Source of the DNA: Actinomycetota bacterium | GTDB taxonomy: Bacteria > Actinomycetota > JAHEXW01 > JAGVPG01 | Direction of reading: 5' to 3' | DNA: 64,000 bases | Assembly (NCBI GenBank): GCA_020052375.1 | Contig: JAGVPG010000009.1 | Location: 30,192 to 94,191, forward strand | Shown: positions 1-64,000 of the stretch, in pieces | Position numbering within the stretch: position 1 is the first letter of the stretch | Layout of the letters: the number at the start of each line of letters is the position of its first letter | Made by a program: the position numbers and the translations under genes | Notes under the pieces: generated by a model | What the model was told of the DNA's origin: nothing | The model's input: the letters and a program-made list of their open reading frames with translations, nothing else | Databases searched by the model: none

Positions 1-661
1 CGAATTTCTCGATAAGATCGGCCAGATAACCTGCACGGCTATCCAGGTCAGCCGCGCCTTCAGTCGTTGATGCGATATCGCTGAGTTTCACAAGCAGTTT
101 TGCAACGTCGGATGGTCCTTGCTTGAGTTTAATAACGATCTTGTTATGATCGTTCTCTGTAAGGTCCTTTTCCTGAATCAAAAGGAAGAGTTCCTGGTCT
201 TGAAGACCTTCCAGACTTTTAAGATCGATATCGTCCGGCAGGTTCTCGGAGGTTTCGACTATAAGCCGCTGCGCCTCGATATTGAGAACGCGCTTCTCGA
301 CCAGCATGTTCTCGACACCCCCGGCTTTTCTTAGTTCTTCAGGATCGGAGCAGACGACCTGGAGGAAACCCTCGACATCGAACTGTCTCACTTGAGGTTG
401 AACGGTCACGGTCGTTATCTGTCGTTCGTGCAGGTAGTTGGCTAGAGCTACGAAGAACCCCGCATCCTTTTCAGAGAACTCTCTATCACCAGCGATCAGA
501 GTATTCTTAGACACATTCAAGACAAGAGGCGGGTGGTCTTTGAAATATTCAGCCAAAGACTTATATAGGTCGGCTGCTGCGTCAATGCACATAGGATGGT
601 TGGCCGCATAGACGCGCTGTATTTTTATCGCTGCGTTGAGCTGCTTGAACAGATTCTCCAT
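1..661 (-). CDS. hypothetical protein, N-terminal ~220 codons only (C-terminus lies beyond window start)
   Basis: ATG at 661-659 on the minus strand opens a frame with no stop through position 1. Read manually as MENLFKQLNAAIKIQRVYAANHPMCIDAAADLYKSL... It is absent from the ORF track because its stop is off-window. No family recognised. Confidence 0.4.
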   Translation of the reverse strand, partial: MENLFKQLNAAIKIQRVYAANHPMCIDAAADLYKSLAEYFKDHPPLVLNVSKNTLIAGDREFSEKDAGFFVALANYLHERQITTVTVQPQVRQFDVEGFLQVVCSDPEELRKAGGVENMLVEKRVLNIEAQRLIVETSENLPDDIDLKSLEGLQDQELFLLIQEKDLTENDHNKIVIKLKQGPSDVAKLLVKLSDIASTTEGAADLDSRAGYLADLIEKF

Positions 662-742
662 ACCCTTATTATCGCCGGTATTGTGTTCGCTTTGCTCCAC
701 TTTAAGGCTTTCTCCCAAGATCGGTAGTGGACAATATATGAT

Positions 743-1483
743 GTGGTATTATTCGGTTTGTATAGGCAAAAACATGAAAAAGCTGCCTCAATAAAAACAT
801 CATTAGTGTATCCTAATGACTTTGAAAAAAGCAATCAGGTGAACAGGGTGGAAGAAGGCAACAGGGCAAGAGAGATCATAAAAAGGCTTAAGGAGGAGTA
901 TCCGGAGGCCAAGATAGCACTGGATTTCAGCGATCCATGGGAACTTCTGGTCGCGACCATCCTTTCGGCTCAGTGTACGGATAAGAAAGTGAACGAAGTG
1001 ACTGCCGGTCTGTTCAAGAAATACCGGTCTATCGATGATTATGCCGTAGCCGGACAGGAAGAGCTCGAACAGGATATAAGACCGACAGGGTTCTTTCGCA
1101 ATAAAGCTAAGAACATCACCGGAGCCGCCCGGTTGATCTTAAGCGATTACAACGGCGAGGTACCCGGGACCATGGAAGAGATCCTGCGCGTGCCCGGAGT
1201 CGCCAGAAAAACTGCGAACGTCGTATTGGGTAATGCCTATGGTATTGTCGAAGGTATCGCAGTCGACACCCACGTTTTTCGTCTCAGTCATCGTCTAGGT
1301 CTGAGCAAAGAGAGACAACCTGACAAAGTAGAAAAAGACCTGATGTCTACAATCCCGCGTAAAGACTGGTTTCATCTCACATATCTCCTGATAGAGCACG
1401 GACGAAACGTTTGCGCCGCAAAACTGGCAAGATGCGATATCTGCGTGGTCAATGATCTTTGCCCTTCGGCTTTCAAGGTGTGA
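743..1483 (+). CDS. nth: endonuclease III (HhH-GPD base-excision glycosylase with C-terminal 4Fe-4S Cys cluster)
   Basis: Motifs DPWELLVATILSAQCTDKKVN, VPGVARKTANVVL and the C-terminal C-x6-C-x2-C-x5-C. The likely true start is the in-frame GTG at 848, preceded by AGGTGA. Confidence 0.85.
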   Translation: MVLFGLYRQKHEKAASIKTSLVYPNDFEKSNQVNRVEEGNRAREIIKRLKEEYPEAKIALDFSDPWELLVATILSAQCTDKKVNEVTAGLFKKYRSIDDYAVAGQEELEQDIRPTGFFRNKAKNITGAARLILSDYNGEVPGTMEEILRVPGVARKTANVVLGNAYGIVEGIAVDTHVFRLSHRLGLSKERQPDKVEKDLMSTIPRKDWFHLTYLLIEHGRNVCAAKLARCDICVVNDLCPSAFKV

Positions 1484-1572
1484 ATCGCTTTCTTCAAAAC
1501 AGTAATGGTTTGATCACTTTAAGCCGAAAATAAAGGTGTATATGAATTCTTAAGGTCAAACAGGAGCGGCGT

Positions 1573-2553
1573 GTGGGCTTTTTAGATCGTCTTAAACACA
1601 AACCGGCGCAGCCCAAGAAGACTGACAGTGAAAAAGTTAATGCTCTTTTTAAATCGGCAAAGGACATGTCGGAAGCAGGACAGGCTGACGCAGCACTTGA
1701 TCTTCTTGAGGAAGCAATAAATATGGACCCGACTTCTTTTGATGCTCTTGTTCTTAAGGGCGAACTCCTATGGCGTAAAGGTGAGATGGAGAAAGCCGCT
1801 GCGTGTATTGACTGGGCGCTGGAACTTCAACCTAACTCGGCTAAAGCGTTGAGTCTCATGGGTGAGATATACCTGGATGGCGGCAATCATCACGAAGCTC
1901 TCGAATGCTACCGGAAAGCCCTCTCCATCAAACCGGACCTTATAAAAGCATGGAACTTCTCGGCGGAGACCTATCTCAAGCCGGAGAGTTATGAGAAAGC
2001 GCTTGAATGTTATAAGATCGCGATCCTTAACAACCCCGATGTACCCGAGACATGGCAGCTTATGGGCGATACGTACTTGACACTCGAGCGATGGCAGGAT
2101 GCGTACGATGCTTATAAACAAGCAGTCCGTCTGGATCCTAAGATGGCCGAGGTGTGGCAGTCGATGGGGCATACGCTGATCAAGCTTGAAGCGTATAACG
2201 TAGCGGTGGACTGCTGCAAGAAAGCGATAGAGAACAGGACTTCTTTCGAAACGGCCTGGAAACTTTTAGGCGACGCCTATATTCATCTTGGGAAATTTGA
2301 AGAAGCTTTGCAAGCCGCTGACCGGGCTCTGGACATCAATAAGCGTTATGCTGAAGCATGGAGTGTAAAGAGCCTGGCTGAACTGAACCTCGCCAGATTC
2401 GAAGAGGCGAAGGATTCAGCCGAAAAAGCTTTGCGTCTGAATCCGGATCTGCGAGAATCCCTGATCGTACTTGGGTTTGCCAACGCCAACCTCGGTAGCA
2501 AAGACGATGCGGACAAGTGCATCCAGGCATCCGACCGAGTAGGATTAAAATAA
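1573..2553 (+). CDS. tetratricopeptide (TPR) repeat protein
   Basis: Reiterated 34-aa W/LG/Y/A/F/A/P-type repeats along the whole protein. GTG start preceded by AGGAG. Confidence 0.75.
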   Translation: MGFLDRLKHKPAQPKKTDSEKVNALFKSAKDMSEAGQADAALDLLEEAINMDPTSFDALVLKGELLWRKGEMEKAAACIDWALELQPNSAKALSLMGEIYLDGGNHHEALECYRKALSIKPDLIKAWNFSAETYLKPESYEKALECYKIAILNNPDVPETWQLMGDTYLTLERWQDAYDAYKQAVRLDPKMAEVWQSMGHTLIKLEAYNVAVDCCKKAIENRTSFETAWKLLGDAYIHLGKFEEALQAADRALDINKRYAEAWSVKSLAELNLARFEEAKDSAEKALRLNPDLRESLIVLGFANANLGSKDDADKCIQASDRVGLK

Positions 2554-2556
2554 GAA

Positions 2557-3756
2557 CTACTTCCCTAGTATCTCGTCAAGCATGGGCATCCGTGTCACGA
2601 ATATCGCCGGTATCAACCCCGAGATGATCGCAACCCATATGACGATCTCCGCTCTCAGAACAAAATCAGGATAGTTCACGATCAGGATGGCGTCTCCGAG
2701 CGGAAGCACAAATGGATGAGCTTTGAAATACGGTACGAGAACAGCGAAGAATATACCTGTTCCCAAGATGACGCCGCATACGGAGTAGAAGGTCGACTGA
2801 AGTACATATACGGTCCTTATGAGATACGGCTTTATCCCGATCGCTCTCAGGATGCCGATCTGCTGGCGCTTGTTGGAGATATCGATATAGATGACAATGA
2901 AAATAGTCACAGCCGCGATCATCCCGCCGACTAGACCTAACAGTACATCGATACTGATGAAGCTCTTTTCGACGCTCTTCATCATGCCTGCCATGTCTTG
3001 CCAGGGATAGATCGAAAGGCCAAGGTTTTTATCTTTAAGGCGGCTGACGATCTTTTTCTCTTCTCCCTTGTTGTCGATCTTTATAGCTATACTGGTCGCT
3101 TTGTCGTTGTAATGCGGAGCGATCTTTTTAAGAGCCTTCTGAGTTATAAACGCGCGATAATCGGTTTCAATGTAGTTGGTATCGAAAATGCCTTTGATCA
3201 TGAACTCATGCTTTATGCTATCGAATGACAGTGTCACTTTATCACCGACCTTGGCCGTCTTGAAGGAACTTATGTTTTCCACGTCGGGTCCGCCCGCTAT
3301 CTGCCGACCGAGGATGATCGAGTCGGTGTCATCCGCGTCCAGATAAGAACCCGATACCATCTTCTTAGATATGATAGTGACCTCTTTCTCATTCTCCGGG
3401 TCTATGGCAAAGGTCATGAAGTTGCCCTTCTTGTTCTCAAATTTCATATTCGCGGGCACGAGCATCCGGGCGCTCGCCGCCTTGACGCCTGATGTGTCTT
3501 CGATCGATCCGATAGTAGAACCCGAATCTTCAATGAAATCATGACCTTCGTTCGGAGTTATATAGACGTCTCCGGTGCTGGTGTCAATAATCTGGTCGTT
3601 CGAGCTCTTTATGATCCCGTTAAAAAGGGACGTTATAAAGACCAGGTTGATAAAGGCGATAGACATCAAGAAGATTATCAGGACGAGTTGCCATTTACTG
3701 CCGCGAACGAGGTGCCGGGCTATGAGAAAGAACGGGATCCGTGCCTCGTATCTCAT
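2557..3756 (-). CDS. ABC transporter permease, FtsX-like (LolE/MacB family)
   Basis: N-terminal TM helix, large periplasmic domain, C-terminal FtsX-type 3-TM bundle (ILRAIGIKPYLIRTVYVLQS...). Overlaps the ATPase gene by 4 nt. Confidence 0.85.
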   Translation of the reverse strand: MRYEARIPFFLIARHLVRGSKWQLVLIIFLMSIAFINLVFITSLFNGIIKSSNDQIIDTSTGDVYITPNEGHDFIEDSGSTIGSIEDTSGVKAASARMLVPANMKFENKKGNFMTFAIDPENEKEVTIISKKMVSGSYLDADDTDSIILGRQIAGGPDVENISSFKTAKVGDKVTLSFDSIKHEFMIKGIFDTNYIETDYRAFITQKALKKIAPHYNDKATSIAIKIDNKGEEKKIVSRLKDKNLGLSIYPWQDMAGMMKSVEKSFISIDVLLGLVGGMIAAVTIFIVIYIDISNKRQQIGILRAIGIKPYLIRTVYVLQSTFYSVCGVILGTGIFFAVLVPYFKAHPFVLPLGDAILIVNYPDFVLRAEIVIWVAIISGLIPAIFVTRMPMLDEILGK

Positions 3757-4424
3757 GAGATCCGCCCATCGGCCAGGTTGATCAATCTATTAGCGTAATG
3801 CGTCTCATCCTGCTCGTGAGTGATCATTACTATGGTGTGGTTGTCATGCTCGTTGAGCGCTTTAAAGACACCCAGGATCTCTTTGGCCGCTATTGAATCG
3901 AGATTCGCCGTCGGTTCGTCGGCAAAAAGGACGCTAGGGTTGTTGATGAGCGCTCGCGCGATCGCCACCTTTTGCTGTTCGCCACCGGAAAGCTGCCGGG
4001 GAAGGTTGTTGACCTTATCCTTCAGGCCCACTTTTTCGAGCGAGTCTTTGGCTCTAGGCCTGCAAACGCGGCTTGGCTCCAGCATCATCGCGGGGAGCAT
4101 GACGTTCTCCAGTGCGGTCAACTCGGCTACCAGCGCATATTCCTGGAAGATATATCCGAGTTCCCTCAACCGGAGGGCCGATCGCTGTTTCTCAGATATC
4201 TTAAGGACATTCTTGTTCTGTAGGGTTATCATCCCCCTGTCGGGGCGATCGAGTAGGCCGAGTTGATGCAGGAGAGTAGATTTACCCGAGCCGTTTCGCC
4301 CGGTGATAATAAAAAAGTCACCTTCATCTATAGTCAAGGTGACGCCGTTCAGAGCCCTTACTTTGACTTCTCCCATAACGTATGTCTTGATTATTTCTTC
4401 TACGCGGATGACTGGATCGGCCAC
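3753..4424 (-). CDS. ABC transporter ATP-binding protein (LolD/MacB-like)
   Basis: Walker A GRNGSGKST, ABC signature LSGGEQQKVAIARAL, Walker B LFADEPT. Confidence 0.9.
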   Translation of the reverse strand: MADPVIRVEEIIKTYVMGEVKVRALNGVTLTIDEGDFFIITGRNGSGKSTLLHQLGLLDRPDRGMITLQNKNVLKISEKQRSALRLRELGYIFQEYALVAELTALENVMLPAMMLEPSRVCRPRAKDSLEKVGLKDKVNNLPRQLSGGEQQKVAIARALINNPSVLFADEPTANLDSIAAKEILGVFKALNEHDNHTIVMITHEQDETHYANRLINLADGRIS

Positions 4425-4448
4425 ATCCTACCTTTCATAAATAAAAAA

Positions 4449-4526
4449 TGGTGGCGGGACCCAGAATTGAACTGGGGACGCCGGGATTTTCAGTCCCGCG
4501 CTCTACCAACTGAGCTATCCCGCCAC
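4449..4526 (-). tRNA. tRNA-Phe (anticodon GAA)
   Basis: The reverse complement folds as a cloverleaf: GTGGCGGGATAGCTCAGTTGGTAGAGCGCGGGACTGAAAATCCCG...CCCGCCACCA. Anticodon loop CUGAAAA; CCA encoded. Confidence 0.85.
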
Positions 4527-4631
4527 AAATTCCAATTATAATAAAACGCATACCTAAGTGCAAAGACGGGAGTCTTTCGTGTTGTCATACACCTTTGGCG
4601 AGTGTAATATGTATAAGTTGTGGTTATTTAC

Positions 4632-4707
4632 GGGCCGTTAGCTCATCAGGCAGAGCACCGGACTTTTAATCCGGTTGTGGAAGGTTCGAGTCCTTCACGG
4701 CCCACCA
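4632..4707 (+). tRNA. tRNA-Lys (anticodon UUU)
   Basis: GGGCCGTTAGCTCATCAGGCAGAGCACCGGACTTTTAATCCGG...GTTCGAGTCCTTCACGGCCCACCA. Anticodon loop CUUUUAA. Confidence 0.85.
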
Positions 4708-4794
4708 GCCTTCGCCCTGAGACTCCGGCTTCACCTCCGTCTTTTTCTTGCTACGGCTGGCAGGCCATCTTTTATCGAGTCTCAGGACGAAGGC
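4708..4794 (+). repeat. long inverted repeat directly abutting the tRNA-Lys 3' end (18-nt arms, 17/18 complementary, ~51-nt spacer)
   Basis: Arm 4708-4725 GCCTTCGCCCTGAGACTC pairs with arm 4777-4794 GAGTCTCAGGACGAAGGC. The spacer contains a partial copy (4750-4775) of the direct repeat listed next. Confidence 0.6.
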
Positions 4795-4861
4795 TGTCCC
4801 CCGTAGCCGTAGAAGCCGAACGAAGTGAGGCTGGTGCAGGCGAAGGAGGACAAGCTAATAG

Positions 4862-4916
4862 TTAGACTCACATCTAAAGATGTTCGTCTTGACCGGCTAC
4901 GGCTGGCAGGCCATCC
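4862..4916 (+). repeat. direct repeat copy 1 (~52 nt) upstream of the GIY-YIG gene pair
   Basis: TTAGACTCACATCTAAAGATGTTCGTCTTGACCGGCTACGGCTGGCAGGCCATCC. About 85% identical to 6421-6470. Confidence 0.7.
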
Positions 4917-5028
4917 TTTTCATTACTCTCAAATCAAAGCGGCGAAGGCTGTCCTCCGTAGTCGTATGGCCGAAGCGAAGCGAGGCCGCGGCTGACGAAG
5001 GAGGACCAATTTGTGTATGCTTATCAGT

Positions 5029-5289
5029 ATGCATTATGTATATCTTCTTAGACTTGATCATTCCAAATACTATACTGGTCAAACATCAGACATTGTAGCG
5101 CGTCTTATGAAGCATAAAAAGGGTGACGTTAAGTCAACCTCTGGTTATGCGAATATGGAACTCATCTGGTATGCAGCGTTTGAAGATAAGGATAGAGCAT
5201 TAGAATTCGAAAAGTATCTTAAGAGCGGTTCGGGAAAATCATTCAGGAATAAACATCTTATTGAGCTACTGAAGAAAAATAGTGTCTGA
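5029..5289 (+). CDS. GIY-YIG nuclease family small protein (YazA/UPF0213-like)
   Basis: MHYVYLLRLDHSKYYTGQTSDIVARLMKHKKG... matches the GIY-x10-YIG core with the RL/KxH and E motifs. Start chosen at the internal ATG 5029; the ORF-track frame opens at 5011. Visibly AT-rich relative to its flanks. Confidence 0.7.
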   Translation: MHYVYLLRLDHSKYYTGQTSDIVARLMKHKKGDVKSTSGYANMELIWYAAFEDKDRALEFEKYLKSGSGKSFRNKHLIELLKKNSV

Positions 5290-5324
5290 CTTTTGATAAA
5301 GATCTGCTTCACAAGGGGGATAAA

Positions 5325-6056
5325 ATGGATAAGGATGAAATCCTGGCTGAGATGCAACGGACAGCTAAAGAGAACGGTGGGAAGCCACTTGGCAAAAGTC
5401 GATTTGAGAACGTTACAGGCATAAACGAATATGTATGGTTAAAATATTGGTCTCGGTTTAGTGATCTACAGCGGGAGGCGGGTTTTAAGCCAAATCGACT
5501 ACAAAGTGCTTACAATGATGACTATTTATGTGAAAAAATCGTAGGCCTTATGCGAGAACTAAAGAAATTTCCTACAACAAATGAGATACGTACCAAAGCT
5601 TTAAATGACTCAGAATTTCCACACTTGGCAACATTTCAACGCCACGGAAGCAAGCAGCAACTCATCTCAAAGACGCTATCGTATTGTTTAGAGAAAACCA
5701 AGCACGAGGATATTGTCAAAATACTCGAACCATTAATTGACATGGAAAAAAGGGAAGAAACAGGAAATCTAGAAGCTTCAAAGCAAGAAGTAACATATGG
5801 CTACGTGTATCTAGTTAAAGGGCATCCAGGGGAATATAAAATAGGCCACACCACTCTTGTCGATAGAAGATTACCGGAACTTGGAGTGAAAGCTTCTATT
5901 AAGCCTAATTTGATACATGAGATCAAAACTGATGATCCGAAAGGTATAGAAGTATACTGGCACAAACGCTTTGAGAATAAGCGCATGCGAGGTGAGTGGT
6001 TCAGGTTGACCGCTGTCGATGTTAGAGCTTTCAAACGGTGGCGTAAGATATACTAA
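5325..6056 (+). CDS. GIY-YIG superfamily (T5orf172/Mug113-like) domain protein with unknown N-terminal domain
   Basis: C-terminal YGYVYLVKGHPGEYKIGHTTLVDRRLPELG...EWFRLT fits the T5orf172-type GIY-YIG-like module. The N-terminal 150 aa are unrecognised. AT-rich. Confidence 0.5.
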   Translation: MDKDEILAEMQRTAKENGGKPLGKSRFENVTGINEYVWLKYWSRFSDLQREAGFKPNRLQSAYNDDYLCEKIVGLMRELKKFPTTNEIRTKALNDSEFPHLATFQRHGSKQQLISKTLSYCLEKTKHEDIVKILEPLIDMEKREETGNLEASKQEVTYGYVYLVKGHPGEYKIGHTTLVDRRLPELGVKASIKPNLIHEIKTDDPKGIEVYWHKRFENKRMRGEWFRLTAVDVRAFKRWRKIY

Positions 6057-6290
6057 AGTTGCACCATGTCGGCAGGTGTACCGATTTGCAGAAAAGATGT
6101 AGTGCTTTTTTCACGACATTGGGAGCTGGCCTTAGATCTGTGCGAGCATTTACCAGGTCTGTGAGGAAAACCTTTGGGTTATATGTAGAAAAGAGTCTTA
6201 CGAACGACCTGAGGTAATGTGAGTACAAATCAAGGACAGTTTCCAGGAGTGAAAAAAGCACACACCTCTTTGTATCACTCTTTAGTGCCA
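6057..6290 (-). repeat. dispersed ~230-nt repeat R1, copy A (minus orientation relative to copy B at 36817-37045)
   Basis: The reverse complement of 6105-6250 aligns at ~85% with 36865-37000 (e.g. GTCCTTGATTTGTACTCACATTACCTCAGGTCGTTCGTAAGACTCTTTTCTAC...TTCCTCACAGACCTGGTAAATGCTCGCA). The element's boundaries are approximate. Confidence 0.7.
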
Positions 6291-6331
6291 CTAGCGCTTG
6301 TTTTTAGTGACCTGCTATAATCAGAAGTCGA

Positions 6332-6407
6332 GCCCCCATCGTCTAGAGGCCTAGGACACCGCCCTTTCAAGGCGGCAACAGGGATTCGAATTCCCTTGGG
6401 GGCACCA
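6332..6407 (+). tRNA. tRNA-Glu (anticodon UUC)
   Basis: GCCCCCATCGTCTAGAGGCCTAGGACACCGCCCTTTCAAGGCGG...GGGATTCGAATTCCCTTGGGGGCACCA. Confidence 0.85.
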
Positions 6408-6420
6408 TTCTTCGCCGACG

Positions 6421-6470
6421 TTAGACTCACACCTAACGGTGTTCGTCTTAACCGGCTTCGAATGGCAGGC
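6421..6470 (+). repeat. direct repeat copy 2 (~50 nt) immediately after tRNA-Glu
   Basis: TTAGACTCACACCTAACGGTGTTCGTCTTAACCGGCTTCGAATGGCAGGCCACTA. Matches 4862-4916. Confidence 0.7.
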
Positions 6471-6532
6471 CACTATACTTAGCCAATAAAGCTAAGAAGG
6501 CATTTGGAATTGTTCTATAATAGTTTTTGTGT

Positions 6533-6607
6533 GGGCGATTAGCTCAGTGGGAGAGCGCCTCCCTTACAAGGAGGAAGTCGCAGGTTCAAATCCTGCATCG
6601 CCCACCA
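6533..6607 (+). tRNA. tRNA-Val (anticodon UAC)
   Basis: GGGCGATTAGCTCAGTGGGAGAGCGCCTCCCTTACAAGGAGG...GGTTCAAATCCTGCATCGCCCACCA. Confidence 0.85.
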
Positions 6608-6633
6608 CCTTTTCTGATATACTGAAAAGTCGC

Positions 6634-6712
6634 GGAGCCGTGGTGTAGCCTGGTTTAACACACTGCCCTGTCAAGGCAGAGATCGCCGGTTCAAATCCGG
6701 TCGGCTCCGCCA
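6634..6712 (+). tRNA. tRNA-Asp (anticodon GUC)
   Basis: GGAGCCGTGGTGTAGCCTGGTTTAACACACTGCCCTGTCAAGGCAG...CCGGTTCAAATCCGGTCGGCTCCGCCA. The exact 5' end is uncertain by 1-2 nt. Confidence 0.75.
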
Positions 6713-6731
6713 GTTCACTGGTGGACTTCAC

Positions 6732-7316
6732 ATGAATCTCACGCAAGACAATCTGCGAAAAATCCCTGTTTTCAGCGATGCCGATGAGAGGTTTCTGGGC
6801 TATGTCCTCGATGTGATAGTCGATATAGAGAAGACGAGATTTCTAGGTCTACTGATAAGAAAAAAGATCTTCAGGCCTAAAAAAGCTGTCCCATTCTCCG
6901 CGATCCTAGGCATCGCGAAAGACCATATAGTCGTAGAGCAAGGAAAAACGCGCTGGTTGCCTTTGTACATAGACATGTGGAGAGCCAAGTTTGCAACAAA
7001 ACCATACCAAAGACTCGTAGCGATCCAGGAGTCTAAAGAGGTCGGCAAGGTAGCTGATTTTGTTGCCGATGATGATGGAAATGTAATCTTGCTTGTGGTC
7101 GAGCCCGGCCTGCTTAGCAAATTACGGTACGTGCCGAGACGGCTAGTGGACAACTACGAAGATGGTGTCTTTACACTTCAAGCAGGGGCGATGGAAAAGA
7201 CGGAAAAGGAACCCCAGTGGCCCAAGCTGGTAGAGCGGACTACTTCAAAGCTGGCAAAAGCGGCGGGACGGACGACCGCCAAAGCGATCAAGAAACTGAA
7301 GAAGAAGAAGACCTAA
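6732..7316 (+). CDS. PRC-barrel domain protein (two PRC-like modules, Lys-rich tail)
   Basis: VFSDADERFLGYVLDVIVDIEKTRFLGLLI and VAIQESKEVGKVADFVADDDGNVILLVV resemble PRC-barrel strands. The C-terminus is KKLKKKKT. Confidence 0.5.
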   Translation: MNLTQDNLRKIPVFSDADERFLGYVLDVIVDIEKTRFLGLLIRKKIFRPKKAVPFSAILGIAKDHIVVEQGKTRWLPLYIDMWRAKFATKPYQRLVAIQESKEVGKVADFVADDDGNVILLVVEPGLLSKLRYVPRRLVDNYEDGVFTLQAGAMEKTEKEPQWPKLVERTTSKLAKAAGRTTAKAIKKLKKKKT

Positions 7317-7849
7317 AGATCGATCTTGAATATCAAGTCTCTTTGACCACCCACTTTGTCACCCGAGACCTTAAGCTGTAAGCCTTTAGTATCCCTTTTG
7401 ACATCGAATATCGCGAAGACGACTGCGCGTTCCAACGGCAACAACTCGGTGTCATATATGGCTTTATATTTCTTTGCACCGAGCATGGCGAGGTATGACC
7501 CGGTCAAACTCTTGTCGGGCGTGTATTCACGTCCTTGTTTGTCAGATAAAGTCAGAACGGACGGATCCAATCGGGTCTTGCGTTTTAGTTCGTTCTTGAT
7601 ATTCACCCCGACGATCAAAAGTTCTCCTTTGCCTCTTATCATCTTGTCCTCGGGTCCGGTTGCGTCCGTTCTCAGGATCGACGTGATCGCCCATCTGAAG
7701 TCGCCACACTTTCCGGACTCCGTCGACTTAAGCACGATCGGTTTCTCTTTTGTCGTACAGGCTATGGGGTTTATGATCAGCAGTAGAACGAGTATCAGTA
7801 AAATTGCGGATAAAGCCCTGCTCGTGGCTTTGTTTTTTGTCTCTTTCAC
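7313..7849 (-). CDS. lipoprotein, DUF4352-like beta-sandwich
   Basis: Signal peptide plus lipobox (LLLIINPIAC). The body (LLIVGVNIKNELKRKT...VVFAIFDVKRD) resembles DUF4352. Confidence 0.5.
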   Translation of the reverse strand: MKETKNKATSRALSAILLILVLLLIINPIACTTKEKPIVLKSTESGKCGDFRWAITSILRTDATGPEDKMIRGKGELLIVGVNIKNELKRKTRLDPSVLTLSDKQGREYTPDKSLTGSYLAMLGAKKYKAIYDTELLPLERAVVFAIFDVKRDTKGLQLKVSGDKVGGQRDLIFKIDL

Positions 7850-7942
7850 TATACGGCTCCCCGGTTTACTAAAAACAATTGCAGATTAGTAACCTTTTAA
7901 GGTAGAATAACACAAAATCAGAAGCTACCGAAAGGAGAAAAA

Positions 7943-9895
7943 ATGAGCCGCCGACTGGTCGCCCTTCTTCTGGCAGTCACCCTCCTTTTTACCTCAGCCA
8001 CCGCTTGCACCCTGTGTTCCATCACACCTGACAAAGAGGTCACAAAGAGGACTGTTACAGTAAAACCACTGGCCGCCGAGAGCGGTGGTGACGGATGGAA
8101 GGGAACATACGCTAAAAGTAAGATAACCGTCGAAGTAAATCCCTCCAAAAAGGTCGAAGTCGGGTTCTATGAGACAGAGGCCGGGGGACAGGGAAGCCAA
8201 TCAAAATCAGCAGGTTGGATGGCCGCGATAATCGGTTCTTTGATACTGGGCCGCGACATGTCCGATTACAAATTCACCTTCTCGGATGAGGGATATGTAG
8301 ACGGACCGAGCGCAGGCGCCACGATGACCATCGGTATCCTATCCGCCATGCTTGGCGACAAGTTGAAAGAAGACGTCGTGATGACCGGAACGATCAATCC
8401 GGATGGCACTGTGGGGCCGATAGGCGGTATACCTCAGAAGATAGAAGGCGCGAAGGCGGCGAAGGCGAAGAAGATGTTGATACCTTCAGGCCAGAGATAT
8501 GACTACGATCTGAATACAGACGAAAGTGTCGATGTCGTCAATCTAGGTAGCGATAAAGGGATCGAAGTCATAGAGGTCAAAGACATCTATGAGGCATATA
8601 AAGAGTTCACGGGGAAAGAGTTGCCGAAGTCCGCCGATGTTTCTACAAAGTCGTTCGAACTGCCGAAAGAGACGTTCGATAAGGTAAAAGCAAAAACGGT
8701 CAAATGGTACAGCCGGTACCTCGAAGAAAGGAATAAATATGACCAGGTAGCACTGCCGTTCGACACGTCTTATATCGATATCTATGCGGAGGATGCCGAT
8801 GCTTATGCCGACCAGGGTGACAAGTACCTTGGCCAGGGCTTGATCGGCAGCGCGTATAACCAGATGACATCGGCTACCTTATATGCCAGCCTGGCTTATC
8901 ATTCAAAGAAATCATTGGAAGCGTATATCGCAGGCGGTCTTCCGGGAGCTGCCGCTTATCTGAATACGGTGAGCCCTTCGGAGATCAAGATCGACGCGTT
9001 ATTCGATGACCTTAAAGCCAGAAAACCGCAGACGCTGGCCGATACGATGGTCCTGGCGAAAGCGTACGGCACGTTGTCCACCGCGTTCGGCCTGAAGGAT
9101 CAGGCGGAAAGCGAGCTTGAAAGCGCGGGTGTGGATGAAACCGAAAATCTGCAGAAGGTGATGTCCGCGACACTCGCGTTTGTCGCAGCCGGCTATGTCG
9201 TCGACGCGGCGGAAGACCAGGTGGACTTCGGTATGGGAATGGGCAAGGCAAAACCGGTTTCAAAAGATAAGGTCACACGTATGTCCGAGGCGTTAAGGCG
9301 CGCAGCCAAAGCAAACCTGGACTATTTCGACAGCATTGTATTACGGGATATCGCGGAGGAGAAAGGCGTAAGTCTGGACATCATGAGGGGCAGGTTGGCC
9401 TCGATCGATACTGACTATGTGTACGCATGGTCGGCCTGGAACAGCGCCGAAACGCTTAAGAGGAAACTTGGTTCGAGCGATGCCGAGGCGATAGCAGTTC
9501 TTGGTAATGCGATGGAATCGTTCAATTTAACTTCCCAATTGATCGCCAAGTACTATTCGTTGGGTGTCGAGCTGGACGACAACTATAATATAGTCGGCAT
9601 ATCTCAGGAAAAAGCAATGATCAACATGCTCGACCTTGGTGAACAGACCGCTTTGGAGAACATCAACGCGGCCAGTAAGGCGGGAGCCACGCCGGTCCTC
9701 GCGATGCTGGACTACGAAGCAGGCAAAACCCTTCGCGAGGGGACTGTCGGCAACAAGATATCGGCATTAGGAGATTTTTGGAATGCCGGTATGGCGGCAA
9801 AGGTGCTCACCGTTCTTTTAGAGATGAAGGTGAAGCGGGCGGGCGATGAAGCACAAGGCGGATTCACGAAGATACTGGGAGCCAAGGAAGACTAA
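7943..9895 (+). CDS. lipoprotein with Lon-like S16 peptidase domain followed by ~450-aa helical domain
   Basis: Lipobox TSATAC. DGPSAGATMTIGILSAML...VMTGTINPDGTVGPIGGIPQKIEGAKAAKAKKMLIP matches the Lon C-terminal proteolytic domain with a Ser-Lys dyad. Confidence 0.6.
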   Translation: MSRRLVALLLAVTLLFTSATACTLCSITPDKEVTKRTVTVKPLAAESGGDGWKGTYAKSKITVEVNPSKKVEVGFYETEAGGQGSQSKSAGWMAAIIGSLILGRDMSDYKFTFSDEGYVDGPSAGATMTIGILSAMLGDKLKEDVVMTGTINPDGTVGPIGGIPQKIEGAKAAKAKKMLIPSGQRYDYDLNTDESVDVVNLGSDKGIEVIEVKDIYEAYKEFTGKELPKSADVSTKSFELPKETFDKVKAKTVKWYSRYLEERNKYDQVALPFDTSYIDIYAEDADAYADQGDKYLGQGLIGSAYNQMTSATLYASLAYHSKKSLEAYIAGGLPGAAAYLNTVSPSEIKIDALFDDLKARKPQTLADTMVLAKAYGTLSTAFGLKDQAESELESAGVDETENLQKVMSATLAFVAAGYVVDAAEDQVDFGMGMGKAKPVSKDKVTRMSEALRRAAKANLDYFDSIVLRDIAEEKGVSLDIMRGRLASIDTDYVYAWSAWNSAETLKRKLGSSDAEAIAVLGNAMESFNLTSQLIAKYYSLGVELDDNYNIVGISQEKAMINMLDLGEQTALENINAASKAGATPVLAMLDYEAGKTLREGTVGNKISALGDFWNAGMAAKVLTVLLEMKVKRAGDEAQGGFTKILGAKED

Positions 9896-12489
9896 CGGCG
9901 TTTCTTAGATTTGGATTTGGCGGCTGTGACAACGCGGTTGCGGCCGCTTGTTTTTGCCTGGTACAAGGCTTCATCAGAAGCCGTAACGAGAGCATCCTTA
10001 TTGTCGGCATTGTCAGGAAATGTAGCGACGCCGGCGGAAACGGCGATCGGCCCGAGCACCTGTCCTTCATGTTCGACCGTCAAGAACCTGACATCCTCAC
10101 GCAACTGCTCGGCGCGCTTCCGTGCGTTTTCCAATGAAGCACCGGGCAAGATCAAAAGAAACTCTTCACCTCCGTAACGGCAAGCGAAATCCTCCATCCG
10201 GATACTCGCTTTTAAGAAATGCGCGAGTGTCTTTAGGATGATATCCCCGGCGTCGTGACCGTAGTCGTCATTAAACTTCTTGAAGAAATCGATATCCATC
10301 ATGATGACGCTCAACTTGGTCTTTGAGCGAGTCGCTCTTCGTATCTCTCTGTTTAGAGTATCGTCAATGAATCTCCGGTTGAACAGTCGTGTAAGCGGGT
10401 CGCTGATAGACTGCTCGCGGAGCTGGTCTCTCAACTCGATATTGGTTATCGCCATCGCGATATGCTCGGCGACGGTAGCAGACAGCTCTTTTTGTATGGT
10501 CGTCAAGGGTTGTACAAACTCACGTTTTTGGACCGGTTCCGTACAGATGTGGAGCAGTCCTATGGCTTTGCCTTGCGCGATCATCGGGACGCATAGGTAG
10601 CTGCCGGGCGGTGACTCTTTTACATGTGTGCAGATCAATTCATGTCTGGTATCATCGACCGCGTACATTTTGCCCCGTCTTCGCGCCAGACAGTCGTCGA
10701 AAGAAAAAGCGCGTTCGACAGGAGGGTCGTCTCCCCAATCGACTATCGCAAAAGCCGGCCCTTTCGGGTCGCTAATTATATACAGAGAGCCTGATGTCTT
10801 CGCGAACAGTTCAGGAAGGAACTTCGAAATAGTCTGGAATGCTTCGTCTGTGTTCAAACATGCCTGAAGGTCTTCCGCCATCTCACTCAGCATCGATATA
10901 ACCTGTGTACGTTCCTCCGCCTTATCCGCGAGTACCGACAATTCCGAGTATGCGTGCGTCAAAGCGTGTTGCGTACGCTCAAGTTGAAGGGTCCGTCTTA
11001 CCGAAGTGATCAGGTAGATGCTTAGCATAAGTAAAAAGAATGCGCCGAGAATAGCGGGAAACCATACAGAAGGTTCGGGATACTTGAAACTCGTGGATGA
11101 AGGGATGACATAGATCTTCCATGTCCTGTTGTTCAGATCGACGGTGCGCGTAAAGATAAACTCGCGATCAAAGGATCCCGACAGTTGTTTCATCGAGGAT
11201 CCGGTAGTTACTTTAGGATATGAATATATGAGGGAAGGCGTAGTGTTAGGTACGATATCAAATACATAGGTGTCCAGGCCTTCAGCCGCCAAAGGAATCG
11301 ATGCGTCGTTAAAGAAGTCCGATAACATCTGCGTTTCGATGCTGAAACCAATGATATCGCGCCTTTTTTGGCTGATAGAGGCAGGGACCCCGCTCGTAAA
11401 ATAAACGGGAGAGATAACCATATAGCAATAGTCGTCCAATCCGGTATATATCTTGTTTATCCTGTCGCTTAACACAGGTTTGCCGGTGTCTCGCGCTGAA
11501 TCCATAGCTTTGGCGATGACCGGGTCGGACTTTAGATTCAGACCAAGAAGCTGTTCATACTTGGAATGCGGCGAAATACCCAGGATCGGGTAGTATTCAT
11601 CCGTGTCAGGTGCGCGCCCTGTTTTACCGTCTGCCGTCATTGTGGTGATCTGGAAATCGGGCCGGATGTTCATGCGCCACAATTCTTCAAACGATTTTCT
11701 GTCTTGTTGTCCCACTTTGGGGATAGTCATGATCTGTTTCACAGCCGGATACCGCCGCGCGATACTCGTGTATAGAAGATCCAACTCATCCGAGAACCTA
11801 TCGTACTCGGTGACGGTTCCGTCTGTTGTAAGGAAATGATTCGCGTGCAGGAAATCCCCTAAAGAAGCCGTATCTGCCATGCTTGCGTCGAAGGTCTTCA
11901 TCGGATCTTCGAGGTTATGCTCGATCGATGTCAGCATATCGCTGCGTTTGATCTGGATATCTCTGTTCCAGGCAGTTATCGTTCCTGATACGGCAAAGAT
12001 CGTTATTATTACCATGACGAGTATTACGGGGAGATAGCGTTTCGGGCGCATATACCGGAAAACAGGGTATAACAGGCCACTCCTCTTACCATCCATCCTT
12101 CCAGCTGTTATGGGACCTATATCTTTAGCAAGTTCTTGTTCGATCGCGCCGGCCAGTTTCTTATCGCTGTCGGATACAAGTATCCAATCATCGGTGTACG
12201 CGCCTGTCAAAGAAGACGTTCCGCGCGTCCCGTCATTCAGCATGATGTGAGGTATGTCGAGCCGGGCTTCTTTTAAAAAGGAAGGTACCGTTAAATGGCT
12301 GAAACCGGATGGAAGTGTCCCGCAGATTATGAAATCCCATTTATGCTTATTAAGCAGAGCTTCAAACTCTTCCGGCGTTTTTGCGATCTTAAACGATGGG
12401 TCGAGACCATTTAACCGGAGCCTCGATAGGATCTCGTCCGCATGTTTCTCCGATTCGTCTATAAAAAGCGCCCGAATTTCTTGGCCCAT
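9892..12489 (-). CDS. sensor diguanylate cyclase (N-terminal REC-like region, periplasmic sensor between 2 TM, GAF, GGDEF)
   Basis: C-terminal RYGGEEFLLILPG and DYGHDAGD (GGDEF, I-site RxxD). The GAF-like region is LCVPMIAQGKAIGLLHI. Two hydrophobic segments bracket ~300 aa. Confidence 0.8.
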   Translation of the reverse strand: MGQEIRALFIDESEKHADEILSRLRLNGLDPSFKIAKTPEEFEALLNKHKWDFIICGTLPSGFSHLTVPSFLKEARLDIPHIMLNDGTRGTSSLTGAYTDDWILVSDSDKKLAGAIEQELAKDIGPITAGRMDGKRSGLLYPVFRYMRPKRYLPVILVMVIITIFAVSGTITAWNRDIQIKRSDMLTSIEHNLEDPMKTFDASMADTASLGDFLHANHFLTTDGTVTEYDRFSDELDLLYTSIARRYPAVKQIMTIPKVGQQDRKSFEELWRMNIRPDFQITTMTADGKTGRAPDTDEYYPILGISPHSKYEQLLGLNLKSDPVIAKAMDSARDTGKPVLSDRINKIYTGLDDYCYMVISPVYFTSGVPASISQKRRDIIGFSIETQMLSDFFNDASIPLAAEGLDTYVFDIVPNTTPSLIYSYPKVTTGSSMKQLSGSFDREFIFTRTVDLNNRTWKIYVIPSSTSFKYPEPSVWFPAILGAFFLLMLSIYLITSVRRTLQLERTQHALTHAYSELSVLADKAEERTQVISMLSEMAEDLQACLNTDEAFQTISKFLPELFAKTSGSLYIISDPKGPAFAIVDWGDDPPVERAFSFDDCLARRRGKMYAVDDTRHELICTHVKESPPGSYLCVPMIAQGKAIGLLHICTEPVQKREFVQPLTTIQKELSATVAEHIAMAITNIELRDQLREQSISDPLTRLFNRRFIDDTLNREIRRATRSKTKLSVIMMDIDFFKKFNDDYGHDAGDIILKTLAHFLKASIRMEDFACRYGGEEFLLILPGASLENARKRAEQLREDVRFLTVEHEGQVLGPIAVSAGVATFPDNADNKDALVTASDEALYQAKTSGRNRVVTAAKSKSKKRR

Positions 12490-12498
12490 GAGAACCTC

Positions 12499-13395
12499 TC
12501 AGATAGGAACGACAATACCTAAAGCTTTGGGTCTTACCGAGATCTCATACCGGTCTGCCAGGATAAGCTCGCCATCCAGCGCGGCTGGTAACCCCATATC
12601 GCATTCGATGACGAGACGCCGGGCTCTGTACATATGAGCCGGTTTCATCCAAGCGTGTTTTCCGAAGATAACGAATGGGAGTCGCGGTAAGACCTGCCAC
12701 CTTGGTATCTTATCGACCACGCAGATATCCAGCAGTCCATCATCGAGTCGGGCGTCCGGCGTGATCTTAAAGCCCCCTCCGTATGTCGGACCGTTGTTGG
12801 CCGCGATCAGCAAGACCTCCTTTTCCATCCACTCGCCGTCATCTATCTTAAGTCTGACGGAATAACAGTAGAAATCATGAAACAGGATATTTAACAGGGC
12901 GGATAGATAGAGACTTATCCCTGTCTTAGTACTTAAGTCCTTAAGGCTGTTCGCCATATGCGCGACTCTTGCATCGAAGCCGATCCCCAGACTGTTGACA
13001 AAGTAGATATTGTTGACTAAACCGAGATCGATCTCTTTTTTCTTACCCTTGATCATTTGTGACATTGCTTCATGCAGGTCATTGGAGATGCCGATTGCGC
13101 CGCTCAGATCATTGCCCGATCCGGTCGGCAGTACTCCTAATATGGTACGGGTGTTCAAGCTCTCTTTTATCCCGTTTACGACCTCGTGAACTGTCCCGTC
13201 GCCTCCCGCTACGATGACCATATCGTAGTCCTGAAGATGCCGGGCGACTTGCACCGCTTCCTTCGGGTAGGATGTCTGATGAAAGTCGGCTATTATCCTC
13301 GTCTTAAGGAAATCTTCGATCTCGCCGATCTTGTTCAGCGTCTCCCCGTGATCGGCAACCGGGTTCATGATCACCATGGTCTTCCTAGTCGGCAT
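12499..13395 (-). CDS. diacylglycerol/lipid kinase family protein (YegS/DagK-like)
   Basis: VIVAGGDGTVHEVVNG and LGVLPTGSGNDL. Confidence 0.85.
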   Translation of the reverse strand: MPTRKTMVIMNPVADHGETLNKIGEIEDFLKTRIIADFHQTSYPKEAVQVARHLQDYDMVIVAGGDGTVHEVVNGIKESLNTRTILGVLPTGSGNDLSGAIGISNDLHEAMSQMIKGKKKEIDLGLVNNIYFVNSLGIGFDARVAHMANSLKDLSTKTGISLYLSALLNILFHDFYCYSVRLKIDDGEWMEKEVLLIAANNGPTYGGGFKITPDARLDDGLLDICVVDKIPRWQVLPRLPFVIFGKHAWMKPAHMYRARRLVIECDMGLPAALDGELILADRYEISVRPKALGIVVPI

Positions 13396-13413
13396 GTCTT
13401 TAGCCGCGCGGCT

Positions 13414-14742
13414 TTATGTGCCGTGACGGATCCTCAACATAAAGCCGGCGCCGCCTACGGCGGTTATCGCGCTTATGAGGATCACACTTAATATGCGGCA
13501 CGGGCTTGCCAGACTGCCCGTGTTAGTGACCGTTATGTCTTTTTGCGTCTTGGCCATCTCAATGACCGGGAAGTCGTCGAATCCAAGCGATCTAGTCAAA
13601 GACGGACTTGCTGACCGGTACTTCAGAACGGCGACGATAGTCATCTTCCCGCTTGTCTCGGCAGGTATCATCAACTCTTTCTTATACGTACGCTTTTCCT
13701 TGGGACCTATGCGGTTGTCGCTAAACACTTTTACAGCCCGCCAGACCGGTACATGACCGTCGTGGACTCCTTTATCGTCTTCAAGCACGGTCTTGTACTC
13801 CTCTTTGAAGATCGTCTGCTCATTATTGCCGGAATCGATCGCTTTGACCTCCAACCACATCTCGCGCACTTCTGTAAGACCTGTCGGTATTTTATGGCCG
13901 GCACTGGTATTGGTGATGCTGATCGTCAGCTTCACTTTTTCTTTGGGGTCCGCCTCCGTCTTGTTGGTTTTCATCTGTATGCTAGCCGCGTGTTTCAACC
14001 GGTTCTCGGCCACATCACGCTTTCCCAACGTAACGTTTGCTCCGGTGAACTCGTGAGTTTTTATGAGCGATCTTAGAGGTCCGTCTACGGCTGCCCGTGC
14101 GTTGTTCTGCGAGCCCATCATACAGTGCTGGCATGTCGTACCTTCAGCGGCATAAGGGCTTTGTTTCCATTCAGTGTATGTGGTCTCCAACGGTAAACCG
14201 TTGACAGGATGGTACACGTCATGGCACATGCCGCAGAACTCGCTTTTTATGTGAAGTTCCGAATACACGGTCTCGTGCGCGGGAGAAAAAGAGTCCTTGA
14301 ATGGACCTCGTTTCAGGATTCCCGGTGAATTGATGTACGAGCCGTTCCCGACACCGCTGATATCGCTGACGGTATGGCAGAAATCGCACGATATGGCGTT
14401 GGTGGAAGTCGCGGTCGTAGGTGGGATATCCCCGGTCAGACTACCGATAGGGGTATGACAGTGCAGACAATAATCCTGTATCAGCTTGCCGCCATCCGAG
14501 TCTTTACCTCCCATATCGGCTATCGCTACATTCATAACGGAATAAAAGATGGGATCGCTGAAGGCCTTTGCATGGAGTGACTGTGACCACTGGTCGTAAA
14601 GCGTACGGTGGCAGGTACCGCAGTAGCTCTGGCTGGTGAAATCCTGCTGAGTGAATTGTGCCGCGGATGCATTGCCTACGGCTGATATGCTGAAAAGCAG
14701 AAAGAATGTAAATAGTAAGGCAAAGAAGACACGCTTTTTCAC
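13414..14742 (-). CDS. multiheme (>=4 CxxCH) cytochrome c with signal peptide and C-terminal TM anchor
   Basis: CGTCH, CLHCH, CDFCH, CGMCH; N-terminal signal MKKRVFFALLFTFFLLFSISAVGNASA; hydrophobic C-terminus. Confidence 0.8.
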   Translation of the reverse strand: MKKRVFFALLFTFFLLFSISAVGNASAAQFTQQDFTSQSYCGTCHRTLYDQWSQSLHAKAFSDPIFYSVMNVAIADMGGKDSDGGKLIQDYCLHCHTPIGSLTGDIPPTTATSTNAISCDFCHTVSDISGVGNGSYINSPGILKRGPFKDSFSPAHETVYSELHIKSEFCGMCHDVYHPVNGLPLETTYTEWKQSPYAAEGTTCQHCMMGSQNNARAAVDGPLRSLIKTHEFTGANVTLGKRDVAENRLKHAASIQMKTNKTEADPKEKVKLTISITNTSAGHKIPTGLTEVREMWLEVKAIDSGNNEQTIFKEEYKTVLEDDKGVHDGHVPVWRAVKVFSDNRIGPKEKRTYKKELMIPAETSGKMTIVAVLKYRSASPSLTRSLGFDDFPVIEMAKTQKDITVTNTGSLASPCRILSVILISAITAVGGAGFMLRIRHGT

Positions 14743-14832
14743 CGACTTCCTCCTTATGTCCTGTGCTATAATCTACCCATATTTGTAGTCACAAAGTCAA
14801 TAGTGAGCAGTTAGTAAGTGGTAAACAAAAAG

Positions 14833-14925
14833 ATATCCCCCTCCCTTGAAGGGAGGGGGATCAAGGGGGAGGGTGGCAAACAAATCCACCCCCACCTTTA
14901 AATCCTCCCCCTCAAAGGGGGAGGA
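14833..14925. promoter_or_regulatory. cluster of three homopyrimidine/homopurine hairpins in divergent intergenic region
   Basis: 14835-14861 ATCCCCCTCCC-TTGAA-GGGAGGGGGAT (11-bp perfect stem). 14866-14895 GGGGGAGGGTGG..CCACCCCCACC. 14902-14924 TCCTCCCCC-TCAAA-GGGGGAGGA (9-bp stem). G3+ tracts could also form a G-quadruplex. Confidence 0.5.
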
Positions 14926-14977
14926 AGACTATTAGAGAGGTAGCCGCAAGTAGCAAGTAGTAGATTGTGGAGAGTAG

Positions 14978-15940
14978 ATGGGTAATCTTTCGGAGCTTGA
15001 GCAGGCTAAAAAGAGGTTGATAATGACGGGTGGAAAAGGTGGTGTCGGGAAGACGACATGCGCCTCATCGATCGCTGTACGCATGGCCTCGCAAGGCAAG
15101 AACACACTGATAATATCCTCTGACCCAACGCCTTCCTTGTCGGACATATTCGAACAAAAAGTCGGAGACAAAGAGACCAGGATAAAAGGTATTGATGGAC
15201 TTACCGCTCTCGAGATAACGTCGGAGATCGTCCTCAAACGGTGGAAGAAGAAGTTCGGACCGGAGATATACGAGGTCATATCCTCGTTTCTGCCGGTCGA
15301 CTACGAGATAATCGACTATATCGGAACGGCTCCGGGTATCGAGGAAGAGTATATGCTTGATTTCATCATGGAGTTGGTAGAAAGCGGCCGATACGATATC
15401 GTCGTCTGGGATACGGCTCCCGCCGGTCATACGCTTCAACTACTGGACGTGCCGAACCTCTTCATCACGCACCTGACGGCGGCGATGCGCGTCTATATGG
15501 GTTTTACCGACTATATGAAGAAAGTACAGGAGGTCACGAAAAGAGCTCCTAGCAAGCGCTCGATCTTCGATATCATCAAGAGCTGGCAGGACTTAAGTCT
15601 TAGGGTGGTGGATTTCATCAAGGACCCAAAAAATACGGAGTTTGTCCTTGTGACGATCCCGGAAGCGTTAGGTGTGAAACAAAGCGAAAGGATCATCCAG
15701 ACCTTTGATAAATACGGTCTGTCAGTCAACTTCCTAGTTGTGAACAATGTTATAAAGACGATTGACAGTAAGTTTCTTGAATCGCGTAAAAAGATGCAGG
15801 GAGAATACCTGGATTACCTTTACGGGCAGTATAGCAAGAGGTTAAACATCCTAGAAATACCGCTCGCCCCAAACGAGATCAAAGGCTTGGAGCGAATCCG
15901 GCAAGTATCAGACATTCTTTTTCTTGATCAAACTGATTGA
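14978..15940 (+). CDS. ArsA/GET3-family P-loop ATPase (half-size)
   Basis: Walker A GGKGGVGKTT and the ArsA signature DTAPAGHTLQLL. Confidence 0.75.
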   Translation: MGNLSELEQAKKRLIMTGGKGGVGKTTCASSIAVRMASQGKNTLIISSDPTPSLSDIFEQKVGDKETRIKGIDGLTALEITSEIVLKRWKKKFGPEIYEVISSFLPVDYEIIDYIGTAPGIEEEYMLDFIMELVESGRYDIVVWDTAPAGHTLQLLDVPNLFITHLTAAMRVYMGFTDYMKKVQEVTKRAPSKRSIFDIIKSWQDLSLRVVDFIKDPKNTEFVLVTIPEALGVKQSERIIQTFDKYGLSVNFLVVNNVIKTIDSKFLESRKKMQGEYLDYLYGQYSKRLNILEIPLAPNEIKGLERIRQVSDILFLDQTD

Positions 15941-15955
15941 ATCAGTAACGTGCTT

Positions 15956-16153
15956 CTAACTGGCCTCTACAGAGTTCAGTTCTTTTAGCAGTTCATCGAT
16001 CTTAAGGCCATGAGCCTCCGCTGCTTGTTCCACTGTTTCGCCGCTGGCGATGAAACACCCGAGGCAATGCATGCCGTTCTTTACGAATACATTGGCTGTA
16101 TCCGGGCTCATCTCCAAGACCTGACTGATTGTTAGATCCTTCGTTATCTTCAT
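15956..16153 (-). CDS. DUF1858 domain protein (hybrid-cluster-protein-associated redox disulfide type)
   Basis: 65 aa, TISQVLEMSPDTANVFVKNGMHCLGCFIASGETVEQAA. Confidence 0.6.
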   Translation of the reverse strand: MKITKDLTISQVLEMSPDTANVFVKNGMHCLGCFIASGETVEQAAEAHGLKIDELLKELNSVEAS

Positions 16154-16162
16154 ATTTTTCCT

Positions 16163-16360
16163 CTATTCCTCGAAGGTTATAGCTTCCTCCGGGCAGTTCT
16201 CAACGCATGCATAACATTCCTGGCATGCATCCGGTTCGATTACTTCGGACTTCCAATCATCGGAGTCTACAGGTTCACAGAAGACAACCGGGTCGGCCGG
16301 ACACACATCATAGCACGTGCCGCATCCTGAACATTTTGTGCTATTGATTTTTGGCGGCAT
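16163..16360 (-). CDS. 2x[4Fe-4S] ferredoxin
   Basis: CSGCGTCYDVCP and CQECYACVENCP. Confidence 0.85.
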   Translation of the reverse strand: MPPKINSTKCSGCGTCYDVCPADPVVFCEPVDSDDWKSEVIEPDACQECYACVENCPEEAITFEE

Positions 16361-16444
16361 ACACTGATCCCTCCTTTGGATTTGTTACAGTTGTTGCCAG
16401 CAATAATAATTATACACTCTTTTTTATGCCGGGTGTAGACTGAT

Positions 16445-18430
16445 TTATTGATGCGGTGTGCCCGGGTGATGAGGTGTTTCGAACACCTGTGACGCTTCCG
16501 CTCTCGCGTACTTGCCCGGCTTGTACTCGCTCAGGCCTAGCGCTGCCCGCTTCGCCTGGATATGGGCAAGCGCTTTCTCTACGATCTTTGCCGGGTCCGG
16601 TTCGAATTCGAGCTTGCCGCCCACTGTCTCTTCCCACCCTTTGGTCAAGATCTCTTCTACTTTGGCGCTGCCTTTTACCGGTGAGCCGACACCGAACAGT
16701 ACGTAAGCTCCTGAACCACAGCAGTACGAGGCGATCGCCAGGGCTTTCTCGCTCATCCATTCGGGTGCGATACCCACGGCCGGCAGATCGTCTATATCTT
16801 CTCCCAGGCCGCCTTCCTCTATGACCTCGGTAAGGATCGTCAGGATGCGCGAGTTGTCGACGCATGACCCGACATGGAGGACCGGCGGGATACCTACGGC
16901 TTCACATATCTCTCTTAAGCCGGGGCCCGCAAACTCCAATGCCTCCGGTATTAACAGGCCGTACTTGGCGTTCGCTATGGCGCCGCATCCGGTTTGAACC
17001 ACCAGCACATCGTTCTTGATAAGTTCTTTGACGACGTAGTTATGGCCTTCGTCCTGTGTCACTCTCGGATTGTTGCACCCGACGACGGCAGCTAGCCCGC
17101 GAAGGCGTCCGCTGATCACGGCATCGTTCAACGGTCTGAAGGTCGCTCGATACTGCCCGCCGAGCATGTATTTTATGTACTCATGCGAGAAACCGGCCAC
17201 AAGGTCGCTGTAACTCTTAGGTATGTGGGTTGTCTTTCTTTTAGGATAAGCGTCTATAGCTACCTGGATGATCTTCTTCGCGGATTCTATCGGAGCATGC
17301 TCGTCCAGCGGTATATACTCGGCGGCACTGATCTTAGCTTTTGGAGAAGTCGATATCAGTCTTGTGTGATAATGCGATGACACGTCAGCCAGCGCTTCGA
17401 AGATACATTGGACATCGACCACGAAGGCATCGACGGCGCCGGTCAGAATGGCTAGCTCCTGGTGAAGGAAGTTGCCGGCCGGCGGGATACCATGTCGCAT
17501 CAGGATCTCGTTCGACGTACAACATATACCGGCGAGGTTGATTCCTTTAGCCCCTTTGGCCTGCGCTTCTTTAATCATCTCGGGATCGGAAGCGGCGGCG
17601 ACGATGGCCTCGGATAAAAGCGGTTCGTGTCCGTGGACTACGACATTCACCTCGTCTTCTTTCAGTACCCCAAGGTTTACTTTTCCTGTTCTGCCTCGCG
17701 GCGTTCCAAACAGGATGTCCTGCATATCAGTGGCCAGCATCGAGCCGCCCCACCCGTTTCCAAGGGAGGTCTTAAGCGCGTGCAGGAGGATATGTTCCGG
17801 ATCCTGATCCACACCGATACTAGTCCTGTGCATCATCTCGACTACTTCGCGATCGATTCCGCGGGGCGTGATATCAAGGTTCTTCCACAGTTCCTGTCGT
17901 TTACCGGTGGCTCTGTCGATGTAGTCCAGTTGCCCTTCCTGTCTTCCGAAATTGGATAGGGCGATATTCGCGACATCCAGAGCTATCTCTTCTTTGGATC
18001 TACCTTCGGTCGATACATGGAGATATCCGGCGACGGCTTTCAGTTTATCTTCGTCTTTTATCTTATAACCTTTGACCTCACCCTTAGCGACTGCCCTAAG
18101 CATCAACGCCACGTCCCGGCCGTGGTCCGAATGGGCGGATGTACCCGCTGCTACAGCGCGGGCCAGATTCCTCGCGACAACCGTATCGACGGTCGCTCCG
18201 CATATGCCGCGGCTGCCTTCCTTTGTAAACCGGCACGGCCCCATAAAACAGTGTTTACAGCAACTGCCGCTCTGACCGATCGGGCAAGGCCTTATCTCGT
18301 CGACGCGCGAAAATGCTGTCGAGATACCCTCCGATTCCGCCACTTTCAGCATCTCGATCGCAGCCGGATCTATCGTCTTAGGATGGGTCTCTTTAGTCTT
18401 TTTTTCGTCGCTCATAGACTTGTCCTCCAT
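16445..18430 (-). CDS. cooS: anaerobic Ni-dependent carbon monoxide dehydrogenase catalytic subunit (copy 1)
   Basis: N-terminal GISTAFSRVDEIRPCPIGQSGSCCKHCFMGPCRF...GICGA (B/D-cluster Cys pattern); 661 aa; HGHEP and GSCVDNSRIL regions. Distinguished from hybrid cluster protein by length and N-terminus. Confidence 0.85.
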   Translation of the reverse strand: MEDKSMSDEKKTKETHPKTIDPAAIEMLKVAESEGISTAFSRVDEIRPCPIGQSGSCCKHCFMGPCRFTKEGSRGICGATVDTVVARNLARAVAAGTSAHSDHGRDVALMLRAVAKGEVKGYKIKDEDKLKAVAGYLHVSTEGRSKEEIALDVANIALSNFGRQEGQLDYIDRATGKRQELWKNLDITPRGIDREVVEMMHRTSIGVDQDPEHILLHALKTSLGNGWGGSMLATDMQDILFGTPRGRTGKVNLGVLKEDEVNVVVHGHEPLLSEAIVAAASDPEMIKEAQAKGAKGINLAGICCTSNEILMRHGIPPAGNFLHQELAILTGAVDAFVVDVQCIFEALADVSSHYHTRLISTSPKAKISAAEYIPLDEHAPIESAKKIIQVAIDAYPKRKTTHIPKSYSDLVAGFSHEYIKYMLGGQYRATFRPLNDAVISGRLRGLAAVVGCNNPRVTQDEGHNYVVKELIKNDVLVVQTGCGAIANAKYGLLIPEALEFAGPGLREICEAVGIPPVLHVGSCVDNSRILTILTEVIEEGGLGEDIDDLPAVGIAPEWMSEKALAIASYCCGSGAYVLFGVGSPVKGSAKVEEILTKGWEETVGGKLEFEPDPAKIVEKALAHIQAKRAALGLSEYKPGKYARAEASQVFETPHHPGTPHQ

Positions 18431-18590
18431 ATGGATAACTGATTATAGTGCGCCTTAATTAGGGGTTATCAAATAAGTATAGCATATGATTGTTAGTGCA
18501 AGAAATAGCAAGTAGTGAGCAGAACTTTTTCGTCATTGCGAGAGTCGGCGAAGCCGACTCGAAGCAAACTCATGCCCACGCTAAAAAGTG

Positions 18591-18610
18591 AGTGCTCGCA
18601 ACTTATAAAT
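18591..18610 (+). repeat. dispersed repeat family A motif CTAAAAAGTGAGTGCTCGCA
   Basis: Same 20-mer at 41765-41784; variant at 36817-36836. Confidence 0.6.
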
Positions 18611-18832
18611 TAGAAAAAGCCCGCCGGTTGTATCCACTCGAAAAGACGCGGTCGATTTCCCCAGCGTGGAAATCGCCGCTCGACTCTCGGCCTCGCTCGT
18701 CGCTAGCTCGGTGCTAAACGCACCTCGCTACCGACACCATGCCCGCTCGGCCTCCGAGACGCTTTTCTCGCGGATCAACCGTCGGACTTCATAATATTTA
18801 TGTCCATTCGCTCGCACGAAATATTAATGTAG

Positions 18833-18856
18833 CTGCCGACCTTCAGGTCGGCCTAT
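18833..18856. repeat. REP-like hairpin GCTGCCGACCTTCAGGTCGGCC
   Basis: Near-identical hairpin at 61313-61336 (GCAGCCGACCTTTAGGTCGGCC). Confidence 0.55.
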
Positions 18857-18884
18857 TAACTGTAAATCAGTCAGAATAATTGTT

Positions 18885-19976
18885 TTACTTTCCGATAAGG
18901 CTTTCGTAAAGTCTAACCATCTTTAGAAACTGCTTTATGTCTTTATCAGTTACTTCTCCATCCTTAAGTGACATCCCCGGCTCTTTCATATCAATATTAT
19001 TAATACCGCCCGCCAGGTTTGAAATCTTACGTGCCTCGTCAAGAATTTTGTTCTTACTCTCCTTAGAAATACCATTAACGGGATCGAGTTGGAATTTAAA
19101 GAACCCTACGCTATTAGTCCAAACTGTAAATGGAACAAACCGCTTTTCTTTAAAAAACATATAATAGCTAAAACTGTATTTATGCCATCCGATTTTGTCC
19201 CGCCTTTTTTGAGCTAGTTTAATTAGGTCTTCATAGATTTTCCAGGCACCAGGTTCGGCAACTCTTTTAAAGCTTTCAGGAGTAAGAATTTCTTTAGTTT
19301 CGTCTGTTCTTGGTGAGTAACCGAATAGTGAAGGTATGAACATCTGACGTCCATCATCAGCCGGAAACCTTTTCATCTGCAATACAAGGATCTCAAACTG
19401 ACTATGATTATTGACGAAGGTAACTGTGTTTCTCAAAGGATCGTTGATTTCATCGACGGCTACTATGAGCCTTATCCGGGCATCAGATAGATTTTTTGAG
19501 ACATTTTCTTTAAAGGCATCAAATGCTTTTTCTTTGTCATCTTCATTGTGAGAAATAGCATCATTAAAATAGTCGATAAGTGTTCTTGCTTTGGTTTTGA
19601 ACTTTCGGTCAGATCGTTTAAGATATTGCTCAACAGTGTATTCGATATCTTCGAAATTCATATCGTGAACATACGATGCATATTCAAGGACCTGTCCGAT
19701 GACCTCGCGTCTTACTTGCGGGTTCTTAGCCAGTTTAGTCTCCACAATAGTTATCAGACCAGAAGAGTCACAATACATTATGTCAATTGCTCCTGGAGGA
19801 ACTCCCACTTCCCAACCGATTGGATACAAAGGCAACGGATCATCTTCGATATCATGCAATGAAATAAGTTGAGGGTACTCTTCTAGCAGTTCTTGTAGTG
19901 TACGTTCATCCGTGTATTTTTTCCTTTTAATCAGTTTTGCTTTGCCATCCTCGACAATTAAAACATGATCAGACAT
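18885..19976 (-). CDS. PD-(D/E)XK nuclease-fold protein (restriction-endonuclease-like), standalone
   Basis: Motif ...DIMYCDSSGLITIVETKLAKNPQVRREVIGQVLEYASYV (D...E-T-K, QxxxY). Start set to the ATG at 19976, preceded by GGAGG; the ORF-track extension to 20126 is not supported. Visibly AT-rich. Confidence 0.55.
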   Translation of the reverse strand: MSDHVLIVEDGKAKLIKRKKYTDERTLQELLEEYPQLISLHDIEDDPLPLYPIGWEVGVPPGAIDIMYCDSSGLITIVETKLAKNPQVRREVIGQVLEYASYVHDMNFEDIEYTVEQYLKRSDRKFKTKARTLIDYFNDAISHNEDDKEKAFDAFKENVSKNLSDARIRLIVAVDEINDPLRNTVTFVNNHSQFEILVLQMKRFPADDGRQMFIPSLFGYSPRTDETKEILTPESFKRVAEPGAWKIYEDLIKLAQKRRDKIGWHKYSFSYYMFFKEKRFVPFTVWTNSVGFFKFQLDPVNGISKESKNKILDEARKISNLAGGINNIDMKEPGMSLKDGEVTDKDIKQFLKMVRLYESLIGK

Positions 19977-20333
19977 AAACGCCTCCAAATTGGATTTCAC
20001 AACAGATAGTGGAATTATCCCGCTGACCGTTAAAGAGGGCAAGATGAATTTTGTGAAAGCAAGAAACAACGCGGGAGGATATAGTTTTAAGAGCGACATA
20101 TAAATGACCTTAGGCTTTGCTAGCACTTTTCAAGCACGCGAGGACTGTTTGAGCGACGTATTCTATATTTAACTAGATTAAACCCGAGCGAGTTCCGCAG
20201 CGAGCTTAGAAAAGTGTGCAGCATAAGGCAAGGACAGTTATTCTGGAGCTTCTTAAAACAATATCCTCCCGTTTGCGCCTCTCTGTCAGCATTCACTTAT
20301 CTAACGAGCTATAATATATTTTGGGTGATATAT

Positions 20334-21287
20334 GTGGAGCTTAAAGAGGTTGCGAAAGAGACCAACCGGATAAACGATAATATTGAAAAGGTCATCAGGG
20401 GCAAGAGGCAGACGGTGGAACTGGCTGTGACCTCTTTTATCTGCGGCGGTCATATCCTGATCGAAGACATGCCGGGCGTCGGCAAGACCATGCTGGCCAA
20501 GGCGATCGCGCGAAGCATAAACGGCAGCTTCAAACGTATACAGTTTACACCCGACCTTCTGCCTTCCGATATAACGGGCACATCCATGTTCAACCAGAAG
20601 ACATCGGATTTCGCGTTCTCACCGGGGCCGGTCTTCGCGAATATCGTGCTCGCGGATGAGATAAACCGCACCACACCGAGGACACAGTCGGCGTTACTGG
20701 AAGCGATGGACGAACGCCAGGTCACGGTTGATGGCATAGCTCATATGCTACCCGAGCCTTTCTTCGTGATCGCGACACAGAATCCTATGGAATACCACGG
20801 TACTTACCCTCTTCCCGAAGGCCAGCTGGACCGGTTCATGATGTCTCTCGATCTCGGTTATCCCGACATCGAAGACGAAAAAGATATCATCAAGAGCCAG
20901 CAGATAACCCATCCTATCGACCAGATCGCTCCGGTCGCTTCGATAGAGAACATCTTACTGCTGCAGGACGCGGTACGACGTGTGTACATAGATGAGAGCT
21001 TAGTCGACTACACTGTCAGGCTAGTCACGGCGACCAGGGACGACAAGGACCTTGTCATGGGCGCCAGCCCGCGTGGAAGCCTGGCTATTATGCGGGCAAG
21101 CCAGGGAGTGGCGGCGGCCGCAGGAAGGGACTTCGTACTTCCCGATGATATTAAGAAAGTCGCAGTGGCAGCCTTGAAACACCGTGTATTTCCAAAACAG
21201 CAGCTCAGAATGGGAAAAACACCGGTAAAGGCGATCCTCACCAGGATCCTCGAAGAGATCCCGGTCCCTGTGGAGAAAAAGGTGTGA
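20334..21287 (+). CDS. MoxR-family AAA+ ATPase
   Basis: GHILIEDMPGVGKTMLAKAIARSI, LADEINRTTPRTQSALLEAMDE. Probable GTG start at 20334; the track ORF opens at 20214. Confidence 0.85.
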   Translation: MELKEVAKETNRINDNIEKVIRGKRQTVELAVTSFICGGHILIEDMPGVGKTMLAKAIARSINGSFKRIQFTPDLLPSDITGTSMFNQKTSDFAFSPGPVFANIVLADEINRTTPRTQSALLEAMDERQVTVDGIAHMLPEPFFVIATQNPMEYHGTYPLPEGQLDRFMMSLDLGYPDIEDEKDIIKSQQITHPIDQIAPVASIENILLLQDAVRRVYIDESLVDYTVRLVTATRDDKDLVMGASPRGSLAIMRASQGVAAAAGRDFVLPDDIKKVAVAALKHRVFPKQQLRMGKTPVKAILTRILEEIPVPVEKKV

Positions 21288-21295
21288 GTTAGCAT

Positions 21296-22501
21296 ATGAT
21301 AAACAGGGGAGTCGTCTTGATACTGTTCATGGCCGCTTCTCTTTTTCTGATCGCCATCAACGTCCAAGCGGGTTTCCTTTTTATAATATCCTCCGTGCTC
21401 ATCGCCATCCTTATCGTCTCATATGCGGTACCTATCATATCTTTAAGGTCGGTCAGGATAACACGTGTCCTGCCGGCCGAAGCGTTTGAATTCGAAGAGA
21501 TCCCGGTCGAACTTGCGGTAAAGAACACCGGGTGGTTACCGAGGTTCCTGCTCAGAATCGAAGACGAATTCTTAGGTGTCGGATCACACGTTGTCTCATG
21601 GCTTCCGCGGAATTCGACCCGTACGATCCACCACACGGTAAGACCGCAGCGACGTGGAATATATAAGAGTTCTCGTCTTAAACTAAGCTGCGGCGCGCCG
21701 TTCGGGATCGTCCACCGGAAAAAGGAGATAACGGCCGAGGTCGATCTTACCGTCTATCCGGTGTATGTAGACCTGCCTTCGTTTCCTGTTCTGGAGAGCC
21801 AATCCGTTCCCTTTGAAACGCTTCATGAGAGACGGGCCAAGGGCAGCGGTTATGACTATTTGGGGACACGCGAATATAGAGCGGGTGATAGCTTGAGGAT
21901 GGTGCATTGGAGGTCTTCCGCCAGGCGTGGTGAACTGGTCGTTAAGGAATACGAGGAAGAAGTGTCTTCTCCGGTTAATATCATAATCAGCCCGGCATTG
22001 ACAGACAAAAGTCATGGTGACGGAGGAAAGGAAGAGGATTGCGCAGTCAGGATAGCTGCTTCCATTGCGCGCTATGTATCACAAGTCGGTCACCCTTTAC
22101 AGTTGTTTGCCGCACAGACCACGGGCCTTACATATATAGTGAGACCCTCGTTCTGGCAGGTCCTGGGGTGGCTCGCGGACCTTGAGATCGATGTGTCCCG
22201 TCCGACGGGTTCTTTGATCAAAGAGGCCCTCCCGTATCTTAAGCCCAGGTCGACCCTGGTCATTATCTCACCGTCGACAGACCCGGAATGGCTCGATAAC
22301 TTACCTCAGATCCAGTCACAAAGGATCAGGCCGATATCCGTTCTACTCGACGAGCCGGACGCATATGAAGAAGCCGGGGCCGCGGCTACCGACGAGATGA
22401 TCGATGAGCTAAGGGCCGACAGGATCAACGTATACAGGTATAAGCTGGGAGACGATATACTGGAATGTTTGAGAAAGCCATTGAGTTATACAAAAGGATA
22501 A
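21296..22501 (+). CDS. DUF58 (MoxR-associated, VWA-like) protein
   Basis: Two N-terminal TM helices; YRAGDSLRMVHWRSSARRGELVVKEYEEE motif. Confidence 0.75.
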   Translation: MINRGVVLILFMAASLFLIAINVQAGFLFIISSVLIAILIVSYAVPIISLRSVRITRVLPAEAFEFEEIPVELAVKNTGWLPRFLLRIEDEFLGVGSHVVSWLPRNSTRTIHHTVRPQRRGIYKSSRLKLSCGAPFGIVHRKKEITAEVDLTVYPVYVDLPSFPVLESQSVPFETLHERRAKGSGYDYLGTREYRAGDSLRMVHWRSSARRGELVVKEYEEEVSSPVNIIISPALTDKSHGDGGKEEDCAVRIAASIARYVSQVGHPLQLFAAQTTGLTYIVRPSFWQVLGWLADLEIDVSRPTGSLIKEALPYLKPRSTLVIISPSTDPEWLDNLPQIQSQRIRPISVLLDEPDAYEEAGAAATDEMIDELRADRINVYRYKLGDDILECLRKPLSYTKG

Positions 22502-24657
22502 ACCTTAGGGGCAAACCGGAGGAGTCGATCCCCTTAAGGGTAGCTGTTTTGGCCGCAGTCTTGATAAGCGCCTGGGCGGTCATCGCGCAGAGGTTGTTCT
22601 CACCGCTCACAGACTTTGGCGTTATAGCCGGCATACTCGTCGGATACGTCGTAAGCTATTTACGCAGGGATAAACTCAACTTTGTTCTTCAGACGCTACT
22701 GTCATTAGGGCTCTTAGCTTTCACCGCATTGTTTCTATATGAGGTGTCGGCCATGCCGTACGATACGCGGATCCCTCTGGCGAAGCTTTTCCTATGGGTC
22801 CAGGTATTGCATAGCTTCGATCTTCCCCGCCGCCGCGATCTCCAGTTCTCACTGGTCAGTTCGCTTATCTTGATCAGTGTCGCCGGCATAATGGCCTTCG
22901 ACATGTTCTTTCTTGTATATCTTGGGATCTACGCAATATTGGCGTTAGTGTGTCTATTTCTATTCCACATCCGCGAGTATGACATGAAGGTACGAGAGCT
23001 AAAGATACCCGTTTTATCAGCGGGAAAGATCATCCTGGGCTTATTGTTATCATTATCCGTCTTGTCCGGCTTTCTATTCGCGGCTATACCGCGATTTTCC
23101 GGCATGCGGGTCCAGGCCCTTCCGTTCTCCCTTACCCGGGCACTAGCAGGTACATTCGGAGGCGCGGTCGAAAATCCTGTTTATCCTTCCATAGCTGGAA
23201 GGTTACCGTACAGTCCCTTGAAGTACTCGGAAGACGCATACCCTGGATTCGCATCGGCGCTTGACTTAAGGACCCGCGGACGTTTATCGGATAAGGTCAT
23301 GATGAGGGTCAAAGTCACCCAACCGGTCTATCACAGAGCCCTGGTGTTCGATACGTATACGGGCAAAGGATGGGAGAGGTCTTCGCGTAAGACACAAACC
23401 GCAAGCGCTAAAGGACGGCCACCGATAACCCTGCCGATCAAGGATGTCGAGAACTCCATCGGAGCGCGCGAAGTCATATCGTCCTACTACATCGAGGTAA
23501 AGCACCCGAACATCATCTTTGCTCCGTACCAACCGGCTCTGCTTTATTTTCCGGCGAATGTCGTATGGATCGACGGTAATTCGGCTTTGACAAGCGCTTT
23601 TGCTTTGGACTCCGATGTCGTTTATAGCGTAGTATCGCGCGTGGATACGCCCAGGCCGCCATCGTTACGCTTGGCCCGCTCCGAAACACCGGCATCGGTC
23701 CTAAAGCAGAACACCCGGCTGCCGGACATCCCTGATCGGGTAAGAAAGCTTAGTCTGGAAGTCACAAAGGGACAGGACAACAACTACGACAAAGCAATCG
23801 CGATCATGAAATATCTTGAAGATGATTATCGATATGACGTGGATCTTCCTCCCCAGGCGAAAAGCGACGACGCGGTGGATTTCTTCTTGTTCAAGGCGAA
23901 GAAAGGAGCTTGTGACCAGTTTTCCAGTGCGTTCACCGTCATAGCCAGAGCGAACGGTATCCCGGCGCGTCTCGTCTCAGGATATACGACAGGCATTTAC
24001 AACCCGTTCACCGGTTACTATGAGGTCCGCGCCCAGGACGCGCATTCATGGGCGGAAGTCTATTTTCCGAACAACGGATGGGTCGCTTTCGATCCTACTC
24101 CCGGTACCGAGTTTCCATCGACAAGACCGGCCGGCGGCACGTTCATGCTGGTCTCTCTGGGCGATTATCTTAAAGAACGTCTTGGAGGGCGGTTCGATCT
24201 CATCAAGGCATCATTAGACAGCGCTGATCGCATACTCGTTTCGATGCTGCGGTCGATGACGAACGCGTTGATCATATACGGGTATGCCATCATAGCAGTC
24301 CCGATCGTATGTCTGCTTTTTCTTGTCATATATATTTGGTCCTTTACGAGGTCTAAAAAGGTCGCGGAACAACACGCTCTTGAACCTGCGGGAAAGGGAC
24401 CCAGGTCATTAATGATCGCGTATTTTCAAAAGATGATAGAGGCCTTCTCAGAGATGGGCGTTAAAAGACGGACGTCTCAGACTCCGTCCGAATATCTGGC
24501 TGTCCTTTTGAAGCGCTTTGACCTACCCGAGATCGGGGTGATCGGTACGGGATTCGAAGAGGCGTTCTACAGCGACCATCCCGTTGGAGAATCGACAGTC
24601 AAAGAGGCGCGGGTGGCGCTGGACCGGATTCTTAAATCTATTGAAAACATGAAGTAA
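22465..24657 (+). CDS. transglutaminase-like membrane protein (multi-TM N-terminus plus Cys-His-Asp transglutaminase core)
   Basis: KKGACDQFSSAFTVIARANGIPARLVSGYT...DAHSWAEVYF...FDPT. Confidence 0.8.
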   Translation: MFEKAIELYKRINLRGKPEESIPLRVAVLAAVLISAWAVIAQRLFSPLTDFGVIAGILVGYVVSYLRRDKLNFVLQTLLSLGLLAFTALFLYEVSAMPYDTRIPLAKLFLWVQVLHSFDLPRRRDLQFSLVSSLILISVAGIMAFDMFFLVYLGIYAILALVCLFLFHIREYDMKVRELKIPVLSAGKIILGLLLSLSVLSGFLFAAIPRFSGMRVQALPFSLTRALAGTFGGAVENPVYPSIAGRLPYSPLKYSEDAYPGFASALDLRTRGRLSDKVMMRVKVTQPVYHRALVFDTYTGKGWERSSRKTQTASAKGRPPITLPIKDVENSIGAREVISSYYIEVKHPNIIFAPYQPALLYFPANVVWIDGNSALTSAFALDSDVVYSVVSRVDTPRPPSLRLARSETPASVLKQNTRLPDIPDRVRKLSLEVTKGQDNNYDKAIAIMKYLEDDYRYDVDLPPQAKSDDAVDFFLFKAKKGACDQFSSAFTVIARANGIPARLVSGYTTGIYNPFTGYYEVRAQDAHSWAEVYFPNNGWVAFDPTPGTEFPSTRPAGGTFMLVSLGDYLKERLGGRFDLIKASLDSADRILVSMLRSMTNALIIYGYAIIAVPIVCLLFLVIYIWSFTRSKKVAEQHALEPAGKGPRSLMIAYFQKMIEAFSEMGVKRRTSQTPSEYLAVLLKRFDLPEIGVIGTGFEEAFYSDHPVGESTVKEARVALDRILKSIENMK

Positions 24658-24707
24658 CTAATGATAGACTAAAATGCCTCGAAGCAGGGTTTCATAAGGA
24701 GTTTTAT

Positions 24708-25553
24708 ATGCAAACAGACAAGCTAAAGAATCTCATCCCGGTTATCGCGATATTTGTAGTGGTTACGGTCACCATTTTTACAGTGGGCAAGGCTAACCTT
24801 TTCTGGCCCTTGTTCTATATACCGGTTTTCATAGCCGCGCTTACTTTTTTTGAAGCCGGCGGGCTTCTGACAAGCATTTTGGCGACGATCATCATATTCA
24901 CCGCGCTTTATGTGAGACCGCCTGTGGAAGGAGCGGATTTCTACGAGCTTTTATTCGAGTTTTCCGCGGCAGGCATAGTCATGATAGGTACGGGGCTTTT
25001 TGTAGGCTGGATGGCAAGAAGGCAACAGAAGAAGCTCTCTTACTATAGGGATACGAGCATGATCGACAAGTTGACGGCATGCCACAACTACGGATATTTC
25101 TGGGAGAGGTTGGAGGAAGAGAGAAAGCGGGCCGACAGGTTCGGCAGCCGCGTCGCTCTCATGATGGTCGACATCGATAAGTTCAAAGACTTCAACGACC
25201 GCTTTGGTCATGCGACAGGTAATCTTATGCTCCAGAAGATGGCGCGGTTGGTCGACGAATCGGTACGGGATGTCGATATCGTATGCCGGTACGGCAGTGA
25301 AGAGTTTGTCGTGATCCTTCCCAATACGGAACAGGAAGCCGAGCGTGTAGCGGAGCGCGTGAGGACATCAATAGAAAAAGCCGGCTTTGAAGGAGATAAA
25401 GACGACCCTGTCGTAAAAGGTACGGTCAGCGTCGGCGTAGCTATATATCCGACACACTGTGAAAACGAGATGGAACTGATAGACAAAGCCGACCTAGCGT
25501 TAGCCAAAGCAAAGAAAGAAGGCCGCAACAAGGTCGTCGTATATGAACCCTAA
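24708..25553 (+). CDS. membrane-anchored diguanylate cyclase (GGDEF)
   Basis: 3-4 TM helices, then RYGSEEFVVILPNT and DRFGHATGN. Confidence 0.85.
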   Translation: MQTDKLKNLIPVIAIFVVVTVTIFTVGKANLFWPLFYIPVFIAALTFFEAGGLLTSILATIIIFTALYVRPPVEGADFYELLFEFSAAGIVMIGTGLFVGWMARRQQKKLSYYRDTSMIDKLTACHNYGYFWERLEEERKRADRFGSRVALMMVDIDKFKDFNDRFGHATGNLMLQKMARLVDESVRDVDIVCRYGSEEFVVILPNTEQEAERVAERVRTSIEKAGFEGDKDDPVVKGTVSVGVAIYPTHCENEMELIDKADLALAKAKKEGRNKVVVYEP

Positions 25554-26454
25554 GTCCGTCATTGCCTGTGACATAGGCGGGACGAAGACACTCACCGCCC
25601 TCATCGACATCGAGGGCAAGATCTTATTCAAGGAAAGACACCCAACTCCTAAACAATCTGCTGAACAGATCGTCGAGCTGGTCTCGGCTAGGATTTCAAA
25701 GCTTCCGGGATCGCAGGGAATCGACAAGCGGTCCATACTCGGTGTAGGCATCGGGGTTGCGGGTACGGTCGATATGGAAAACGGACTGGTTGTATCGTCA
25801 CCTCACCTTCCATTCAAAAACACGCCGTTAAAACAGATGATAGGCGACTCTTTAAAACTACCTGTGTTAATCGATAACGATGCTACACTGGCGGCGCTCG
25901 GCGAGCAGAAGTTCGGGATCGCGAAAGGCATACATAATATGGTGATGATGACGATCGGGACGGGGATAGGCGGCGGGATCATCATAAAAGGTGAAATATA
26001 TAGAGGAACGACAGGCGGAGCAGGCGAGATCGGGCATATGGTGATCGACGTGAACGGACCGGAGGACGACTGCGGAGCGCGGGGCTGTCTCGAAGCACTG
26101 GCTTCCGGTGACGCGATCGGCGAAATGGCCGGCGGTATATCCGGAGAACAAGTGGCGCAAAGCGCCGGTAAAGGAGACCAAAACGCTCTGCGGGTCCTTA
26201 AGCGAGCGGGTAAGTCTCTCGGCGCCGGTTTGGCTAATCTCGTTAACATCTTCGACCCCGAGATGATCGTCCTCGGCGGAGGCGTGATGATAGACGACAA
26301 GATCATCATTGAGGAAGCAAAGAGAGTAGTTGCAGAAACAGCTCTCAAGCCGAACAGAGACACAGTGCGGATCGTTATTTCAGAACTGGGTGAGGACGCG
26401 GGCCTTTTAGGTGCAGCGGCTCTTGTGATTGAAAAAGTGAACGGTGAACGGTGA
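25543..26454 (+). CDS. ROK family sugar kinase/regulator (glucokinase-like)
   Basis: ACDIGGTKTLTALID, GIGVAGTVD, and ROK Cys motifs CGARGCLEALAS. Confidence 0.8.
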   Translation: MNPKSVIACDIGGTKTLTALIDIEGKILFKERHPTPKQSAEQIVELVSARISKLPGSQGIDKRSILGVGIGVAGTVDMENGLVVSSPHLPFKNTPLKQMIGDSLKLPVLIDNDATLAALGEQKFGIAKGIHNMVMMTIGTGIGGGIIIKGEIYRGTTGGAGEIGHMVIDVNGPEDDCGARGCLEALASGDAIGEMAGGISGEQVAQSAGKGDQNALRVLKRAGKSLGAGLANLVNIFDPEMIVLGGGVMIDDKIIIEEAKRVVAETALKPNRDTVRIVISELGEDAGLLGAAALVIEKVNGER

Positions 26455-26464
26455 ACGGTGAACA
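26437..26464 (+). repeat. heptanucleotide tandem repeat (GTGAACG)x3 plus GTGAACA spanning the ROK stop codon
   Basis: Read directly: GTGAACGGTGAACGGTGAACGGTGAACA. Confidence 0.8.
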
Positions 26465-26485
26465 GGGGAATAGCGGTGATAATGA

Positions 26486-27586
26486 ATGGCTGAAGTGTAT
26501 TTTGCAGGGATGAGGGCATCGCACGGGACAAGCATGCTGGACAAAGTAGCTGATCTGTTCGATAAGACAGGTTTTACCACTTTTATCGGCGATGACGAAT
26601 TCATCGCGCTAAAGGTGCATTTCGGTGAACGCATGAACACGGCTTTTCTATCACCGATATATATTAGGGAGATCGTCAAGAAGGTCAAAGCTGCGGGCGG
26701 CAGGCCTTTCCTGACAGACGCCAACACATTATATGTCGGTGGGCGGTCGAACGCGGTGGACCATACGGTTACGGCTATAAGAAACGGTTTCGGATATGCG
26801 ACAGTCGAAGCACCGATCATCATCGCGGACGGCCTTAACGGCAAGGAATATGTTGAGGTTGATGTCGGTCTAAAGCACTTTGAGAAGGTGAAGATCGCAA
26901 GTGCCGCCTACCACGCGGACGGTATGATCGCAGTGTCACATTTCAAAGGACATGAGGTAACGGGGTTCGGCGGAGCGATCAAGAATATAGGTATGGGGCT
27001 CGGCTGCCGGAGCGGCAAACAGATGATGCACGCGGACGTGCACCCGACAATAGACGATGAGAAATGTATTACTTGCGAAAAATGCACCGAATGGTGCGCC
27101 AGCCATGCTTTGAAGCTTGTCGGCGAGCGGATCGAGATCGACTATGACAAATGTGTCGGTTGCGGCGAGTGTATTGTTACGTGCCCGCAGCAAGCGATGG
27201 CTATCAGTTGGGACTCACCTGTCGAGAAAGTGCAGGAACGCATAGTCGAATACGCTTACGGCGCTGTGAAAGATAAAAAAGGAAAATGCGCTTTCTTAAA
27301 CTTCATGATAAATATAACCCCGGACTGTGACTGCTGGCCCTACTCCGACGCCGCATTTGTAGCCGACGTCGGCATCGCGGCCTCGCTGGATCCGGTGGCT
27401 CTCGATACGGCTTGTGCTGATCTTGTAAACAAAGCGCAGGCCATCGATAATACCGCATTGGCAGAAAAGAGCGCGCCTGACAAGTTCAGGGCGATCCATC
27501 CGGCTGTAGACTGGGACGCTCAATTGAGGTACGCGGAAGAAGTAGGTCTCGGGTCCCGCGAATATACACTGGTCGATATCGACTAA
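26486..27586 (+). CDS. DUF362 domain protein with embedded 2x[4Fe-4S] ferredoxin motif
   Basis: CITCEKCTEWC and CVGCGECIVTCP inside a DUF362-like body (FLTDANTLY..., DCDCWPYSD). Confidence 0.6.
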   Translation: MAEVYFAGMRASHGTSMLDKVADLFDKTGFTTFIGDDEFIALKVHFGERMNTAFLSPIYIREIVKKVKAAGGRPFLTDANTLYVGGRSNAVDHTVTAIRNGFGYATVEAPIIIADGLNGKEYVEVDVGLKHFEKVKIASAAYHADGMIAVSHFKGHEVTGFGGAIKNIGMGLGCRSGKQMMHADVHPTIDDEKCITCEKCTEWCASHALKLVGERIEIDYDKCVGCGECIVTCPQQAMAISWDSPVEKVQERIVEYAYGAVKDKKGKCAFLNFMINITPDCDCWPYSDAAFVADVGIAASLDPVALDTACADLVNKAQAIDNTALAEKSAPDKFRAIHPAVDWDAQLRYAEEVGLGSREYTLVDID

Positions 27587-27620
27587 TCCCCCTGCCACGT
27601 ACTTGACTTGCGGCGGAAAA

Positions 27621-27661
27621 GGTTTATTATAAGTTTGCCTAAAGTTTATTATAAGTTTGCC
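27621..27661 (+). promoter_or_regulatory. direct repeat 2 x GTTTATTATAAGTTTGCC (3-nt spacer) upstream of the peptidoglycan hydrolase gene
   Basis: Read directly. Period 21 nt. Followed by a ~50-nt polypurine tract. Confidence 0.5.
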
Positions 27662-27721
27662 GACAAATATAAGGCGTCGGAAAGCGGAAAGCGGAAAAAG
27701 GAAAGAGAGAAAGAGGGAAGA

Positions 27722-28609
27722 GTGTCACAGATAACGTTCTCAGGACGTTGGAACAGAAAAGACTATGAAGTACACGTCGGGCGCAAACGGGGGAAGCACC
27801 GCCGGGTTCGCTACGACCTGTCGTTCAAACAGGCATCATTGACGGCTATGATCTCCATAGCTGCAATAACCGCGCTCCTTATATCAAGCGCTTTCGCAAA
27901 CTCGATGGTACAAAAAGCGGCTGTCGAGGAATCAAATCAAGAAGCCCTGGCCCCGACCTATTCCGATGCCGATTGGGCAGTCGCGCCGGAAGACGCGACT
28001 TCGGACAACCCGAACGCGACCAGCGAATATGAAGCTGCATGGGCCGCGCGAGTACACGAACTTTCCGTGCAACAACAGGAAGAGATGGCTAGGAAGAAGG
28101 CGGAAGAGGAGAGGGCAAGGCAGGAAGCTCTTCGCCAGGCTCAGCAAGCACAAGCGCTGGCACAGATGACGAACCGCAACCGTAATCAGGCTCCATCGAA
28201 CAGTAGTCTGACAGGCGCATCAGATGTCAAGATGGCCATTACGATAGACTCATATCTGCAGGAAAAAGGCTCACCGATGACCGGTTTCGGCGCGACTTTC
28301 GTCAGCGCCGGCAAGATATTCGGTGTCGATCCGTATCTTGTAGTCGCGATCGCCGGGAAGGAAAGCTCCTGGGGCAAGGACTGTTTCAAGCCGTATAACG
28401 CCTGGGGGTGGGGTGATTCGTCATGGACGGATTGGACGGATGCCATTAATAACTATACCCGTTCTCTGAGCGAGGAATATATATCAAAGGGGATCACGAC
28501 GATACCCAGGATAGCTCCCATCTATTGCCCGCCGAACTATGTATCGTGGGCTAATGATGTGACTTTATTCCATACCGAACTGACCACGTTGGAGCAGACT
28601 GTAAGATAG
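27722..28609 (+). CDS. membrane-anchored glucosaminidase-like peptidoglycan hydrolase
   Basis: TM (MISIAAITALLISSAFA), Q/A/E-rich coiled region, C-terminal VAIAGKESSWGKDCFKPYNAWGWG glucosaminidase-like motif. Start ambiguous: GTG 27722, ATG 27848, or the track start 27608. Confidence 0.55.
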   Translation: MSQITFSGRWNRKDYEVHVGRKRGKHRRVRYDLSFKQASLTAMISIAAITALLISSAFANSMVQKAAVEESNQEALAPTYSDADWAVAPEDATSDNPNATSEYEAAWAARVHELSVQQQEEMARKKAEEERARQEALRQAQQAQALAQMTNRNRNQAPSNSSLTGASDVKMAITIDSYLQEKGSPMTGFGATFVSAGKIFGVDPYLVVAIAGKESSWGKDCFKPYNAWGWGDSSWTDWTDAINNYTRSLSEEYISKGITTIPRIAPIYCPPNYVSWANDVTLFHTELTTLEQTVR

Positions 28610-28612
28610 ACA

Positions 28613-29470
28613 ATGGCTACACAAAGCGGCCGTCTGCTCATATGTGCCACTCCGATCGGTAATCTCGAAGATATAACTCTCCGCGCTCTGCGGATCCTTA
28701 GAGAAGTGGACGTGATCGCCGCGGAAGATACGCGTGTCACGCGCAAGCTCCTTTCCTTCTATGACATAAAGACGCATCTTATAAGTTATTACCGGCACAA
28801 CGAGGCTCGCCGCATACCGGAGTTGATAAGCAGGTTAAAAGAAGGCCAGACAGTCGCCCTGGTTTCTGATGCGGGCATGCCCGGCGTGTCCGACCCGGGT
28901 GCCTTGATCATCAAAGAAGCCCTGGAAGAAGACATCCCGATCGAGATCATCCCCGGCGCGTCCGCGCTTCTTAGTGCTCTTGTCATATCCGGATTGAGGA
29001 CCGACAGCTTTTCCTTCCACGGCTTTCTACCCCGCAAGAAAGCGGATAGAAAGCGTGTTTTGAAAAGACTATCCGCAGCCCGGGAAACGCTCATCTTCTA
29101 TGAGGCCCCGCACCGGATCGAGAAGACGCTCGAGGATCTATGCACCGAGATGAGTGGGCGCGGGATCGCTCTAGCCAGGGAACTGACGAAGAAGTTCGAG
29201 GAGATCAGGCGCGGCACAGTGGAAGAAGTCTTGGACTCTGTGCAAAAGAGACCGGTAAAGGGCGAGATCGTGCTGGTCGTCGAGGGTGCTGGAAACGTTC
29301 CTGTTTCCGTCTCGGACGATGAGATAACCGCCAGGCTGAATAGTCTGGCGGCAGCGGGTGTAGATAAGAAAGACGCCGTCCGATCGGTCGTGGAAGAGCT
29401 TGAAGTCAGCAAACGGCGGGTATACGGACTGGCTGAAAAAGCAGGCCTTAAGAGGACCCCTGCTTCTTGA
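28613..29470 (+). CDS. rsmI: 16S rRNA (cytidine1402-2'-O)-methyltransferase
   Basis: LLICATPIGNLEDITLRALRILREVDVIAAEDTRVTRKLL and tetrapyrrole-methylase fold motifs. Confidence 0.85.
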   Translation: MATQSGRLLICATPIGNLEDITLRALRILREVDVIAAEDTRVTRKLLSFYDIKTHLISYYRHNEARRIPELISRLKEGQTVALVSDAGMPGVSDPGALIIKEALEEDIPIEIIPGASALLSALVISGLRTDSFSFHGFLPRKKADRKRVLKRLSAARETLIFYEAPHRIEKTLEDLCTEMSGRGIALARELTKKFEEIRRGTVEEVLDSVQKRPVKGEIVLVVEGAGNVPVSVSDDEITARLNSLAAAGVDKKDAVRSVVEELEVSKRRVYGLAEKAGLKRTPAS

Positions 29471-29699
29471 GATCGGCCAGGCATTTACCGCAGATCTGCT
29501 TTTCCTTATGCTCGGACAGGTTGTCCATGCTGTTACAGAAGACACATGTCGGTTCGTGCTTCTGGAGGACTATCCGGTCGCTGTCCACAAAGATCTCAAG
29601 TTCGTCATTGGAGGATATACCGAAGATCCGGCGGAGTTCCATCGGGATGACTATGCGGCCGAGGTCGTCCATTTTCCGGATGATGCCAGTCGATTTCAA
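29448..29699 (-). CDS. abrB: AbrB-type transition-state regulator with non-canonical Cys-rich C-terminus
   Basis: N-terminal MKSTGIIRKMDDLGRIVIPMELRRIFGI is near-identical to the Bacillus AbrB swapped-hairpin domain. Sits between rsmI and metG as in Bacillus. C-terminus is TCVFCNS...ICGKC. Confidence 0.75.
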   Translation of the reverse strand: MKSTGIIRKMDDLGRIVIPMELRRIFGISSNDELEIFVDSDRIVLQKHEPTCVFCNSMDNLSEHKEKQICGKCLADLKKQGSS

Positions 29700-29722
29700 A
29701 ATCTCTCCTTATCTTATAGAGG

Positions 29723-29752
29723 TTGACACTATTTGAGTTAAAATTATATGGT
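29723..29752 (+). promoter_or_regulatory. sigma70-like promoter candidate upstream of metG
   Basis: TTGACA (29723-29728), ~17-nt spacer, TATATG-like -10. Confidence 0.35.
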
Positions 29753-29806
29753 TGTAACTGCAAAAGGTCAAGGCGACCTGCGTAAGGTCTGACAACAAGG
29801 AGATCT

Positions 29807-31330
29807 TTGGATAAGTTCTATGTGACGACACCCATTTACTATGTCAATGACGTACCCCATATCGGGCACAGCTATACGACGATAGCTGCGGATGTTTTGG
29901 CGCGATACCACCGGTTAAAAGGAGAAGATGTTTTTTTCCTTACGGGTACGGACGAACACGGAGCGAAAGTGGCTCAATCCGCCAAGGCGGTCGGGAAGAC
30001 ACCTCTCGAATTCTGCGACGAAGTCTCCCGGAAGTTTCGTGAGACATGGCAGTTATTGAACGTAAAGAACGACGAATTCATAAGGACTACGGCCGGTTTT
30101 CACGAAAAAGCAGTCCAGAAGATACTGGATATCTTGAATGACCAGGGACTGATATATAAAGGTGAATATACCGGTCTCTACTGCGTGGGTTGCGAGCACT
30201 ATTACACGCCCGGCGAGCTTGTCGACGGCAAGTGCCCCCTTCATATGAAGACCGCCGAGATGGTATCCGAAGAGACTTACTTTTTCAAGCTCGGCGATTT
30301 CCAGGAAAGACTGCTCGAGGTCATCAAGAGCGGCCGTATGGTCATAGAACCGGAAGAGAGACAGAACGAGGTGGTGTCGTTTCTCGAGAAAGAGAAGCTG
30401 ACGGACCTCGCGATATCCAGAAGCAAGGTGGAGTGGGGTGTCAAGATCCCCTTTGATCCTTCCCACACGACGTACGTATGGGTGGATGCGTTAAGCAACT
30501 ATCTGACAGGTATCGGATGGCCTGAAAATATGAAGAAGTTCAATAGGTACTGGCCGGCTGATGTACAGCTGATGGCGAAGGACATCTTACGGGTACACGC
30601 GACGATATGGCCGGCTCTGTTGATGGCTCTTGAGATCGATCCGCCGAAACGCCTTGTCATCCACGGCTACTTCACCGTTAACGGTCACAAGATGAGCAAG
30701 AGCTTAGGCAATGTGATCGATCCGGCATCGCTTTCAGGGACTTATACGGTGGATGGGCTCCGCTATTTCATATTAAGGGAGTTCTCGTTCGGCCAGGACG
30801 GTGATTTTTCAATCCCCCGCCTGCACGAACGATACAATAAGGACCTGGCGAACGACCTCGGCAATCTGGCCAGCCGCGTGCTTGCGATGGTCGAGAGGTA
30901 CAACGATGGCGCCGTTCCCGAGCCGGGACCGGATGAGGAAGCGGATAAAAAACTGAAACAGGTAGTCCTAGATGCATTTTCAAAAGTGGACGATCAGCTT
31001 AAAAGAGTCAGTTTCAACGAAGCATTGGCATCGATATGGGTGGCCGTCAACGAAGTCAACAGGTATGTCGATAGCACCGCACCCTGGGTTTTGTCCAAGG
31101 AGGGAAAGACGCAACGCTTGAACACCGTCCTTTATGACGCGCTGGAATCTCTACGTCTTATCTCGCTCCTGATCTATCCGTTCATGCCGTCGACCGCCGG
31201 TAAGTTGTACTCCCAACTTGGATTCGAGGCGGATATCGAGAAAACGGATCTTAAGAAAGCCGCCGTTTGGGGCTTGATGGATAGAAATGCCAAGGTCAGA
31301 AAGGGAGACGCGCTCTTTCCCCGCCTATAA
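29807..31330 (+). CDS. metG: methionine--tRNA ligase (short form)
   Basis: HIGH motif PHIGHSYT and KMSKS, plus the Zn knuckle CPLH...C. Confidence 0.9.
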   Translation: MDKFYVTTPIYYVNDVPHIGHSYTTIAADVLARYHRLKGEDVFFLTGTDEHGAKVAQSAKAVGKTPLEFCDEVSRKFRETWQLLNVKNDEFIRTTAGFHEKAVQKILDILNDQGLIYKGEYTGLYCVGCEHYYTPGELVDGKCPLHMKTAEMVSEETYFFKLGDFQERLLEVIKSGRMVIEPEERQNEVVSFLEKEKLTDLAISRSKVEWGVKIPFDPSHTTYVWVDALSNYLTGIGWPENMKKFNRYWPADVQLMAKDILRVHATIWPALLMALEIDPPKRLVIHGYFTVNGHKMSKSLGNVIDPASLSGTYTVDGLRYFILREFSFGQDGDFSIPRLHERYNKDLANDLGNLASRVLAMVERYNDGAVPEPGPDEEADKKLKQVVLDAFSKVDDQLKRVSFNEALASIWVAVNEVNRYVDSTAPWVLSKEGKTQRLNTVLYDALESLRLISLLIYPFMPSTAGKLYSQLGFEADIEKTDLKKAAVWGLMDRNAKVRKGDALFPRL

Positions 31331-31447
31331 AACTTGCAATATCTGTAACGTATGAAGTAAAATGTAAAATCTCACGCCCAAAAACCTTTACTATTTAAAG
31401 TCGCCGAAAGGTCAAGACGGCTTTTTGTCATCTTAAGAGGGGGTTTA

Positions 31448-32068
31448 GTGAGAGTCAGAACGGAAAGATATATACTGTCGCTGTTCCTATTGCCTGTAGC
31501 GTTGATGTCATTATCTTTTTTTGGCGGGTACAAGGAAGTGGAACTGATCGTAGACGGAAGCAGCCGGACAGTTTGGACGTCAGCTCCAGATGTCGGGCAA
31601 ATGCTGCATGAGAACGCCGTTATAACCACGCCGGATGACAAGATCGGCCCATCATCCGACGCGACCATCCAGGACGGTATGAAGGTCGAGGTGGCGCATG
31701 CGCGTTGTCCGGTCTTATCGACAAGCATAGATAACACCGCATTCGATGATCCCGAAGCCTTTCAGAACAGCGACATGGTCTCGGCGCTGAGAGAGTGCGA
31801 GGCAAGGAAGAAAGCCGAGGAAGAAGCCGCCCATTACGGCAAGGCTTCATGGTATGAGTTTACCGGTGGGATGAGGGCTGCCCATAATACATTGCCCATA
31901 GGTACCAGTGTAAGAGTCACTAATCTGCAGAGTGGACGCAGCATCATCGTAGAGATCAACGACAGGGGCATCTACACCGACGCTATAATCGATCTGGATC
32001 TGGCGGCCTTCCGTGAACTGGCGGATCCGGGCCAAGGAGTGATCCCTGTACGTCTTGATTGGGAATAA
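31448..32068 (+). CDS. RlpA-like double-psi beta-barrel (DPBB) domain protein
   Basis: C-terminal [43 protein letters not shown]; N-terminal TM/signal. Confidence 0.7.
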
Positions 32069-32969
32069 AAGCAAGACTCAAAAGATAAAAAGAACGAACA
32101 TCCTACAGCAAGCGGTCATCCTCATGATCGCTCTTCTTTTGGTATCCGTTAGTCTGGTCATCCCGGAAAAGCATGTTCTGGCCCAATCGGAATCCGAGGT
32201 CAAGTCTGAGATCGAAGGTATAGACCGCAAGCTTGAGGAAGCGACGAGTCAGTATGACAGCTTGATCGCCGATATCGCAGCGGTCGACAGAGAGATATCG
32301 GGGATCGACACCGAGCGCGACGACTTAAACAGGCAATTGGTGGAGTTGTCGGATACGATCAATAAACGTCTGGCCGATGTCTACAAATACGGCGACGTCA
32401 GCATGTTCGAGGTGCTTGTCGGCAGCAAGACAGTCGAAGACCTGACCGACCGTCTTGCTCTTCTACGGCGGATCACATATCAAGATTTCCAGCTGCTTGA
32501 AAGCGTCAAGCAAAAACGGGTGCTGCTTGATGCGAAAGCGGATGAGCTCAAAGCGAAGAGGCAGGAAAGAAACCGCCTTCTGGCGGACCTTGAAGCTCAA
32601 AAGCTGAGCATACAGCTGGATCTAAAAGACCGGACGAACACGCTCGAGAATATCCAGGCGAACTCGTCATCGTCTGACCAGGCGTCCGATTCCGCCTCGA
32701 CCCCGGTCCAGCGGCCTAATCTCACGCGAAGCGAGCAAGGGATCGCTACCTGGTATGAGTTTACGGGCGGTATGACAGCCGCTCATAATTCACTACCGCT
32801 CGGCACGATGGTAAGGGTGACAAGTCTTAGAGACGGTCGCGAAGTCTGGGTGGAGATCGTGGACCGCGGTATTCAGGGCTCGGCCATAATCGATCTCGAA
32901 CGCGCAGCTTTCGCCAGGATAGGGGACCCGGATTTTGACGGCATCTGTCCGGTGCTTGTGGAATGGTAA
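32055..32969 (+). CDS. RlpA-like DPBB domain protein with coiled-coil region (paralog of preceding gene)
   Basis: C-terminal [44 protein letters not shown]; central heptad-rich coiled coil. Confidence 0.7.
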
Positions 32970-32971
32970 AA

Positions 32972-33006
32972 GAGCTGGTAGCTAGTAGCTTGTAGCTTGT
33001 AGTGGG
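32972..33006 (+). repeat. heptamer repeat family D (TAGCWWG)n
   Basis: GGTAGCTAGTAGCTTGTAGCTTGTAGTGGGTAGG. Related runs at 14941-14975, 18493-18512, 53321-53336 and 61207-61236. Confidence 0.55.
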
Positions 33007-33022
33007 TAGGAAGCGGGTAATT

Positions 33023-33898
33023 GTGACAAGAGAGAAGATCGTACATCCGTCCATAACGAAAGAGATACTTAGAAGATATGATATCAGGCTTACCAAACGG
33101 TTCGGGCAGCATTTCCTTATAGACGAGAATATCCTTAACAAAGAAGTGCAGTCGGCCGGGATCGGTAGTGAAGACCTGGTGATCGAGGTCGGTGCGGGTA
33201 TAGGCACACTCACCCAGGCACTGGCGGAAAAGGCCGGTAAGGTGATCGCCGTCGAATACGATACCCGCTTCTTCGACGTCCTTAAAGATACACTCTCCGG
33301 CTACGATAATGTCGAGATCGTACGTGCCGATGCGCTTGAAGTCGATTTCGACCGTCTGATCAAAGACAAAGACACGGCATTGTTCGTGGCGAACCTTCCC
33401 TACAATATAGCAACGCAAGTCATCAGTATCCTTTTAGAACAGACAAAGAAGATCAAGTCGATGGTAGTCATGGTCCAGAAAGAGGTGGCTGACAGGATAA
33501 CGGCCTCTCCGGGGACGAAAGAATACGGATTCTTTACGATAAGGACGGCGTTTTTCGCGGATGTCTCGCATATCTCAGTCGTTCCAAGAACGGTCTTTTT
33601 CCCTCCGCCCAATGTGGATTCCAGCATCTTAAGGGTAGTCAGGAAACCTGATATTCACGATATAACAAGTATAAAAGATGACCTTTTCGGCTTTATAAAG
33701 ATCTTCTTCAATGAACGGAGGAAGACAATGGGGGCGGTCATATCCCGGCGCTTCAAAGACATCTACGGAGAAGAAAACCGGCAAAGAGTGACGCAAGAAC
33801 TCACGTCTTTGGGGTTGGAAAGATCGGTCCGGGCGGAGGCCCTAACATATGAACAGTTTTTCAGACTATTCTGTTCGTTACGGTTGCGACAAACTTGA
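33023..33898 (+). CDS. rsmA: 16S rRNA (adenine1518/1519-N6)-dimethyltransferase
   Basis: TKEILRRYDIRLTKRFGQHFLID, VIEVGAGIGTLT, NLPYNI. Start chosen at GTG 33023 by alignment to KsgA N-termini; the track ORF opens at 33002 inside the heptamer repeats. Confidence 0.85.
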   Translation: MTREKIVHPSITKEILRRYDIRLTKRFGQHFLIDENILNKEVQSAGIGSEDLVIEVGAGIGTLTQALAEKAGKVIAVEYDTRFFDVLKDTLSGYDNVEIVRADALEVDFDRLIKDKDTALFVANLPYNIATQVISILLEQTKKIKSMVVMVQKEVADRITASPGTKEYGFFTIRTAFFADVSHISVVPRTVFFPPPNVDSSILRVVRKPDIHDITSIKDDLFGFIKIFFNERRKTMGAVISRRFKDIYGEENRQRVTQELTSLGLERSVRAEALTYEQFFRLFCSLRLRQT

Positions 33899-33958
33899 CA
33901 AGGCAGCTGATTATGGTATAATTTATCGAAGTTAAGTTTAATAAGGGAAAGGATTCTT

Positions 33959-34252
33959 GTGGCCGTATCAACGCTCCCTCAGCAAGAAGCTATGATCCGG
34001 ATCAAGCACGAATTATCCGAGTACCTTGGCAAGCAGCTTAAGTTGAGTACCGTTAAGAGCCGTGGAGTACTCTGGGAATGTGAAGGAACCCTCGAAGAGA
34101 TATATCCCAATCTGTTTGTCCTCGATGTCGAAGAGAACGATGAGCCCAGGAAGATCTCTTACAGCTATGCGGATATCCTTACTAAAACGATCAAGCTCGT
34201 CTGCTGTGACACGGGTGAAAGCGTCTTTCCCTGGTTGCCGGATCGCTACTAG
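33959..34252 (+). CDS. veg: Veg-family protein
   Basis: IKHELSEYLGKQLKLSTVKSRGVLWECEGTLEEIYPNLFVLDVEENDEPRKISYSYADILT matches Bacillus Veg. Confidence 0.7.
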   Translation: MAVSTLPQQEAMIRIKHELSEYLGKQLKLSTVKSRGVLWECEGTLEEIYPNLFVLDVEENDEPRKISYSYADILTKTIKLVCCDTGESVFPWLPDRY

Positions 34253-34272
34253 CTTCCCTAAAACGATGACTT

Positions 34273-35151
34273 TTGCTTAAAATCAATGCCTGCGCGAAGA
34301 TAAACCTGTTTCTTGATGTGCTGGATCGCCGTGCTGACGGTTATCATGATATCCGGACGGTCATCCAGAGCGTGTCCCTTTGCGACCGGCTTTCCTTCAA
34401 TGTGACCTGCGGGAAGAGTAGCGTCCTATATGACGAGTTCCCGGGTAAGGATAAAGAGGATGATCTTGTATATAAAGCGTGGAAGGTCGTAAGGGAGCGG
34501 AGCGATAAGGTCGAAAACATCTTGATCGACGTCAAGAAGAGTATTCCCGTGGCTGCGGGGCTCGGAGGCGGGAGCGCCGATGCGGCGGGTACTCTGGTGG
34601 GACTCAACAGCAATTGCCGTTTATCCCTGTCAGACAAACAACTTCGTTCGATGGCCGCAGATTTAGGGGCTGACGTGCCGTTTTTTTTAAAAGGGGGCAC
34701 ATACCTGGCTGAGGCGATAGGTACCGAATTGAAGGAGCTTCCGCCAATGCCCGAGTGTTTTGTCGTTATCATGGACCCGGGGGTGGAGGTCTCCACCACC
34801 TGGGCGTATAAGGCCTTCGATGAGGTACACTGGAAAGATCCGAAGCCAAAGCAGGATATCTCCGGTCTGCTGCACGCACTGAAAGAGGGCGACTATAAAA
34901 AGGTCTGCGCGTCTCTTTATAACGCTTTCGAGGATATGGTCTTTGACAAATATCCACAGGTCGGACAGCTAAAAACGATAGCTATGGAGAATGGCGCGGA
35001 TGCCGCGTTGATGTCGGGAAGCGGACCGGCGGTCTTCGCGCTGGCGTTGTCGGAGAGCCAGGCGGAGCGGATAAAGAAAAAAGTCAGCGGTTTAGTGAAA
35101 GACGCATATTTATGCCGCACTTGCCAAAGCGGATTAGAGATTGTAGAGTAA
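34273..35151 (+). CDS. ispE: 4-diphosphocytidyl-2-C-methyl-D-erythritol kinase
   Basis: AKINLFLDVLDRRADGYHDI, PVAAGLGGGSADAAGTL (GHMP kinase). Confidence 0.85.
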   Translation: MLKINACAKINLFLDVLDRRADGYHDIRTVIQSVSLCDRLSFNVTCGKSSVLYDEFPGKDKEDDLVYKAWKVVRERSDKVENILIDVKKSIPVAAGLGGGSADAAGTLVGLNSNCRLSLSDKQLRSMAADLGADVPFFLKGGTYLAEAIGTELKELPPMPECFVVIMDPGVEVSTTWAYKAFDEVHWKDPKPKQDISGLLHALKEGDYKKVCASLYNAFEDMVFDKYPQVGQLKTIAMENGADAALMSGSGPAVFALALSESQAERIKKKVSGLVKDAYLCRTCQSGLEIVE

Positions 35152-35167
35152 TTGACGTAAAGCTGCA

Positions 35168-35977
35168 TTGAGCAAATCAGGTGGTAGTTTAGTGGATGCG
35201 ATAATTCTTGGTGGAGGAACCCTCAAGGGACTTCAGCATAACGGCACGTCCAGCAAGGCACTCATCCAGATAGAAAACAAACCGATGGTAGAGTACCTCA
35301 TAGACACACTGCACGAGACCTCGTTCATCTCAAAGATCGTCGCTATCGTCCCCTTGAGCGCCCAGTATGAGAACTGGGCTCCGAAAGTCCATAAGGTATT
35401 GAATGCGGACGATTCATTTATCGAGAACGTACGCTCAGGCCTTGAGTATCTCGAGAACGTTCCGGGGGGTTGTTCGGATCGCGTGATGGTGGCATCCTGT
35501 GACATACCGTTGATAACGGCGAAAGTAGTCGAGGATTTCGTCGATCTTTGCAGTACGATAGACGCCGAGATAATCTATCCGATAATCCCGAGAGATGTTG
35601 TCGAGCGACGTTATCCGGAGACGAAAAGGACCTATGCCAAGATGAAAGAAGGGTATTTTACCGGCGGAAACATAATGCTTGTACGTCCGAGCGCCGTATT
35701 GAAGAACTACGAACTGGTTAAGAAGGCATATGCGCTTAGGAAGAGTCCGCTAAAACTCTCGCGGGAACTTGGACCGAAGTTTATAATGAAGTTTCTGACA
35801 AACAGCTTGAGCGTCACGGAAGCGGAAGAAAGAGTCGGAGAGCTGCTCAACGCCAAGAGTAGAGCGGTCATCATACCGCATCCGGAGATAGGCATAGACG
35901 TCGACAAAGTGGAAGACCTAGAACTCATACAGAAGATCTTAAGGACACCTGGCCGGAGGTCAAAGAGTCCCAACTAG
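35168..35977 (+). CDS. MobA-like nucleotidyltransferase family protein
   Basis: AIILGGGTLKGL...KALIQIENKPMVEYLIDTL resembles the NTP_transf_3 glycine-rich loop. Confidence 0.5.
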   Translation: MSKSGGSLVDAIILGGGTLKGLQHNGTSSKALIQIENKPMVEYLIDTLHETSFISKIVAIVPLSAQYENWAPKVHKVLNADDSFIENVRSGLEYLENVPGGCSDRVMVASCDIPLITAKVVEDFVDLCSTIDAEIIYPIIPRDVVERRYPETKRTYAKMKEGYFTGGNIMLVRPSAVLKNYELVKKAYALRKSPLKLSRELGPKFIMKFLTNSLSVTEAEERVGELLNAKSRAVIIPHPEIGIDVDKVEDLELIQKILRTPGRRSKSPN

Positions 35978-35998
35978 CACAAGAAGGGGTGGAAGAGG

Positions 35999-36484
35999 AT
36001 GAAGATCACAGCAGTTTCTATGAGGGTAGTTGACCGGGAGAAGGTAAAGGCCTTCGCATCGATCACGATAGATGACGAATTCGTCGTCCATGACTTGAGG
36101 ATCATCGAAGGGCAGAAGGGACTGTTTGTCGCCATGCCTAGCCGTAAACTCCCGAACGGCGAGTTTAGGGATGTGGCTCATCCGATAAAGCCGGAAGTGC
36201 GAGAGATGATCCAGGGTATAGTCCTGGATGAGTACGAGAAGAGGAAAGCATCACCCGAAGCATATGCGGAAGAGCGCCCGGTCAAAAAACCGGAAGCGCC
36301 GCCGGCCGAAAAACCGGAAGCGCCGCCGGCCGAAAAACCGGAAGCGCCGCCGGCCGAAAAACCGGCTGAAGCACCGGTCGAAGAAGCGAAGGCGGAACCG
36401 GAACCGGCACCGGCACCTGAAGAACCAGCTAAGGAAGCGACCGCCGAACCGGCCGAGGCGACAGCCGACAAAGACCAACAATAG
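35999..36484 (+). CDS. spoVG: SpoVG with C-terminal (KPEAPPAE)x3 Pro/Ala/Glu-rich extension
   Basis: [50 protein letters not shown]...; a 24-nt unit repeated three times at 36286-36357. Confidence 0.85.
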
Positions 36485-36596
36485 TAACACCACATATTTA
36501 GCAGTCAGGACGGATCTTTATGACAAGATGTTCTGGCTGCTATTTGTATTCAAGTGTTCCATGGACTATTGACTATAAACTATCCAATGTTCTTAC

Positions 36597-36671
36597 TGGG
36601 GCGTGGTGAAGTGGTAACACAGCGGATTTTGGTTCCGCCATTCGGAGGTTCGAATCCTCCCGCCCCAGCCA
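36597..36671 (+). tRNA. tRNA-Gln (anticodon UUG)
   Basis: TGGGGCGTGGTGAAGTGGTAACACAGCGGATTTTGGTTCCGC...GGTTCGAATCCTCCCGCCCCAGCCA. Confidence 0.85.
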
Positions 36672-36785
36672 TCTAAAAGTGTGTGCCTGGGTTAGGTTGA
36701 AGTAAATCTTCTCGCTAAAGATATCACGCTCGAAGAATTCTTCAACCTCCCCAGGCACTGTATGTATATATGGGGTATCGCTGCG

Positions 36786-36808
36786 GATTCTCACCGTCCA
36801 AGTCTGTC
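36786..36808 (+). repeat. repeat family C (GATTCTCACCGTCCAAGTCTGT)
   Basis: Related copies at 42040-42069 and 43171-43200. Confidence 0.6.
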
Positions 36809-36816
36809 GATGGCCG

Positions 36817-37045
36817 TTAAAAAGTGAGTCCTCGCAGGGGAATATGTTTAAAGTCATACTCCTGGTCGCCGTCCTTGATTTTGCTCTCATTTCCTACAGG
36901 TCGTTCGTAAGACTCTTTTTTACTCTTATACTGAAGGTCTTCCTCACAGACCTGGTAAATACTCGCAATATCTAAGGTCGGCTCCCCTATGGAGCATGAC
37001 TTAAACTATATCCTCCTGCTCGGACAATGCACGTTGTTTATTCAA
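36817..37045 (+). repeat. dispersed ~230-nt repeat R1, copy B
   Basis: Begins with the family-A motif (TTAAAAAGTGAGTCCTCGCA). The core aligns with the reverse complement of 6105-6250. Ends with ...TCCTGCTCGGACAATGCACGTTGTTTATT, which is also seen at 41840-41885. Confidence 0.7.
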
Positions 37046-37071
37046 CGAAAATCTTACAGGATGGGCGCCGC

Positions 37072-37094
37072 GGTTCGAATCCTCCCGCCCAGCA
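37072..37094 (+). repeat. partial duplicate of tRNA-Gln 3' end (att-like)
   Basis: GGTTCGAATCCTCCCGCCCAGCA versus the tRNA 3' end GGTTCGAATCCTCCCGCCCCAGCCA (one deletion). It lies 400 bp downstream of the intact tRNA. Confidence 0.7.
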
Positions 37095-37271
37095 AGGTCA
37101 GACAGGGTGTCAAGAGGATTGGCCCCCTTTATTTATAGAAATATCTAACAAACCATCGCGAAACATAGACAAAACCCATGAGGTTCACAAATCTAATTCC
37201 TTGTATCGGTAGATATTAAAGAAAGGGGGCTATATTCTCTTGAGTGCTATAATTATTCCAAGGAGGACAGC

Positions 37272-39245
37272 TTGCCTGAAGATAGTCGACACACCAATCC
37301 TACCGCATCTGAATTACTAAGAAAGGCAGATAGTAAACATATTTCAACTGCTTTTAGCCGGATCGATAAGATGAGTCCTTGTCCTATCGGTCAAGGTGGT
37401 GGCTGCTGCCGAGTCTGTTTCATGGGACCATGCCGTCTGTCTAGTCAAAAAATGCCTAGAAAAGTCGGTATCTGTGGGGCGACTCTAGATACTATAGTCG
37501 CCAGAAACTTAGCCCGGTCTATCGCTGCCGGATGTTCAGCTCACGCTGCTCATGGTCTTGACCTAGCACTGACTCTGCAAGCTGTAGCCACTGGGAAAGC
37601 CAAGGACTATCAGATAAAGGATTCAGGCAAGCTTAAGGTATTAGCCAAACAGTATAGTATCAAGACCGATGGACTCTCCGATAATGAAATCGCACTTAAG
37701 GTGGCTGATGCGGCTATTTCCAGTTATGGTCAACAAGATACCGAACTGAGCCTCGTGTCCCAACCTCCCAAAAAACGTCTTGAGCTGTGGAAGTCGTTAG
37801 GTATCTTCCCACGCGGCATCCACCAGGAAATAGTCGAAACCTGTCACCAGACCAGTATCGGTGTTAATCAGGACCCTGAACATATACTAAAACAGGCCTT
37901 AAGAGTCTCTCTGGCTGATGGTTGGGGCAGCTCCATGATGGCAACTCAGATATCAGATGTTCTGTTCGGGACACCCCAGCCGAAACTAGCTCAAACAAAC
38001 CTTGGAGTATTGAAACAAGATGAGGTAAATATTGTCGTTCATGGTCACACACCGACTCTAGCCGAAGCAATAGTCAACGCAGTGAGTGATGACGGACTTA
38101 AAAAACTAGCCAAATCTAAAGGTGCAAAAGGAATCAACTTGGTCGGCATATGCTGCACCTCAAATGAAATCTTAATGCGGCATGGTATTTCACCTGTGGG
38201 TGGTTTTCTCGATCAGGAACTGGCTATTCTAACAGGTTCAGTTGAGGCCATGGTTGTAGACATTCAATGCGTCATGCAGGCCTTATCACCGCTTGTCAAG
38301 CATTTTCACACTAAACTAATAACGACTTCACCACAAGCTAAGATTGAAGATGCAACACACGTGGAGTTTAACATCTCTGAAGCCTCTGGGACAGCCAAGC
38401 AAATCGTAAAATTAGCTATCGACAACTTCCCTAATCGAAAGAGTACTGCCATACCAGAAATGACCAGCGACCTTGTGGCCGGTTTCTCACATGAATATAT
38501 AAGATATATGCTGGGTGGAAAATACCGCGCCTCATTCGGTCCATTAAATGATGCTATCATTACAAGCTGTATCCAGGGAGTTGTCGGAGTAGTCGGCTGT
38601 AATAATCCCAGAGTTTCACAAAAAAACAGCCACACCTACGTCGTTAAAGAGTTAATCCGCAATAATATTTTGGTCGTCCAAACGGGATGTGCCGCTTTGA
38701 ACAGTGCTAAGCATGACCTATTGATACCGGAAGCTTTACACGATGCTGGACCATTCTTAAGAGAAGCATGCAAGACCATTGGTATGCCACCTGTTCTACA
38801 TCTTGGTTCCTGTGTTGATAATTCGAGGATATTGACCATCCTGACCAACATCGTTAATAAAGGTGGGCTTGGAGAAGATATAAATGATCTACCGGTGGCA
38901 GCAGTTGTCCCCGAATGGATGAGTGAAAAATCCCTAGCCATCGGTACATACTTCGCTGCATCCGGAGTTCCGGTGTTTTTTGGTTCAGGTTCACCTGTAT
39001 CTGATAGCCATCTTGTATCCAGTCTTATAAACAGCAACTGGGAACAACAGCTTGGAGGCAAGATCAGGTTTGAGTCTGATCCCAGAAAAATAGTTAAAGA
39101 CGTGATAGAGCACATCAACAAGAAACGTCAGATTCTTGGTATCTATGGTGTCGGCGGCCGAAAACAAAGCCCAGCCGAAATCGAAAGGATGAGAGCATTA
39201 AGACAATGGCAAATGAGGTTAAGGAGTTCGCTTCAGCAGTTATAA
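37272..39245 (+). CDS. cooS: anaerobic Ni-dependent carbon monoxide dehydrogenase catalytic subunit (copy 2, lower GC)
   Basis: HISTAFSRIDKMSPCPIGQGGGCCRVCFMGPCRL...GICGA; 657 aa; collinear with copy 1. Confidence 0.85.
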   Translation: MPEDSRHTNPTASELLRKADSKHISTAFSRIDKMSPCPIGQGGGCCRVCFMGPCRLSSQKMPRKVGICGATLDTIVARNLARSIAAGCSAHAAHGLDLALTLQAVATGKAKDYQIKDSGKLKVLAKQYSIKTDGLSDNEIALKVADAAISSYGQQDTELSLVSQPPKKRLELWKSLGIFPRGIHQEIVETCHQTSIGVNQDPEHILKQALRVSLADGWGSSMMATQISDVLFGTPQPKLAQTNLGVLKQDEVNIVVHGHTPTLAEAIVNAVSDDGLKKLAKSKGAKGINLVGICCTSNEILMRHGISPVGGFLDQELAILTGSVEAMVVDIQCVMQALSPLVKHFHTKLITTSPQAKIEDATHVEFNISEASGTAKQIVKLAIDNFPNRKSTAIPEMTSDLVAGFSHEYIRYMLGGKYRASFGPLNDAIITSCIQGVVGVVGCNNPRVSQKNSHTYVVKELIRNNILVVQTGCAALNSAKHDLLIPEALHDAGPFLREACKTIGMPPVLHLGSCVDNSRILTILTNIVNKGGLGEDINDLPVAAVVPEWMSEKSLAIGTYFAASGVPVFFGSGSPVSDSHLVSSLINSNWEQQLGGKIRFESDPRKIVKDVIEHINKKRQILGIYGVGGRKQSPAEIERMRALRQWQMRLRSSLQQL

Positions 39246-40081
39246 AGGAGGCGCCAAAGCTCGTCTCCAAAGCATCGGGCAAGCTTCAAGCCGCTATCAA
39301 GAAAAAAGGAGCTGAAGGACCTGTATGTTGTACTCCATCAGACTATCTTCCGGTCATCTATGGCATTACCGGAAAGAAGATCTCTATACTATCCGATCTC
39401 AACCAGATTATCGTACAAGCACGTGACCTCCTCGCCGAACCACCTGGCAACAACCATTGGCTTCCTTATCTGGGTCACGCTCTGGATGCTGGAATAGCTT
39501 CCCTATTTGCCGAAGAGATAATCGAAGCTGTTGATATCAATCCAGATTCCAATTCATCAGATGGTTTGTGGCTAGGCGCTCCGTCAGACGACATAGTTCA
39601 GACATGCGGATTGCAGATTATCAACGGAGCTATGAAAGGATTCGCCACCTTGATTGGAGCTGCTCCCTCAACTGACAAAGCAAAGCAAATTGCCCAAGAG
39701 CTAAAAGAAAAAGAACTCTACATTTTCCTAGTCGGTCAGGACAAAGAGGAATCTATGGGCAGGCAGCTTAGGCAGGCAGGAATAAACCTCGGCTGGGATG
39801 AGCATATAATTCCTTTTGGTCGTCAAACCTCAAGCATAGTCCATGTCTTTGGTTTTTTAACTAGAATAGCTATAATTCACGGTAAGATAAAACCCGGGGA
39901 TTTAAAGGGGATATATGCTTTTCTCAAAGAAAAGGTGTTTGGCTTTTTTATGATCCTCGACCAGGTAGATAATGAAAAATATGCCATGGCCGCCGCTGCA
40001 AACAGTTTCGGGTTTTTGACCATGGCTCAGGAATACGTTCCCCAGCTACTACCCATTCATACTCTACATAGATTGCGCTAA
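39206..40081 (+). CDS. hypothetical protein, CooS-associated; possibly CdhB-like (CODH epsilon-like)
   Basis: Overlaps the cooS-2 stop. Weak by-eye resemblance to archaeal CdhB (AVIKEAPKLVSKASGKL ~ PEVAAKLISKAKRP; AAANSFGFL ~ NATMSFGNL). Confidence 0.35.
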   Translation: MANEVKEFASAVIKEAPKLVSKASGKLQAAIKKKGAEGPVCCTPSDYLPVIYGITGKKISILSDLNQIIVQARDLLAEPPGNNHWLPYLGHALDAGIASLFAEEIIEAVDINPDSNSSDGLWLGAPSDDIVQTCGLQIINGAMKGFATLIGAAPSTDKAKQIAQELKEKELYIFLVGQDKEESMGRQLRQAGINLGWDEHIIPFGRQTSSIVHVFGFLTRIAIIHGKIKPGDLKGIYAFLKEKVFGFFMILDQVDNEKYAMAAAANSFGFLTMAQEYVPQLLPIHTLHRLR

Positions 40082-40164
40082 TTTCTCCTAGTGTTAAACT
40101 TTCTAAGCAGCCATGCTTCAATAATGAGATGGACAATCTGTACATACGGTAGCAAGGGGGGAAT

Positions 40165-41622
40165 GTGAAAATACCCAAGTGCATGAGCACACAGCACCCG
40201 GACAACGTAAATCCTCCTTTCTTCGCCAGAGATACCGAGCTTGGCGGGGAAGATGAAGTTCAGGAAGCGTACTATGCTTTCTCTAATTTAGGCTGCGACG
40301 AGCAGATGTGGGATTATGAAGGCAAGGAAGTCGATGCTTTTGTAGTCAAGAAGCTTCTTAACAAGTACGAATCGTTTTTCAAGCAGCAACGGTTAGGAAA
40401 AGACATATTTCTGACATTGCGAGTGCCAAATCCTACTGTAGAGAGAACAGAAGCAAAAGTGCTGCTGGAAACCCTTGAGAGCATACCGAGGTCATATGAC
40501 GTCGCTAAACTGTTTTATGGAGATGATATCCCGCCCATTTTCGAGGTCATTTTGCCGATGACAGCTTCATATAAATGCGTGGACAGGATCTACCAGTACT
40601 ACCGGGAATTTGTAGTCGGCAAACAAACTAGACCTTTTAGAAACGGCGACCTTACAATCGCCGAATGGATCGGCGAGTTCAAACCGGCAAGGATCAATGT
40701 GATTCCTCTTTTTGAAGATATGGCTCATATGCTTGCCGCTGCCGATATCGTCGGAGACTATCTTCGCGGAAAAGAAATGAAATACCAGCGAGTCTTTCTC
40801 GCCCGTTCAGACCCTGCTATGAACTACGGAATGATCAGTGCCGTCCTTCTTAACAAGATAGCACTTCAACGATTATATAAGTTCTCAAATAGTTCAGGCG
40901 TTCGGATTTATCCCATCGTGGGCGTCGGGTCAGCGCCGTTTAGGGGAAATCTAAGACCGTCTACTGTTGATAGAGTCTCCGCAGAATACCCGAGTGCGCA
41001 CACTTTTACTGTGCAGTCAGCATTCAAGTATGACAATCCGCCGAACGTCGTCGAACAAGCAGTGAAACGTTTGTCGACTAGGGAGAGCGGCGCGCCGCAC
41101 GAGGTCGATGAAGGTAGAGCTCTTGAGATCATCGATAAGTATTGCCGGGAATATAAACGCCAGATTATCGGATTGGCTCCGGTTATCAACCGCATAGCCC
41201 GACACATACCGAGCAGGCGTAAGCGAAAACTGCATATCGGTCTCTTTGGGTACGCTAGGAATATCGAAGGCGTCTCTTTACCCCGAGCAATCGGCTTCAC
41301 CGCTTCATTGTACTCGATAGGGCTGCCGCCCGAGATACTCGGCCTTAACGCGCTGGACGACGATGACCTCAAATATATACGCACCGCATACACGAATTTC
41401 GATATCGATCTTAAGGATGCACTCCAGTATCTCGACGTGAACTGCAATCTCGTTCCTAAGAGTCTGTTAAAGCGTATTGATACAATGGGTATTTCATTCA
41501 AGCCTGATTCATCTCATGTTACTGTGACATCACGCATCGTCTCACTGCTTCAAGAAAACCGGACAGAGGATCTTCCCGAACATATTTTACAGGCGGCAAA
41601 CATTAGAAGGTTTCTAGGCTAG
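40165..41622 (+). CDS. ppcA: archaeal-type phosphoenolpyruvate carboxylase
   Basis: N-terminal MKIPKCMSTQHPDNVNPPFFAR is the archaeal-type PEPC hallmark; ~485 aa. Confidence 0.75.
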   Translation: MKIPKCMSTQHPDNVNPPFFARDTELGGEDEVQEAYYAFSNLGCDEQMWDYEGKEVDAFVVKKLLNKYESFFKQQRLGKDIFLTLRVPNPTVERTEAKVLLETLESIPRSYDVAKLFYGDDIPPIFEVILPMTASYKCVDRIYQYYREFVVGKQTRPFRNGDLTIAEWIGEFKPARINVIPLFEDMAHMLAAADIVGDYLRGKEMKYQRVFLARSDPAMNYGMISAVLLNKIALQRLYKFSNSSGVRIYPIVGVGSAPFRGNLRPSTVDRVSAEYPSAHTFTVQSAFKYDNPPNVVEQAVKRLSTRESGAPHEVDEGRALEIIDKYCREYKRQIIGLAPVINRIARHIPSRRKRKLHIGLFGYARNIEGVSLPRAIGFTASLYSIGLPPEILGLNALDDDDLKYIRTAYTNFDIDLKDALQYLDVNCNLVPKSLLKRIDTMGISFKPDSSHVTVTSRIVSLLQENRTEDLPEHILQAANIRRFLG

Positions 41623-41764
41623 CTCATAAGGTCTCTGCAAACATCGTGATCAGACGTTATACTAAGAAAGGCCAGTCGTTCGACCCACTCGGGCCAAGTG
41701 AAGTTTCCCTATTACGGCTTCTTTATGTATTTAGCAATCTTCTCAAACTTAACAAGGGAGCCAT

Positions 41765-41890
41765 CTAAAAAGTGAGTGCTCGCAGTCGGCGCGAACACCA
41801 TTAAATGTGAGTGCTGCGCGTTAGCACAGATGTATAAAAGCATTGTTCGCGTCTCCTGCTTGCACAATGCACATTTGTTATTAAGAGCGT
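41765..41890 (+). repeat. internally shortened copy of repeat R1 (both conserved ends present)
   Basis: 5' end CTAAAAAGTGAGTGCTCGCA, 3' end TCTCCTGCTTGCACAATGCACATTTGTTATT. The intervening sequence is shorter than in copy B. Confidence 0.55.
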
Positions 41891-42039
41891 AAAGCGGAAA
41901 TCGTAAAGCGAAAAGGAAGACTTGGTAGGTGCGGATCTTAAAGTCGGATGGTTTAGATCTTCTTTCCGCTTTCCGTTCTTTTTCACCTTATTCACTCTGT
42001 TTACCGTTCACCACTTCACCATCTCCTACCTGCCATCTG

Positions 42040-42069
42040 CTGATCAAGATCCTCACCGTCCAGGTTTGC
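42040..42069 (+). repeat. repeat family C copy upstream of the REC-GGDEF gene
   Basis: GATCAAGATCCTCACCGTCCAGGTTTGCAG. Confidence 0.6.
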
Positions 42070-42177
42070 AGGGGAGTTTGAGAACTGGGTATAAGCGTTT
42101 CTTTACACTTCACGGTTGGCTATAATTGGCTTGAAGAGCTACCGGTCTTCAATGGATGTGTAGTCTGGAGCTGTGAT

Positions 42178-43065
42178 ATGAGAGATAAGTCTATAAATGT
42201 CTTACTGATCGAAGATAGCCCGGCTCATGTAGTCATCATCAGAGAAATGCTCAAAGCAAAGAAAGACATCGAATTCAACATTGTGCACGTTAAAGATCTT
42301 TCTGAAGGGTTGAACTATCTTACCTCGGGCGATACAGACATTGTTTTGCTGGATCTAGGCTTGCCGGATAGCACCGGTATCGAGACATTCGACAAGATAC
42401 ATGCACAAGATAGAGATATACCCATTGTTGTAATAACAGCCAATGCCGACGATGAGCTGGCGATAGAAGCCGTGCAAAAGGGAGCTCAGGACTATCTAGT
42501 CAAAGAACAAACAGACTCTGACATGCTGATACGCTCCGTCCGGTACGCTATCGAGCGGAACAGGATGTATTCAGTTCTACGCGGGCTTGTGCTTATAGAC
42601 GATCTGACCGGTCTGTACAATCGAAGAGGCTTTATTGCTCTTGGCAAGCGAAATATCAAACTGGCGGACCGGACAAAGAAACGCCTACTCTTCGGCATAG
42701 CTGACCTGGATGGATTGAAGTTGATCAACGACAGTTTCGGTCATAAAGAGGGAGACCGGGCACTACTGGAGACGGTGCAGATACTGAAAGAGACTTTTAG
42801 GGAAACGGATATCATCGCTCGAATGGGCGGTGATGAGTTTGCGATCATCGCCATAGAGGCCTCGATTGAAACCGCCAACGTCGTTACCGCCAGATTGAAG
42901 GCGAATGTCGATAGACATAATTTGAAAAAGAACCCGGACCGCCGATTATCTATCAGCATAGGTGTGACATTCTATGAGCCCGGGTCGCATAGTTCGATCG
43001 ATGAGCTTATTTCAAAAGCGGATGAATTGATGTATATGGAGAAAAACGCTAAAAGAGAACCCTAA
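42178..43065 (+). CDS. response regulator receiver + GGDEF diguanylate cyclase
   Basis: REC (VLLIEDSPAHVVIIREML..., DLGLPDSTG); GGDEF (RMGGDEFAI, DSFGHKEGD). Confidence 0.85.
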   Translation: MRDKSINVLLIEDSPAHVVIIREMLKAKKDIEFNIVHVKDLSEGLNYLTSGDTDIVLLDLGLPDSTGIETFDKIHAQDRDIPIVVITANADDELAIEAVQKGAQDYLVKEQTDSDMLIRSVRYAIERNRMYSVLRGLVLIDDLTGLYNRRGFIALGKRNIKLADRTKKRLLFGIADLDGLKLINDSFGHKEGDRALLETVQILKETFRETDIIARMGGDEFAIIAIEASIETANVVTARLKANVDRHNLKKNPDRRLSISIGVTFYEPGSHSSIDELISKADELMYMEKNAKREP

Positions 43066-43170
43066 CCCAGTTTCCCCTCCTTTTTGTTGGTTACTCGCTA
43101 ATTATCTTGGAGGAACGATGGCTCTTTTACAACAATCAGGCCTTTTTACAGAAGTTTAAAGGCACAACCG

Positions 43171-43200
43171 CCGATCAAGATTCTCACCGTCCAAGTCTGT
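43171..43200 (+). repeat. repeat family C copy downstream of the REC-GGDEF gene
   Basis: CCGATCAAGATTCTCACCGTCCAAGTCTGT. Confidence 0.6.
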
Positions 43201-43217
43201 ACTCCAAGAATGCAGAC

Positions 43218-43733
43218 TCAGTAACCTCGCAAAACAGACATGGCCCCGCTTAGCAACAATATAGATAAACCTAACGCAAAATTCACCTTGACCAAGTTTA
43301 GAGACACTTTTTGAAGTGATGCCTTTTCAGGATCGGTTTCTGTCCGCATAATCGTGGGAGTCAAGACCAAGCTCCTATAGAAATGAATCGAGACCATGGT
43401 GAAAACCAAGATCAGCTTCAGGATTAAGATCATCATCCAGTCGTTTTCAAGAAATCCGATTTCTGAAGGCGGCTTACCTAACCAAGCCAATGTAAACCCG
43501 GTGACAACGAGGGTTATTATGCAGTAGTTTGCTAGCGAAGTGAATCGTTTTGAGATTTCTCCTATAAGCTTGCCTGACTCCGCTCCCAAAACATCTTTGG
43601 ATGATGGTAATGCGATAAACAGGATAAATGTTATTCCACCGATCCAGATGGTTGTTGCGATAAGATGTATCCAGTAAACGGTTATTACTATTATCTCTTT
43701 GATATCTTCCTCCTTGTGATCTAAGAAAGGCAA
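43218..43733 (-). CDS. small integral membrane protein (4 predicted TM), paralogous to 45137-45658
   Basis: Hydrophobic segments. Shared pattern with the paralog (LLAAHNIAAVLCVAAPFY... versus ITVYWIHLIATTIWIGGITF...). Family not assigned. Confidence 0.55.
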   Translation of the reverse strand: MPFLDHKEEDIKEIIVITVYWIHLIATTIWIGGITFILFIALPSSKDVLGAESGKLIGEISKRFTSLANYCIITLVVTGFTLAWLGKPPSEIGFLENDWMMILILKLILVFTMVSIHFYRSLVLTPTIMRTETDPEKASLQKVSLNLVKVNFALGLSILLLSGAMSVLRGY

Positions 43734-43760
43734 CTGATCGCGTATGATCCGAATCCTTAA

Positions 43761-43880
43761 TTACTCATCTGTCTTAACAGGCGGGATGCAACCGCAACCG
43801 CAGGTACTCTTTTTCTGGACCTTGATTTCGGGCTTCTTCTCTTCGGGATTTTCTTTCTCTTCCTTGGCATCTTTCGCCAT
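43761..43880 (-). CDS. unannotated 39-aa peptide with C-terminal TCGCGC motif
   Basis: Minus-strand ATG at 43880 preceded by AGGTGGTGA (6-nt spacing). Translation MAKDAKEEKENPEEKKPEIKVQKKSTCGCGCIPPVKTDE. Below the ORF-track length cutoff. Confidence 0.45.
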   Translation of the reverse strand: MAKDAKEEKENPEEKKPEIKVQKKSTCGCGCIPPVKTDE

Positions 43881-43957
43881 TTATATCACCACCTTCTGTA
43901 TAAGTGTATGCATATCTTCTTATAATCATAGGCAAAAAAATTAGCTTTTCATAGCTT

Positions 43958-44323
43958 TCAAGTTTTTCCCGTACTTGCTTGTTTGCCCAAACAGCCGCAA
44001 GTGCAGATACGGTTAAGTCTTTGACGGCATTTTTCAAGGGCTTCCCGGTTTAGTGAGTAGTAGATCCAGTACCCCTGCCTTTCGTCCTTTACGAGCCCCG
44101 CGCTTCTAAGCACCCGCAAATGCTGGGATACCGCGGACTGGGTGATCTTCAATGCTTCAGCCAAGGCATTAACATTCATAGACTCTTCTTTTAGGAGTTC
44201 GATGATCTCTATTCTCTTATCAACAGAGAGTAGTTTAAATAGGTCAGCTGCTTCTTTCATGCGTTCACCTCGGTAAGAATATAAGTATATACTAATATAC
44301 TTTAACATACTTTGAGTTGTCAA
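43958..44323 (-). CDS. ArsR/SmtB-family transcriptional regulator with C-terminal CTCGC motif
   Basis: wHTH NVNALAEALKITQSAVSQHLRVLRSAGLV; C-terminal RICTCGCLGK. Confidence 0.8.
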   Translation of the reverse strand: MTTQSMLKYISIYLYSYRGERMKEAADLFKLLSVDKRIEIIELLKEESMNVNALAEALKITQSAVSQHLRVLRSAGLVKDERQGYWIYYSLNREALEKCRQRLNRICTCGCLGKQASTGKT

Positions 44324-44425
44324 GCACTTTTTAGATTAGGCGATTCGGGGACTTGACAAATCTCGTGCATTGATATACTATTCAAGTAATCAATAAGATA
44401 ATAGAATAGTTGATAAGGAGGATAG

Positions 44426-45100
44426 ATGAATCGAGACAGACAGTTCAAAGATACTGTTTATGAGCAGCTTTCAAGAATAGGGAAGGCTGTATCAAGTCCA
44501 AAAAGACTTGAGCTTTTAGATCTTCTTTGTCAGGGACCGAAAAAAGTCGAGGTGCTGGCCAAGGAAACAGATCTATCAGTCGCAAATACATCTCAACATC
44601 TTCAAATACTTCGGGGCGCCAGTTTGGTGGAGAGCCGTAAAGAGGGTCTTTATGTTGTATATAGAATTGCTGATTCCGATGTCTGTGTTTTTTTTCGAAG
44701 CATGCGGATGCTTGCGGGAAGAAGGCTCGCGGAACTTGAACTTACAGTACAGCGCTTTCTTAAAGAACGGGAGGGGCTTGAAACTGTTGACCGGGAAGAA
44801 CTTCTCGAACGTGTCCGGCATAAGAGTGTGACAGTCATCGATGTCAGACCCCCGGAGGAGTATGAGGCCGGCCACATCCCGGGAGCTCTATCGATCCCGC
44901 TAAAGAAACTCCAGTCAAGGTTGGCCGAAATACCCAAAGACCGGCAAATCGTCGCATATTGCCGGGGACCTTACTGTGTACTGGCAGTCAAAGCCGTTGA
45001 TATCCTTCGCTCACAAGGATACAAAGCGATACGGCTGGAAGACGGTGTACCCGACTGGCGCGCACGAGGTTTCAAAGTGGCAACCGGAAGTAATAAGTAA
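44426..45100 (+). CDS. ArsR-family HTH fused to rhodanese domain
   Basis: HTH (VEVLAKETDLSVANTSQHLQILRGASLV). Rhodanese (VIDVRPPEEYEAGHIPGALSIP...VAYCRGPYC, active-site Cys). Confidence 0.8.
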   Translation: MNRDRQFKDTVYEQLSRIGKAVSSPKRLELLDLLCQGPKKVEVLAKETDLSVANTSQHLQILRGASLVESRKEGLYVVYRIADSDVCVFFRSMRMLAGRRLAELELTVQRFLKEREGLETVDREELLERVRHKSVTVIDVRPPEEYEAGHIPGALSIPLKKLQSRLAEIPKDRQIVAYCRGPYCVLAVKAVDILRSQGYKAIRLEDGVPDWRARGFKVATGSNK

Positions 45101-45136
45101 TCGGATTCTTAGATCACCCTTAAAAGGAGACTTAAA

Positions 45137-45658
45137 ATGGAAAAAACATTGTATATGCTTCTATTGGCCGCCCACAACATCGCGGCTGTCCTATGTGTGG
45201 CCGCTCCTTTTTACATGTCACGCATCTCAAATGCGCGGTCAAAGTATGACAAGCGGGTCATATATGATATGGACCGCCTCATGGAGGATGTTATAACCAC
45301 ACAACCTCAGATCTGCTGGGCTGCTCTTATCACGCTGGTTATTACGGGATCCGGGTTCCCGTTTGTTCACTATCTTTTTTACGGTGCGTTCAAGGAATTG
45401 ACTATGATCGGTTGGATAGCGCTAGCAGTAAAGCTGTCTGCAATTGGTGGTATGGCGTTTATACTTTACTGGGGCACGTTTATCTACAATCCCAGATTAA
45501 AAGACTTATTCGCTAAGTTTGAACCGGATAGCAAGCCGGATCCCGACATTGAACAAGAGTTTTTTGCCTTGCGCAAACTAAGGAAGTTCTGGTGTGAACG
45601 CTGCTGGAATCTCGGTTTGATCGTTCTTGTGGCTACTGCGATCCTAAGATGGAGTTAA
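45137..45658 (+). CDS. small integral membrane protein (4 TM), paralog of 43218-43733
   Basis: Hydropathy by eye; paralogy described above. Confidence 0.55.
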   Translation: MEKTLYMLLLAAHNIAAVLCVAAPFYMSRISNARSKYDKRVIYDMDRLMEDVITTQPQICWAALITLVITGSGFPFVHYLFYGAFKELTMIGWIALAVKLSAIGGMAFILYWGTFIYNPRLKDLFAKFEPDSKPDPDIEQEFFALRKLRKFWCERCWNLGLIVLVATAILRWS

Positions 45659-45662
45659 GACT

Positions 45663-45986
45663 TTGAAACTGGCGATTGTAATTTCTAATGATGATCCTGA
45701 AACCATCTGGAATGCATTCCGCTTTGCAAATTTTTCTATTAGTAAAAGCGAAAAAGTGAGAGTGTTTCTATTAGGAAAAGGTGTGGACTACGAGGGCCTT
45801 TCGACAGAGCGATTCGATCTGCTCGAGCAAGCCAAAAAGTTCGTAGAATCAGAAAATGCGGAAATACTTGCCTGTGGTACGTGTCTTAAGATCAGACATC
45901 AGGAAAGTACCGGACTGTGCCCGGTTTCTACTATGGATGATCTGTATGAGCTAGTGAAGGAAAGTGACAAGATCCTGACTTTTTAA
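45663..45986 (+). CDS. DsrE/DsrF/TusD-like sulfur-relay fold protein
   Basis: 107 aa, MKLAIVISNDDPETIWNAFRFANFSI...ACGTCL; resembles the YchN/DsrE family. Confidence 0.45.
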   Translation: MKLAIVISNDDPETIWNAFRFANFSISKSEKVRVFLLGKGVDYEGLSTERFDLLEQAKKFVESENAEILACGTCLKIRHQESTGLCPVSTMDDLYELVKESDKILTF

Positions 45987-46005
45987 GAAATTATCTAAAG
46001 TTATC

Positions 46006-46040
46006 TTGACGTTGTCCGAATTAGTAACTATCGTTACTAA
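46006..46040 (+). promoter_or_regulatory. promoter (-35 TTGACG) with perfect 8-4-8 palindrome operator TTAGTAAC-TATC-GTTACTAA
   Basis: Read directly. The palindrome 46021-46040 overlaps the predicted -10. RBS AGGAGAA and ATG at 46057. Confidence 0.5.
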
Positions 46041-46056
46041 TTGTAGACCAGGAGAA

Positions 46057-47325
46057 ATGGTGAATATCAGAAATATTTCGGACATTAACGGCACTTTACA
46101 TGAACAGAAAACAAACGGGATGCAATGGACTCTCGAACCACGCGTCGAGAAGACTCTCGACGCTCTGCCTTTCAATGTCTTGCTGTTGGATCAGGATCAC
46201 AAGATCGTCTGGGCGAATAAGGCGGTATCGCAGATACTGGGCCTCCGCACCTCGGCTATAGTCGGTAATCAGTGCTTCAAGATCGTACACGGCAGAGAAA
46301 AAGTGCTTGATAACTGTCCGATGGAAGAAGCGATCCGTATTGGCCGGCCTGTCGAATGTGAGTTGCTGGATGAAGAATCGGGCCGGCTGACACATTCGGC
46401 TGTATACCCGACAAAGCTCATGACCGGCAACGGGCAAAAGATATACCTGCACGCCACGAGGGATATAACCGAAAGACGGATCGATGTCGATCAAGCTTGC
46501 GAAGGCGAGACGATCCTGCAGAAGTTATGCGCCGGCGCGCCGCTCATCGTGCGAGAAGAAGACTTTTCACGAGTTAAATCATATATGGACGCACTCCGGA
46601 GCAAGGGCGTCAGCGACCTCATCGCGTACTTTAAAGAGCACCCCGAAGTAGTCGCGCATTGCGCGTCGATGGTGGAAGTACTGAACGTGAACAAACCGAA
46701 CCTGGCTTCGGATAAAAAGAACGACCATGATCTGTTCATGGTAGACCTCGGCGGTTTTATCTCACGCGATTCGTACGGGACTTTCTGGGAGGAACTGGTC
46801 GCCATATCTGAAGGGCAAGACCGGTTCGAGGGCGAGACCAGCACGCTGTCACTTACCGGCGAGCAACGCGATATACTGGTCAAATGGGCTGTCTTGGACG
46901 GTCATGAAAACACGTACGCGCGAGTCCTTGTGTCTATAATCGATATCACGGGTATAAAGCAGGCGCAAAGGTCCCTAACGCTCGAACACCGCCATATGCT
47001 GTCATTATTCGATAGAGTCACCGATAAGGTATACTTCAGCGATCCGGAGACGGACGAGATCCTGTATATCAATGATGTATTGAGAGAGAGATTCGGCGAC
47101 GTCGTAGGGCAGAAGTGTTACCGCGCGTTTCAGGGCAAAGAAGCTCCATGCGAGGCATGCACAAACCCCGAGATCTTCGACAAGAACCTGTATATGCCGG
47201 TCGTGCGGGAACTCAAGAACCCGCTGGACGGCCGCTGGTATAGATGTGTCTCAAAAGCCGTCAGATGGCCGGACGGCAGACTGGTCAGATTCGCCACCGC
47301 TACGGATATCACAGACGAAAAATAA
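46057..47325 (+). CDS. PAS-domain sensor protein (no recognisable output domain; C-terminal C-x10-C-x2-C)
   Basis: LPFNVLLLDQDHKIVWANKAVSQILGL (PAS); a second PAS-like region; C-terminal CYRAFQGKEAPCEAC. Confidence 0.65.
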   Translation: MVNIRNISDINGTLHEQKTNGMQWTLEPRVEKTLDALPFNVLLLDQDHKIVWANKAVSQILGLRTSAIVGNQCFKIVHGREKVLDNCPMEEAIRIGRPVECELLDEESGRLTHSAVYPTKLMTGNGQKIYLHATRDITERRIDVDQACEGETILQKLCAGAPLIVREEDFSRVKSYMDALRSKGVSDLIAYFKEHPEVVAHCASMVEVLNVNKPNLASDKKNDHDLFMVDLGGFISRDSYGTFWEELVAISEGQDRFEGETSTLSLTGEQRDILVKWAVLDGHENTYARVLVSIIDITGIKQAQRSLTLEHRHMLSLFDRVTDKVYFSDPETDEILYINDVLRERFGDVVGQKCYRAFQGKEAPCEACTNPEIFDKNLYMPVVRELKNPLDGRWYRCVSKAVRWPDGRLVRFATATDITDEK

Positions 47326-47352
47326 GACAGAACGAAAAATCCGCATTTCTTG

Positions 47353-47411
47353 TTGACACTGTTCCCGCATCGATGTATTATCAGTATTATCAGAATAATC
47401 AGTAACTACTG
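47353..47411 (+). promoter_or_regulatory. sigma70-type promoter (TTGACA-17-TATTAT) followed by triple direct repeat (T/A)ATTATCAG
   Basis: TTGACA 47353-47358, TATTAT 47376-47381, then repeats TATTATCAG/TATTATCAG/AATAATCAG/TAACTACTG at 47376-47411. AAGGAG RBS and ATG at 47428. Confidence 0.55.
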
Positions 47412-47427
47412 TCTTAAGGAGTGTGCT

Positions 47428-47667
47428 ATGAAATCAATAAACGGGTGCTGTAGCGTTGACTCCGTCGTCTCGGTCGACGCCAGGGGGCAGATGGTCCTGC
47501 CGAAAGACCTTAGGGACAAGGCAGGCATAAAGGAAGGAGACAAGCTGGCGCTTGTGAGCTGGCAAAAAGATGGCAAGATCTGCTGCATAATGATGCTCAA
47601 AGCGGATGAGTTCTCGGATATGGTAAAAGAAGTGTTGGGCCCTATGTTGAAGGAGGTAAAGAAATGA
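47428..47667 (+). CDS. small SpoVT/AbrB-like swapped-hairpin protein with two Cys pairs, first gene of arsM operon
   Basis: VVSVDARGQMVLPKDLRDKAGIKEGDKLALV; CC at residues 7-8 and ICCIMM. Strong SD. 4-nt overlap with arsM. Confidence 0.6.
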   Translation: MKSINGCCSVDSVVSVDARGQMVLPKDLRDKAGIKEGDKLALVSWQKDGKICCIMMLKADEFSDMVKEVLGPMLKEVKK

Positions 47668-48497
47668 AAGACGAAGATATAAGGAAAAGCGTACGTCAAG
47701 GCTATGGGAGCATTGCGAAAGATCAAGGTTCATGTTGCGGCCCACAGGCCGGGTCATGCTGCGGTCCACAGACGGTTTCGCAGGAAACAATAACCAAAAA
47801 CATCGGATACAGGGACGAAGATCTGCAAGGTGTCCCGGAAGGCGCGGATCTCGGTCTCGGCTGCGGTAATCCCATAGCTCTGGCGTCTCTAAAAGAAGGA
47901 GAGACGGTCGTCGATCTGGGTTCAGGCGCGGGCCTGGACTGCTTTATAGCAGCAAGGCAGGTGGGAAAGAGCGGTAAAGTGATAGGGATAGATATGACCG
48001 TAGAGATGATCGAAAGAGCACGAGAGAACGCGACAAAAGGCGGGTTTGATAATGTCGAATTCAGATTGGGCGAGATCGAGAACCTTCCCGTCGCGGATGA
48101 TGCCGCCGATATCATCATCTCGAACTGTGTCATCAACCTGTCCCCGGACAAAGATAGGGTATTCGAGGAATCTTACAGAGTCCTGAAGCCGGGAGGAAGG
48201 CTGATGGTATCGGATATAGTCTTGATGAAAGAGCTGCCGGCACGGATCAGACAATCGATCCAGGCGTATATCGGGTGCCTCTCGGGAGCGGACATGAAAA
48301 GCGAATACCTGCGGAAGATCGAACACACGGGCTTTCAGGACGTCCGGATCATGGAAGAAAATGTTTTTCCGGTAGATCTGATGCAGAACGATCCGACCGC
48401 ACAAGCCCTCTATAAGGAACTTGCGGTCACACCGGAGGAACTGGAAAAACTGCAAGACGCCATAGTCAGCATCAGGGTGTCTGCCAAGAAACCATAG
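47664..48497 (+). CDS. arsM: arsenite S-adenosylmethionine methyltransferase
   Basis: N-terminal CCGPQAGSCCGPQ; VVDLGSGAGLDCFIAARQVG; NCVINLSPDK; conserved Cys (CLSG). Confidence 0.8.
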   Translation: MKDEDIRKSVRQGYGSIAKDQGSCCGPQAGSCCGPQTVSQETITKNIGYRDEDLQGVPEGADLGLGCGNPIALASLKEGETVVDLGSGAGLDCFIAARQVGKSGKVIGIDMTVEMIERARENATKGGFDNVEFRLGEIENLPVADDAADIIISNCVINLSPDKDRVFEESYRVLKPGGRLMVSDIVLMKELPARIRQSIQAYIGCLSGADMKSEYLRKIEHTGFQDVRIMEENVFPVDLMQNDPTAQALYKELAVTPEELEKLQDAIVSIRVSAKKP

Positions 48498-48584
48498 GTC
48501 TTATCCCTTTGTAACATTTATTACTTAAGAGTTCGTCCGAAAGACCGAAGTATATATATGTAAGATGAATGAGAGGTTGATCGG

Positions 48585-50492
48585 ATGAGCGCACAAAAAG
48601 TAAAATCGCCGACAATTAAACAAAAAAAGATGCATACATATACCCTTGCGAGCGGCAATGGGCACATCAAGTCGGGTGTTCAAGAGTTGATCGACTCTCT
48701 ACCTTTTTACGTCTTTCTGGTCGACAGCGACCACCGCATAGTCATGGCCAATGACAAGATCCGCGGTGCTTTGGGTGTCGAGCCGGAGACCATAACGGGC
48801 ATGTATTGCCCGACGGTCGTACATGGCTTGGACGAGCCCTTTCCCGGTTGTCCTCTGGAAGATGCCGTTTTTACAGGTAAGGCAGTCGAGAAAAGGCTTT
48901 ACGATAAGAAAATCGGAAGTTGGACATTGTCAGCCGTTTATCCTACAAGCTTTAAAACGGACGAGGGGAAAGCCGTCTTTCTGCACACCGCGAGGGATAT
49001 AACAAACGTCGTGCGGAACGAGGAAGAGAATAAACTGAAGGCGCAATTACTGGATGCATCGACGGACTCGATATTCGTGGTCGATAACAATGGCCGTTTT
49101 CAGTACATGAACGATACTACCTTTAAGACCAGGGGTTATAAAAGCAAAGAAGAACTTATGTCTAAACCGCTGAAAGACCTCGATACGCCGGAATTCGCAA
49201 AGCTGATAGACCAGCGTATCAAACAGATACTCGAGAAAGGCGAAGCGACGTTTGAAACCGCCCATTATCGAAAAGACAGATCTGTTATGCCGCTGGAAAT
49301 ACACAGCAAAGTCATCGACTACAACGGGCAGAAAAGTTTCTTAAGCGTCGCCAGGGATATAACCTCAAGAAAAGCGGCCGCGGAAGAGCTCATTAGAAAC
49401 TACGACATTCAGCGTGTCATAAACAAGCTTTTAAGTCTGTCGCTGGAAGACGTCCCTTTGGAAGATATCTTAAGACAAGCCTTAGATATGATCCTCGCGA
49501 TACCATGGCTGGTGTCTCAGTCGAGGGGTAGCATCATGATGGTCGAAGACGAACCCGGTGTGCTCGTCATGAAAGCCCAAAACGGGCTCGCCGAACCGAT
49601 CAAGAAGGCATGCGCAAAGGTCCCGTTCGGCCGCTGCATGTGCGGCCTTGCGGCCAAGAATAAAAGGATCGAGTTCGCGGACGCGCTGGATAAAAGGCAT
49701 GTCACGACATACGAGGGGATATCTCCTCACGGACATTATTGCGTACCCATCATGTATTCCGACAGAGTGCTCGGGGTGATCAACGTCTATACGAGAGAAG
49801 GTCATCAGCGGAACCAGCGGGAAGAGGAATTTCTAAGCTCGGTCGCCAATACACTGGCCGGTATAATCATCCGCAAAGAAGACGATGAGATGCTCAGCCG
49901 GACTCTGAAGAGTCTGGAGATGACGATCGAAGGGACCGTCCAGTCGATGGCCCTGGTGGTCGAGACCAGGGATCCTTATACGGCCGGTCACCAGCGGCGG
50001 GTGGCGGATCTTTCGGTCGTAATCGCTAAGGAGCTCGGTTTGCCGGAAGATGAAACGGAAGGCATAAAGACGGCGGCGACCGTTCACGATATCGGAAAGA
50101 TAAACGTTCCCGCGGAGATCCTCACCAAGCCCGGGCGTTTGACAGATATCGAGTTCGGTATCATAAAGACGCATGCTGGAGCGGGATATAATATCCTCAA
50201 ACATATCCAGTTCCCATGGCCCGTCGCCATGATGGTGTTACAGCATCATGAAAGACTGGACGGCAGCGGTTACCCGCATCGCAGAAAAGCCAAAGACATA
50301 ATCAAAGGCGCGAAGATTCTGGCTGTAGCCGATGTCGTGGAAGCAATGTCGACTCATCGCCCGTACCGTCCCGCGCTCGGGGTAAACACAGCTCTGGCAG
50401 AGATCAAGAAGAACAAAGGCAACCTCTATGATGCCGAAGTCGTCGACGCGTGCGTGAAGGTCTTCAAGCGCGGCTTCACCTTCCACGAATAA
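48585..50492 (+). CDS. PAS-PAS-GAF-HD-GYP c-di-GMP phosphodiesterase (copy 1)
   Basis: HD-GYP: TVHDIGKI, HHERLDGSGYP. GAF-like segment with CMCG. Two PAS. Confidence 0.85.
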   Translation: MSAQKVKSPTIKQKKMHTYTLASGNGHIKSGVQELIDSLPFYVFLVDSDHRIVMANDKIRGALGVEPETITGMYCPTVVHGLDEPFPGCPLEDAVFTGKAVEKRLYDKKIGSWTLSAVYPTSFKTDEGKAVFLHTARDITNVVRNEEENKLKAQLLDASTDSIFVVDNNGRFQYMNDTTFKTRGYKSKEELMSKPLKDLDTPEFAKLIDQRIKQILEKGEATFETAHYRKDRSVMPLEIHSKVIDYNGQKSFLSVARDITSRKAAAEELIRNYDIQRVINKLLSLSLEDVPLEDILRQALDMILAIPWLVSQSRGSIMMVEDEPGVLVMKAQNGLAEPIKKACAKVPFGRCMCGLAAKNKRIEFADALDKRHVTTYEGISPHGHYCVPIMYSDRVLGVINVYTREGHQRNQREEEFLSSVANTLAGIIIRKEDDEMLSRTLKSLEMTIEGTVQSMALVVETRDPYTAGHQRRVADLSVVIAKELGLPEDETEGIKTAATVHDIGKINVPAEILTKPGRLTDIEFGIIKTHAGAGYNILKHIQFPWPVAMMVLQHHERLDGSGYPHRRKAKDIIKGAKILAVADVVEAMSTHRPYRPALGVNTALAEIKKNKGNLYDAEVVDACVKVFKRGFTFHE

Positions 50493-50627
50493 CCGGTAAG
50501 AAGTGAGTATCTCAAGATTGTAACGATTATTACTTGATTATCTAAAAAACAACTGCTATATGTAAGATAATCTATTTTGTTATTTGCAGTTTATGTAGGT
50601 CTGTTTATATAGATGAAAGAAGAATGA

Positions 50628-52490
50628 TTGAAGAATAAACACGACATCGAAGCAGATAACACACTAAAAGCTGACCTCCTGGATGCTACAATGGATTCCA
50701 TCTTTGTATCCGATCTTGATGGGAATGTTCTTTACGTCAATGATACGGCATACAAAACACGAGGTTATAAGGACAAGAACGAGCTTATCGGCAAGAACCT
50801 CAATCAGCTGCTCGTACCCGAATACGCGAAGCTTATAAAGTCACGAATAAAAGAGATCCTAAAAAAAGGGGAAGCGACATTCGAAAGCGAGCACTACCGG
50901 AAGGACGGGTCAGTCATCCCGGTGGAAGTCCACAGCCGGGTCATCGAAAGCGCCGGACAAACCCTGTTACTCAGCGTTAATAGAGACATATCCGCACGAA
51001 AAGAATCAGAGCAGAGATTCTTGGAAGAAAAGGGTTTGACGGAAGCGGTTATGAACAGCCTGCCCGGCATCTTCTATCTGTTCGATCCGGCGGGCAACAT
51101 GGTGCGGTGGAATAAGAACGTCGAGAAGGTATTCGGTTACAAAACCGGACAGATAAAAGACATGCGAGCTCTGGACTTCGTGCCGGCGCACTTCTTAGAC
51201 TCCGTGACTATGGCGATACAAGAAGTCATATCAAAGGGGAACGTCACGGTCGAAGCGGAGTTGATGGCAAAAGACGGGACGTGCCTGCCGTTCTTTCTAT
51301 CAGGCTCGCTACTCCGGACGAAGGACGCAATATATGTAATCGGTACGGGCATAGACCTGAGCGAGAAAAGGCAAGCGGAAGAAAAACTGGAAAGAAACTA
51401 CGACATCCAGCGCGTCATCAATACGCTGCTAAGTCTCTCGCTGGAAGATGTGCCTTTAGACGAGATCTTGCAGCGGACTCTGGACCTTATCCTGTCCATC
51501 CCGTGGCTTGCTTTCGAGCACAGGGGTGCCATATTTATTGTCGAAGATGCGACAAGAACGCTTGTCATGCGGGCCGAGAGCGGCCTTGGAGAACCTCTTT
51601 CCCTGGAATGCGCAAGGGTACTGTTTGGCCACTGCCTTTGCGGCCGGGCTGCCTTGCATAAAAGAATAGAGTTTGCATCGCGGATAGTTAAAAGACATAC
51701 CGTAAGGTATGAAGGCATGACTCCCCACGGGCATTACTGTGTGCCGATAGTCTCGTCCAGTCGCGTGCTCGGCGTCATCAATATATATACGGATGAAGGC
51801 CATAGGCGAAGCCAGCGCGAAGAACAGTTCCTGACGGCTGTGTCCAATACGATCGCGGGCATCATAATACGCATAGAAGAAGACGAAAAACTAAAACAGA
51901 CGATGGAGGAACTCGAGGAGACCATAGAAGGAACGATCCAGGCGATGGCGATGACTGTAGAGACACGGGATCCATATACTTCCGGGCATCAGGAAAGGGT
52001 GGCTCTCTTGACAAAGGTCATCGCTGAACAGCTCGGCCTGTCCGTGCATGAAGTCGCGGGCATATACACGGCGGCGCTTATACACGACATAGGGAAGATA
52101 AGCGTTCCGGCCGAGATCCTGACAAAGCCGGGACGTTTATCTAAGTTCGAGTTCAATATAATCAAGACGCACTCGGAATCCGGACACACTATCCTGATAA
52201 AGATCAAATTCCCATGGCCTATCGCGCAGATAGTGCTGCAGCATCATGAACGGATCGACGGCAGCGGCTACCCGAAAGGACTCAAGGGTGATGAGATCGT
52301 CCTTGGTGCCCGGATAATCGCCGTAGCCGATGTGATCGAAGCGATGGCCTCACATAGGCCTTACCGGTCCGCAATCGGTATAGACCTTGCTTTAAAAGAA
52401 GTGACGGATAACAAAGGCAAGCTGTATGACGCCGAAGTCGTCGACGCGTGCATGAAGGTCTTTAACCACGGCTTCACCTTCCACCAATAA
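50628..52490 (+). CDS. PAS-PAS-GAF-HD-GYP c-di-GMP phosphodiesterase (copy 2, tandem paralog)
   Basis: LIHDIGKISVPAEILTKPGRL, HHERIDGSGYP; collinear with copy 1 from the second PAS onward. Confidence 0.85.
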   Translation: MKNKHDIEADNTLKADLLDATMDSIFVSDLDGNVLYVNDTAYKTRGYKDKNELIGKNLNQLLVPEYAKLIKSRIKEILKKGEATFESEHYRKDGSVIPVEVHSRVIESAGQTLLLSVNRDISARKESEQRFLEEKGLTEAVMNSLPGIFYLFDPAGNMVRWNKNVEKVFGYKTGQIKDMRALDFVPAHFLDSVTMAIQEVISKGNVTVEAELMAKDGTCLPFFLSGSLLRTKDAIYVIGTGIDLSEKRQAEEKLERNYDIQRVINTLLSLSLEDVPLDEILQRTLDLILSIPWLAFEHRGAIFIVEDATRTLVMRAESGLGEPLSLECARVLFGHCLCGRAALHKRIEFASRIVKRHTVRYEGMTPHGHYCVPIVSSSRVLGVINIYTDEGHRRSQREEQFLTAVSNTIAGIIIRIEEDEKLKQTMEELEETIEGTIQAMAMTVETRDPYTSGHQERVALLTKVIAEQLGLSVHEVAGIYTAALIHDIGKISVPAEILTKPGRLSKFEFNIIKTHSESGHTILIKIKFPWPIAQIVLQHHERIDGSGYPKGLKGDEIVLGARIIAVADVIEAMASHRPYRSAIGIDLALKEVTDNKGKLYDAEVVDACMKVFNHGFTFHQ

Positions 52491-52503
52491 CAAAGGAGGA
52501 GTT

Positions 52504-53313
52504 ATGAGCGGGTCAAAAAGGGGTTTGATCATCGGTATCATCGTTCTGGTCGTACTCGCATTGGCGGCCGGCAGCGGGATCGGTGCCTATCTGCTGCTAA
52601 GTAAAGGAAAACAGGTGTCAGCGTCGACCCTGAAAAGCCGGACCGACAAGATGAAAGCGGATGCGGATAAACTGGCAAAAAACGTCGACTCGATGGAGAA
52701 CGGACAGACGTCGACGACCGGTGAAGAAACGACGGAAACAAGCCAGGCAACGGAGACCACATCGACTTCCGAAGAAGAGGCATATATACAAGAACTGGAA
52801 ACGACGGTCACGGAGATGGACCAGTATTATCAGGAGACGATAGCTCTTCTTCAAGAGACGGAAGACGAGCTGAACGCGCTCAATGAATCCATAAACGAAC
52901 TCAACCAGACGGGACAGGAGCTTGAAGCGGACCTCGCTCAAGCCCTTGCAATAGCCGAGGAAGCGCAGACGACGGCAGAGACAGCGATCACTCAAGCAAA
53001 CGCTGTCACTACGCAGTTCAAAAGCTCACTGGAACAGGCAAAGGAACTGGTCAAAGCAAGAAAAGAACTGTGGCAAGCCGAGAAAGACGGCAATCCGGTC
53101 AAGATCAAACTGGCCGAGAACAGACTGTCGGATGTTATATCGCAAGCCGGGCAGGCGCTGGCGTCATTAGATAAGATCGGCGGCGGCCAGGGTTTTGTAA
53201 ACAAGTTCTTTGCACAGGTCCCTGACTATATGAGCCGCATAGGTGGGTTCAGCGCGATGAAGGACAAGTTCAAAACCGGACTTCCGAAGCCGAGCATCCC
53301 GCGGCGTCCTTGA
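52504..53313 (+). CDS. hypothetical membrane-anchored coiled-coil protein with acidic T/E-rich linker
   Basis: N-terminal TM (LIIGIIVLVVLALAAGSGIGAYLLL), TTGEETTETSQATETTSTSEEE, long helical heptads. Confidence 0.55.
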   Translation: MSGSKRGLIIGIIVLVVLALAAGSGIGAYLLLSKGKQVSASTLKSRTDKMKADADKLAKNVDSMENGQTSTTGEETTETSQATETTSTSEEEAYIQELETTVTEMDQYYQETIALLQETEDELNALNESINELNQTGQELEADLAQALAIAEEAQTTAETAITQANAVTTQFKSSLEQAKELVKARKELWQAEKDGNPVKIKLAENRLSDVISQAGQALASLDKIGGGQGFVNKFFAQVPDYMSRIGGFSAMKDKFKTGLPKPSIPRRP

Positions 53314-53375
53314 ATGTTCAGAAGTTAGCCAGTAGAATAGATACGGTAATGTTTTCAAGCCAAGAGAGGATATAG

Positions 53376-54749
53376 TTGAAGAAAGCGGTCATTCTTCTGG
53401 CGGCCGGACAAGGAAAGCGGATGAAGTCATCCCTTCCTAAAGTACTTCACCCCCTTTGCGGCAAACCCATGGTCTATTTCCTGAACAAAGCGGTAGGCGA
53501 GATGAGGCCGGACCGTTTTGTCATCGTGGTCAGCCCGAGGTCGGAGAACGGAGTCAAACAGGAAGTCAACCGCAAGGCGGAGATAGTCGTCCAGGGGGAA
53601 CCGCTGGGTACCGGGCATGCCGTGATCGTGGCCAGGGAACAACTTAGAGATTTTACCGGACCGGTACTTGTCATCTGCGGCGATACACCTTTGTTAAGCA
53701 GCGGGACTATGAAGGGCCTGCTCAAGACCCACGTTGAGAAAAAAGCGGTAGCGACCGTATTGACGGCAAAGGTAGAGAGTCCGCGAGGTTACGGCCGCAT
53801 AATACGCGGCAACGGCGGCATAAAAAAGATAGTCGAAGAGTCGGACGCGACGCCAAGCGAGCGCCATATAAGAGAGATCAATACCGGGACATACTGTTTT
53901 GAAGCGTCGGTACTGTTTGACGCGCTGAACTATCTGAAGCCGACCAATGTCCAGAATGAATACTATCTGACGGACATAATCGGCATGTATACCGAACAAC
54001 GATTGAAAGTCGTTGCGCACCAGGTAGAAGACGAGACTGAGATCCTCGGTGTCAATTCCCGGATAGAACTGGCGGATGCCGAGATGATCATCCGCGAGAG
54101 GATCAATGACGAACATATGAGCCACGGCGTCAGAGTGATACACCCCGCGTTGACATACATAGACGCCGATGTGAAGATAGGAAAGGATACCACTGTCTTT
54201 CCGCTTACATTCTTAAACGGAAAGACGTCGATCGGTGAAGGCTGCTCGATCGGCCCTTCGACGCGGATAACTGACTCTATCATAGGCAGCGGTTGCTCGA
54301 TCGAGTTTTCGGTCGTCAATGACGCAAAGATCGCGAAAGACGTAAGAGTCGGTCCCTATACGCACATAAGACCGGGCACTAAGGTATCGAACGACGCGAA
54401 GATCGGCTCGTTCGTGGAGATCAAAAAGACCATGTTGGGCAAGGGTAGCAAAGTACCTCACCTGGCATATATTGGAGATGCCGATATCGGCGACGACGTC
54501 AATGTGGGCGCCGGGACGATAACCTGCAACTACGACGGGATCAAGAAGAACAAGACGGTCATAGGGGGAGGCGCGTTCATCGGCAGCGATACGATCCTCG
54601 TCGCACCGATAAGGATCGGCAAGAAGGCCTATACGGGCGCGGGTTCGACTTTACGGAGAGATGTCCCGGATAGCGCCCTCGGTTATGAATACGCGGAACA
54701 GCGGGTAAAAGAAGACTGGGTCAAGAAACGGCGAACGAAAAAGAGTTAA
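53376..54749 (+). CDS. glmU: bifunctional UDP-GlcNAc pyrophosphorylase / GlcN-1-P acetyltransferase
   Basis: VILLAAGQGKRMKSSLPKVLHPLCGKPMV; C-terminal left-handed beta-helix hexapeptide repeats. Confidence 0.9.
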   Translation: MKKAVILLAAGQGKRMKSSLPKVLHPLCGKPMVYFLNKAVGEMRPDRFVIVVSPRSENGVKQEVNRKAEIVVQGEPLGTGHAVIVAREQLRDFTGPVLVICGDTPLLSSGTMKGLLKTHVEKKAVATVLTAKVESPRGYGRIIRGNGGIKKIVEESDATPSERHIREINTGTYCFEASVLFDALNYLKPTNVQNEYYLTDIIGMYTEQRLKVVAHQVEDETEILGVNSRIELADAEMIIRERINDEHMSHGVRVIHPALTYIDADVKIGKDTTVFPLTFLNGKTSIGEGCSIGPSTRITDSIIGSGCSIEFSVVNDAKIAKDVRVGPYTHIRPGTKVSNDAKIGSFVEIKKTMLGKGSKVPHLAYIGDADIGDDVNVGAGTITCNYDGIKKNKTVIGGGAFIGSDTILVAPIRIGKKAYTGAGSTLRRDVPDSALGYEYAEQRVKEDWVKKRRTKKS

Positions 54750-54763
54750 GGAAGGAGCGGAAG

Positions 54764-55750
54764 TTGCCAAAAGACGGTCAGAGACTGATGGTATTTTCCG
54801 GAACGGCAAATCCCGATCTCGGTCAGGAGATAGCCCAACACCTGGGCACAAAACTGGGTGAGGTCGAGATATCACGGTTTGCCGACAGCGAGATATACGT
54901 ACGTTTTATAGAGAGCGTCAGGGGCGCGCATGTCTTTGTCATCCAGTCTCTATGCCAGCAGGTCAACGACAATCTGATGGAGCTCCTTATCATGATCGAC
55001 GCCTTGAAAAGGGCGTCAGCCGGCACCATATCGGCGGTCGTCCCTTATTATGGTTACTCGAGACAGGATAAAAAAACGGTCGCCCGCGAGCCGATAAGCG
55101 CTAAGCTTGTCGCGGATCTGTTGACCGTTGCCGGAAGCGACAGGGTGCTGACGATGGACCTCCACGCCGGTTCCATCCAGGGATTTTTCGATCTGCCGGT
55201 CGACCACCTTACGGCTTTGCCGATAATCGCGGATTACTTTCAAAAGAAAGACCTCGAGGACCTCGTGGTCGTGTCCCCGGATGTGGGGAGGGTCAAGACC
55301 GCCAAGAAACTGGCGGATACACTTGGAGCGCATGTGGCCGTACTCGCCAAGAGGCGCCCGCCGCACTCTCTTGTGGACGACCAGATCGTCACGGCGGCGG
55401 AAGTTACACATATAATCGGAGATGTCGAAGGCAGGCACGCGATAATGATCGACGACATGATAGATACCGGAGGTACGATATGCCGGGGTGCCCAGACCTT
55501 GAAGAAAGCCGGCGCAAAGGATATATACGCAGCGTGCACACATGCCGTGTTTTCCGGATCGGCCATCGAGAACCTGAAGCTGTCTTGCATCAAGGAGATG
55601 GTCATCACCAATACTGTGCCTTTATCGATCGAGAAATGTATCGACAAGATAAACATACTGTCGGTCGGCCCGATCTTTGCGACAACGATACAGAACGTAT
55701 TTGAAGATAGGTCTATCAGCGAGATATTCGGAGGAACAGACCACGTTTAA
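54764..55750 (+). CDS. prs: ribose-phosphate pyrophosphokinase
   Basis: PRPP-binding DDMIDTGGTI, VVVSPDVGRVKTAKKLA. Confidence 0.9.
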   Translation: MPKDGQRLMVFSGTANPDLGQEIAQHLGTKLGEVEISRFADSEIYVRFIESVRGAHVFVIQSLCQQVNDNLMELLIMIDALKRASAGTISAVVPYYGYSRQDKKTVAREPISAKLVADLLTVAGSDRVLTMDLHAGSIQGFFDLPVDHLTALPIIADYFQKKDLEDLVVVSPDVGRVKTAKKLADTLGAHVAVLAKRRPPHSLVDDQIVTAAEVTHIIGDVEGRHAIMIDDMIDTGGTICRGAQTLKKAGAKDIYAACTHAVFSGSAIENLKLSCIKEMVITNTVPLSIEKCIDKINILSVGPIFATTIQNVFEDRSISEIFGGTDHV

Positions 55751-55906
55751 GAGCTGAAGGCTGAAGGATGAAGAGCTGAAGTCGCGTTGAGAGTACGGAT
55801 TATATGTGTTAGTCTTTGATACTACGCCAACCTTCAGTAACTAAATAGATATAAAGTCTGAAGATATCTTGGTTTTTCTTCAGCCTTCATCCTTCAGCTC
55901 TTCAGC
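55751..55906. repeat. long inverted repeat built from GCTGAAG heptamers (arms ~30 nt, 96-nt spacer) between prs and rplY
   Basis: Left arm GAGCTGAAGGCTGAAGGATGAAGAGCTGAAG (55751-55781). Right arm CTTCAGCCTTCATCCTTCAGCTCTTCAGC (55878-55906). At least 14 bp are perfectly complementary (GCTGAAGGATGAAG / CTTCATCCTTCAGC). Confidence 0.7.
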
Positions 55907-55929
55907 ACTTGGATAAGGAGTGATTAGTA

Positions 55930-56604
55930 GTGGAAGTGAAGTTGAAAGCGGTCAGCCGGATTCCGGGGACCAGAGGGGAACTTAATGTGGACCGGACGAA
56001 CGGCAAGATACCGGCGACGTTTTACGGGAAGATGGTCGATCCTGTGTCTATGTTCGTAGAGCTGCCGGATTTTCTGTCCGTTATCCACGGAGACGCGGGG
56101 ACTAACGTCATCCTCGAACTGGAGATCAAGGATGCTCCTCAAGTAAAGGGTAAACAGACGGTCATCATCAAAGATATGCAGAGGGATCCGATCAAAGGCG
56201 ATATCCTGCATATCGACTTCATGAAGATATCGATGGCCGAAGAGATCCAGGCGACCATTCCGGTCGTTATCTCGGGCGAGTCGACAGGTGTAAAGCTGGG
56301 TGGCGTATTACAGCACACGATACGCGAGGTGAACATCAAGTGTCTGCCCGGAAACATGCCCGATCAGTTCGAACTGGATGTGACGGAACTCGATATAGGC
56401 GACAACATCCATGTCTCCGACCTGCCTCAAATGGAAGGCGTTGAGGTCCTTGACGATCAGGAAGAGATCCTGGTCTCGGTCGTACCGCCGACCAAAGTCG
56501 AGGAACCTGTTGTAGCCGAGGAAGAGGAACTAGAGGAAGAAGAAGCGGCGGCGGAACCGGAAGTCATAGGCGAGAAGAAAGAAGAAGAAGCCGAACAGGA
56601 ATGA
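55930..56604 (+). CDS. rplY: 50S ribosomal protein L25 / general stress protein Ctc
   Basis: MEVKLKAVSRIPGTRGELNVDRTNGKIPATFYGK; acidic C-terminal tail. Confidence 0.85.
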   Translation: MEVKLKAVSRIPGTRGELNVDRTNGKIPATFYGKMVDPVSMFVELPDFLSVIHGDAGTNVILELEIKDAPQVKGKQTVIIKDMQRDPIKGDILHIDFMKISMAEEIQATIPVVISGESTGVKLGGVLQHTIREVNIKCLPGNMPDQFELDVTELDIGDNIHVSDLPQMEGVEVLDDQEEILVSVVPPTKVEEPVVAEEEELEEEEAAAEPEVIGEKKEEEAEQE

Positions 56605-57140
56605 CGACCTTCCTTGTCGTAGGATTGGGAAATCCCGGCACAGAGTATATATCAACGCGCCATAATATAGGTTTCCTGGTGGCTGAACGGATCGCCGACA
56701 GGTTCGGTATCAAATTCCGTATAGCTCCCTCGAATGCCCTGATCGCCGATATGCATGATGTCGATAGACGCATCCTTATCGTCAAACCCCAGACGTTCAT
56801 GAACTCTAGCGGTAGGACGGTGAAGATGCTACGCGACTGTTTCGATGTGCCGGTCGATCGGATATTGATAGTCCATGATGATATGGACGTACCCTTCGGA
56901 GAGGTCCGGTTAAAAGAGGCCGGAGGCTCGGCCGGTCATAAGGGCCTCCAGTCGGTCATCGATGAACTGGGGACGGAGGATTTTAAACGGTTGCGGCTCG
57001 GCATCGGACGGCCGCCGGGTAAGAAAGACCCGTCCGATTTTGTCCTTGAACCGTTCAAGTCCGGAGAAAAGAAAGAACTGGATTTTGTGATCGAAGAAGC
57101 CACGGAGATAGCCGTTAAAGTAGCTGAAAACCTGCAATGA
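56601..57140 (+). CDS. pth: peptidyl-tRNA hydrolase
   Basis: FLVVGLGNPGTEYISTRHNIGF; HNGL-type motif HKGL. Confidence 0.9.
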   Translation: MTTFLVVGLGNPGTEYISTRHNIGFLVAERIADRFGIKFRIAPSNALIADMHDVDRRILIVKPQTFMNSSGRTVKMLRDCFDVPVDRILIVHDDMDVPFGEVRLKEAGGSAGHKGLQSVIDELGTEDFKRLRLGIGRPPGKKDPSDFVLEPFKSGEKKELDFVIEEATEIAVKVAENLQ

Positions 57141-60100
57141 GCCTCAAGGACCTTCTGGTCCGGATCGAAAAGGACCAGCAGTTTCTAAACCTTTTAAAAG
57201 AACTGAAAAGACCGCCTTATATAAACAGCGTGAGCCTGCGATCGTCAATAAGACCATTCGTGCTGTCGGCTATCGCGGACATGCTGCATGCCCCTGTTTT
57301 GATCATCACCTCGCGTCCGGGAGAAACCGAGGACCTGTATGAGAATATATCCGCTTTTTTAAAGGAAAGGGCTTTCCTCTTTCCTGGCCTGGATGTGATC
57401 CCCGGTGAAGACATAGGTCCGGATAAGGTGATCGTAGGACAGAGAAGCAACATCGTCGACCTTCTGTATTCCTCACATCCGATGGCCGTGATCCTTTCGC
57501 AAACGACATTTGAAGAAGGCGTGGGCTTTCTTAAGGTCGAAGACTTCAAACCGTTGACCATCAGGGAGGGCAAGGAGATCGACTTCGACATGCTTCTCAA
57601 GGGACTGGTCGGTCTCGGCTACGAACGGGTGTATATGGTGGAGAAGAAGGGAGAGTTCAGTGTCAGGGGAGGCATCGTAGATATCTACCCGGTGACGGAT
57701 GATGAACCTGTCCGGTTGGAACTCCTGGGCGACACTGTCGAGCAAATGAAGACCTTCAGCCTGGTCACCCAGAGGTCGGTCAAGAAGATCACGACCGCGA
57801 CTATATATAATACAGTCGAGACACACCGCAAAGGGCGGACGAAAACGCTGGCAGACTTCCTTCCACAGGAAGGCCGCATCATACTCGATGCGTCAGGTAC
57901 CGGCGGCGAAGAAACACCGTTCTTCAAACCGCGTCCACATCCTGTTTTCACAAAAGCCGGGAGCTTGACTGATTTCGAGTTTCTAAAGAAACACCTTCGG
58001 CATCTGGATGAAGAGGGCTTTAAAACGACTCTGGCGTTGGACGGTAAAGGCCAGGTGGAAAGATTCTCGGAATTGATCCGCGAATGGGGCATCACGTCTT
58101 CCAGGATAGACCTGACGGATACGGTACTTCAGGACGGCTTCATCCTGGATGAGATAAAGACGGCTGTAATGACCGATCGCGACATCTTCGGCCTTCATCG
58201 CAAGAAACGGCAGCTTAAGCAGAGCGGGCGGAAGACGTTCTTTGACCTGATGGATATCAAGGACGGCGATCTCCTGGTCCATATCTACCATGGCATAGGC
58301 GTATATAGGGGTCTCACCCAGAAAGAAGTGGACGGCATCAAACGCGACTATCTGGTCATTGAATACGCTGAAGGCGACAAGCTGTATCTGCCGAGCGACC
58401 AGATGAACCTTGTTCAGAGATATATCGGCGGCGAGGGCGTGAAGCCGTCCATCTACCGGTTGGGAGGACGGAGGTGGCAGAGTGTTAAACGCAAGGTCAA
58501 GGAGTCGGCCGAGGTCCTGGCTGCCAGCCTTCTCGAACTCTATGCCGAACGCAAGAAGGCGGAAGGGTTCGCCTTTTCACCGGACACCCCGTGGCAGCGG
58601 GAACTCGAGGATTCCTTTCCTTACCAGGAGACACCTGACCAGGCGGTCAGCATCCTCGACATCAAACGGGATATGGAAGAGATCGCCCCGATGGATAGGC
58701 TGGTCTGCGGAGATGTCGGTTATGGAAAGACGGAGGTGGCCATCCGGGCGGCTTTTAAAGCGGTCATGGACGGGAAACAAGTGGCGGTCCTGGTGCCGAC
58801 GACGATCCTTGCGGATCAACATTATCTGACCTTCAAGGAGCGTTTTCAGGCCTTTCCGATCAGGTTGGAGGTAGTATCGCGTTTGAAGACCGAAAAGGAA
58901 CAGAAAGTCATCCTTGAGGACGCGGAATCGGGGCGCGTAGACGTCTTGATAGGTACACACCGGCTCCTGCAGCCAGACATCAGATTCAAAGACTTGGGGT
59001 TGATCATCGTCGATGAAGAGCAGAGGTTCGGCGTCAAACATAAGGAGCATTTAAAGGAGCTAAGGAAGGATGTAGATGTCTTATCACTAAGCGCTACGCC
59101 GATCCCAAGGACATTGAACATGGCGATCACCGGCATACGCGATATGAGCATCATAGATACCCCGCCCGAGGATAGATATCCGGTATCGACGTACGTCGGC
59201 GAGTACAGCGACGCTATCGTGGCCAACGCGATAAAACGCGAGCTGTCCAGGGGCGGGCAGGTCTTTTTTGTACACAATCAGATCTATTCGATCGGCATGT
59301 TCGTCGAGAAGCTGGCGGAGCTTGTCCCGGAGGCGCGGATCGCTCTGGCACACGGTCGGATGCCGGAGAAAGCGCTGGAAAAAGTCATGATGGGCTTCTA
59401 CGCTCATCAGTTCGACGTTCTGGCCTCGACGACCATCATAGAATCCGGGCTCGACGTCCCGAATGCCAATACATTGATCGTCGATCGTTCGGATAAGATG
59501 GGCCTGGCGCAACTCTATCAACTACGCGGGCGCGTCGGCCGGGCGGACCGCCGGGCATTCGCATACTTTCTATATGCGCCTGGTACTGTGTTGAGCGACA
59601 CCGCGTTCCACCGGCTTGAGACGATCGCCGAGATGACAGAGCTGGGAAGCGGCTTCAGGATCGCTCTGAGAGACCTCGAGATAAGGGGCGCCGGCAACAT
59701 ACTCGGCAAGGAACAACATGGTTTTGTCAATGACGTCGGCTTCGAACTATACGCGGATCTGTTGAAAGAAGCGGTCGCCAGACTGCAGGGAAGACCATTG
59801 CCAAAACGGACGGACGCAAGGATAAATCTGCCGGTCGACGCGTATATCGCTAAAGACTACATAGGGGATGAGGCGCTAAGGGTGGATGCTTACAAAAGGA
59901 TCTCCGCCACGTCCAAGAAGCGGGAGGTGAAGGACATAGCGGATGAGCTTGAGGACAGGTATGGACCGTTACCGGACGCGACCAGAAACCTGCTTGATAT
60001 CGCGATACTCAAGGTGGTCGCGATCCGGCTCGGCATAAACCGCATCTCATATGAAGCGGGGAGGATCCGGCTGGCTCCATGCCGTCTGTCGGACCGGCGC

Positions 60101-60232
60101 GCGGGTAAGATAAGTGAAGAATATACGGGGACGAGATACAGAAAAGAGGAACACGCGTTATACGTAAAAGCCGCTCCGTCCGCGCAGATCGTGTCCTTGT
60201 TGACACAAATGCTGTGTGATATAATGACCTAA
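57137..60232 (+). CDS. mfd: transcription-repair coupling factor
   Basis: 1031 aa; DEAD-box helicase motifs (CGDVGYGKTEVA, DEEQRFGV); RecG-like and TRG motifs; UvrB-homology N-terminus. Confidence 0.9.
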   Translation: MSLKDLLVRIEKDQQFLNLLKELKRPPYINSVSLRSSIRPFVLSAIADMLHAPVLIITSRPGETEDLYENISAFLKERAFLFPGLDVIPGEDIGPDKVIVGQRSNIVDLLYSSHPMAVILSQTTFEEGVGFLKVEDFKPLTIREGKEIDFDMLLKGLVGLGYERVYMVEKKGEFSVRGGIVDIYPVTDDEPVRLELLGDTVEQMKTFSLVTQRSVKKITTATIYNTVETHRKGRTKTLADFLPQEGRIILDASGTGGEETPFFKPRPHPVFTKAGSLTDFEFLKKHLRHLDEEGFKTTLALDGKGQVERFSELIREWGITSSRIDLTDTVLQDGFILDEIKTAVMTDRDIFGLHRKKRQLKQSGRKTFFDLMDIKDGDLLVHIYHGIGVYRGLTQKEVDGIKRDYLVIEYAEGDKLYLPSDQMNLVQRYIGGEGVKPSIYRLGGRRWQSVKRKVKESAEVLAASLLELYAERKKAEGFAFSPDTPWQRELEDSFPYQETPDQAVSILDIKRDMEEIAPMDRLVCGDVGYGKTEVAIRAAFKAVMDGKQVAVLVPTTILADQHYLTFKERFQAFPIRLEVVSRLKTEKEQKVILEDAESGRVDVLIGTHRLLQPDIRFKDLGLIIVDEEQRFGVKHKEHLKELRKDVDVLSLSATPIPRTLNMAITGIRDMSIIDTPPEDRYPVSTYVGEYSDAIVANAIKRELSRGGQVFFVHNQIYSIGMFVEKLAELVPEARIALAHGRMPEKALEKVMMGFYAHQFDVLASTTIIESGLDVPNANTLIVDRSDKMGLAQLYQLRGRVGRADRRAFAYFLYAPGTVLSDTAFHRLETIAEMTELGSGFRIALRDLEIRGAGNILGKEQHGFVNDVGFELYADLLKEAVARLQGRPLPKRTDARINLPVDAYIAKDYIGDEALRVDAYKRISATSKKREVKDIADELEDRYGPLPDATRNLLDIAILKVVAIRLGINRISYEAGRIRLAPCRLSDRRAGKISEEYTGTRYRKEEHALYVKAAPSAQIVSLLTQMLCDIMT

Positions 60233-60273
60233 TGTTTTGTTAAAATACAATACCTACTGTTCAAGGAGGAAAA

Positions 60274-61203
60274 ATGAGGTTTAGGAGAGTTTTTACATGG
60301 GCTGTGTTGCTGACATTCGCTTTTAGCGCGATCGGGTGCAGCCTGTTCCAGAAGAACGCGGCTGTCGTCAACGGTGAAGGCATCCCGATGAAGAAGGTCG
60401 ACGACGAGTTGAATAAGATCGCGGCGCAGCACAAGACCGCCGAGCAGAAGAAGATCTTCCAGCAACAGAAGAAGGAGATCCAGAAGACCATCCTCGACGA
60501 CCTCATCAATAAGAAGCTATACGAGCAAGAAGCCTCGAAGATGGGAATAGACGTCACGGACAAAGAGGTCGACAAGGAGATAGAATCGACAAAGAAGCGG
60601 TTCCCCTCCGAATCGGCATTCCAAAAAGCCCTGAAAGACGCCAACTTCACAATGGACGATCTTAAGGAGTTCATCAAGAACAGCCTGGTCACAAAGCGCG
60701 TCAATGAGAAAGTGACCGGCAAGATCACGGTGACGGAACAAGAAGCAAAGGACTATTTCGACAAGAACAGCACCCAGTTCAAAGACCCTGAGCAGGTAAA
60801 GGTATCTCATATCCTGGTGAAGACGGAAGATGAAGCCAAGAGTGTAAAGAGTGAGATAGACAGCGGTTCGATCACGTTCGAAGATGCCGCCAAGAAGTAC
60901 TCGACGGATCCGGGCACCAAAGATAAGGGTGGCGACCTCGGTTTAGTTCAGAAGGGTCAGATGGCACCGGAGTTTGAAACTGCGGCGTTCGGCCTGGCGA
61001 TCGGTGTGGTAAGCGACCCGGTCAAAACCCAGTTCGGATGGCACCTGATCAAGGTCTTCGAAAAGAAAGAAGCCAGACAGAAGACATTCGACGAGGTAAA
61101 ATCCAGCATCCAGCAGATGCTTAAAGCCCAGAAAGAAAGCGACAAGGTCAAGAAGTGGCTGGACGGCGTAAAGAAAAAGAGCACGATCAAGAAGAACATA
61201 TAA
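60274..61203 (+). CDS. PpiC-type peptidyl-prolyl isomerase lipoprotein (PrsA/SurA-like)
   Basis: Lipobox AIGCS; parvulin core VSHILVKTEDEAKSVKSEI...GGDLGLV...FGWHLIKV. Confidence 0.8.
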   Translation: MRFRRVFTWAVLLTFAFSAIGCSLFQKNAAVVNGEGIPMKKVDDELNKIAAQHKTAEQKKIFQQQKKEIQKTILDDLINKKLYEQEASKMGIDVTDKEVDKEIESTKKRFPSESAFQKALKDANFTMDDLKEFIKNSLVTKRVNEKVTGKITVTEQEAKDYFDKNSTQFKDPEQVKVSHILVKTEDEAKSVKSEIDSGSITFEDAAKKYSTDPGTKDKGGDLGLVQKGQMAPEFETAAFGLAIGVVSDPVKTQFGWHLIKVFEKKEARQKTFDEVKSSIQQMLKAQKESDKVKKWLDGVKKKSTIKKNI

Positions 61204-61206
61204 GGG

Positions 61207-61236
61207 GAGCTAGTAGCAAGTAGCTAGTAGCTTGTA
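61207..61236 (+). repeat. heptamer repeat family D
   Basis: GAGCTAGTAGCAAGTAGCTAGTAGCTTGTAG. Confidence 0.55.
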
Positions 61237-61247
61237 GAAAAGCATAT

Positions 61248-61288
61248 GGGGGCGGATCTTTAAAGAAGGTCCGCCTCTTTTTTTTAAA
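61248..61288 (+). terminator. rho-independent terminator after the PPIase gene
   Basis: GGGGGCGGATCTTTAAAGAAGGTCCGCC hairpin followed by TCTTTTTTTTAA. Confidence 0.7.
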
Positions 61289-61353
61289 CCGGTCTGAATG
61301 ATAAAGTATGTAGCAGCCGACCTTTAGGTCGGCCATATCAAAGACAGGAAGCG

Positions 61354-63777
<2,424 letters not shown>

Positions 63778-63778
63778 G

Positions 63779-64000
63779 ATGAGACTCGCGGCGATCGACA
63801 TAGGGACGAATACAGTCAGGTTGAAGGTCTGCGACCTTGTCGATCAAAGGTTGAACGTCGTTGCACGCGGCATGGAGATAACCAGGCTGGGATATAAAGT
63901 GAACGAGGAAAAACGGCTGGACGACCGGGCCGTCGAACGGACAACGGATGTCCTTGCAAGGTTTAAACGTGATATCGACACGCTCAAAACCGACAAGTAT
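63779..64000 (+). CDS. Ppx/GppA family phosphatase, N-terminal part (continues beyond window)
   Basis: MRLAAIDIGTNTVRLKVCD... matches the Ppx/GppA N-terminal actin-like fold. Confidence 0.6.
   Translation, partial: MRLAAIDIGTNTVRLKVCDLVDQRLNVVARGMEITRLGYKVNEEKRLDDRAVERTTDVLARFKRDIDTLKTDKY

Follow-up and report, generated by a model that had tools for sequence, protein, structure and literature searches.

The interval between spoVG and glmU in the 64,000-nucleotide window (the whole stretch of DNA analysed here) probably consists of two segments with different histories. Foreign DNA beside tRNA-Gln is confined to the left ~9.3 kb (36672–45986), compared with the 16.7 kb proposed in the initial annotation, and the right ~7.3 kb (46006–53313) is a long-standing resident of the lineage. 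Overall, the locus is an ordinary decayed tRNA-adjacent islet within a lineage-specific variable locus.

Results

A conserved tRNA-Gln in the spoVG–glmU backbone

In many Firmicutes, spoVG and glmU are neighbours, as in the gene order of B. subtilis. The host of our window is referred to here as an uncultured Firmicutes lineage. Pfam searches bore out the expected order of the flanks, ksgA, veg, ispE and spoVG on the left and glmU, prs, ctc, pth and mfd on the right, adding an NTP_transf_3 gene before spoVG and prsA at the right end. The landmarks of the interval are:

35999–36484, + strand: spoVG, left backbone flank (Pfam SpoVG, 9.8e-33)
36597–36671, + strand: tRNA-Gln(UUG), anchor of the variable region (ARAGORN, Rfam)
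53376–54749, + strand: glmU, right backbone flank (Pfam; 85% amino-acid identity to contig L010 of a sister species)

The C-terminal tail of SpoVG is rich in Pro, Glu and Ala, and is encoded by 24-nt tandem repeats (36267–36365). The accessory block had been described as beginning exactly at tRNA-Gln; the tRNA gene is indeed there, but as part of the conserved backbone it does not mark an island edge specific to this genome. A tRNA-Gln stands after spoVG in L016 of the sister species (by alignment) and in all five of the more distant relatives that could be checked (L011, inverted; L012; L019/L020; L041; L042).

The sister species (sample SRR22808026) is represented by contigs L016 and L010, which we joined through a 27-nt overlap within the tRNA gene: L016 terminates inside the tRNA-Gln 3′ end, and L010 opens with the same 27 nt. 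After these and 30 further nucleotides, L010 encodes an ArsM-like protein, a PAS protein, an HD-GYP protein, a 268-residue protein and GlmU. The sister species may carry an island between two tRNA-end copies at this join. Among family-level relatives (GlmU ~60% identical), L011, L012, L041 and L042 show spoVG, tRNA-Gln, one or two PAS-HD-GYP genes and glmU, with other genes also in the L012 slot and no left-segment gene in the slot of any of the four. In L019, tRNA-Gln is followed by a Y1 transposase and unrelated genes. Thus, neither the sister species nor any of the five more distant relatives has the left segment in this slot, and five of the six have PAS-HD-GYP genes separating tRNA-Gln from glmU. 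In the initial annotation, the insertion was taken to have parted two neighbours, spoVG and glmU; with tRNA-Gln and PAS-HD-GYP ancestrally in the slot, the two were never directly adjacent at insertion time.

Two compositions in one interval

All nine genes from cooS-2 to the DsrE-like gene have a GC3 of 0.41–0.52, against a host median of 0.60 (38 other window genes; left segment versus rest, Mann–Whitney p = 2.6e-5), while for the six right-segment genes (PAS439 to x269) it is 0.59–0.65 (right segment versus rest, p = 0.57). Tetranucleotide distance from the backbone is highest at 36–44 kb (0.24–0.35 versus 0.14–0.20). The left segment is compositionally foreign and the right segment host-like: the deviation anticipated for the whole block extends over 36.7–46.0 kb but not over 46.0–53.3 kb, so the block is not one compositional unit.

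The right segment is shared with the sister species

The right segment contains:

46006–47325, + strand: PAS-domain protein (PAS439), 439 aa, first ancestral resident (70% amino-acid identity to L010)
47350–47667, + strand: AbrB-type small protein of the HgcC family (NF040962, 125 against a cutoff of 70)
47664–48497, + strand: ArsM-family SAM methyltransferase (NF008823, 362 bits against 263)
48585–50492, + strand: PAS-GAF-HD-GYP c-di-GMP phosphodiesterase 1 (Pfam)
50628–52490, + strand: PAS-GAF-HD-GYP phosphodiesterase 2, divergent tandem paralogue (Pfam)
52504–53313, + strand: membrane-anchored coiled-coil protein (x269), 269 aa, ancestral resident (from sequence)

Homology to L010 picks up exactly at the DsrE stop codon. 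PAS439 (GC3 0.62) corresponds to L010 1016–2248, with the promoter region also conserved; the ArsM-like protein is 72% identical to that of L010 (60–890), which there directly follows the tRNA-Gln 3′ end; HD-GYP 1 has its orthologue at L010 2259–4148 (75%), and x269 matches L010 4161–4967 (75%). These identities of 70–75% compare with a backbone range of 72–92% (GlmU 85%, Mfd 72%), and on such alignments we regard the right-segment genes as orthologues of the sister-species genes that separate tRNA-Gln from glmU. HD-GYP 2 is 49% identical to the L010 HD-GYP protein and forms with HD-GYP 1 a direct repeat at 1998-nt spacing; the HDxGK and HHExxDGSGYP motifs are intact in both. The HgcC-like gene, found in the same-species contig L022 and not in L010, overlaps the start of the ArsM-family gene by 4 nt, suggesting translational coupling.

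With orthologues in the sister species and no compositional break, the right 7.3 kb is ancestral DNA by the initial annotation's own standard for distinguishing it from inserted DNA, and the 16.7-kb extent does not hold. Nor does the heptamer-repeat run TTAGCCAGTAGAATAG placed at its right end (~53321): it occurs once in the window, as it does in 33 of 100 shuffles, and Tandem Repeats Finder returned nothing for 53314–53375.

The left segment is a mosaic of foreign modules

The left segment contains:

37272–39245, + strand: cooS-2, anaerobic Ni-CODH catalytic subunit (TIGR01702, 606 bits against a cutoff of 478)
39206–40081, + strand: ACS N-terminal-domain protein, 291 aa (Pfam CODH_A_N)
40165–41622, + strand: ppcA, archaeal-type PEP carboxylase (PF14010, 1.5e-193; TIGR02751, 611 against 146)
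41658–43215, + strand: strain-variable 1.56-kb REC-GGDEF cassette, gene plus spacers (Pfam; absent from L021)
43218–43733, − strand: CopD-like membrane protein (PF05425, 1.1e-11; under the NCBIfam CopD cutoff)
43735–43991, − strand: strain-variable 257 bp between the ArsR and CopD-like genes (absent from L021)
43958–44323, − strand: ArsR/SmtB-family regulator (HTH_5, 9e-16; NF033788, 95 against 55)
44426–45100, + strand: ArsR-rhodanese fusion regulator (HTH_5 plus Rhodanese)
45137–45658, + strand: 173-aa hydrophobic protein (from sequence), with no match in Pfam, NCBIfam or PDB
45663–45986, + strand: DsrE-like protein, last gene of the foreign segment (PF02635, 5.7e-11)

Profile matches confirmed every gene named in the initial annotation: cooS-2, ppcA, REC-GGDEF, the two ArsR modules, PAS, arsM and both HD-GYP genes. 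GC3 is 0.41 in cooS-2 and the DsrE-like gene and 0.51 in ppcA; arrival of the segment as one insertion is unlikely because GC3 varies within it (0.41 to 0.52).

CooS-2 is 59% identical to CooS-1 (P0143) of the same contig, presumably the CODH-family ORF at 16445–18430 on the minus strand (Pfam Prismane), and 98% identical to a CooS-2 found in a JGI sample. The partner protein comprises only the N-terminal domain of acetyl-CoA synthase, matching positions 2–264 of the 705-position ACS alpha/beta profile NF040764, far under the family cutoff, and aligning to ACS residues ~13–283 in the PDB. Its gene and cooS-2 share 40 nt, and L013, L014 and L015 have this pair in the same overlapping arrangement; in unrelated contexts, the CooS/ACS N-terminal-domain proteins are 79%/63% (CooS-2 orthologue in L013) and 72%/51% (in L015) identical to ours. 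The two genes travel elsewhere as a cassette. In L013, the pair has a GC3 of 0.43–0.44, which is the composition of its own host (a 43%-GC organism) and matches that of cooS-2 here.

The REC-GGDEF diguanylate cyclase gene (42178–43065) has intact GGDEF and RxxD motifs, and its spacers hold motif copies at 41767–41785, 42042–42068 and 43173–43199 and a 7-nt tandem repeat at 41886–41915. A predicted 39-codon ORF (43764–43880) in the 257-bp stretch encodes a Cys-rich peptide (…STCGCGCIPP…). The ArsR/SmtB gene is divergent from the next operon, with a palindromic operator-like site at 44275–44302 and promoter-like hexamers on both strands; the rhodanese loop of the fusion regulator reads CRGPYC.

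Two contigs of the same species, L021 and L022 (94–98% nucleotide identity), both contain the right junction between the DsrE-like gene and PAS439. L021 lacks the REC-GGDEF cassette (a 1558-bp indel), 44 unrelated nucleotides linking ppcA to the CopD-like gene, and also lacks the 257-bp stretch. The left segment is therefore itself a mosaic, with the REC-GGDEF cassette still present or absent between strains.

Read from family membership only, the CODH would oxidise CO and possibly supply CO2/bicarbonate to the PEP carboxylase, the diguanylate cyclase would have been added beside resident c-di-GMP phosphodiesterases, and the two ArsR-controlled units would handle metals or reactive sulfur.

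A partial tRNA-end repeat brackets a non-coding relic

Three features lie at the left edge:

36647–36669, + strand: att-like direct repeat copy 1, T-arm to 3′ end of tRNA-Gln
36672–37071, no strand: 0.4-kb non-coding relic between the repeat copies (no coding hits)
37072–37093, + strand: att-like direct repeat copy 2, partial tRNA-Gln 3′ end

The exact 19-mer GGTTCGAATCCTCCCGCCC occurs twice against 0.04 expected, and allowing a single 1-nt gap lengthens the match to 22 of 23 nt. Copy 2, a 19/23-nt copy of the tRNA 3′ end with one C missing and no CCA, is an att-like scar. The pair brackets only ~0.4 kb, and the cargo lies outside, beyond copy 2; a second tRNA-end repeat was not detected near 45.9–46.0 kb or elsewhere in 37.1–54 kb, where the best candidates scored within the shuffle range. 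The relic had no Pfam or PHROG match in any frame. It holds a 130-nt imperfect-palindrome repeat (36858–36986) that recurs at 6121–6250 (83% over 133 nt), is intergenic and folds as one long imperfect hairpin (z = −6.4); the second copy adjoins another low-GC insert near tRNA genes. Two short relic motifs (36786–36807 and 36819–36837) recur inside the islet, AAAAAGTGAGTSCTCGCA and GATYCTCACCGTCCARGTYTG being common to the relic and the strain-variable REC-GGDEF cassette. As the initial annotation had stated, no integrase remains: searches for integrase, recombinase or transposase signal drew a blank in every interval gene and in stop-to-stop spacer translations.

Discussion

An accessory island at tRNA-Gln thus stands for ~9.3 kb, on foreign composition, absence from relatives and an att-like repeat, and comparison with relatives upholds the absence of the left genes there but not an adjacency of spoVG and glmU. 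We propose that the ancestral layer comprised spoVG, tRNA-Gln(UUG), one or two PAS-HD-GYP c-di-GMP phosphodiesterase genes and glmU, joined at genus level by the PAS protein, ArsM-like methyltransferase and coiled-coil protein. Vertical inheritance of this layer would account for 46006–53313, with local changes in the form of an HD-GYP duplication, an altered PAS/ArsM order and gain of the HgcC-like gene. The acquired layer would be the ~9.3 kb of lower-GC DNA placed immediately 3′ of tRNA-Gln, probably between the separation of this species from its sister and the divergence of the sampled same-species strains. It resembles a patchwork of small modules: cooS-2 with its ACS N-terminal-domain partner; ppcA; the REC-GGDEF cassette; an ArsR/Cys-peptide/CopD-like unit; and an ArsR-rhodanese/membrane protein/DsrE-like unit. 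The direct repeat at 37072–37093 may be the trace of one or more integrations of tyrosine-integrase type into the tRNA-Gln 3′ end, the integrating element later decaying to the 0.4-kb relic. Cargo beyond the repeat could stem from a previous integration event at this tRNA that has since lost its own distal repeat and integrase to decay, or from recombination; integrase-mediated arrival of the cargo stays putative because no integrase fragment was found.

That the left segment arrived by integrase-independent routes, the tRNA-end repeat being the scar of an unrelated small element, is possible though rather unlikely. Such routes could be homologous recombination following uptake of DNA from a relative with tRNA-Gln and PAS as common flanks, or insertion of one cassette after another, with the 19–27-nt motifs and the 130-nt palindromic repeat as their marks. 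Indeed, the repeat pair encloses the relic and not the cargo, two motifs are shared between relic and cassette, the hairpin repeat reappears beside another low-GC insert near tRNA genes, and slot content differs among relatives, as expected of a recombination hot spot. However, the interval yielded no recombinase or transposase and no defined cassette ends, the edges of the REC-GGDEF indel lie off the motif copies, and each motif has only two or three copies. It is improbable that no transfer took place, with the left segment present in the ancestor of the genus and later lost by deletion from the sister species, and with gene-specific constraints or low expression behind its low GC. The sister-species absence depends on the contig overlap, same-species strains share the segment, and the closest CooS-2 relative (79%) is in GCA_004196295.1, which also has the family-level spoVG contig L020 (NTP-transferase 55%, SpoVG 90% identical). 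Yet nine successive genes of unrelated functions all have low GC3 and deviant tetranucleotides, the compositional edges are sharp at the tRNA and the DsrE stop codon, four outgroup genomes with an intact interval have no left-segment gene there, and L013 has the cooS cassette at another locus.

We consider it highly improbable that the whole of 36597–53313 is one old, degraded tRNA-Gln island between once-adjacent spoVG and glmU. The two genes are directly adjacent in L007, an Acholeplasmataceae MAG, the interval opens at a tRNA gene and contains only accessory-type genes, and over very long time the HD-GYP genes must also have entered the slot once. But the right 7.3 kb is syntenic as well as orthologous in the sister species, HD-GYP genes occupy the slot of five of six relatives down to ~60% GlmU identity, tRNA-Gln is backbone, and the proposed right-end repeat does not exist. 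A single-event 16.7-kb insertion is already contradicted by right-segment composition, orthology and slot occupancy in relatives. Hardest of all to credit is a metagenome contig chimeric at the tRNA-Gln/repeat region, the cooS block coming from elsewhere. Four independent assemblies break at or within ~120–220 nt after tRNA-Gln, and none of the independent contigs fetched spans 36789–40665 (relic through cooS-2 into ppcA). However, L021, from another metagenome, is continuous from ppcA to PAS439, L022 runs on to HD-GYP 1, and L017 covers spoVG, the tRNA and 117 nt of relic; therefore any chimera must fall within 36789–40665. The near-identical CooS-2 of the JGI sample also argues against it, and no repeat longer than ~22 nt ties that stretch to the rest of the window, except the 130-nt hairpin repeat.

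Comparison with known systems

The two-segment reading can be set against several known systems. Like ERIC/MITE-like repeats, the 130-nt element is an intergenic imperfect hairpin; unlike them, it has two copies seen, no Rfam family and no defined terminal inverted repeat with target-site duplication. The flanks follow the gene order of the canonical Firmicutes spoVG-glmU(gcaD)-prs-ctc-pth-mfd cluster, whereas the ancestral state of this lineage has tRNA-Gln and PAS-HD-GYP between spoVG and glmU. That cooS is transferred horizontally has been documented (Techtmann et al. 2012, PMC3328121), and as in transferred Ni-CODH clusters (PMC3328121; Inoue et al. 2019, PMC6344411), we find a second cooS copy of foreign composition whose close homologues sit in different genomic neighbourhoods. 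Here, however, the partner is a stand-alone ACS N-terminal domain lacking the A-cluster domains, an archaeal-type PEP carboxylase adjoins, and Pfam detected no cooF, ech hydrogenase, cooC or full acsB in the interval; a text search of PMC6344411 gave no match for a truncated or N-terminal-domain ACS partner.

The islet differs from tRNA-gene-associated genomic islands and integrative elements, including P4-type integrase islands and pathogenicity and metabolic islands, in having no integrase, excisionase or transfer genes, in a repeat pair that encloses the 0.4-kb relic while the cargo has no distal repeat, and in being small (9 kb) and internally mosaic. It resembles them in lying immediately 3′ of a tRNA gene with a partial tRNA-end repeat nearby, in its non-host composition and patchy presence among relatives, and in its cargo of accessory metabolic, sensing and resistance-type genes. 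Its best name is a decayed islet rather than a mobile island.

Gene content between spoVG and glmU

A tRNA-Gln(UUG) gene at 36597-36671, located with both ARAGORN and Rfam, stands between two backbone runs recognised by Pfam and NCBIfam: ksgA (33002-33898), veg, ispE, an NTP_transf_3 gene and spoVG (35999-36484) on the left, and glmU (53376-54749), prs, ctc, pth, mfd and prsA on the right. At the gathering threshold, Rfam returned tRNAs only and no other RNA family. SpoVG ends in a Pro/Glu/Ala-rich extension (36267-36421) encoded by 4.1 copies of a 24-nt tandem repeat, and its length varies between strains and species: 161 aa in the window, 149 aa in two other spoVG contigs (L017 and L018), 142 aa in the sister-species contig L016 and only 106-116 aa in relatives further away. 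For the genes between tRNA-Gln and glmU, the Pfam and NCBIfam matches bear out the inventory of the initial annotation.

Predicted genes between tRNA-Gln and glmU (minus strand where stated)
37272-39245, cooS-2 (TIGR01702, 605.7 bits against a cutoff of 478)
39206-40081, ACS-Nt, 291 aa, acetyl-CoA-synthase (ACS) N-terminal domain only, 40-nt overlap with cooS-2
40165-41622, archaeal-type PEP carboxylase, PpcA (TIGR02751, 610.9 bits against 146, positions 1-506 of 506)
42178-43065, REC-GGDEF, GGDEF and RxxD motifs intact
43218-43733, minus strand, CopD-like membrane protein (PF05425)
43958-44323, minus strand, ArsR (HTH_5, NF033788)
44426-45100, ArsR-rhodanese (HTH_5 and Rhodanese)
45137-45658, 173-aa membrane protein, no family match
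45663-45986, DsrE-like (PF02635)
46006-47325, 439-aa PAS protein (PAS_9)
47350-47667, HgcC-family AbrB-like protein (NF040962)
47664-48497, ArsM-family methyltransferase (NF008823)
48585-50492 and 50628-52490, two PAS-GAF-HD-GYP proteins, catalytic motifs intact
52504-53313, 269-aa coiled-coil membrane protein, no family above cutoff

CooS-2 passes the curated equivalog cutoff of TIGR01702 and is a predicted Ni-CODH catalytic subunit. Both HD-GYP proteins match PF13487 (4e-37 and 1e-37) and carry VHDIGK/IHDIGK and HHERLDGSGYP/HHERIDGSGYP motifs, predicting c-di-GMP phosphodiesterases. The methyltransferase, a putative arsenite methyltransferase, scores 362 bits against 263 for NF008823, a subfamily-level model, and falls far short of what the equivalog and exception models of ArsM require. 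Its start is overlapped by 4 nt by the HgcC-like gene, which suggests translational coupling; the NCBIfam name of the HgcC-family model is 'HgcAB-associated protein', and no hgcAB genes lie near 47350-48497. A 39-codon ORF between the ArsR and CopD-like genes (43764-43880, minus strand) encodes a Lys/Glu-rich peptide with a CGCGC motif at its end, which may be a small metal-binding peptide. A heptamer-repeat run had been reported at ~53321 and is absent: the 16-mer there is unique in the window, and the 62-bp spacer contains no tandem repeat.

Composition and relatives divide the interval in two

GC drops to 0.42-0.47 over 37-46 kb, compared with 0.49-0.53 on either side. Against a median GC3 of 0.60 among 38 other window genes, all nine genes from cooS-2 to the DsrE-like gene (36672-45986, the left segment) lie at 0.41-0.52 (Mann-Whitney p = 2.6e-5), and the six from the PAS gene through to that of the 269-aa protein (46006-53313, the right segment) at 0.59-0.65 (p = 0.57). 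Tetranucleotide distance to the backbone reaches its window maximum at 36-44 kb and is at baseline again from 45 kb. A composition distinct from the host, which the initial annotation suggested checking across 36.5-53.4 kb, is seen for 36.7-46.0 kb only, and 46.0-53.3 kb is host-like. The GC3 spread within the left segment is consistent with several events.

The nearest relative found is a sister species from sample SRR22808026, represented by two contigs. One of them (L010) begins with 29 nt of the tRNA-Gln 3' end, has the start codon of an ArsM-like gene 30 nt further on, and continues with PAS, HD-GYP, a 268-aa protein, glmU, prs, ctc, pth, mfd and prsA; the other (L016) runs through ispE, NTP_transf_3 and spoVG, and terminates in the tRNA-Gln 3' end, overlapping L010 by 27 nt. 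On the simplest reading, which joins the contigs through this 27-nt overlap, the sister-species order is spoVG, tRNA-Gln, ArsM-like, PAS, HD-GYP, 268-aa protein, glmU, without the genes from cooS to DsrE. The methyltransferase gene is there without the HgcC-like gene and at a different position, directly 3' of tRNA-Gln. Amino-acid identities of right-segment proteins to L010 (PAS 70%, ArsM-like 72%, HD-GYP1 75%, 269-aa protein 75%) fall inside the range of the backbone proteins (Mfd 72%, GlmU 85%, NTP_transf_3 87%, Prs 92%), and DNA homology to L010 restarts exactly at the DsrE stop codon, inside the conserved PAS-gene promoter region.

Four loci of more distant relatives, with GlmU ~60% identical to that of the window, carry HD-GYP domains 54-59% identical to the window's.

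Content from spoVG-tRNA-Gln to glmU in more distant relatives
L011: two PAS-HD-GYP genes; the tRNA-Gln 3' of spoVG (5768-5841) is inverted relative to the other genomes
L012: 423-aa protein, HD-GYP, DUF362, ferredoxin, phosphoesterase
L041: one PAS-HD-GYP gene
L042: two PAS-HD-GYP genes

In a further relative (L019, from ENA), a Y1 transposase and unrelated genes follow tRNA-Gln; its NTP-transferase protein is identical to that of L020 (NCBI, GCA_004196295.1), with NTP_transf_3 55% identical to the window's. No left-segment gene occurs in this interval in L011, L012, L019, L041 or L042, and the left segment is likewise missing at the site in the joined sister-species contigs, in which the right segment is syntenic (L010). 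From the content of the relatives' intervals, tRNA-Gln and at least one HD-GYP gene are ancestral residents of this slot. The initial annotation had assumed that spoVG and glmU were adjacent before the insertion. They are directly adjacent in L007, an Acholeplasmataceae MAG and the only informative locus from a GlmU scan of the genome collection, which found only relatives of at most 47% identity; in B. subtilis they are directly adjacent as well. With tRNA-Gln and HD-GYP already in the slot in relatives, this adjacency was not the state that received the insertion.

A tRNA-end repeat encloses a non-coding relic

The left segment begins at 36672, the first base after tRNA-Gln, as in insertion at a tRNA 3' end. 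The 19-mer GGTTCGAATCCTCCCGCCC, spanning the T-arm and acceptor of tRNA-Gln, recurs at 37072-37090 (0.04 expected), and similarity between the two copies (36647-36669 and 37072-37093) extends to 22/23 nt. These repeats enclose only 0.4 kb of non-coding DNA (36672-37071, hereafter the relic); the cargo lies outside them and is not bounded by an attL/attR pair. A further copy of the tRNA end was sought across 37.1-54 kb, including near 45.98 kb and 53.3 kb, and none scored better than shuffled sequence; one candidate for a decayed distal copy, 12 matching nt at 41758, was rejected as inside the null range. The statement that no integrase remains is upheld, as neither the ORFs (Pfam/NCBIfam) nor the stop-to-stop spacer frames (Pfam, PHROGs) contain an integrase, recombinase, transposase or phage-like fragment. 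Comparison of the left segment with known plasmids and phages gave trivial matches only (2-3% query coverage). Judged by its sequence, the repeat at 37072-37093 is a classic scar of the kind that integration at a tRNA 3' end leaves, and would record at least one integration at tRNA-Gln by a tRNA-targeting integrase.

Within the relic lies a 130-nt imperfect palindrome (36858-36986), with an inverted second copy, 83% identical, at 6121-6250. Each copy forms a single long, imperfect hairpin (z = -6.4 and -5.5), and the repeat resembles a MITE/ERIC-type element, without an Rfam family. Both copies sit in tRNA-adjacent intergenic DNA, and at least one change between them is apparently compensatory. 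The second copy adjoins another low-GC insert (5011-6056, GC 0.39-0.41, GC3 0.38) between tRNA-Lys and tRNA-Glu, with genes for a protein that has a GIY-YIG nuclease domain and for a T5orf172/MUG113 protein bearing a homing-endonuclease-associated repeat; no direct repeat of tRNA-Lys, tRNA-Phe or tRNA-Glu ends was found around this 5.0-6.1 kb insert.

Two short motifs, AAAAAGTGAGTSCTCGCA (18583-18601, 36819-36837 and 41767-41785) and GATYCTCACCGTCCARGTYTG (36786-36807, 42042-42068 and 43173-43199), occur in three exact copies each without flanking similarity, all of them in spacers where the DNA is low in GC or variable. Both are present in the relic and in the spacers of the REC-GGDEF cassette, and one lies 153 nt upstream of cooS-1, the cooS-2 paralogue. 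A role as conserved cooS cis-elements is not supported, since neither motif occurs in any relative's locus, including upstream of a 79% identical cooS orthologue.

The left segment varies between strains

A same-species contig from another metagenome (L021, 94-98% nucleotide identity) carries ppcA, the CopD-like, ArsR, ArsR-rhodanese, 173-aa and DsrE genes and runs into the PAS gene, independently confirming the right junction between DsrE and PAS. It is without 41658-43215, the REC-GGDEF gene and its spacers, in place of which it has 44 unrelated nt, and without 43735-43991, which in the window adds the Cys-rich 39-codon ORF described above. A second same-species contig (L022) is collinear with window 46954-50480. 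Several independent assemblies break at or just 3' of tRNA-Gln, which fits a repeated or polymorphic point. The left segment appears to be a mosaic of recent origin whose content is still changing.

A two-gene CODH cassette in unrelated contexts

ACS-Nt aligns only to positions 2-264 of the 705-position ACS profile (194 bits, cutoff 800) and to PDB ACS residues ~13-283; it has no A-cluster domains and is not a full three-domain acetyl-CoA synthase (AcsB/ACS alpha). Pairs of cooS and ACS-Nt related to that of the window recur elsewhere. In L013 (79%/63% amino-acid identity; ACS-Nt at 11938-12816) the neighbours are Asp23, Dak2, DegV and recG, and in L015 (72%/51%; 9383-10264) the pair adjoins a Pyr_redox_2, DsrE and ArsR unit; a third locus, L014, has ACS-Nt at 2806-3684. 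In every case, including L013 and L015, ACS-Nt overlaps the 3' end of this cooS type by ~40 nt, across at least three unrelated genomic contexts. We regard cooS and ACS-Nt as a conserved two-gene putative CODH cassette. The ppcA gene is beside the pair in neither L013 nor L015.

It is well documented that cooS genes are transferred horizontally (PMC3328121, PMC6344411). The L013 organism has ~43% GC, and the cassette is compositionally native there (GC3 0.43-0.44), near the window cooS-2 (0.41); this match suggests a lower-GC donor of the L013 kind. The paralogue cooS-1 (661 aa, minus strand, ~59% identical to cooS-2) lies within 16445-20126, with a 413-aa ORF upstream that has no family match, very low GC (0.39) and GC3 (0.37), and may be part of another acquired patch.

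Discussion

We conclude that the interval probably consists of two layers, an ancestral block centred on PAS and HD-GYP genes and a ~9.3-kb mosaic islet acquired 3' of tRNA-Gln. The island of 16.7 kb in the initial annotation retains this ~9.3 kb, marked as acquired by GC3 and absence in relatives, and loses the host-like right segment, syntenic in L010, so that a single island of the full length is very improbable. Also hard to credit is a purely ancestral interval, which would account for the right segment and not for the low GC3 and patchy presence of the left. An assembly chimera, to which the assembly breaks at tRNA-Gln might point, is again very improbable, with the DsrE-PAS junction seen in an independent metagenome.

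How the islet of the two-layer reading arrived is less certain. The signature of a tRNA-anchored island stands in the tRNA 3' site and the absence in relatives, and falls short in that no repeats bound the cargo; delivery by a tRNA-targeting integrase is a possibility only slightly short of evenly balanced. Accretion of the cargo by recombination or cassette-like events, which would leave the scar to a separate event, is somewhat less likely and a serious alternative. A joint reading goes further: throughout the lineage, the spoVG-tRNA-Gln-glmU slot would accrete DNA around its resident HD-GYP c-di-GMP sensors without an integrase, small modules would come and go through the 19-27-nt motifs and the 130-nt hairpin, acting as signals for recombination or cassettes, and the translationally coupled, conserved CooS and ACS-Nt would form with PEP carboxylase an undescribed functional CODH unit, possibly channelling CO-derived CO2 into oxaloacetate. 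We consider this reading improbable as a whole.

On the two-layer reading, the annotation is corrected to 9.3 kb of acquired DNA, with the HD-GYP, PAS and ArsM-like genes as lineage backbone and not cargo. A break in a 'universally conserved' gene order beside a tRNA is insufficient for an island call; here the ancestral state of the lineage was already unlike the Bacillus template. With the islet, an uncultured anaerobic Firmicute would recently have gained a second CO dehydrogenase and a PEP carboxylase, along with modules for c-di-GMP, metals and sulfur; strain-level flux appears ongoing, and the known mobility of cooS is extended with no new mechanism. Two further features may deserve attention: the conserved pairing of CooS with an ACS N-terminal domain that stands alone, and the HD-GYP slot that this lineage has between tRNA-Gln and glmU. 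Unlike an intact integrative island, the left segment has no repeats bounding its cargo and no integrase; in its location, composition and patchy presence it resembles a tRNA-associated genomic islet in a decayed state.

Follow-up and report, generated by a model that had tools for sequence, protein, structure and literature searches.

A second copy of a tRNA-Gln 3' end, probably a scar of site-specific integration, inside a 9.3-kb low-GC island

Introduction

How did the 3' end of a tRNA gene come to lie a second time, on its own, 400 bp downstream of that gene? The question is raised by a tRNA-Gln locus in the 64,000-nt stretch of DNA analysed here (hereafter the window). A first-pass annotation, made from the letters of the sequence, had called the arrangement attL/attR-like, and had seen in the interval between the two copies either a miniature or decayed integrative element or the proximal end of a larger island. 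CIMEs are integrated elements that have decayed to att-flanked remnants, and tandem accretion at a single tRNA gene has also been described (PMC5704250). Tandem islands at ssrA in Dehalococcoides are the subject of another study (PMC3146451). The repeat, the interval, the island behind it and the corresponding locus in relatives are considered below, together with the other ways in which a tRNA end might be duplicated.

Results

The tRNA-Gln gene and its orphan 3' end

The tRNA-Gln(UUG) gene, whose presence had been reported in the earlier annotation, lies at 36597..36671 on the + strand, where ARAGORN and the Rfam tRNA model (64 bits) agree. Its final 25 nt (36647-36671, GGTTCGAATCCTCCCGCCCCAGCCA) form the first copy of the direct repeat. 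After an interval of 400 bp (36672-37071), an orphan copy of the segment that reaches from the T loop to the 3' end is found at 37072..37094 on the + strand (GGTTCGAATCCTCCCGCCCAGCA), a candidate att-type direct repeat that is slightly decayed in this strain. The two copies agree exactly over 19 bases (36647-65 corresponding to 37072-90), after which the orphan differs by two 1-nt deletions. None of 100 shuffles matched the repeat at three mismatches or fewer, and the duplication that the annotation had reported was thereby borne out. A pattern search of the window revealed no third copy.

Placed on the Rfam structure line, the repeat block starts with the final two bases of the T stem's 5' strand, continues through the T loop and the T stem's 3' strand, and takes in the 3' acceptor strand with part of the GCCA. 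The onset of identity is sharp, 2 nt before the T loop, and identity continues through to the 3' end; upstream of the onset there is no tRNA similarity. Repeats flanking tRNA genes in Klebsiella are mostly 20-25 bp long and frequently start at the T loop (bioRxiv 10.1101/2020.11.02.365908). By analogy, the onset, the 3' reach and the length of the orphan match the common, T-loop type of tRNA att block.

Two further assemblies carry the same arrangement. L105 (JGI Ga0214473) is a metagenome contig found by a pattern scan with the core of the repeat family R1 (see below), and is collinear with window positions 36477-39339 at 97.7% identity. L113 (ENA ERZ27256953), found via a look-up of the PAS protein, is collinear with 36933-41657 and 43216-50535. 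Both are independent assemblies of the same species as the window. In each of them the orphan, at the equivalent place, is a 23-nt exact copy (GGTTCGAATCCTCCCGCCCCAGC) followed by AAAGG. Because L105 and L113 carry this cleaner copy, the repeat is real and ancestral to the three strains, and the window's copy has lost single bases later, within homopolymer runs. The first-pass annotation had allowed for an artefact, in which case the 23-mer would be absent from re-sequenced reads; with the arrangement present in three independent assemblies (window, L105 and L113) and in none of the 100 shuffles, a chance match or an assembly artefact is hardly conceivable.

It had also been envisaged that the 23-mer belongs to a degenerate tRNA pseudogene, and more generally the orphan could be what is left of a second tRNA-Gln gene, a tandem duplicate or an internally deleted one, integration not being involved. 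Tandem tRNA-Gln genes do exist in other organisms (L095 for instance). Moreover, the hexamer TGGGCG (37060-37065), located 6 nt upstream of the repeat and kept in L105 and L113, resembles the 5' acceptor strand of the tRNA (TGGGGCG), and can pair with the CGCCCA of the repeat to give a minihelix-like hairpin. However, we estimate that such a 6-mer would occur at this place by chance with a probability of roughly 1-5%. Neither ARAGORN nor the Rfam tRNA model, at E values up to 10, detected a second tRNA in 36500-37300, and no relative has two tRNA-Gln genes after spoVG. Identity of 23/23 in the 3' block, dropping to the random level immediately upstream, has the look of a recombination junction rather than of gradual decay. 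A second-gene origin is quite unlikely on these grounds.

Content and divergence of the 400-bp interval

The gene-less proximal module between the repeats, E_small (36672..37071, + strand), has a GC content of 45.5%. Two mechanical open reading frames overlap it (36573-36890 on the - strand and 37027-37212 on the + strand), and both are broken by indels in the other strain, in keeping with the annotation's description of the interval as devoid of ORFs. Hairpin repeats take up nearly the whole of the 400 bp, and the interval as a whole folds far better than its shuffles (z = -6.7). Directly after the tRNA-Gln gene comes a 76-nt hairpin, H1 (36683..36758, + strand), defined by folding and by alignment with L105 and L097. 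The stem of H1 is kept between strains, the differences being located in unpaired positions, and L097, which comes from a third sample, has the L105 allele. It is followed by motif M (GATTCTCACCGTCCAAGTCTGT; 36786..36807, + strand; 0 matches expected by chance), of which further copies occur at 42048 and 43179, every copy being on the + strand.

The remainder is dominated by copy B of R1, a long-hairpin repeat of 223 nt (36818..37040, + strand, folding z-score -6), which the annotation had correctly placed inside the interval. Copy A lies at 6050..6285 on the - strand, between a MUG113/T5orf172 gene and tRNA-Glu. The annotation had proposed a search for further copies, and these were found in L106 and L107, so that, counting the window and one metagenome of the same species, R1 is present at no fewer than four loci. 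Copy B shares 82% identity with window positions 6121-6250 (- strand), 89% with L107 and 80% with L106. The contexts of the L106 and L107 copies are unrelated, and the latter begins 5 nt past a stop codon. Every copy folds as a hairpin of about 200 nt; in the consensus hairpin, 12 of the 77 pairs show compensatory changes. The flanks of R1 contain no recognisable target-site duplication, and copies other than B (A in the window, L106 and L107) have no long flanking duplications. L106 was considered as the orthologous site of window position 18.6 kb with a swapped hairpin core; this candidate was rejected, and because the genes flanking L106 are without match in the window, the ends that L106 and the window share are repeat sequence themselves.

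R1, H1 and the “frame” hairpins resemble MITE/REP-like repeats in being multi-copy, imperfect hairpins of about 200 nt that occur in either orientation just downstream of genes. They differ from them in having no identified target-site duplication or associated transposase, and in a conservation that peaks at the centre of the hairpin and not at its termini. R1 is probably a MITE/REP-like palindromic repeat that colonised the interval, and it is uninformative on how the tRNA end was duplicated. Rather than an integral part of an integrative element, it is an independent hairpin family found at unrelated loci. Because the 400 bp consist almost wholly of hairpin repeats, and R1 occurs at unrelated loci as well, little or nothing of an original element is recognisable. 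Searches with the interval matched only the tRNA among plasmids and nothing among phages. Scans of viral contigs with the R1 core and with the element/repeat junction gave no match, and the scan with the tRNA-end/element junction gave a single one, in a coding region and irrelevant. No Rfam family matched R1, H1 or the repeat, even at E = 10.

Comparison of the window with L105 revealed a marked heterogeneity of divergence along the locus. Only 1 difference in 195 positions (0.5%) was found in the spacer plus tRNA, against 34 in 400 (8.5%) for the interval 36672-37071, 4 in 177 (2.3%) from the repeat to the start of the carbon monoxide dehydrogenase (CODH) gene, and 22 in 1974 for the CODH coding sequence, 11 of which are at third codon positions (1.7%). 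The excess in the interval was statistically significant as determined by a Fisher test, both relative to the non-coding flanks (p = 8e-5) and relative to third positions (p = 3e-7). The outermost differences, at 36676 and 37068, are located just within the two repeats. Because the excess is confined between the repeats, the interval has a deeper history than its flanks, which fits a separate module and is what one would expect if it had been exchanged or acquired separately. Gene conversion among R1 copies may have contributed to its divergence. Between the same strains, a short intergenic spot at 32950-33030 is likewise hypervariable, and high divergence is not unique to the interval.

A low-GC island behind the tRNA gene

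The interval is the proximal end of a larger low-GC block of 9.3 kb, which extends from 36672 to about 45979, between tRNA-Gln and a PAS-sensor gene. GC content is 45.1-45.5% in 36672-46000, versus 50.8-50.9% on either side, the 400-bp interval being equally low; such a shift is the composition expected of a tRNA-linked genomic island. Upstream of tRNA-Gln is a conserved block made of ksgA, veg, ispE, an NTP-transferase gene and spoVG (35999-36484). Beyond the island are the PAS sensor, an AbrB/MazE-like gene, a methyltransferase gene, two PAS-GAF-HD-GYP paralogues, a 269-aa ORF, glmU (53376) and prs (54764).

Past the orphan repeat, the distal cargo module covers 8.9 kb (37095..45979, + strand, GC 45.1%). 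According to Pfam scans it encodes the CODH catalytic subunit (37272-39245), a CODH_A_N protein, an archaeal-type PEP carboxylase, a response regulator with a GGDEF domain, a CopD-like protein (- strand), an ArsR-rhodanese protein, a 173-aa ORF and a DsrE-like protein. One part of it varies between strains: in L113, 44 nt stand in place of a 1.56-kb segment (41658..43215, + strand) that holds a frame-type hairpin, motif M, the response regulator-GGDEF gene and another motif M. In nine of the larger ORFs of the island, Pfam scans detected no integrase or recombinase domain, and among these ORFs the integrase gene that one would look for next to the att site of a tRNA-linked island is absent.

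The annotation had predicted a matching repeat at the far end of the island, at 41.6-42.2 kb or at 53.3 kb. None is there, and the island ends at about 45.98 kb. A pattern search, blastn-short and a Hamming scan of 37.1-56 kb for a tRNA-derived repeat gave 15/25 as the best match, which is the shuffle level. A 12-mer at 41759 (AGCCATCTAAAA) was considered as a third copy of the tRNA 3' end and discarded, its frequency being about that expected by chance. A distal repeat of the tRNA end accordingly bounds the 400-bp module (37072-37094), but not the 9.3-kb island.

The right junction (45981..46039, + strand) is a conserved promoter/operator block of the PAS-sensor gene, whose true start is the GTG at 46060. 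Within this block lies the stop codon (45984-45986) of the DsrE-like gene, which is full length as judged by Pfam. A sequence resembling this junction, motif_a (ATTTATAGAAATATCTAA; 37131..37148, + strand), occurs at the other end of the cargo module, 36 nt past the orphan repeat. It shares 16 of 18 bases with the flank that follows tRNA-Gln in the relative L100 (z = 4.3, 0/300 shuffles). With at most one edit, AGAAATATCTAA has just two occurrences in the window (37136 and 45986), which flank the cargo block.

The proximity of the orphan to the CODH operon raises another possibility, namely that it is a functional tRNA-like hairpin in the operon leader, such as a selected signal for RNA processing or stability. 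The orphan precedes the CODH start codon by 178 nt, folds as a GC-rich hairpin, and has a 19-nt core that is identical in both alleles. However, zero changes in 19 nt are not significant at the rate of the interval (P about 0.2 by our own estimate), and in the window strain 1-nt deletions are eroding the repeat at its 3' end. The homologous CODH operon of L108 (79% protein identity) does not have such an element. This makes a role in the leader very improbable. The L108 operon sits in a recG/fakA context, its homology beginning only at window position 37245, and the notion that the repeat accompanies the CODH operon wherever it moves was dropped.

The locus in related lineages

In the nearest other lineages the SpoVG domain is 95-96% identical at the protein level, with only about 73% identity in DNA. 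To judge from the source labels of the nearest relatives, the organism appears to come from a lineage filed under Actinomycetota or Bacillota. In the two nearest ones, tRNA-Gln is followed by native genes within 30 bases. In L100, a segment starting 22 nt after tRNA-Gln (3617-3674) matches the right junction of the window (45981-46039) at 89.8% identity (E = 1.6e-15). The second case is formed by two contigs of the same sample (Logan SRR22808026): L104 ends in the tRNA and L115 begins with CGGAGGTTCGAATCCTCCCGCCCCAGCCA, and in the latter the tRNA end leads straight into the series methyltransferase, PAS, HD-GYP, 268-aa ORF, glmU and prs, the right-junction block again preceding the PAS gene. 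In the more distant L110, L112 and L001, tRNA-Gln is followed by sensor genes and then by glmU, and the island is absent. L101 has a different cargo, including a Y1 transposase and a P-type ATPase.

Because the two nearest lineages have native genes directly after the tRNA, the block from 36672 to about 45979 is, on sequence comparison, an insertion at the tRNA 3' end, in a locus that is variable among relatives. An insert that abuts the tRNA 3' end, together with relatives in which the site is empty, is the arrangement of a tRNA-linked island. The annotation's larger island is therefore real, as a low-GC block from 36672 to about 45979 missing from the nearest other lineages, and the empty sites that it had called for are those of L100 and L115, in genomes of about 73% DNA identity, the nearest in which they occur. 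Within the species, no empty site was seen for the island or for the 400-bp module. In six assemblies the contig breaks just after tRNA-Gln; these breaks were set aside as evidence of polymorphism, a tRNA shared by co-occurring species explaining them equally well.

The duplication could also be a by-product of events that involve neither an integrase nor an integrative element, in a spacer rich in repeats. By this we mean illegitimate or short-homology recombination, or replication slippage tied to the insertion of H1, M and R1. The interval is indeed made almost wholly of hairpin and repeat modules, similar repeats follow tRNA-Gln in the distant L112 where there is no island, and no integrase was found among the scanned ORFs. 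Yet the other copies of R1 (A in the window, L106 and L107) are not accompanied by long flanking duplications. Events of this kind would also have to coincide by chance with the canonical att sublocation of a tRNA gene and with the border of an island, one that sets in right at the tRNA end and that sister lineages lack. We consider such an origin unlikely.

Discussion

The explanation that we favour, and hold to be probable, is that the 23-nt repeat is an att-type direct repeat, the fossil of a site-specific recombination into the T-loop/3' end of tRNA-Gln. An incoming element would have brought, as its attP, a copy of the tRNA stretch between the T loop and the 3' end. Upon recombination with the tRNA-Gln gene, the copy of the element would complete the tRNA, and the displaced original 3' end would be left downstream as the orphan, the present 3' end of the tRNA being derived from the element. 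The outcome would be a 400-bp remnant and an 8.9-kb cargo module, which together make up the 9.3-kb island behind the tRNA. From the attL/attR-like reading of the first-pass annotation, a module bounded by repeats and an island behind the tRNA gene are observed; no integrase gene was found among the scanned ORFs, and an integrase-mediated origin is what we infer from the arrangement. Its two alternatives, a miniature or decayed element and the proximal end of an island, both fit the presence of the island, the divergence of the module and the absence of a pseudogene.

Because no integrase remains among the scanned island ORFs, the structure is most likely a fossil, at most a non-autonomous, CIME-like element, whose residual mobility, if any, would require an integrase provided in trans. 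That integrative elements use tRNA-Gln, at the anticodon-loop sublocation, is indicated by four viral contigs which carry a 3' fragment of tRNA-Gln without the full tRNA, the fragments starting at the anticodon loop.

Two orders of events are conceivable. By tandem accretion (model T), of the sort reported for CIME-IME tandems (PMC5704250), a cargo element would have integrated first and a second element would have entered the re-formed tRNA, the distal repeat having been lost later. Alternatively (model W), two insertions would have occurred into an L100-like ancestor, one of a small element at the tRNA gene and the other of the cargo, some 60 bp farther on at AGAAATATCTAA. Both models fit the arrangement. 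Model W needs no deletion and would account for the AGAAATATCTAA motif, and model T would account for the 35 nt after the orphan, which are unlike the L100/L110 flank (AAATMCTT...). The resemblance of motif_a to the flank of the empty site would be natural if the orphan represents the tRNA's original end, still accompanied by part of the old flank; the 18-mer could instead be a shared regulatory motif.

In several respects the locus resembles the tRNA islands of tyrosine integrases (of the P4 type and others). The insert starts exactly where the tRNA gene ends; included in the direct repeat of about 23 nt are the T loop, the 3' acceptor strand and a portion of the CCA; composition is atypical, the block is present or absent among related lineages, and the cargo combines metabolic and signalling genes. 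It differs from them in that no integrase gene was found among the Pfam-scanned ORFs, and in that the repeat is located 400 bp from the tRNA, with none at the distal end of the 9.3-kb island.

The likeness to CIMEs (PMC5704250) lies in the short gene-less stretch between a tRNA end and its repeat, here the tRNA end and the 23-nt repeat that flank 400 bp without conserved ORF, in its lack of genes for integration or transfer, and in its tandem position with a larger acquired block. The 400-bp module matches CIMEs in structure, but nothing recognisable of an ICE or an IME is left, so that any descent from either is putative, and the host is an uncultured lineage and not a streptococcus. CIMEs are kilobase-sized, and the 400-bp module is far smaller. 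As for tandem arrangements, the study of ssrA in Dehalococcoides reportedly found several acquired modules behind one small-RNA gene, parted by short direct repeats of its 3' end. The Dehalococcoides islands are reported to have a recognisable integrase and a repeat for each boundary, whereas here a single internal repeat survives.

Most likely, then, the feature is an integration scar of an ordinary kind at a tRNA hot spot, which calls for no new mechanism. It is mildly unusual in that the module between the repeats is very small, consists only of hairpins and diverges between alleles. Its interest is that it gives precise borders to a CODH, PEP-carboxylase and sulfur-handling block gained by an uncultured anaerobe, places the tRNA-Gln hot spot between spoVG and glmU, and provides a clear case of a remnant flanked by att repeats that measures just 400 bp. 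It may also be of use for studying how an island becomes fixed through loss of its integrase and its distal repeat. For annotation, this means that the orphan 23-mer is not to be labelled as a tRNA and that the island can be given borders.

A bolder interpretation, which we regard as rather improbable, is that the 400-bp module is itself a miniature non-autonomous integrative element, made only of hairpin modules between tRNA-Gln att repeats, which strains would continue to exchange by means of an integrase whose gene lies elsewhere. If so, it would be the integrative-element counterpart of a MITE, and the five-fold excess of divergence between the repeats would reflect independent acquisition, or allele replacement by site-specific recombination. 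Should the module be excised, the predicted junction would join the body of the tRNA to ...CCCCAGC-AAAGGTCAGAC.

A strain-variable cassette within the island

The island segment at 41658–43215 (1.56 kb) is absent from L113, another assembly of the same species, which carries 44 unrelated bases instead (L113 4730–4773). Among its contents are a "frame"-type hairpin and a response-regulator GGDEF gene, which motif M flanks on both sides, as direct repeats at 42048 and 43179. The sequence AGCCATCTAAAAAGTGAGTGC, at 41759, forms the opening of the segment and mirrors AGCCATCTAAAAGTGTGTGC, which is made of the tRNA-Gln end and the initial bases of the gene-less 400-bp module (36672–37071). On the strength of this likeness, it may be speculated that the 400-bp module could descend from a cassette of this type that would have lost its gene when two copies of M recombined.

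A probable family of palindromic repeats between genes

Three copies of the 15-mer AAGTGAGTSCTCGCA lie in the window (18586, 36822 and 41770, all on the + strand), versus 0.2 occurrences expected. Each copy stands at the start of a different long hairpin: at 36.8 kb this hairpin is the repeat R1, and those at 18.6 and 41.8 kb have other cores. In the metagenome contig L106 (2038–2277), the R1 core is joined to a right-hand segment known from 18.8 kb of the window. The hairpins opened by AAGTGAGTSCTCGCA look like members of one family of intergenic palindromes with a modular build.

Insertions and candidate insertions at tRNA genes

In L101, a contig from a relative whose SpoVG is 90% identical across the conserved N-terminal half (~52% of the query), the next gene after tRNA-Gln encodes a Y1 (IS200/IS605-type) transposase (L101 4260–5084), with GGCAGCTAAGGGGTCAGGTCTTGCCTTT repeated on its flanks. 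Beyond it lies cargo of an unrelated kind, with a P-type ATPase and a cytochrome c among its genes. The tRNA-Gln locus is a hot spot, where insertions differ by lineage.

[quoted passage not shown] By class, these fragments are anticodon-loop att-like sites, a different sublocation from that of the block in the window, which is of the T-loop type.

Within a tRNA cluster, a 1.6-kb stretch (4708–6331) separates tRNA-Lys from tRNA-Glu. It holds a small GIY-YIG gene (5011–5289), a MUG113/T5orf172 gene (5325–6056) that includes a homing-endonuclease-associated repeat, and R1 copy A (6050–6285, − strand). Its internal repeats pair 4750–4851 with 4896–5006, and 4861–4913 with 6420–6472. This stretch may be a further tRNA-gene insertion, besides the one at tRNA-Gln.

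Conserved and variable sequences elsewhere in the window

Ahead of the PAS-sensor gene, the promoter region (45999–46055) is ~90% conserved across lineages, as compared with L100 (3630–3720) and L115 (930–1010), the nearest lineages without the island, whereas their coding DNA is only ~73% identical. It contains the palindrome GTAACTATCGTTAC, present as a longer, expanded inverted repeat in L100 and L115, and is probably an operator for a regulator.

In the 3′ part of spoVG (36267–36362), 24-nt tandem repeats encode a C-terminal tail of PAEKPEAP-like units. Their copy number varies by strain, SpoVG being 161 aa long in the window and 149 aa in L097–L099, contigs of other strains; tails of other lengths are found in related species. 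The short spacer upstream of ksgA (32950–33030), composed of GTAGCT-like low-complexity repeats, is hypervariable among strains, and a 31-nt piece of it is found again at 61207–61237. Finally, a second, divergent paralogue of the CODH catalytic subunit lies at 16676–17902 (− strand), with ~66% DNA identity to the island copy.
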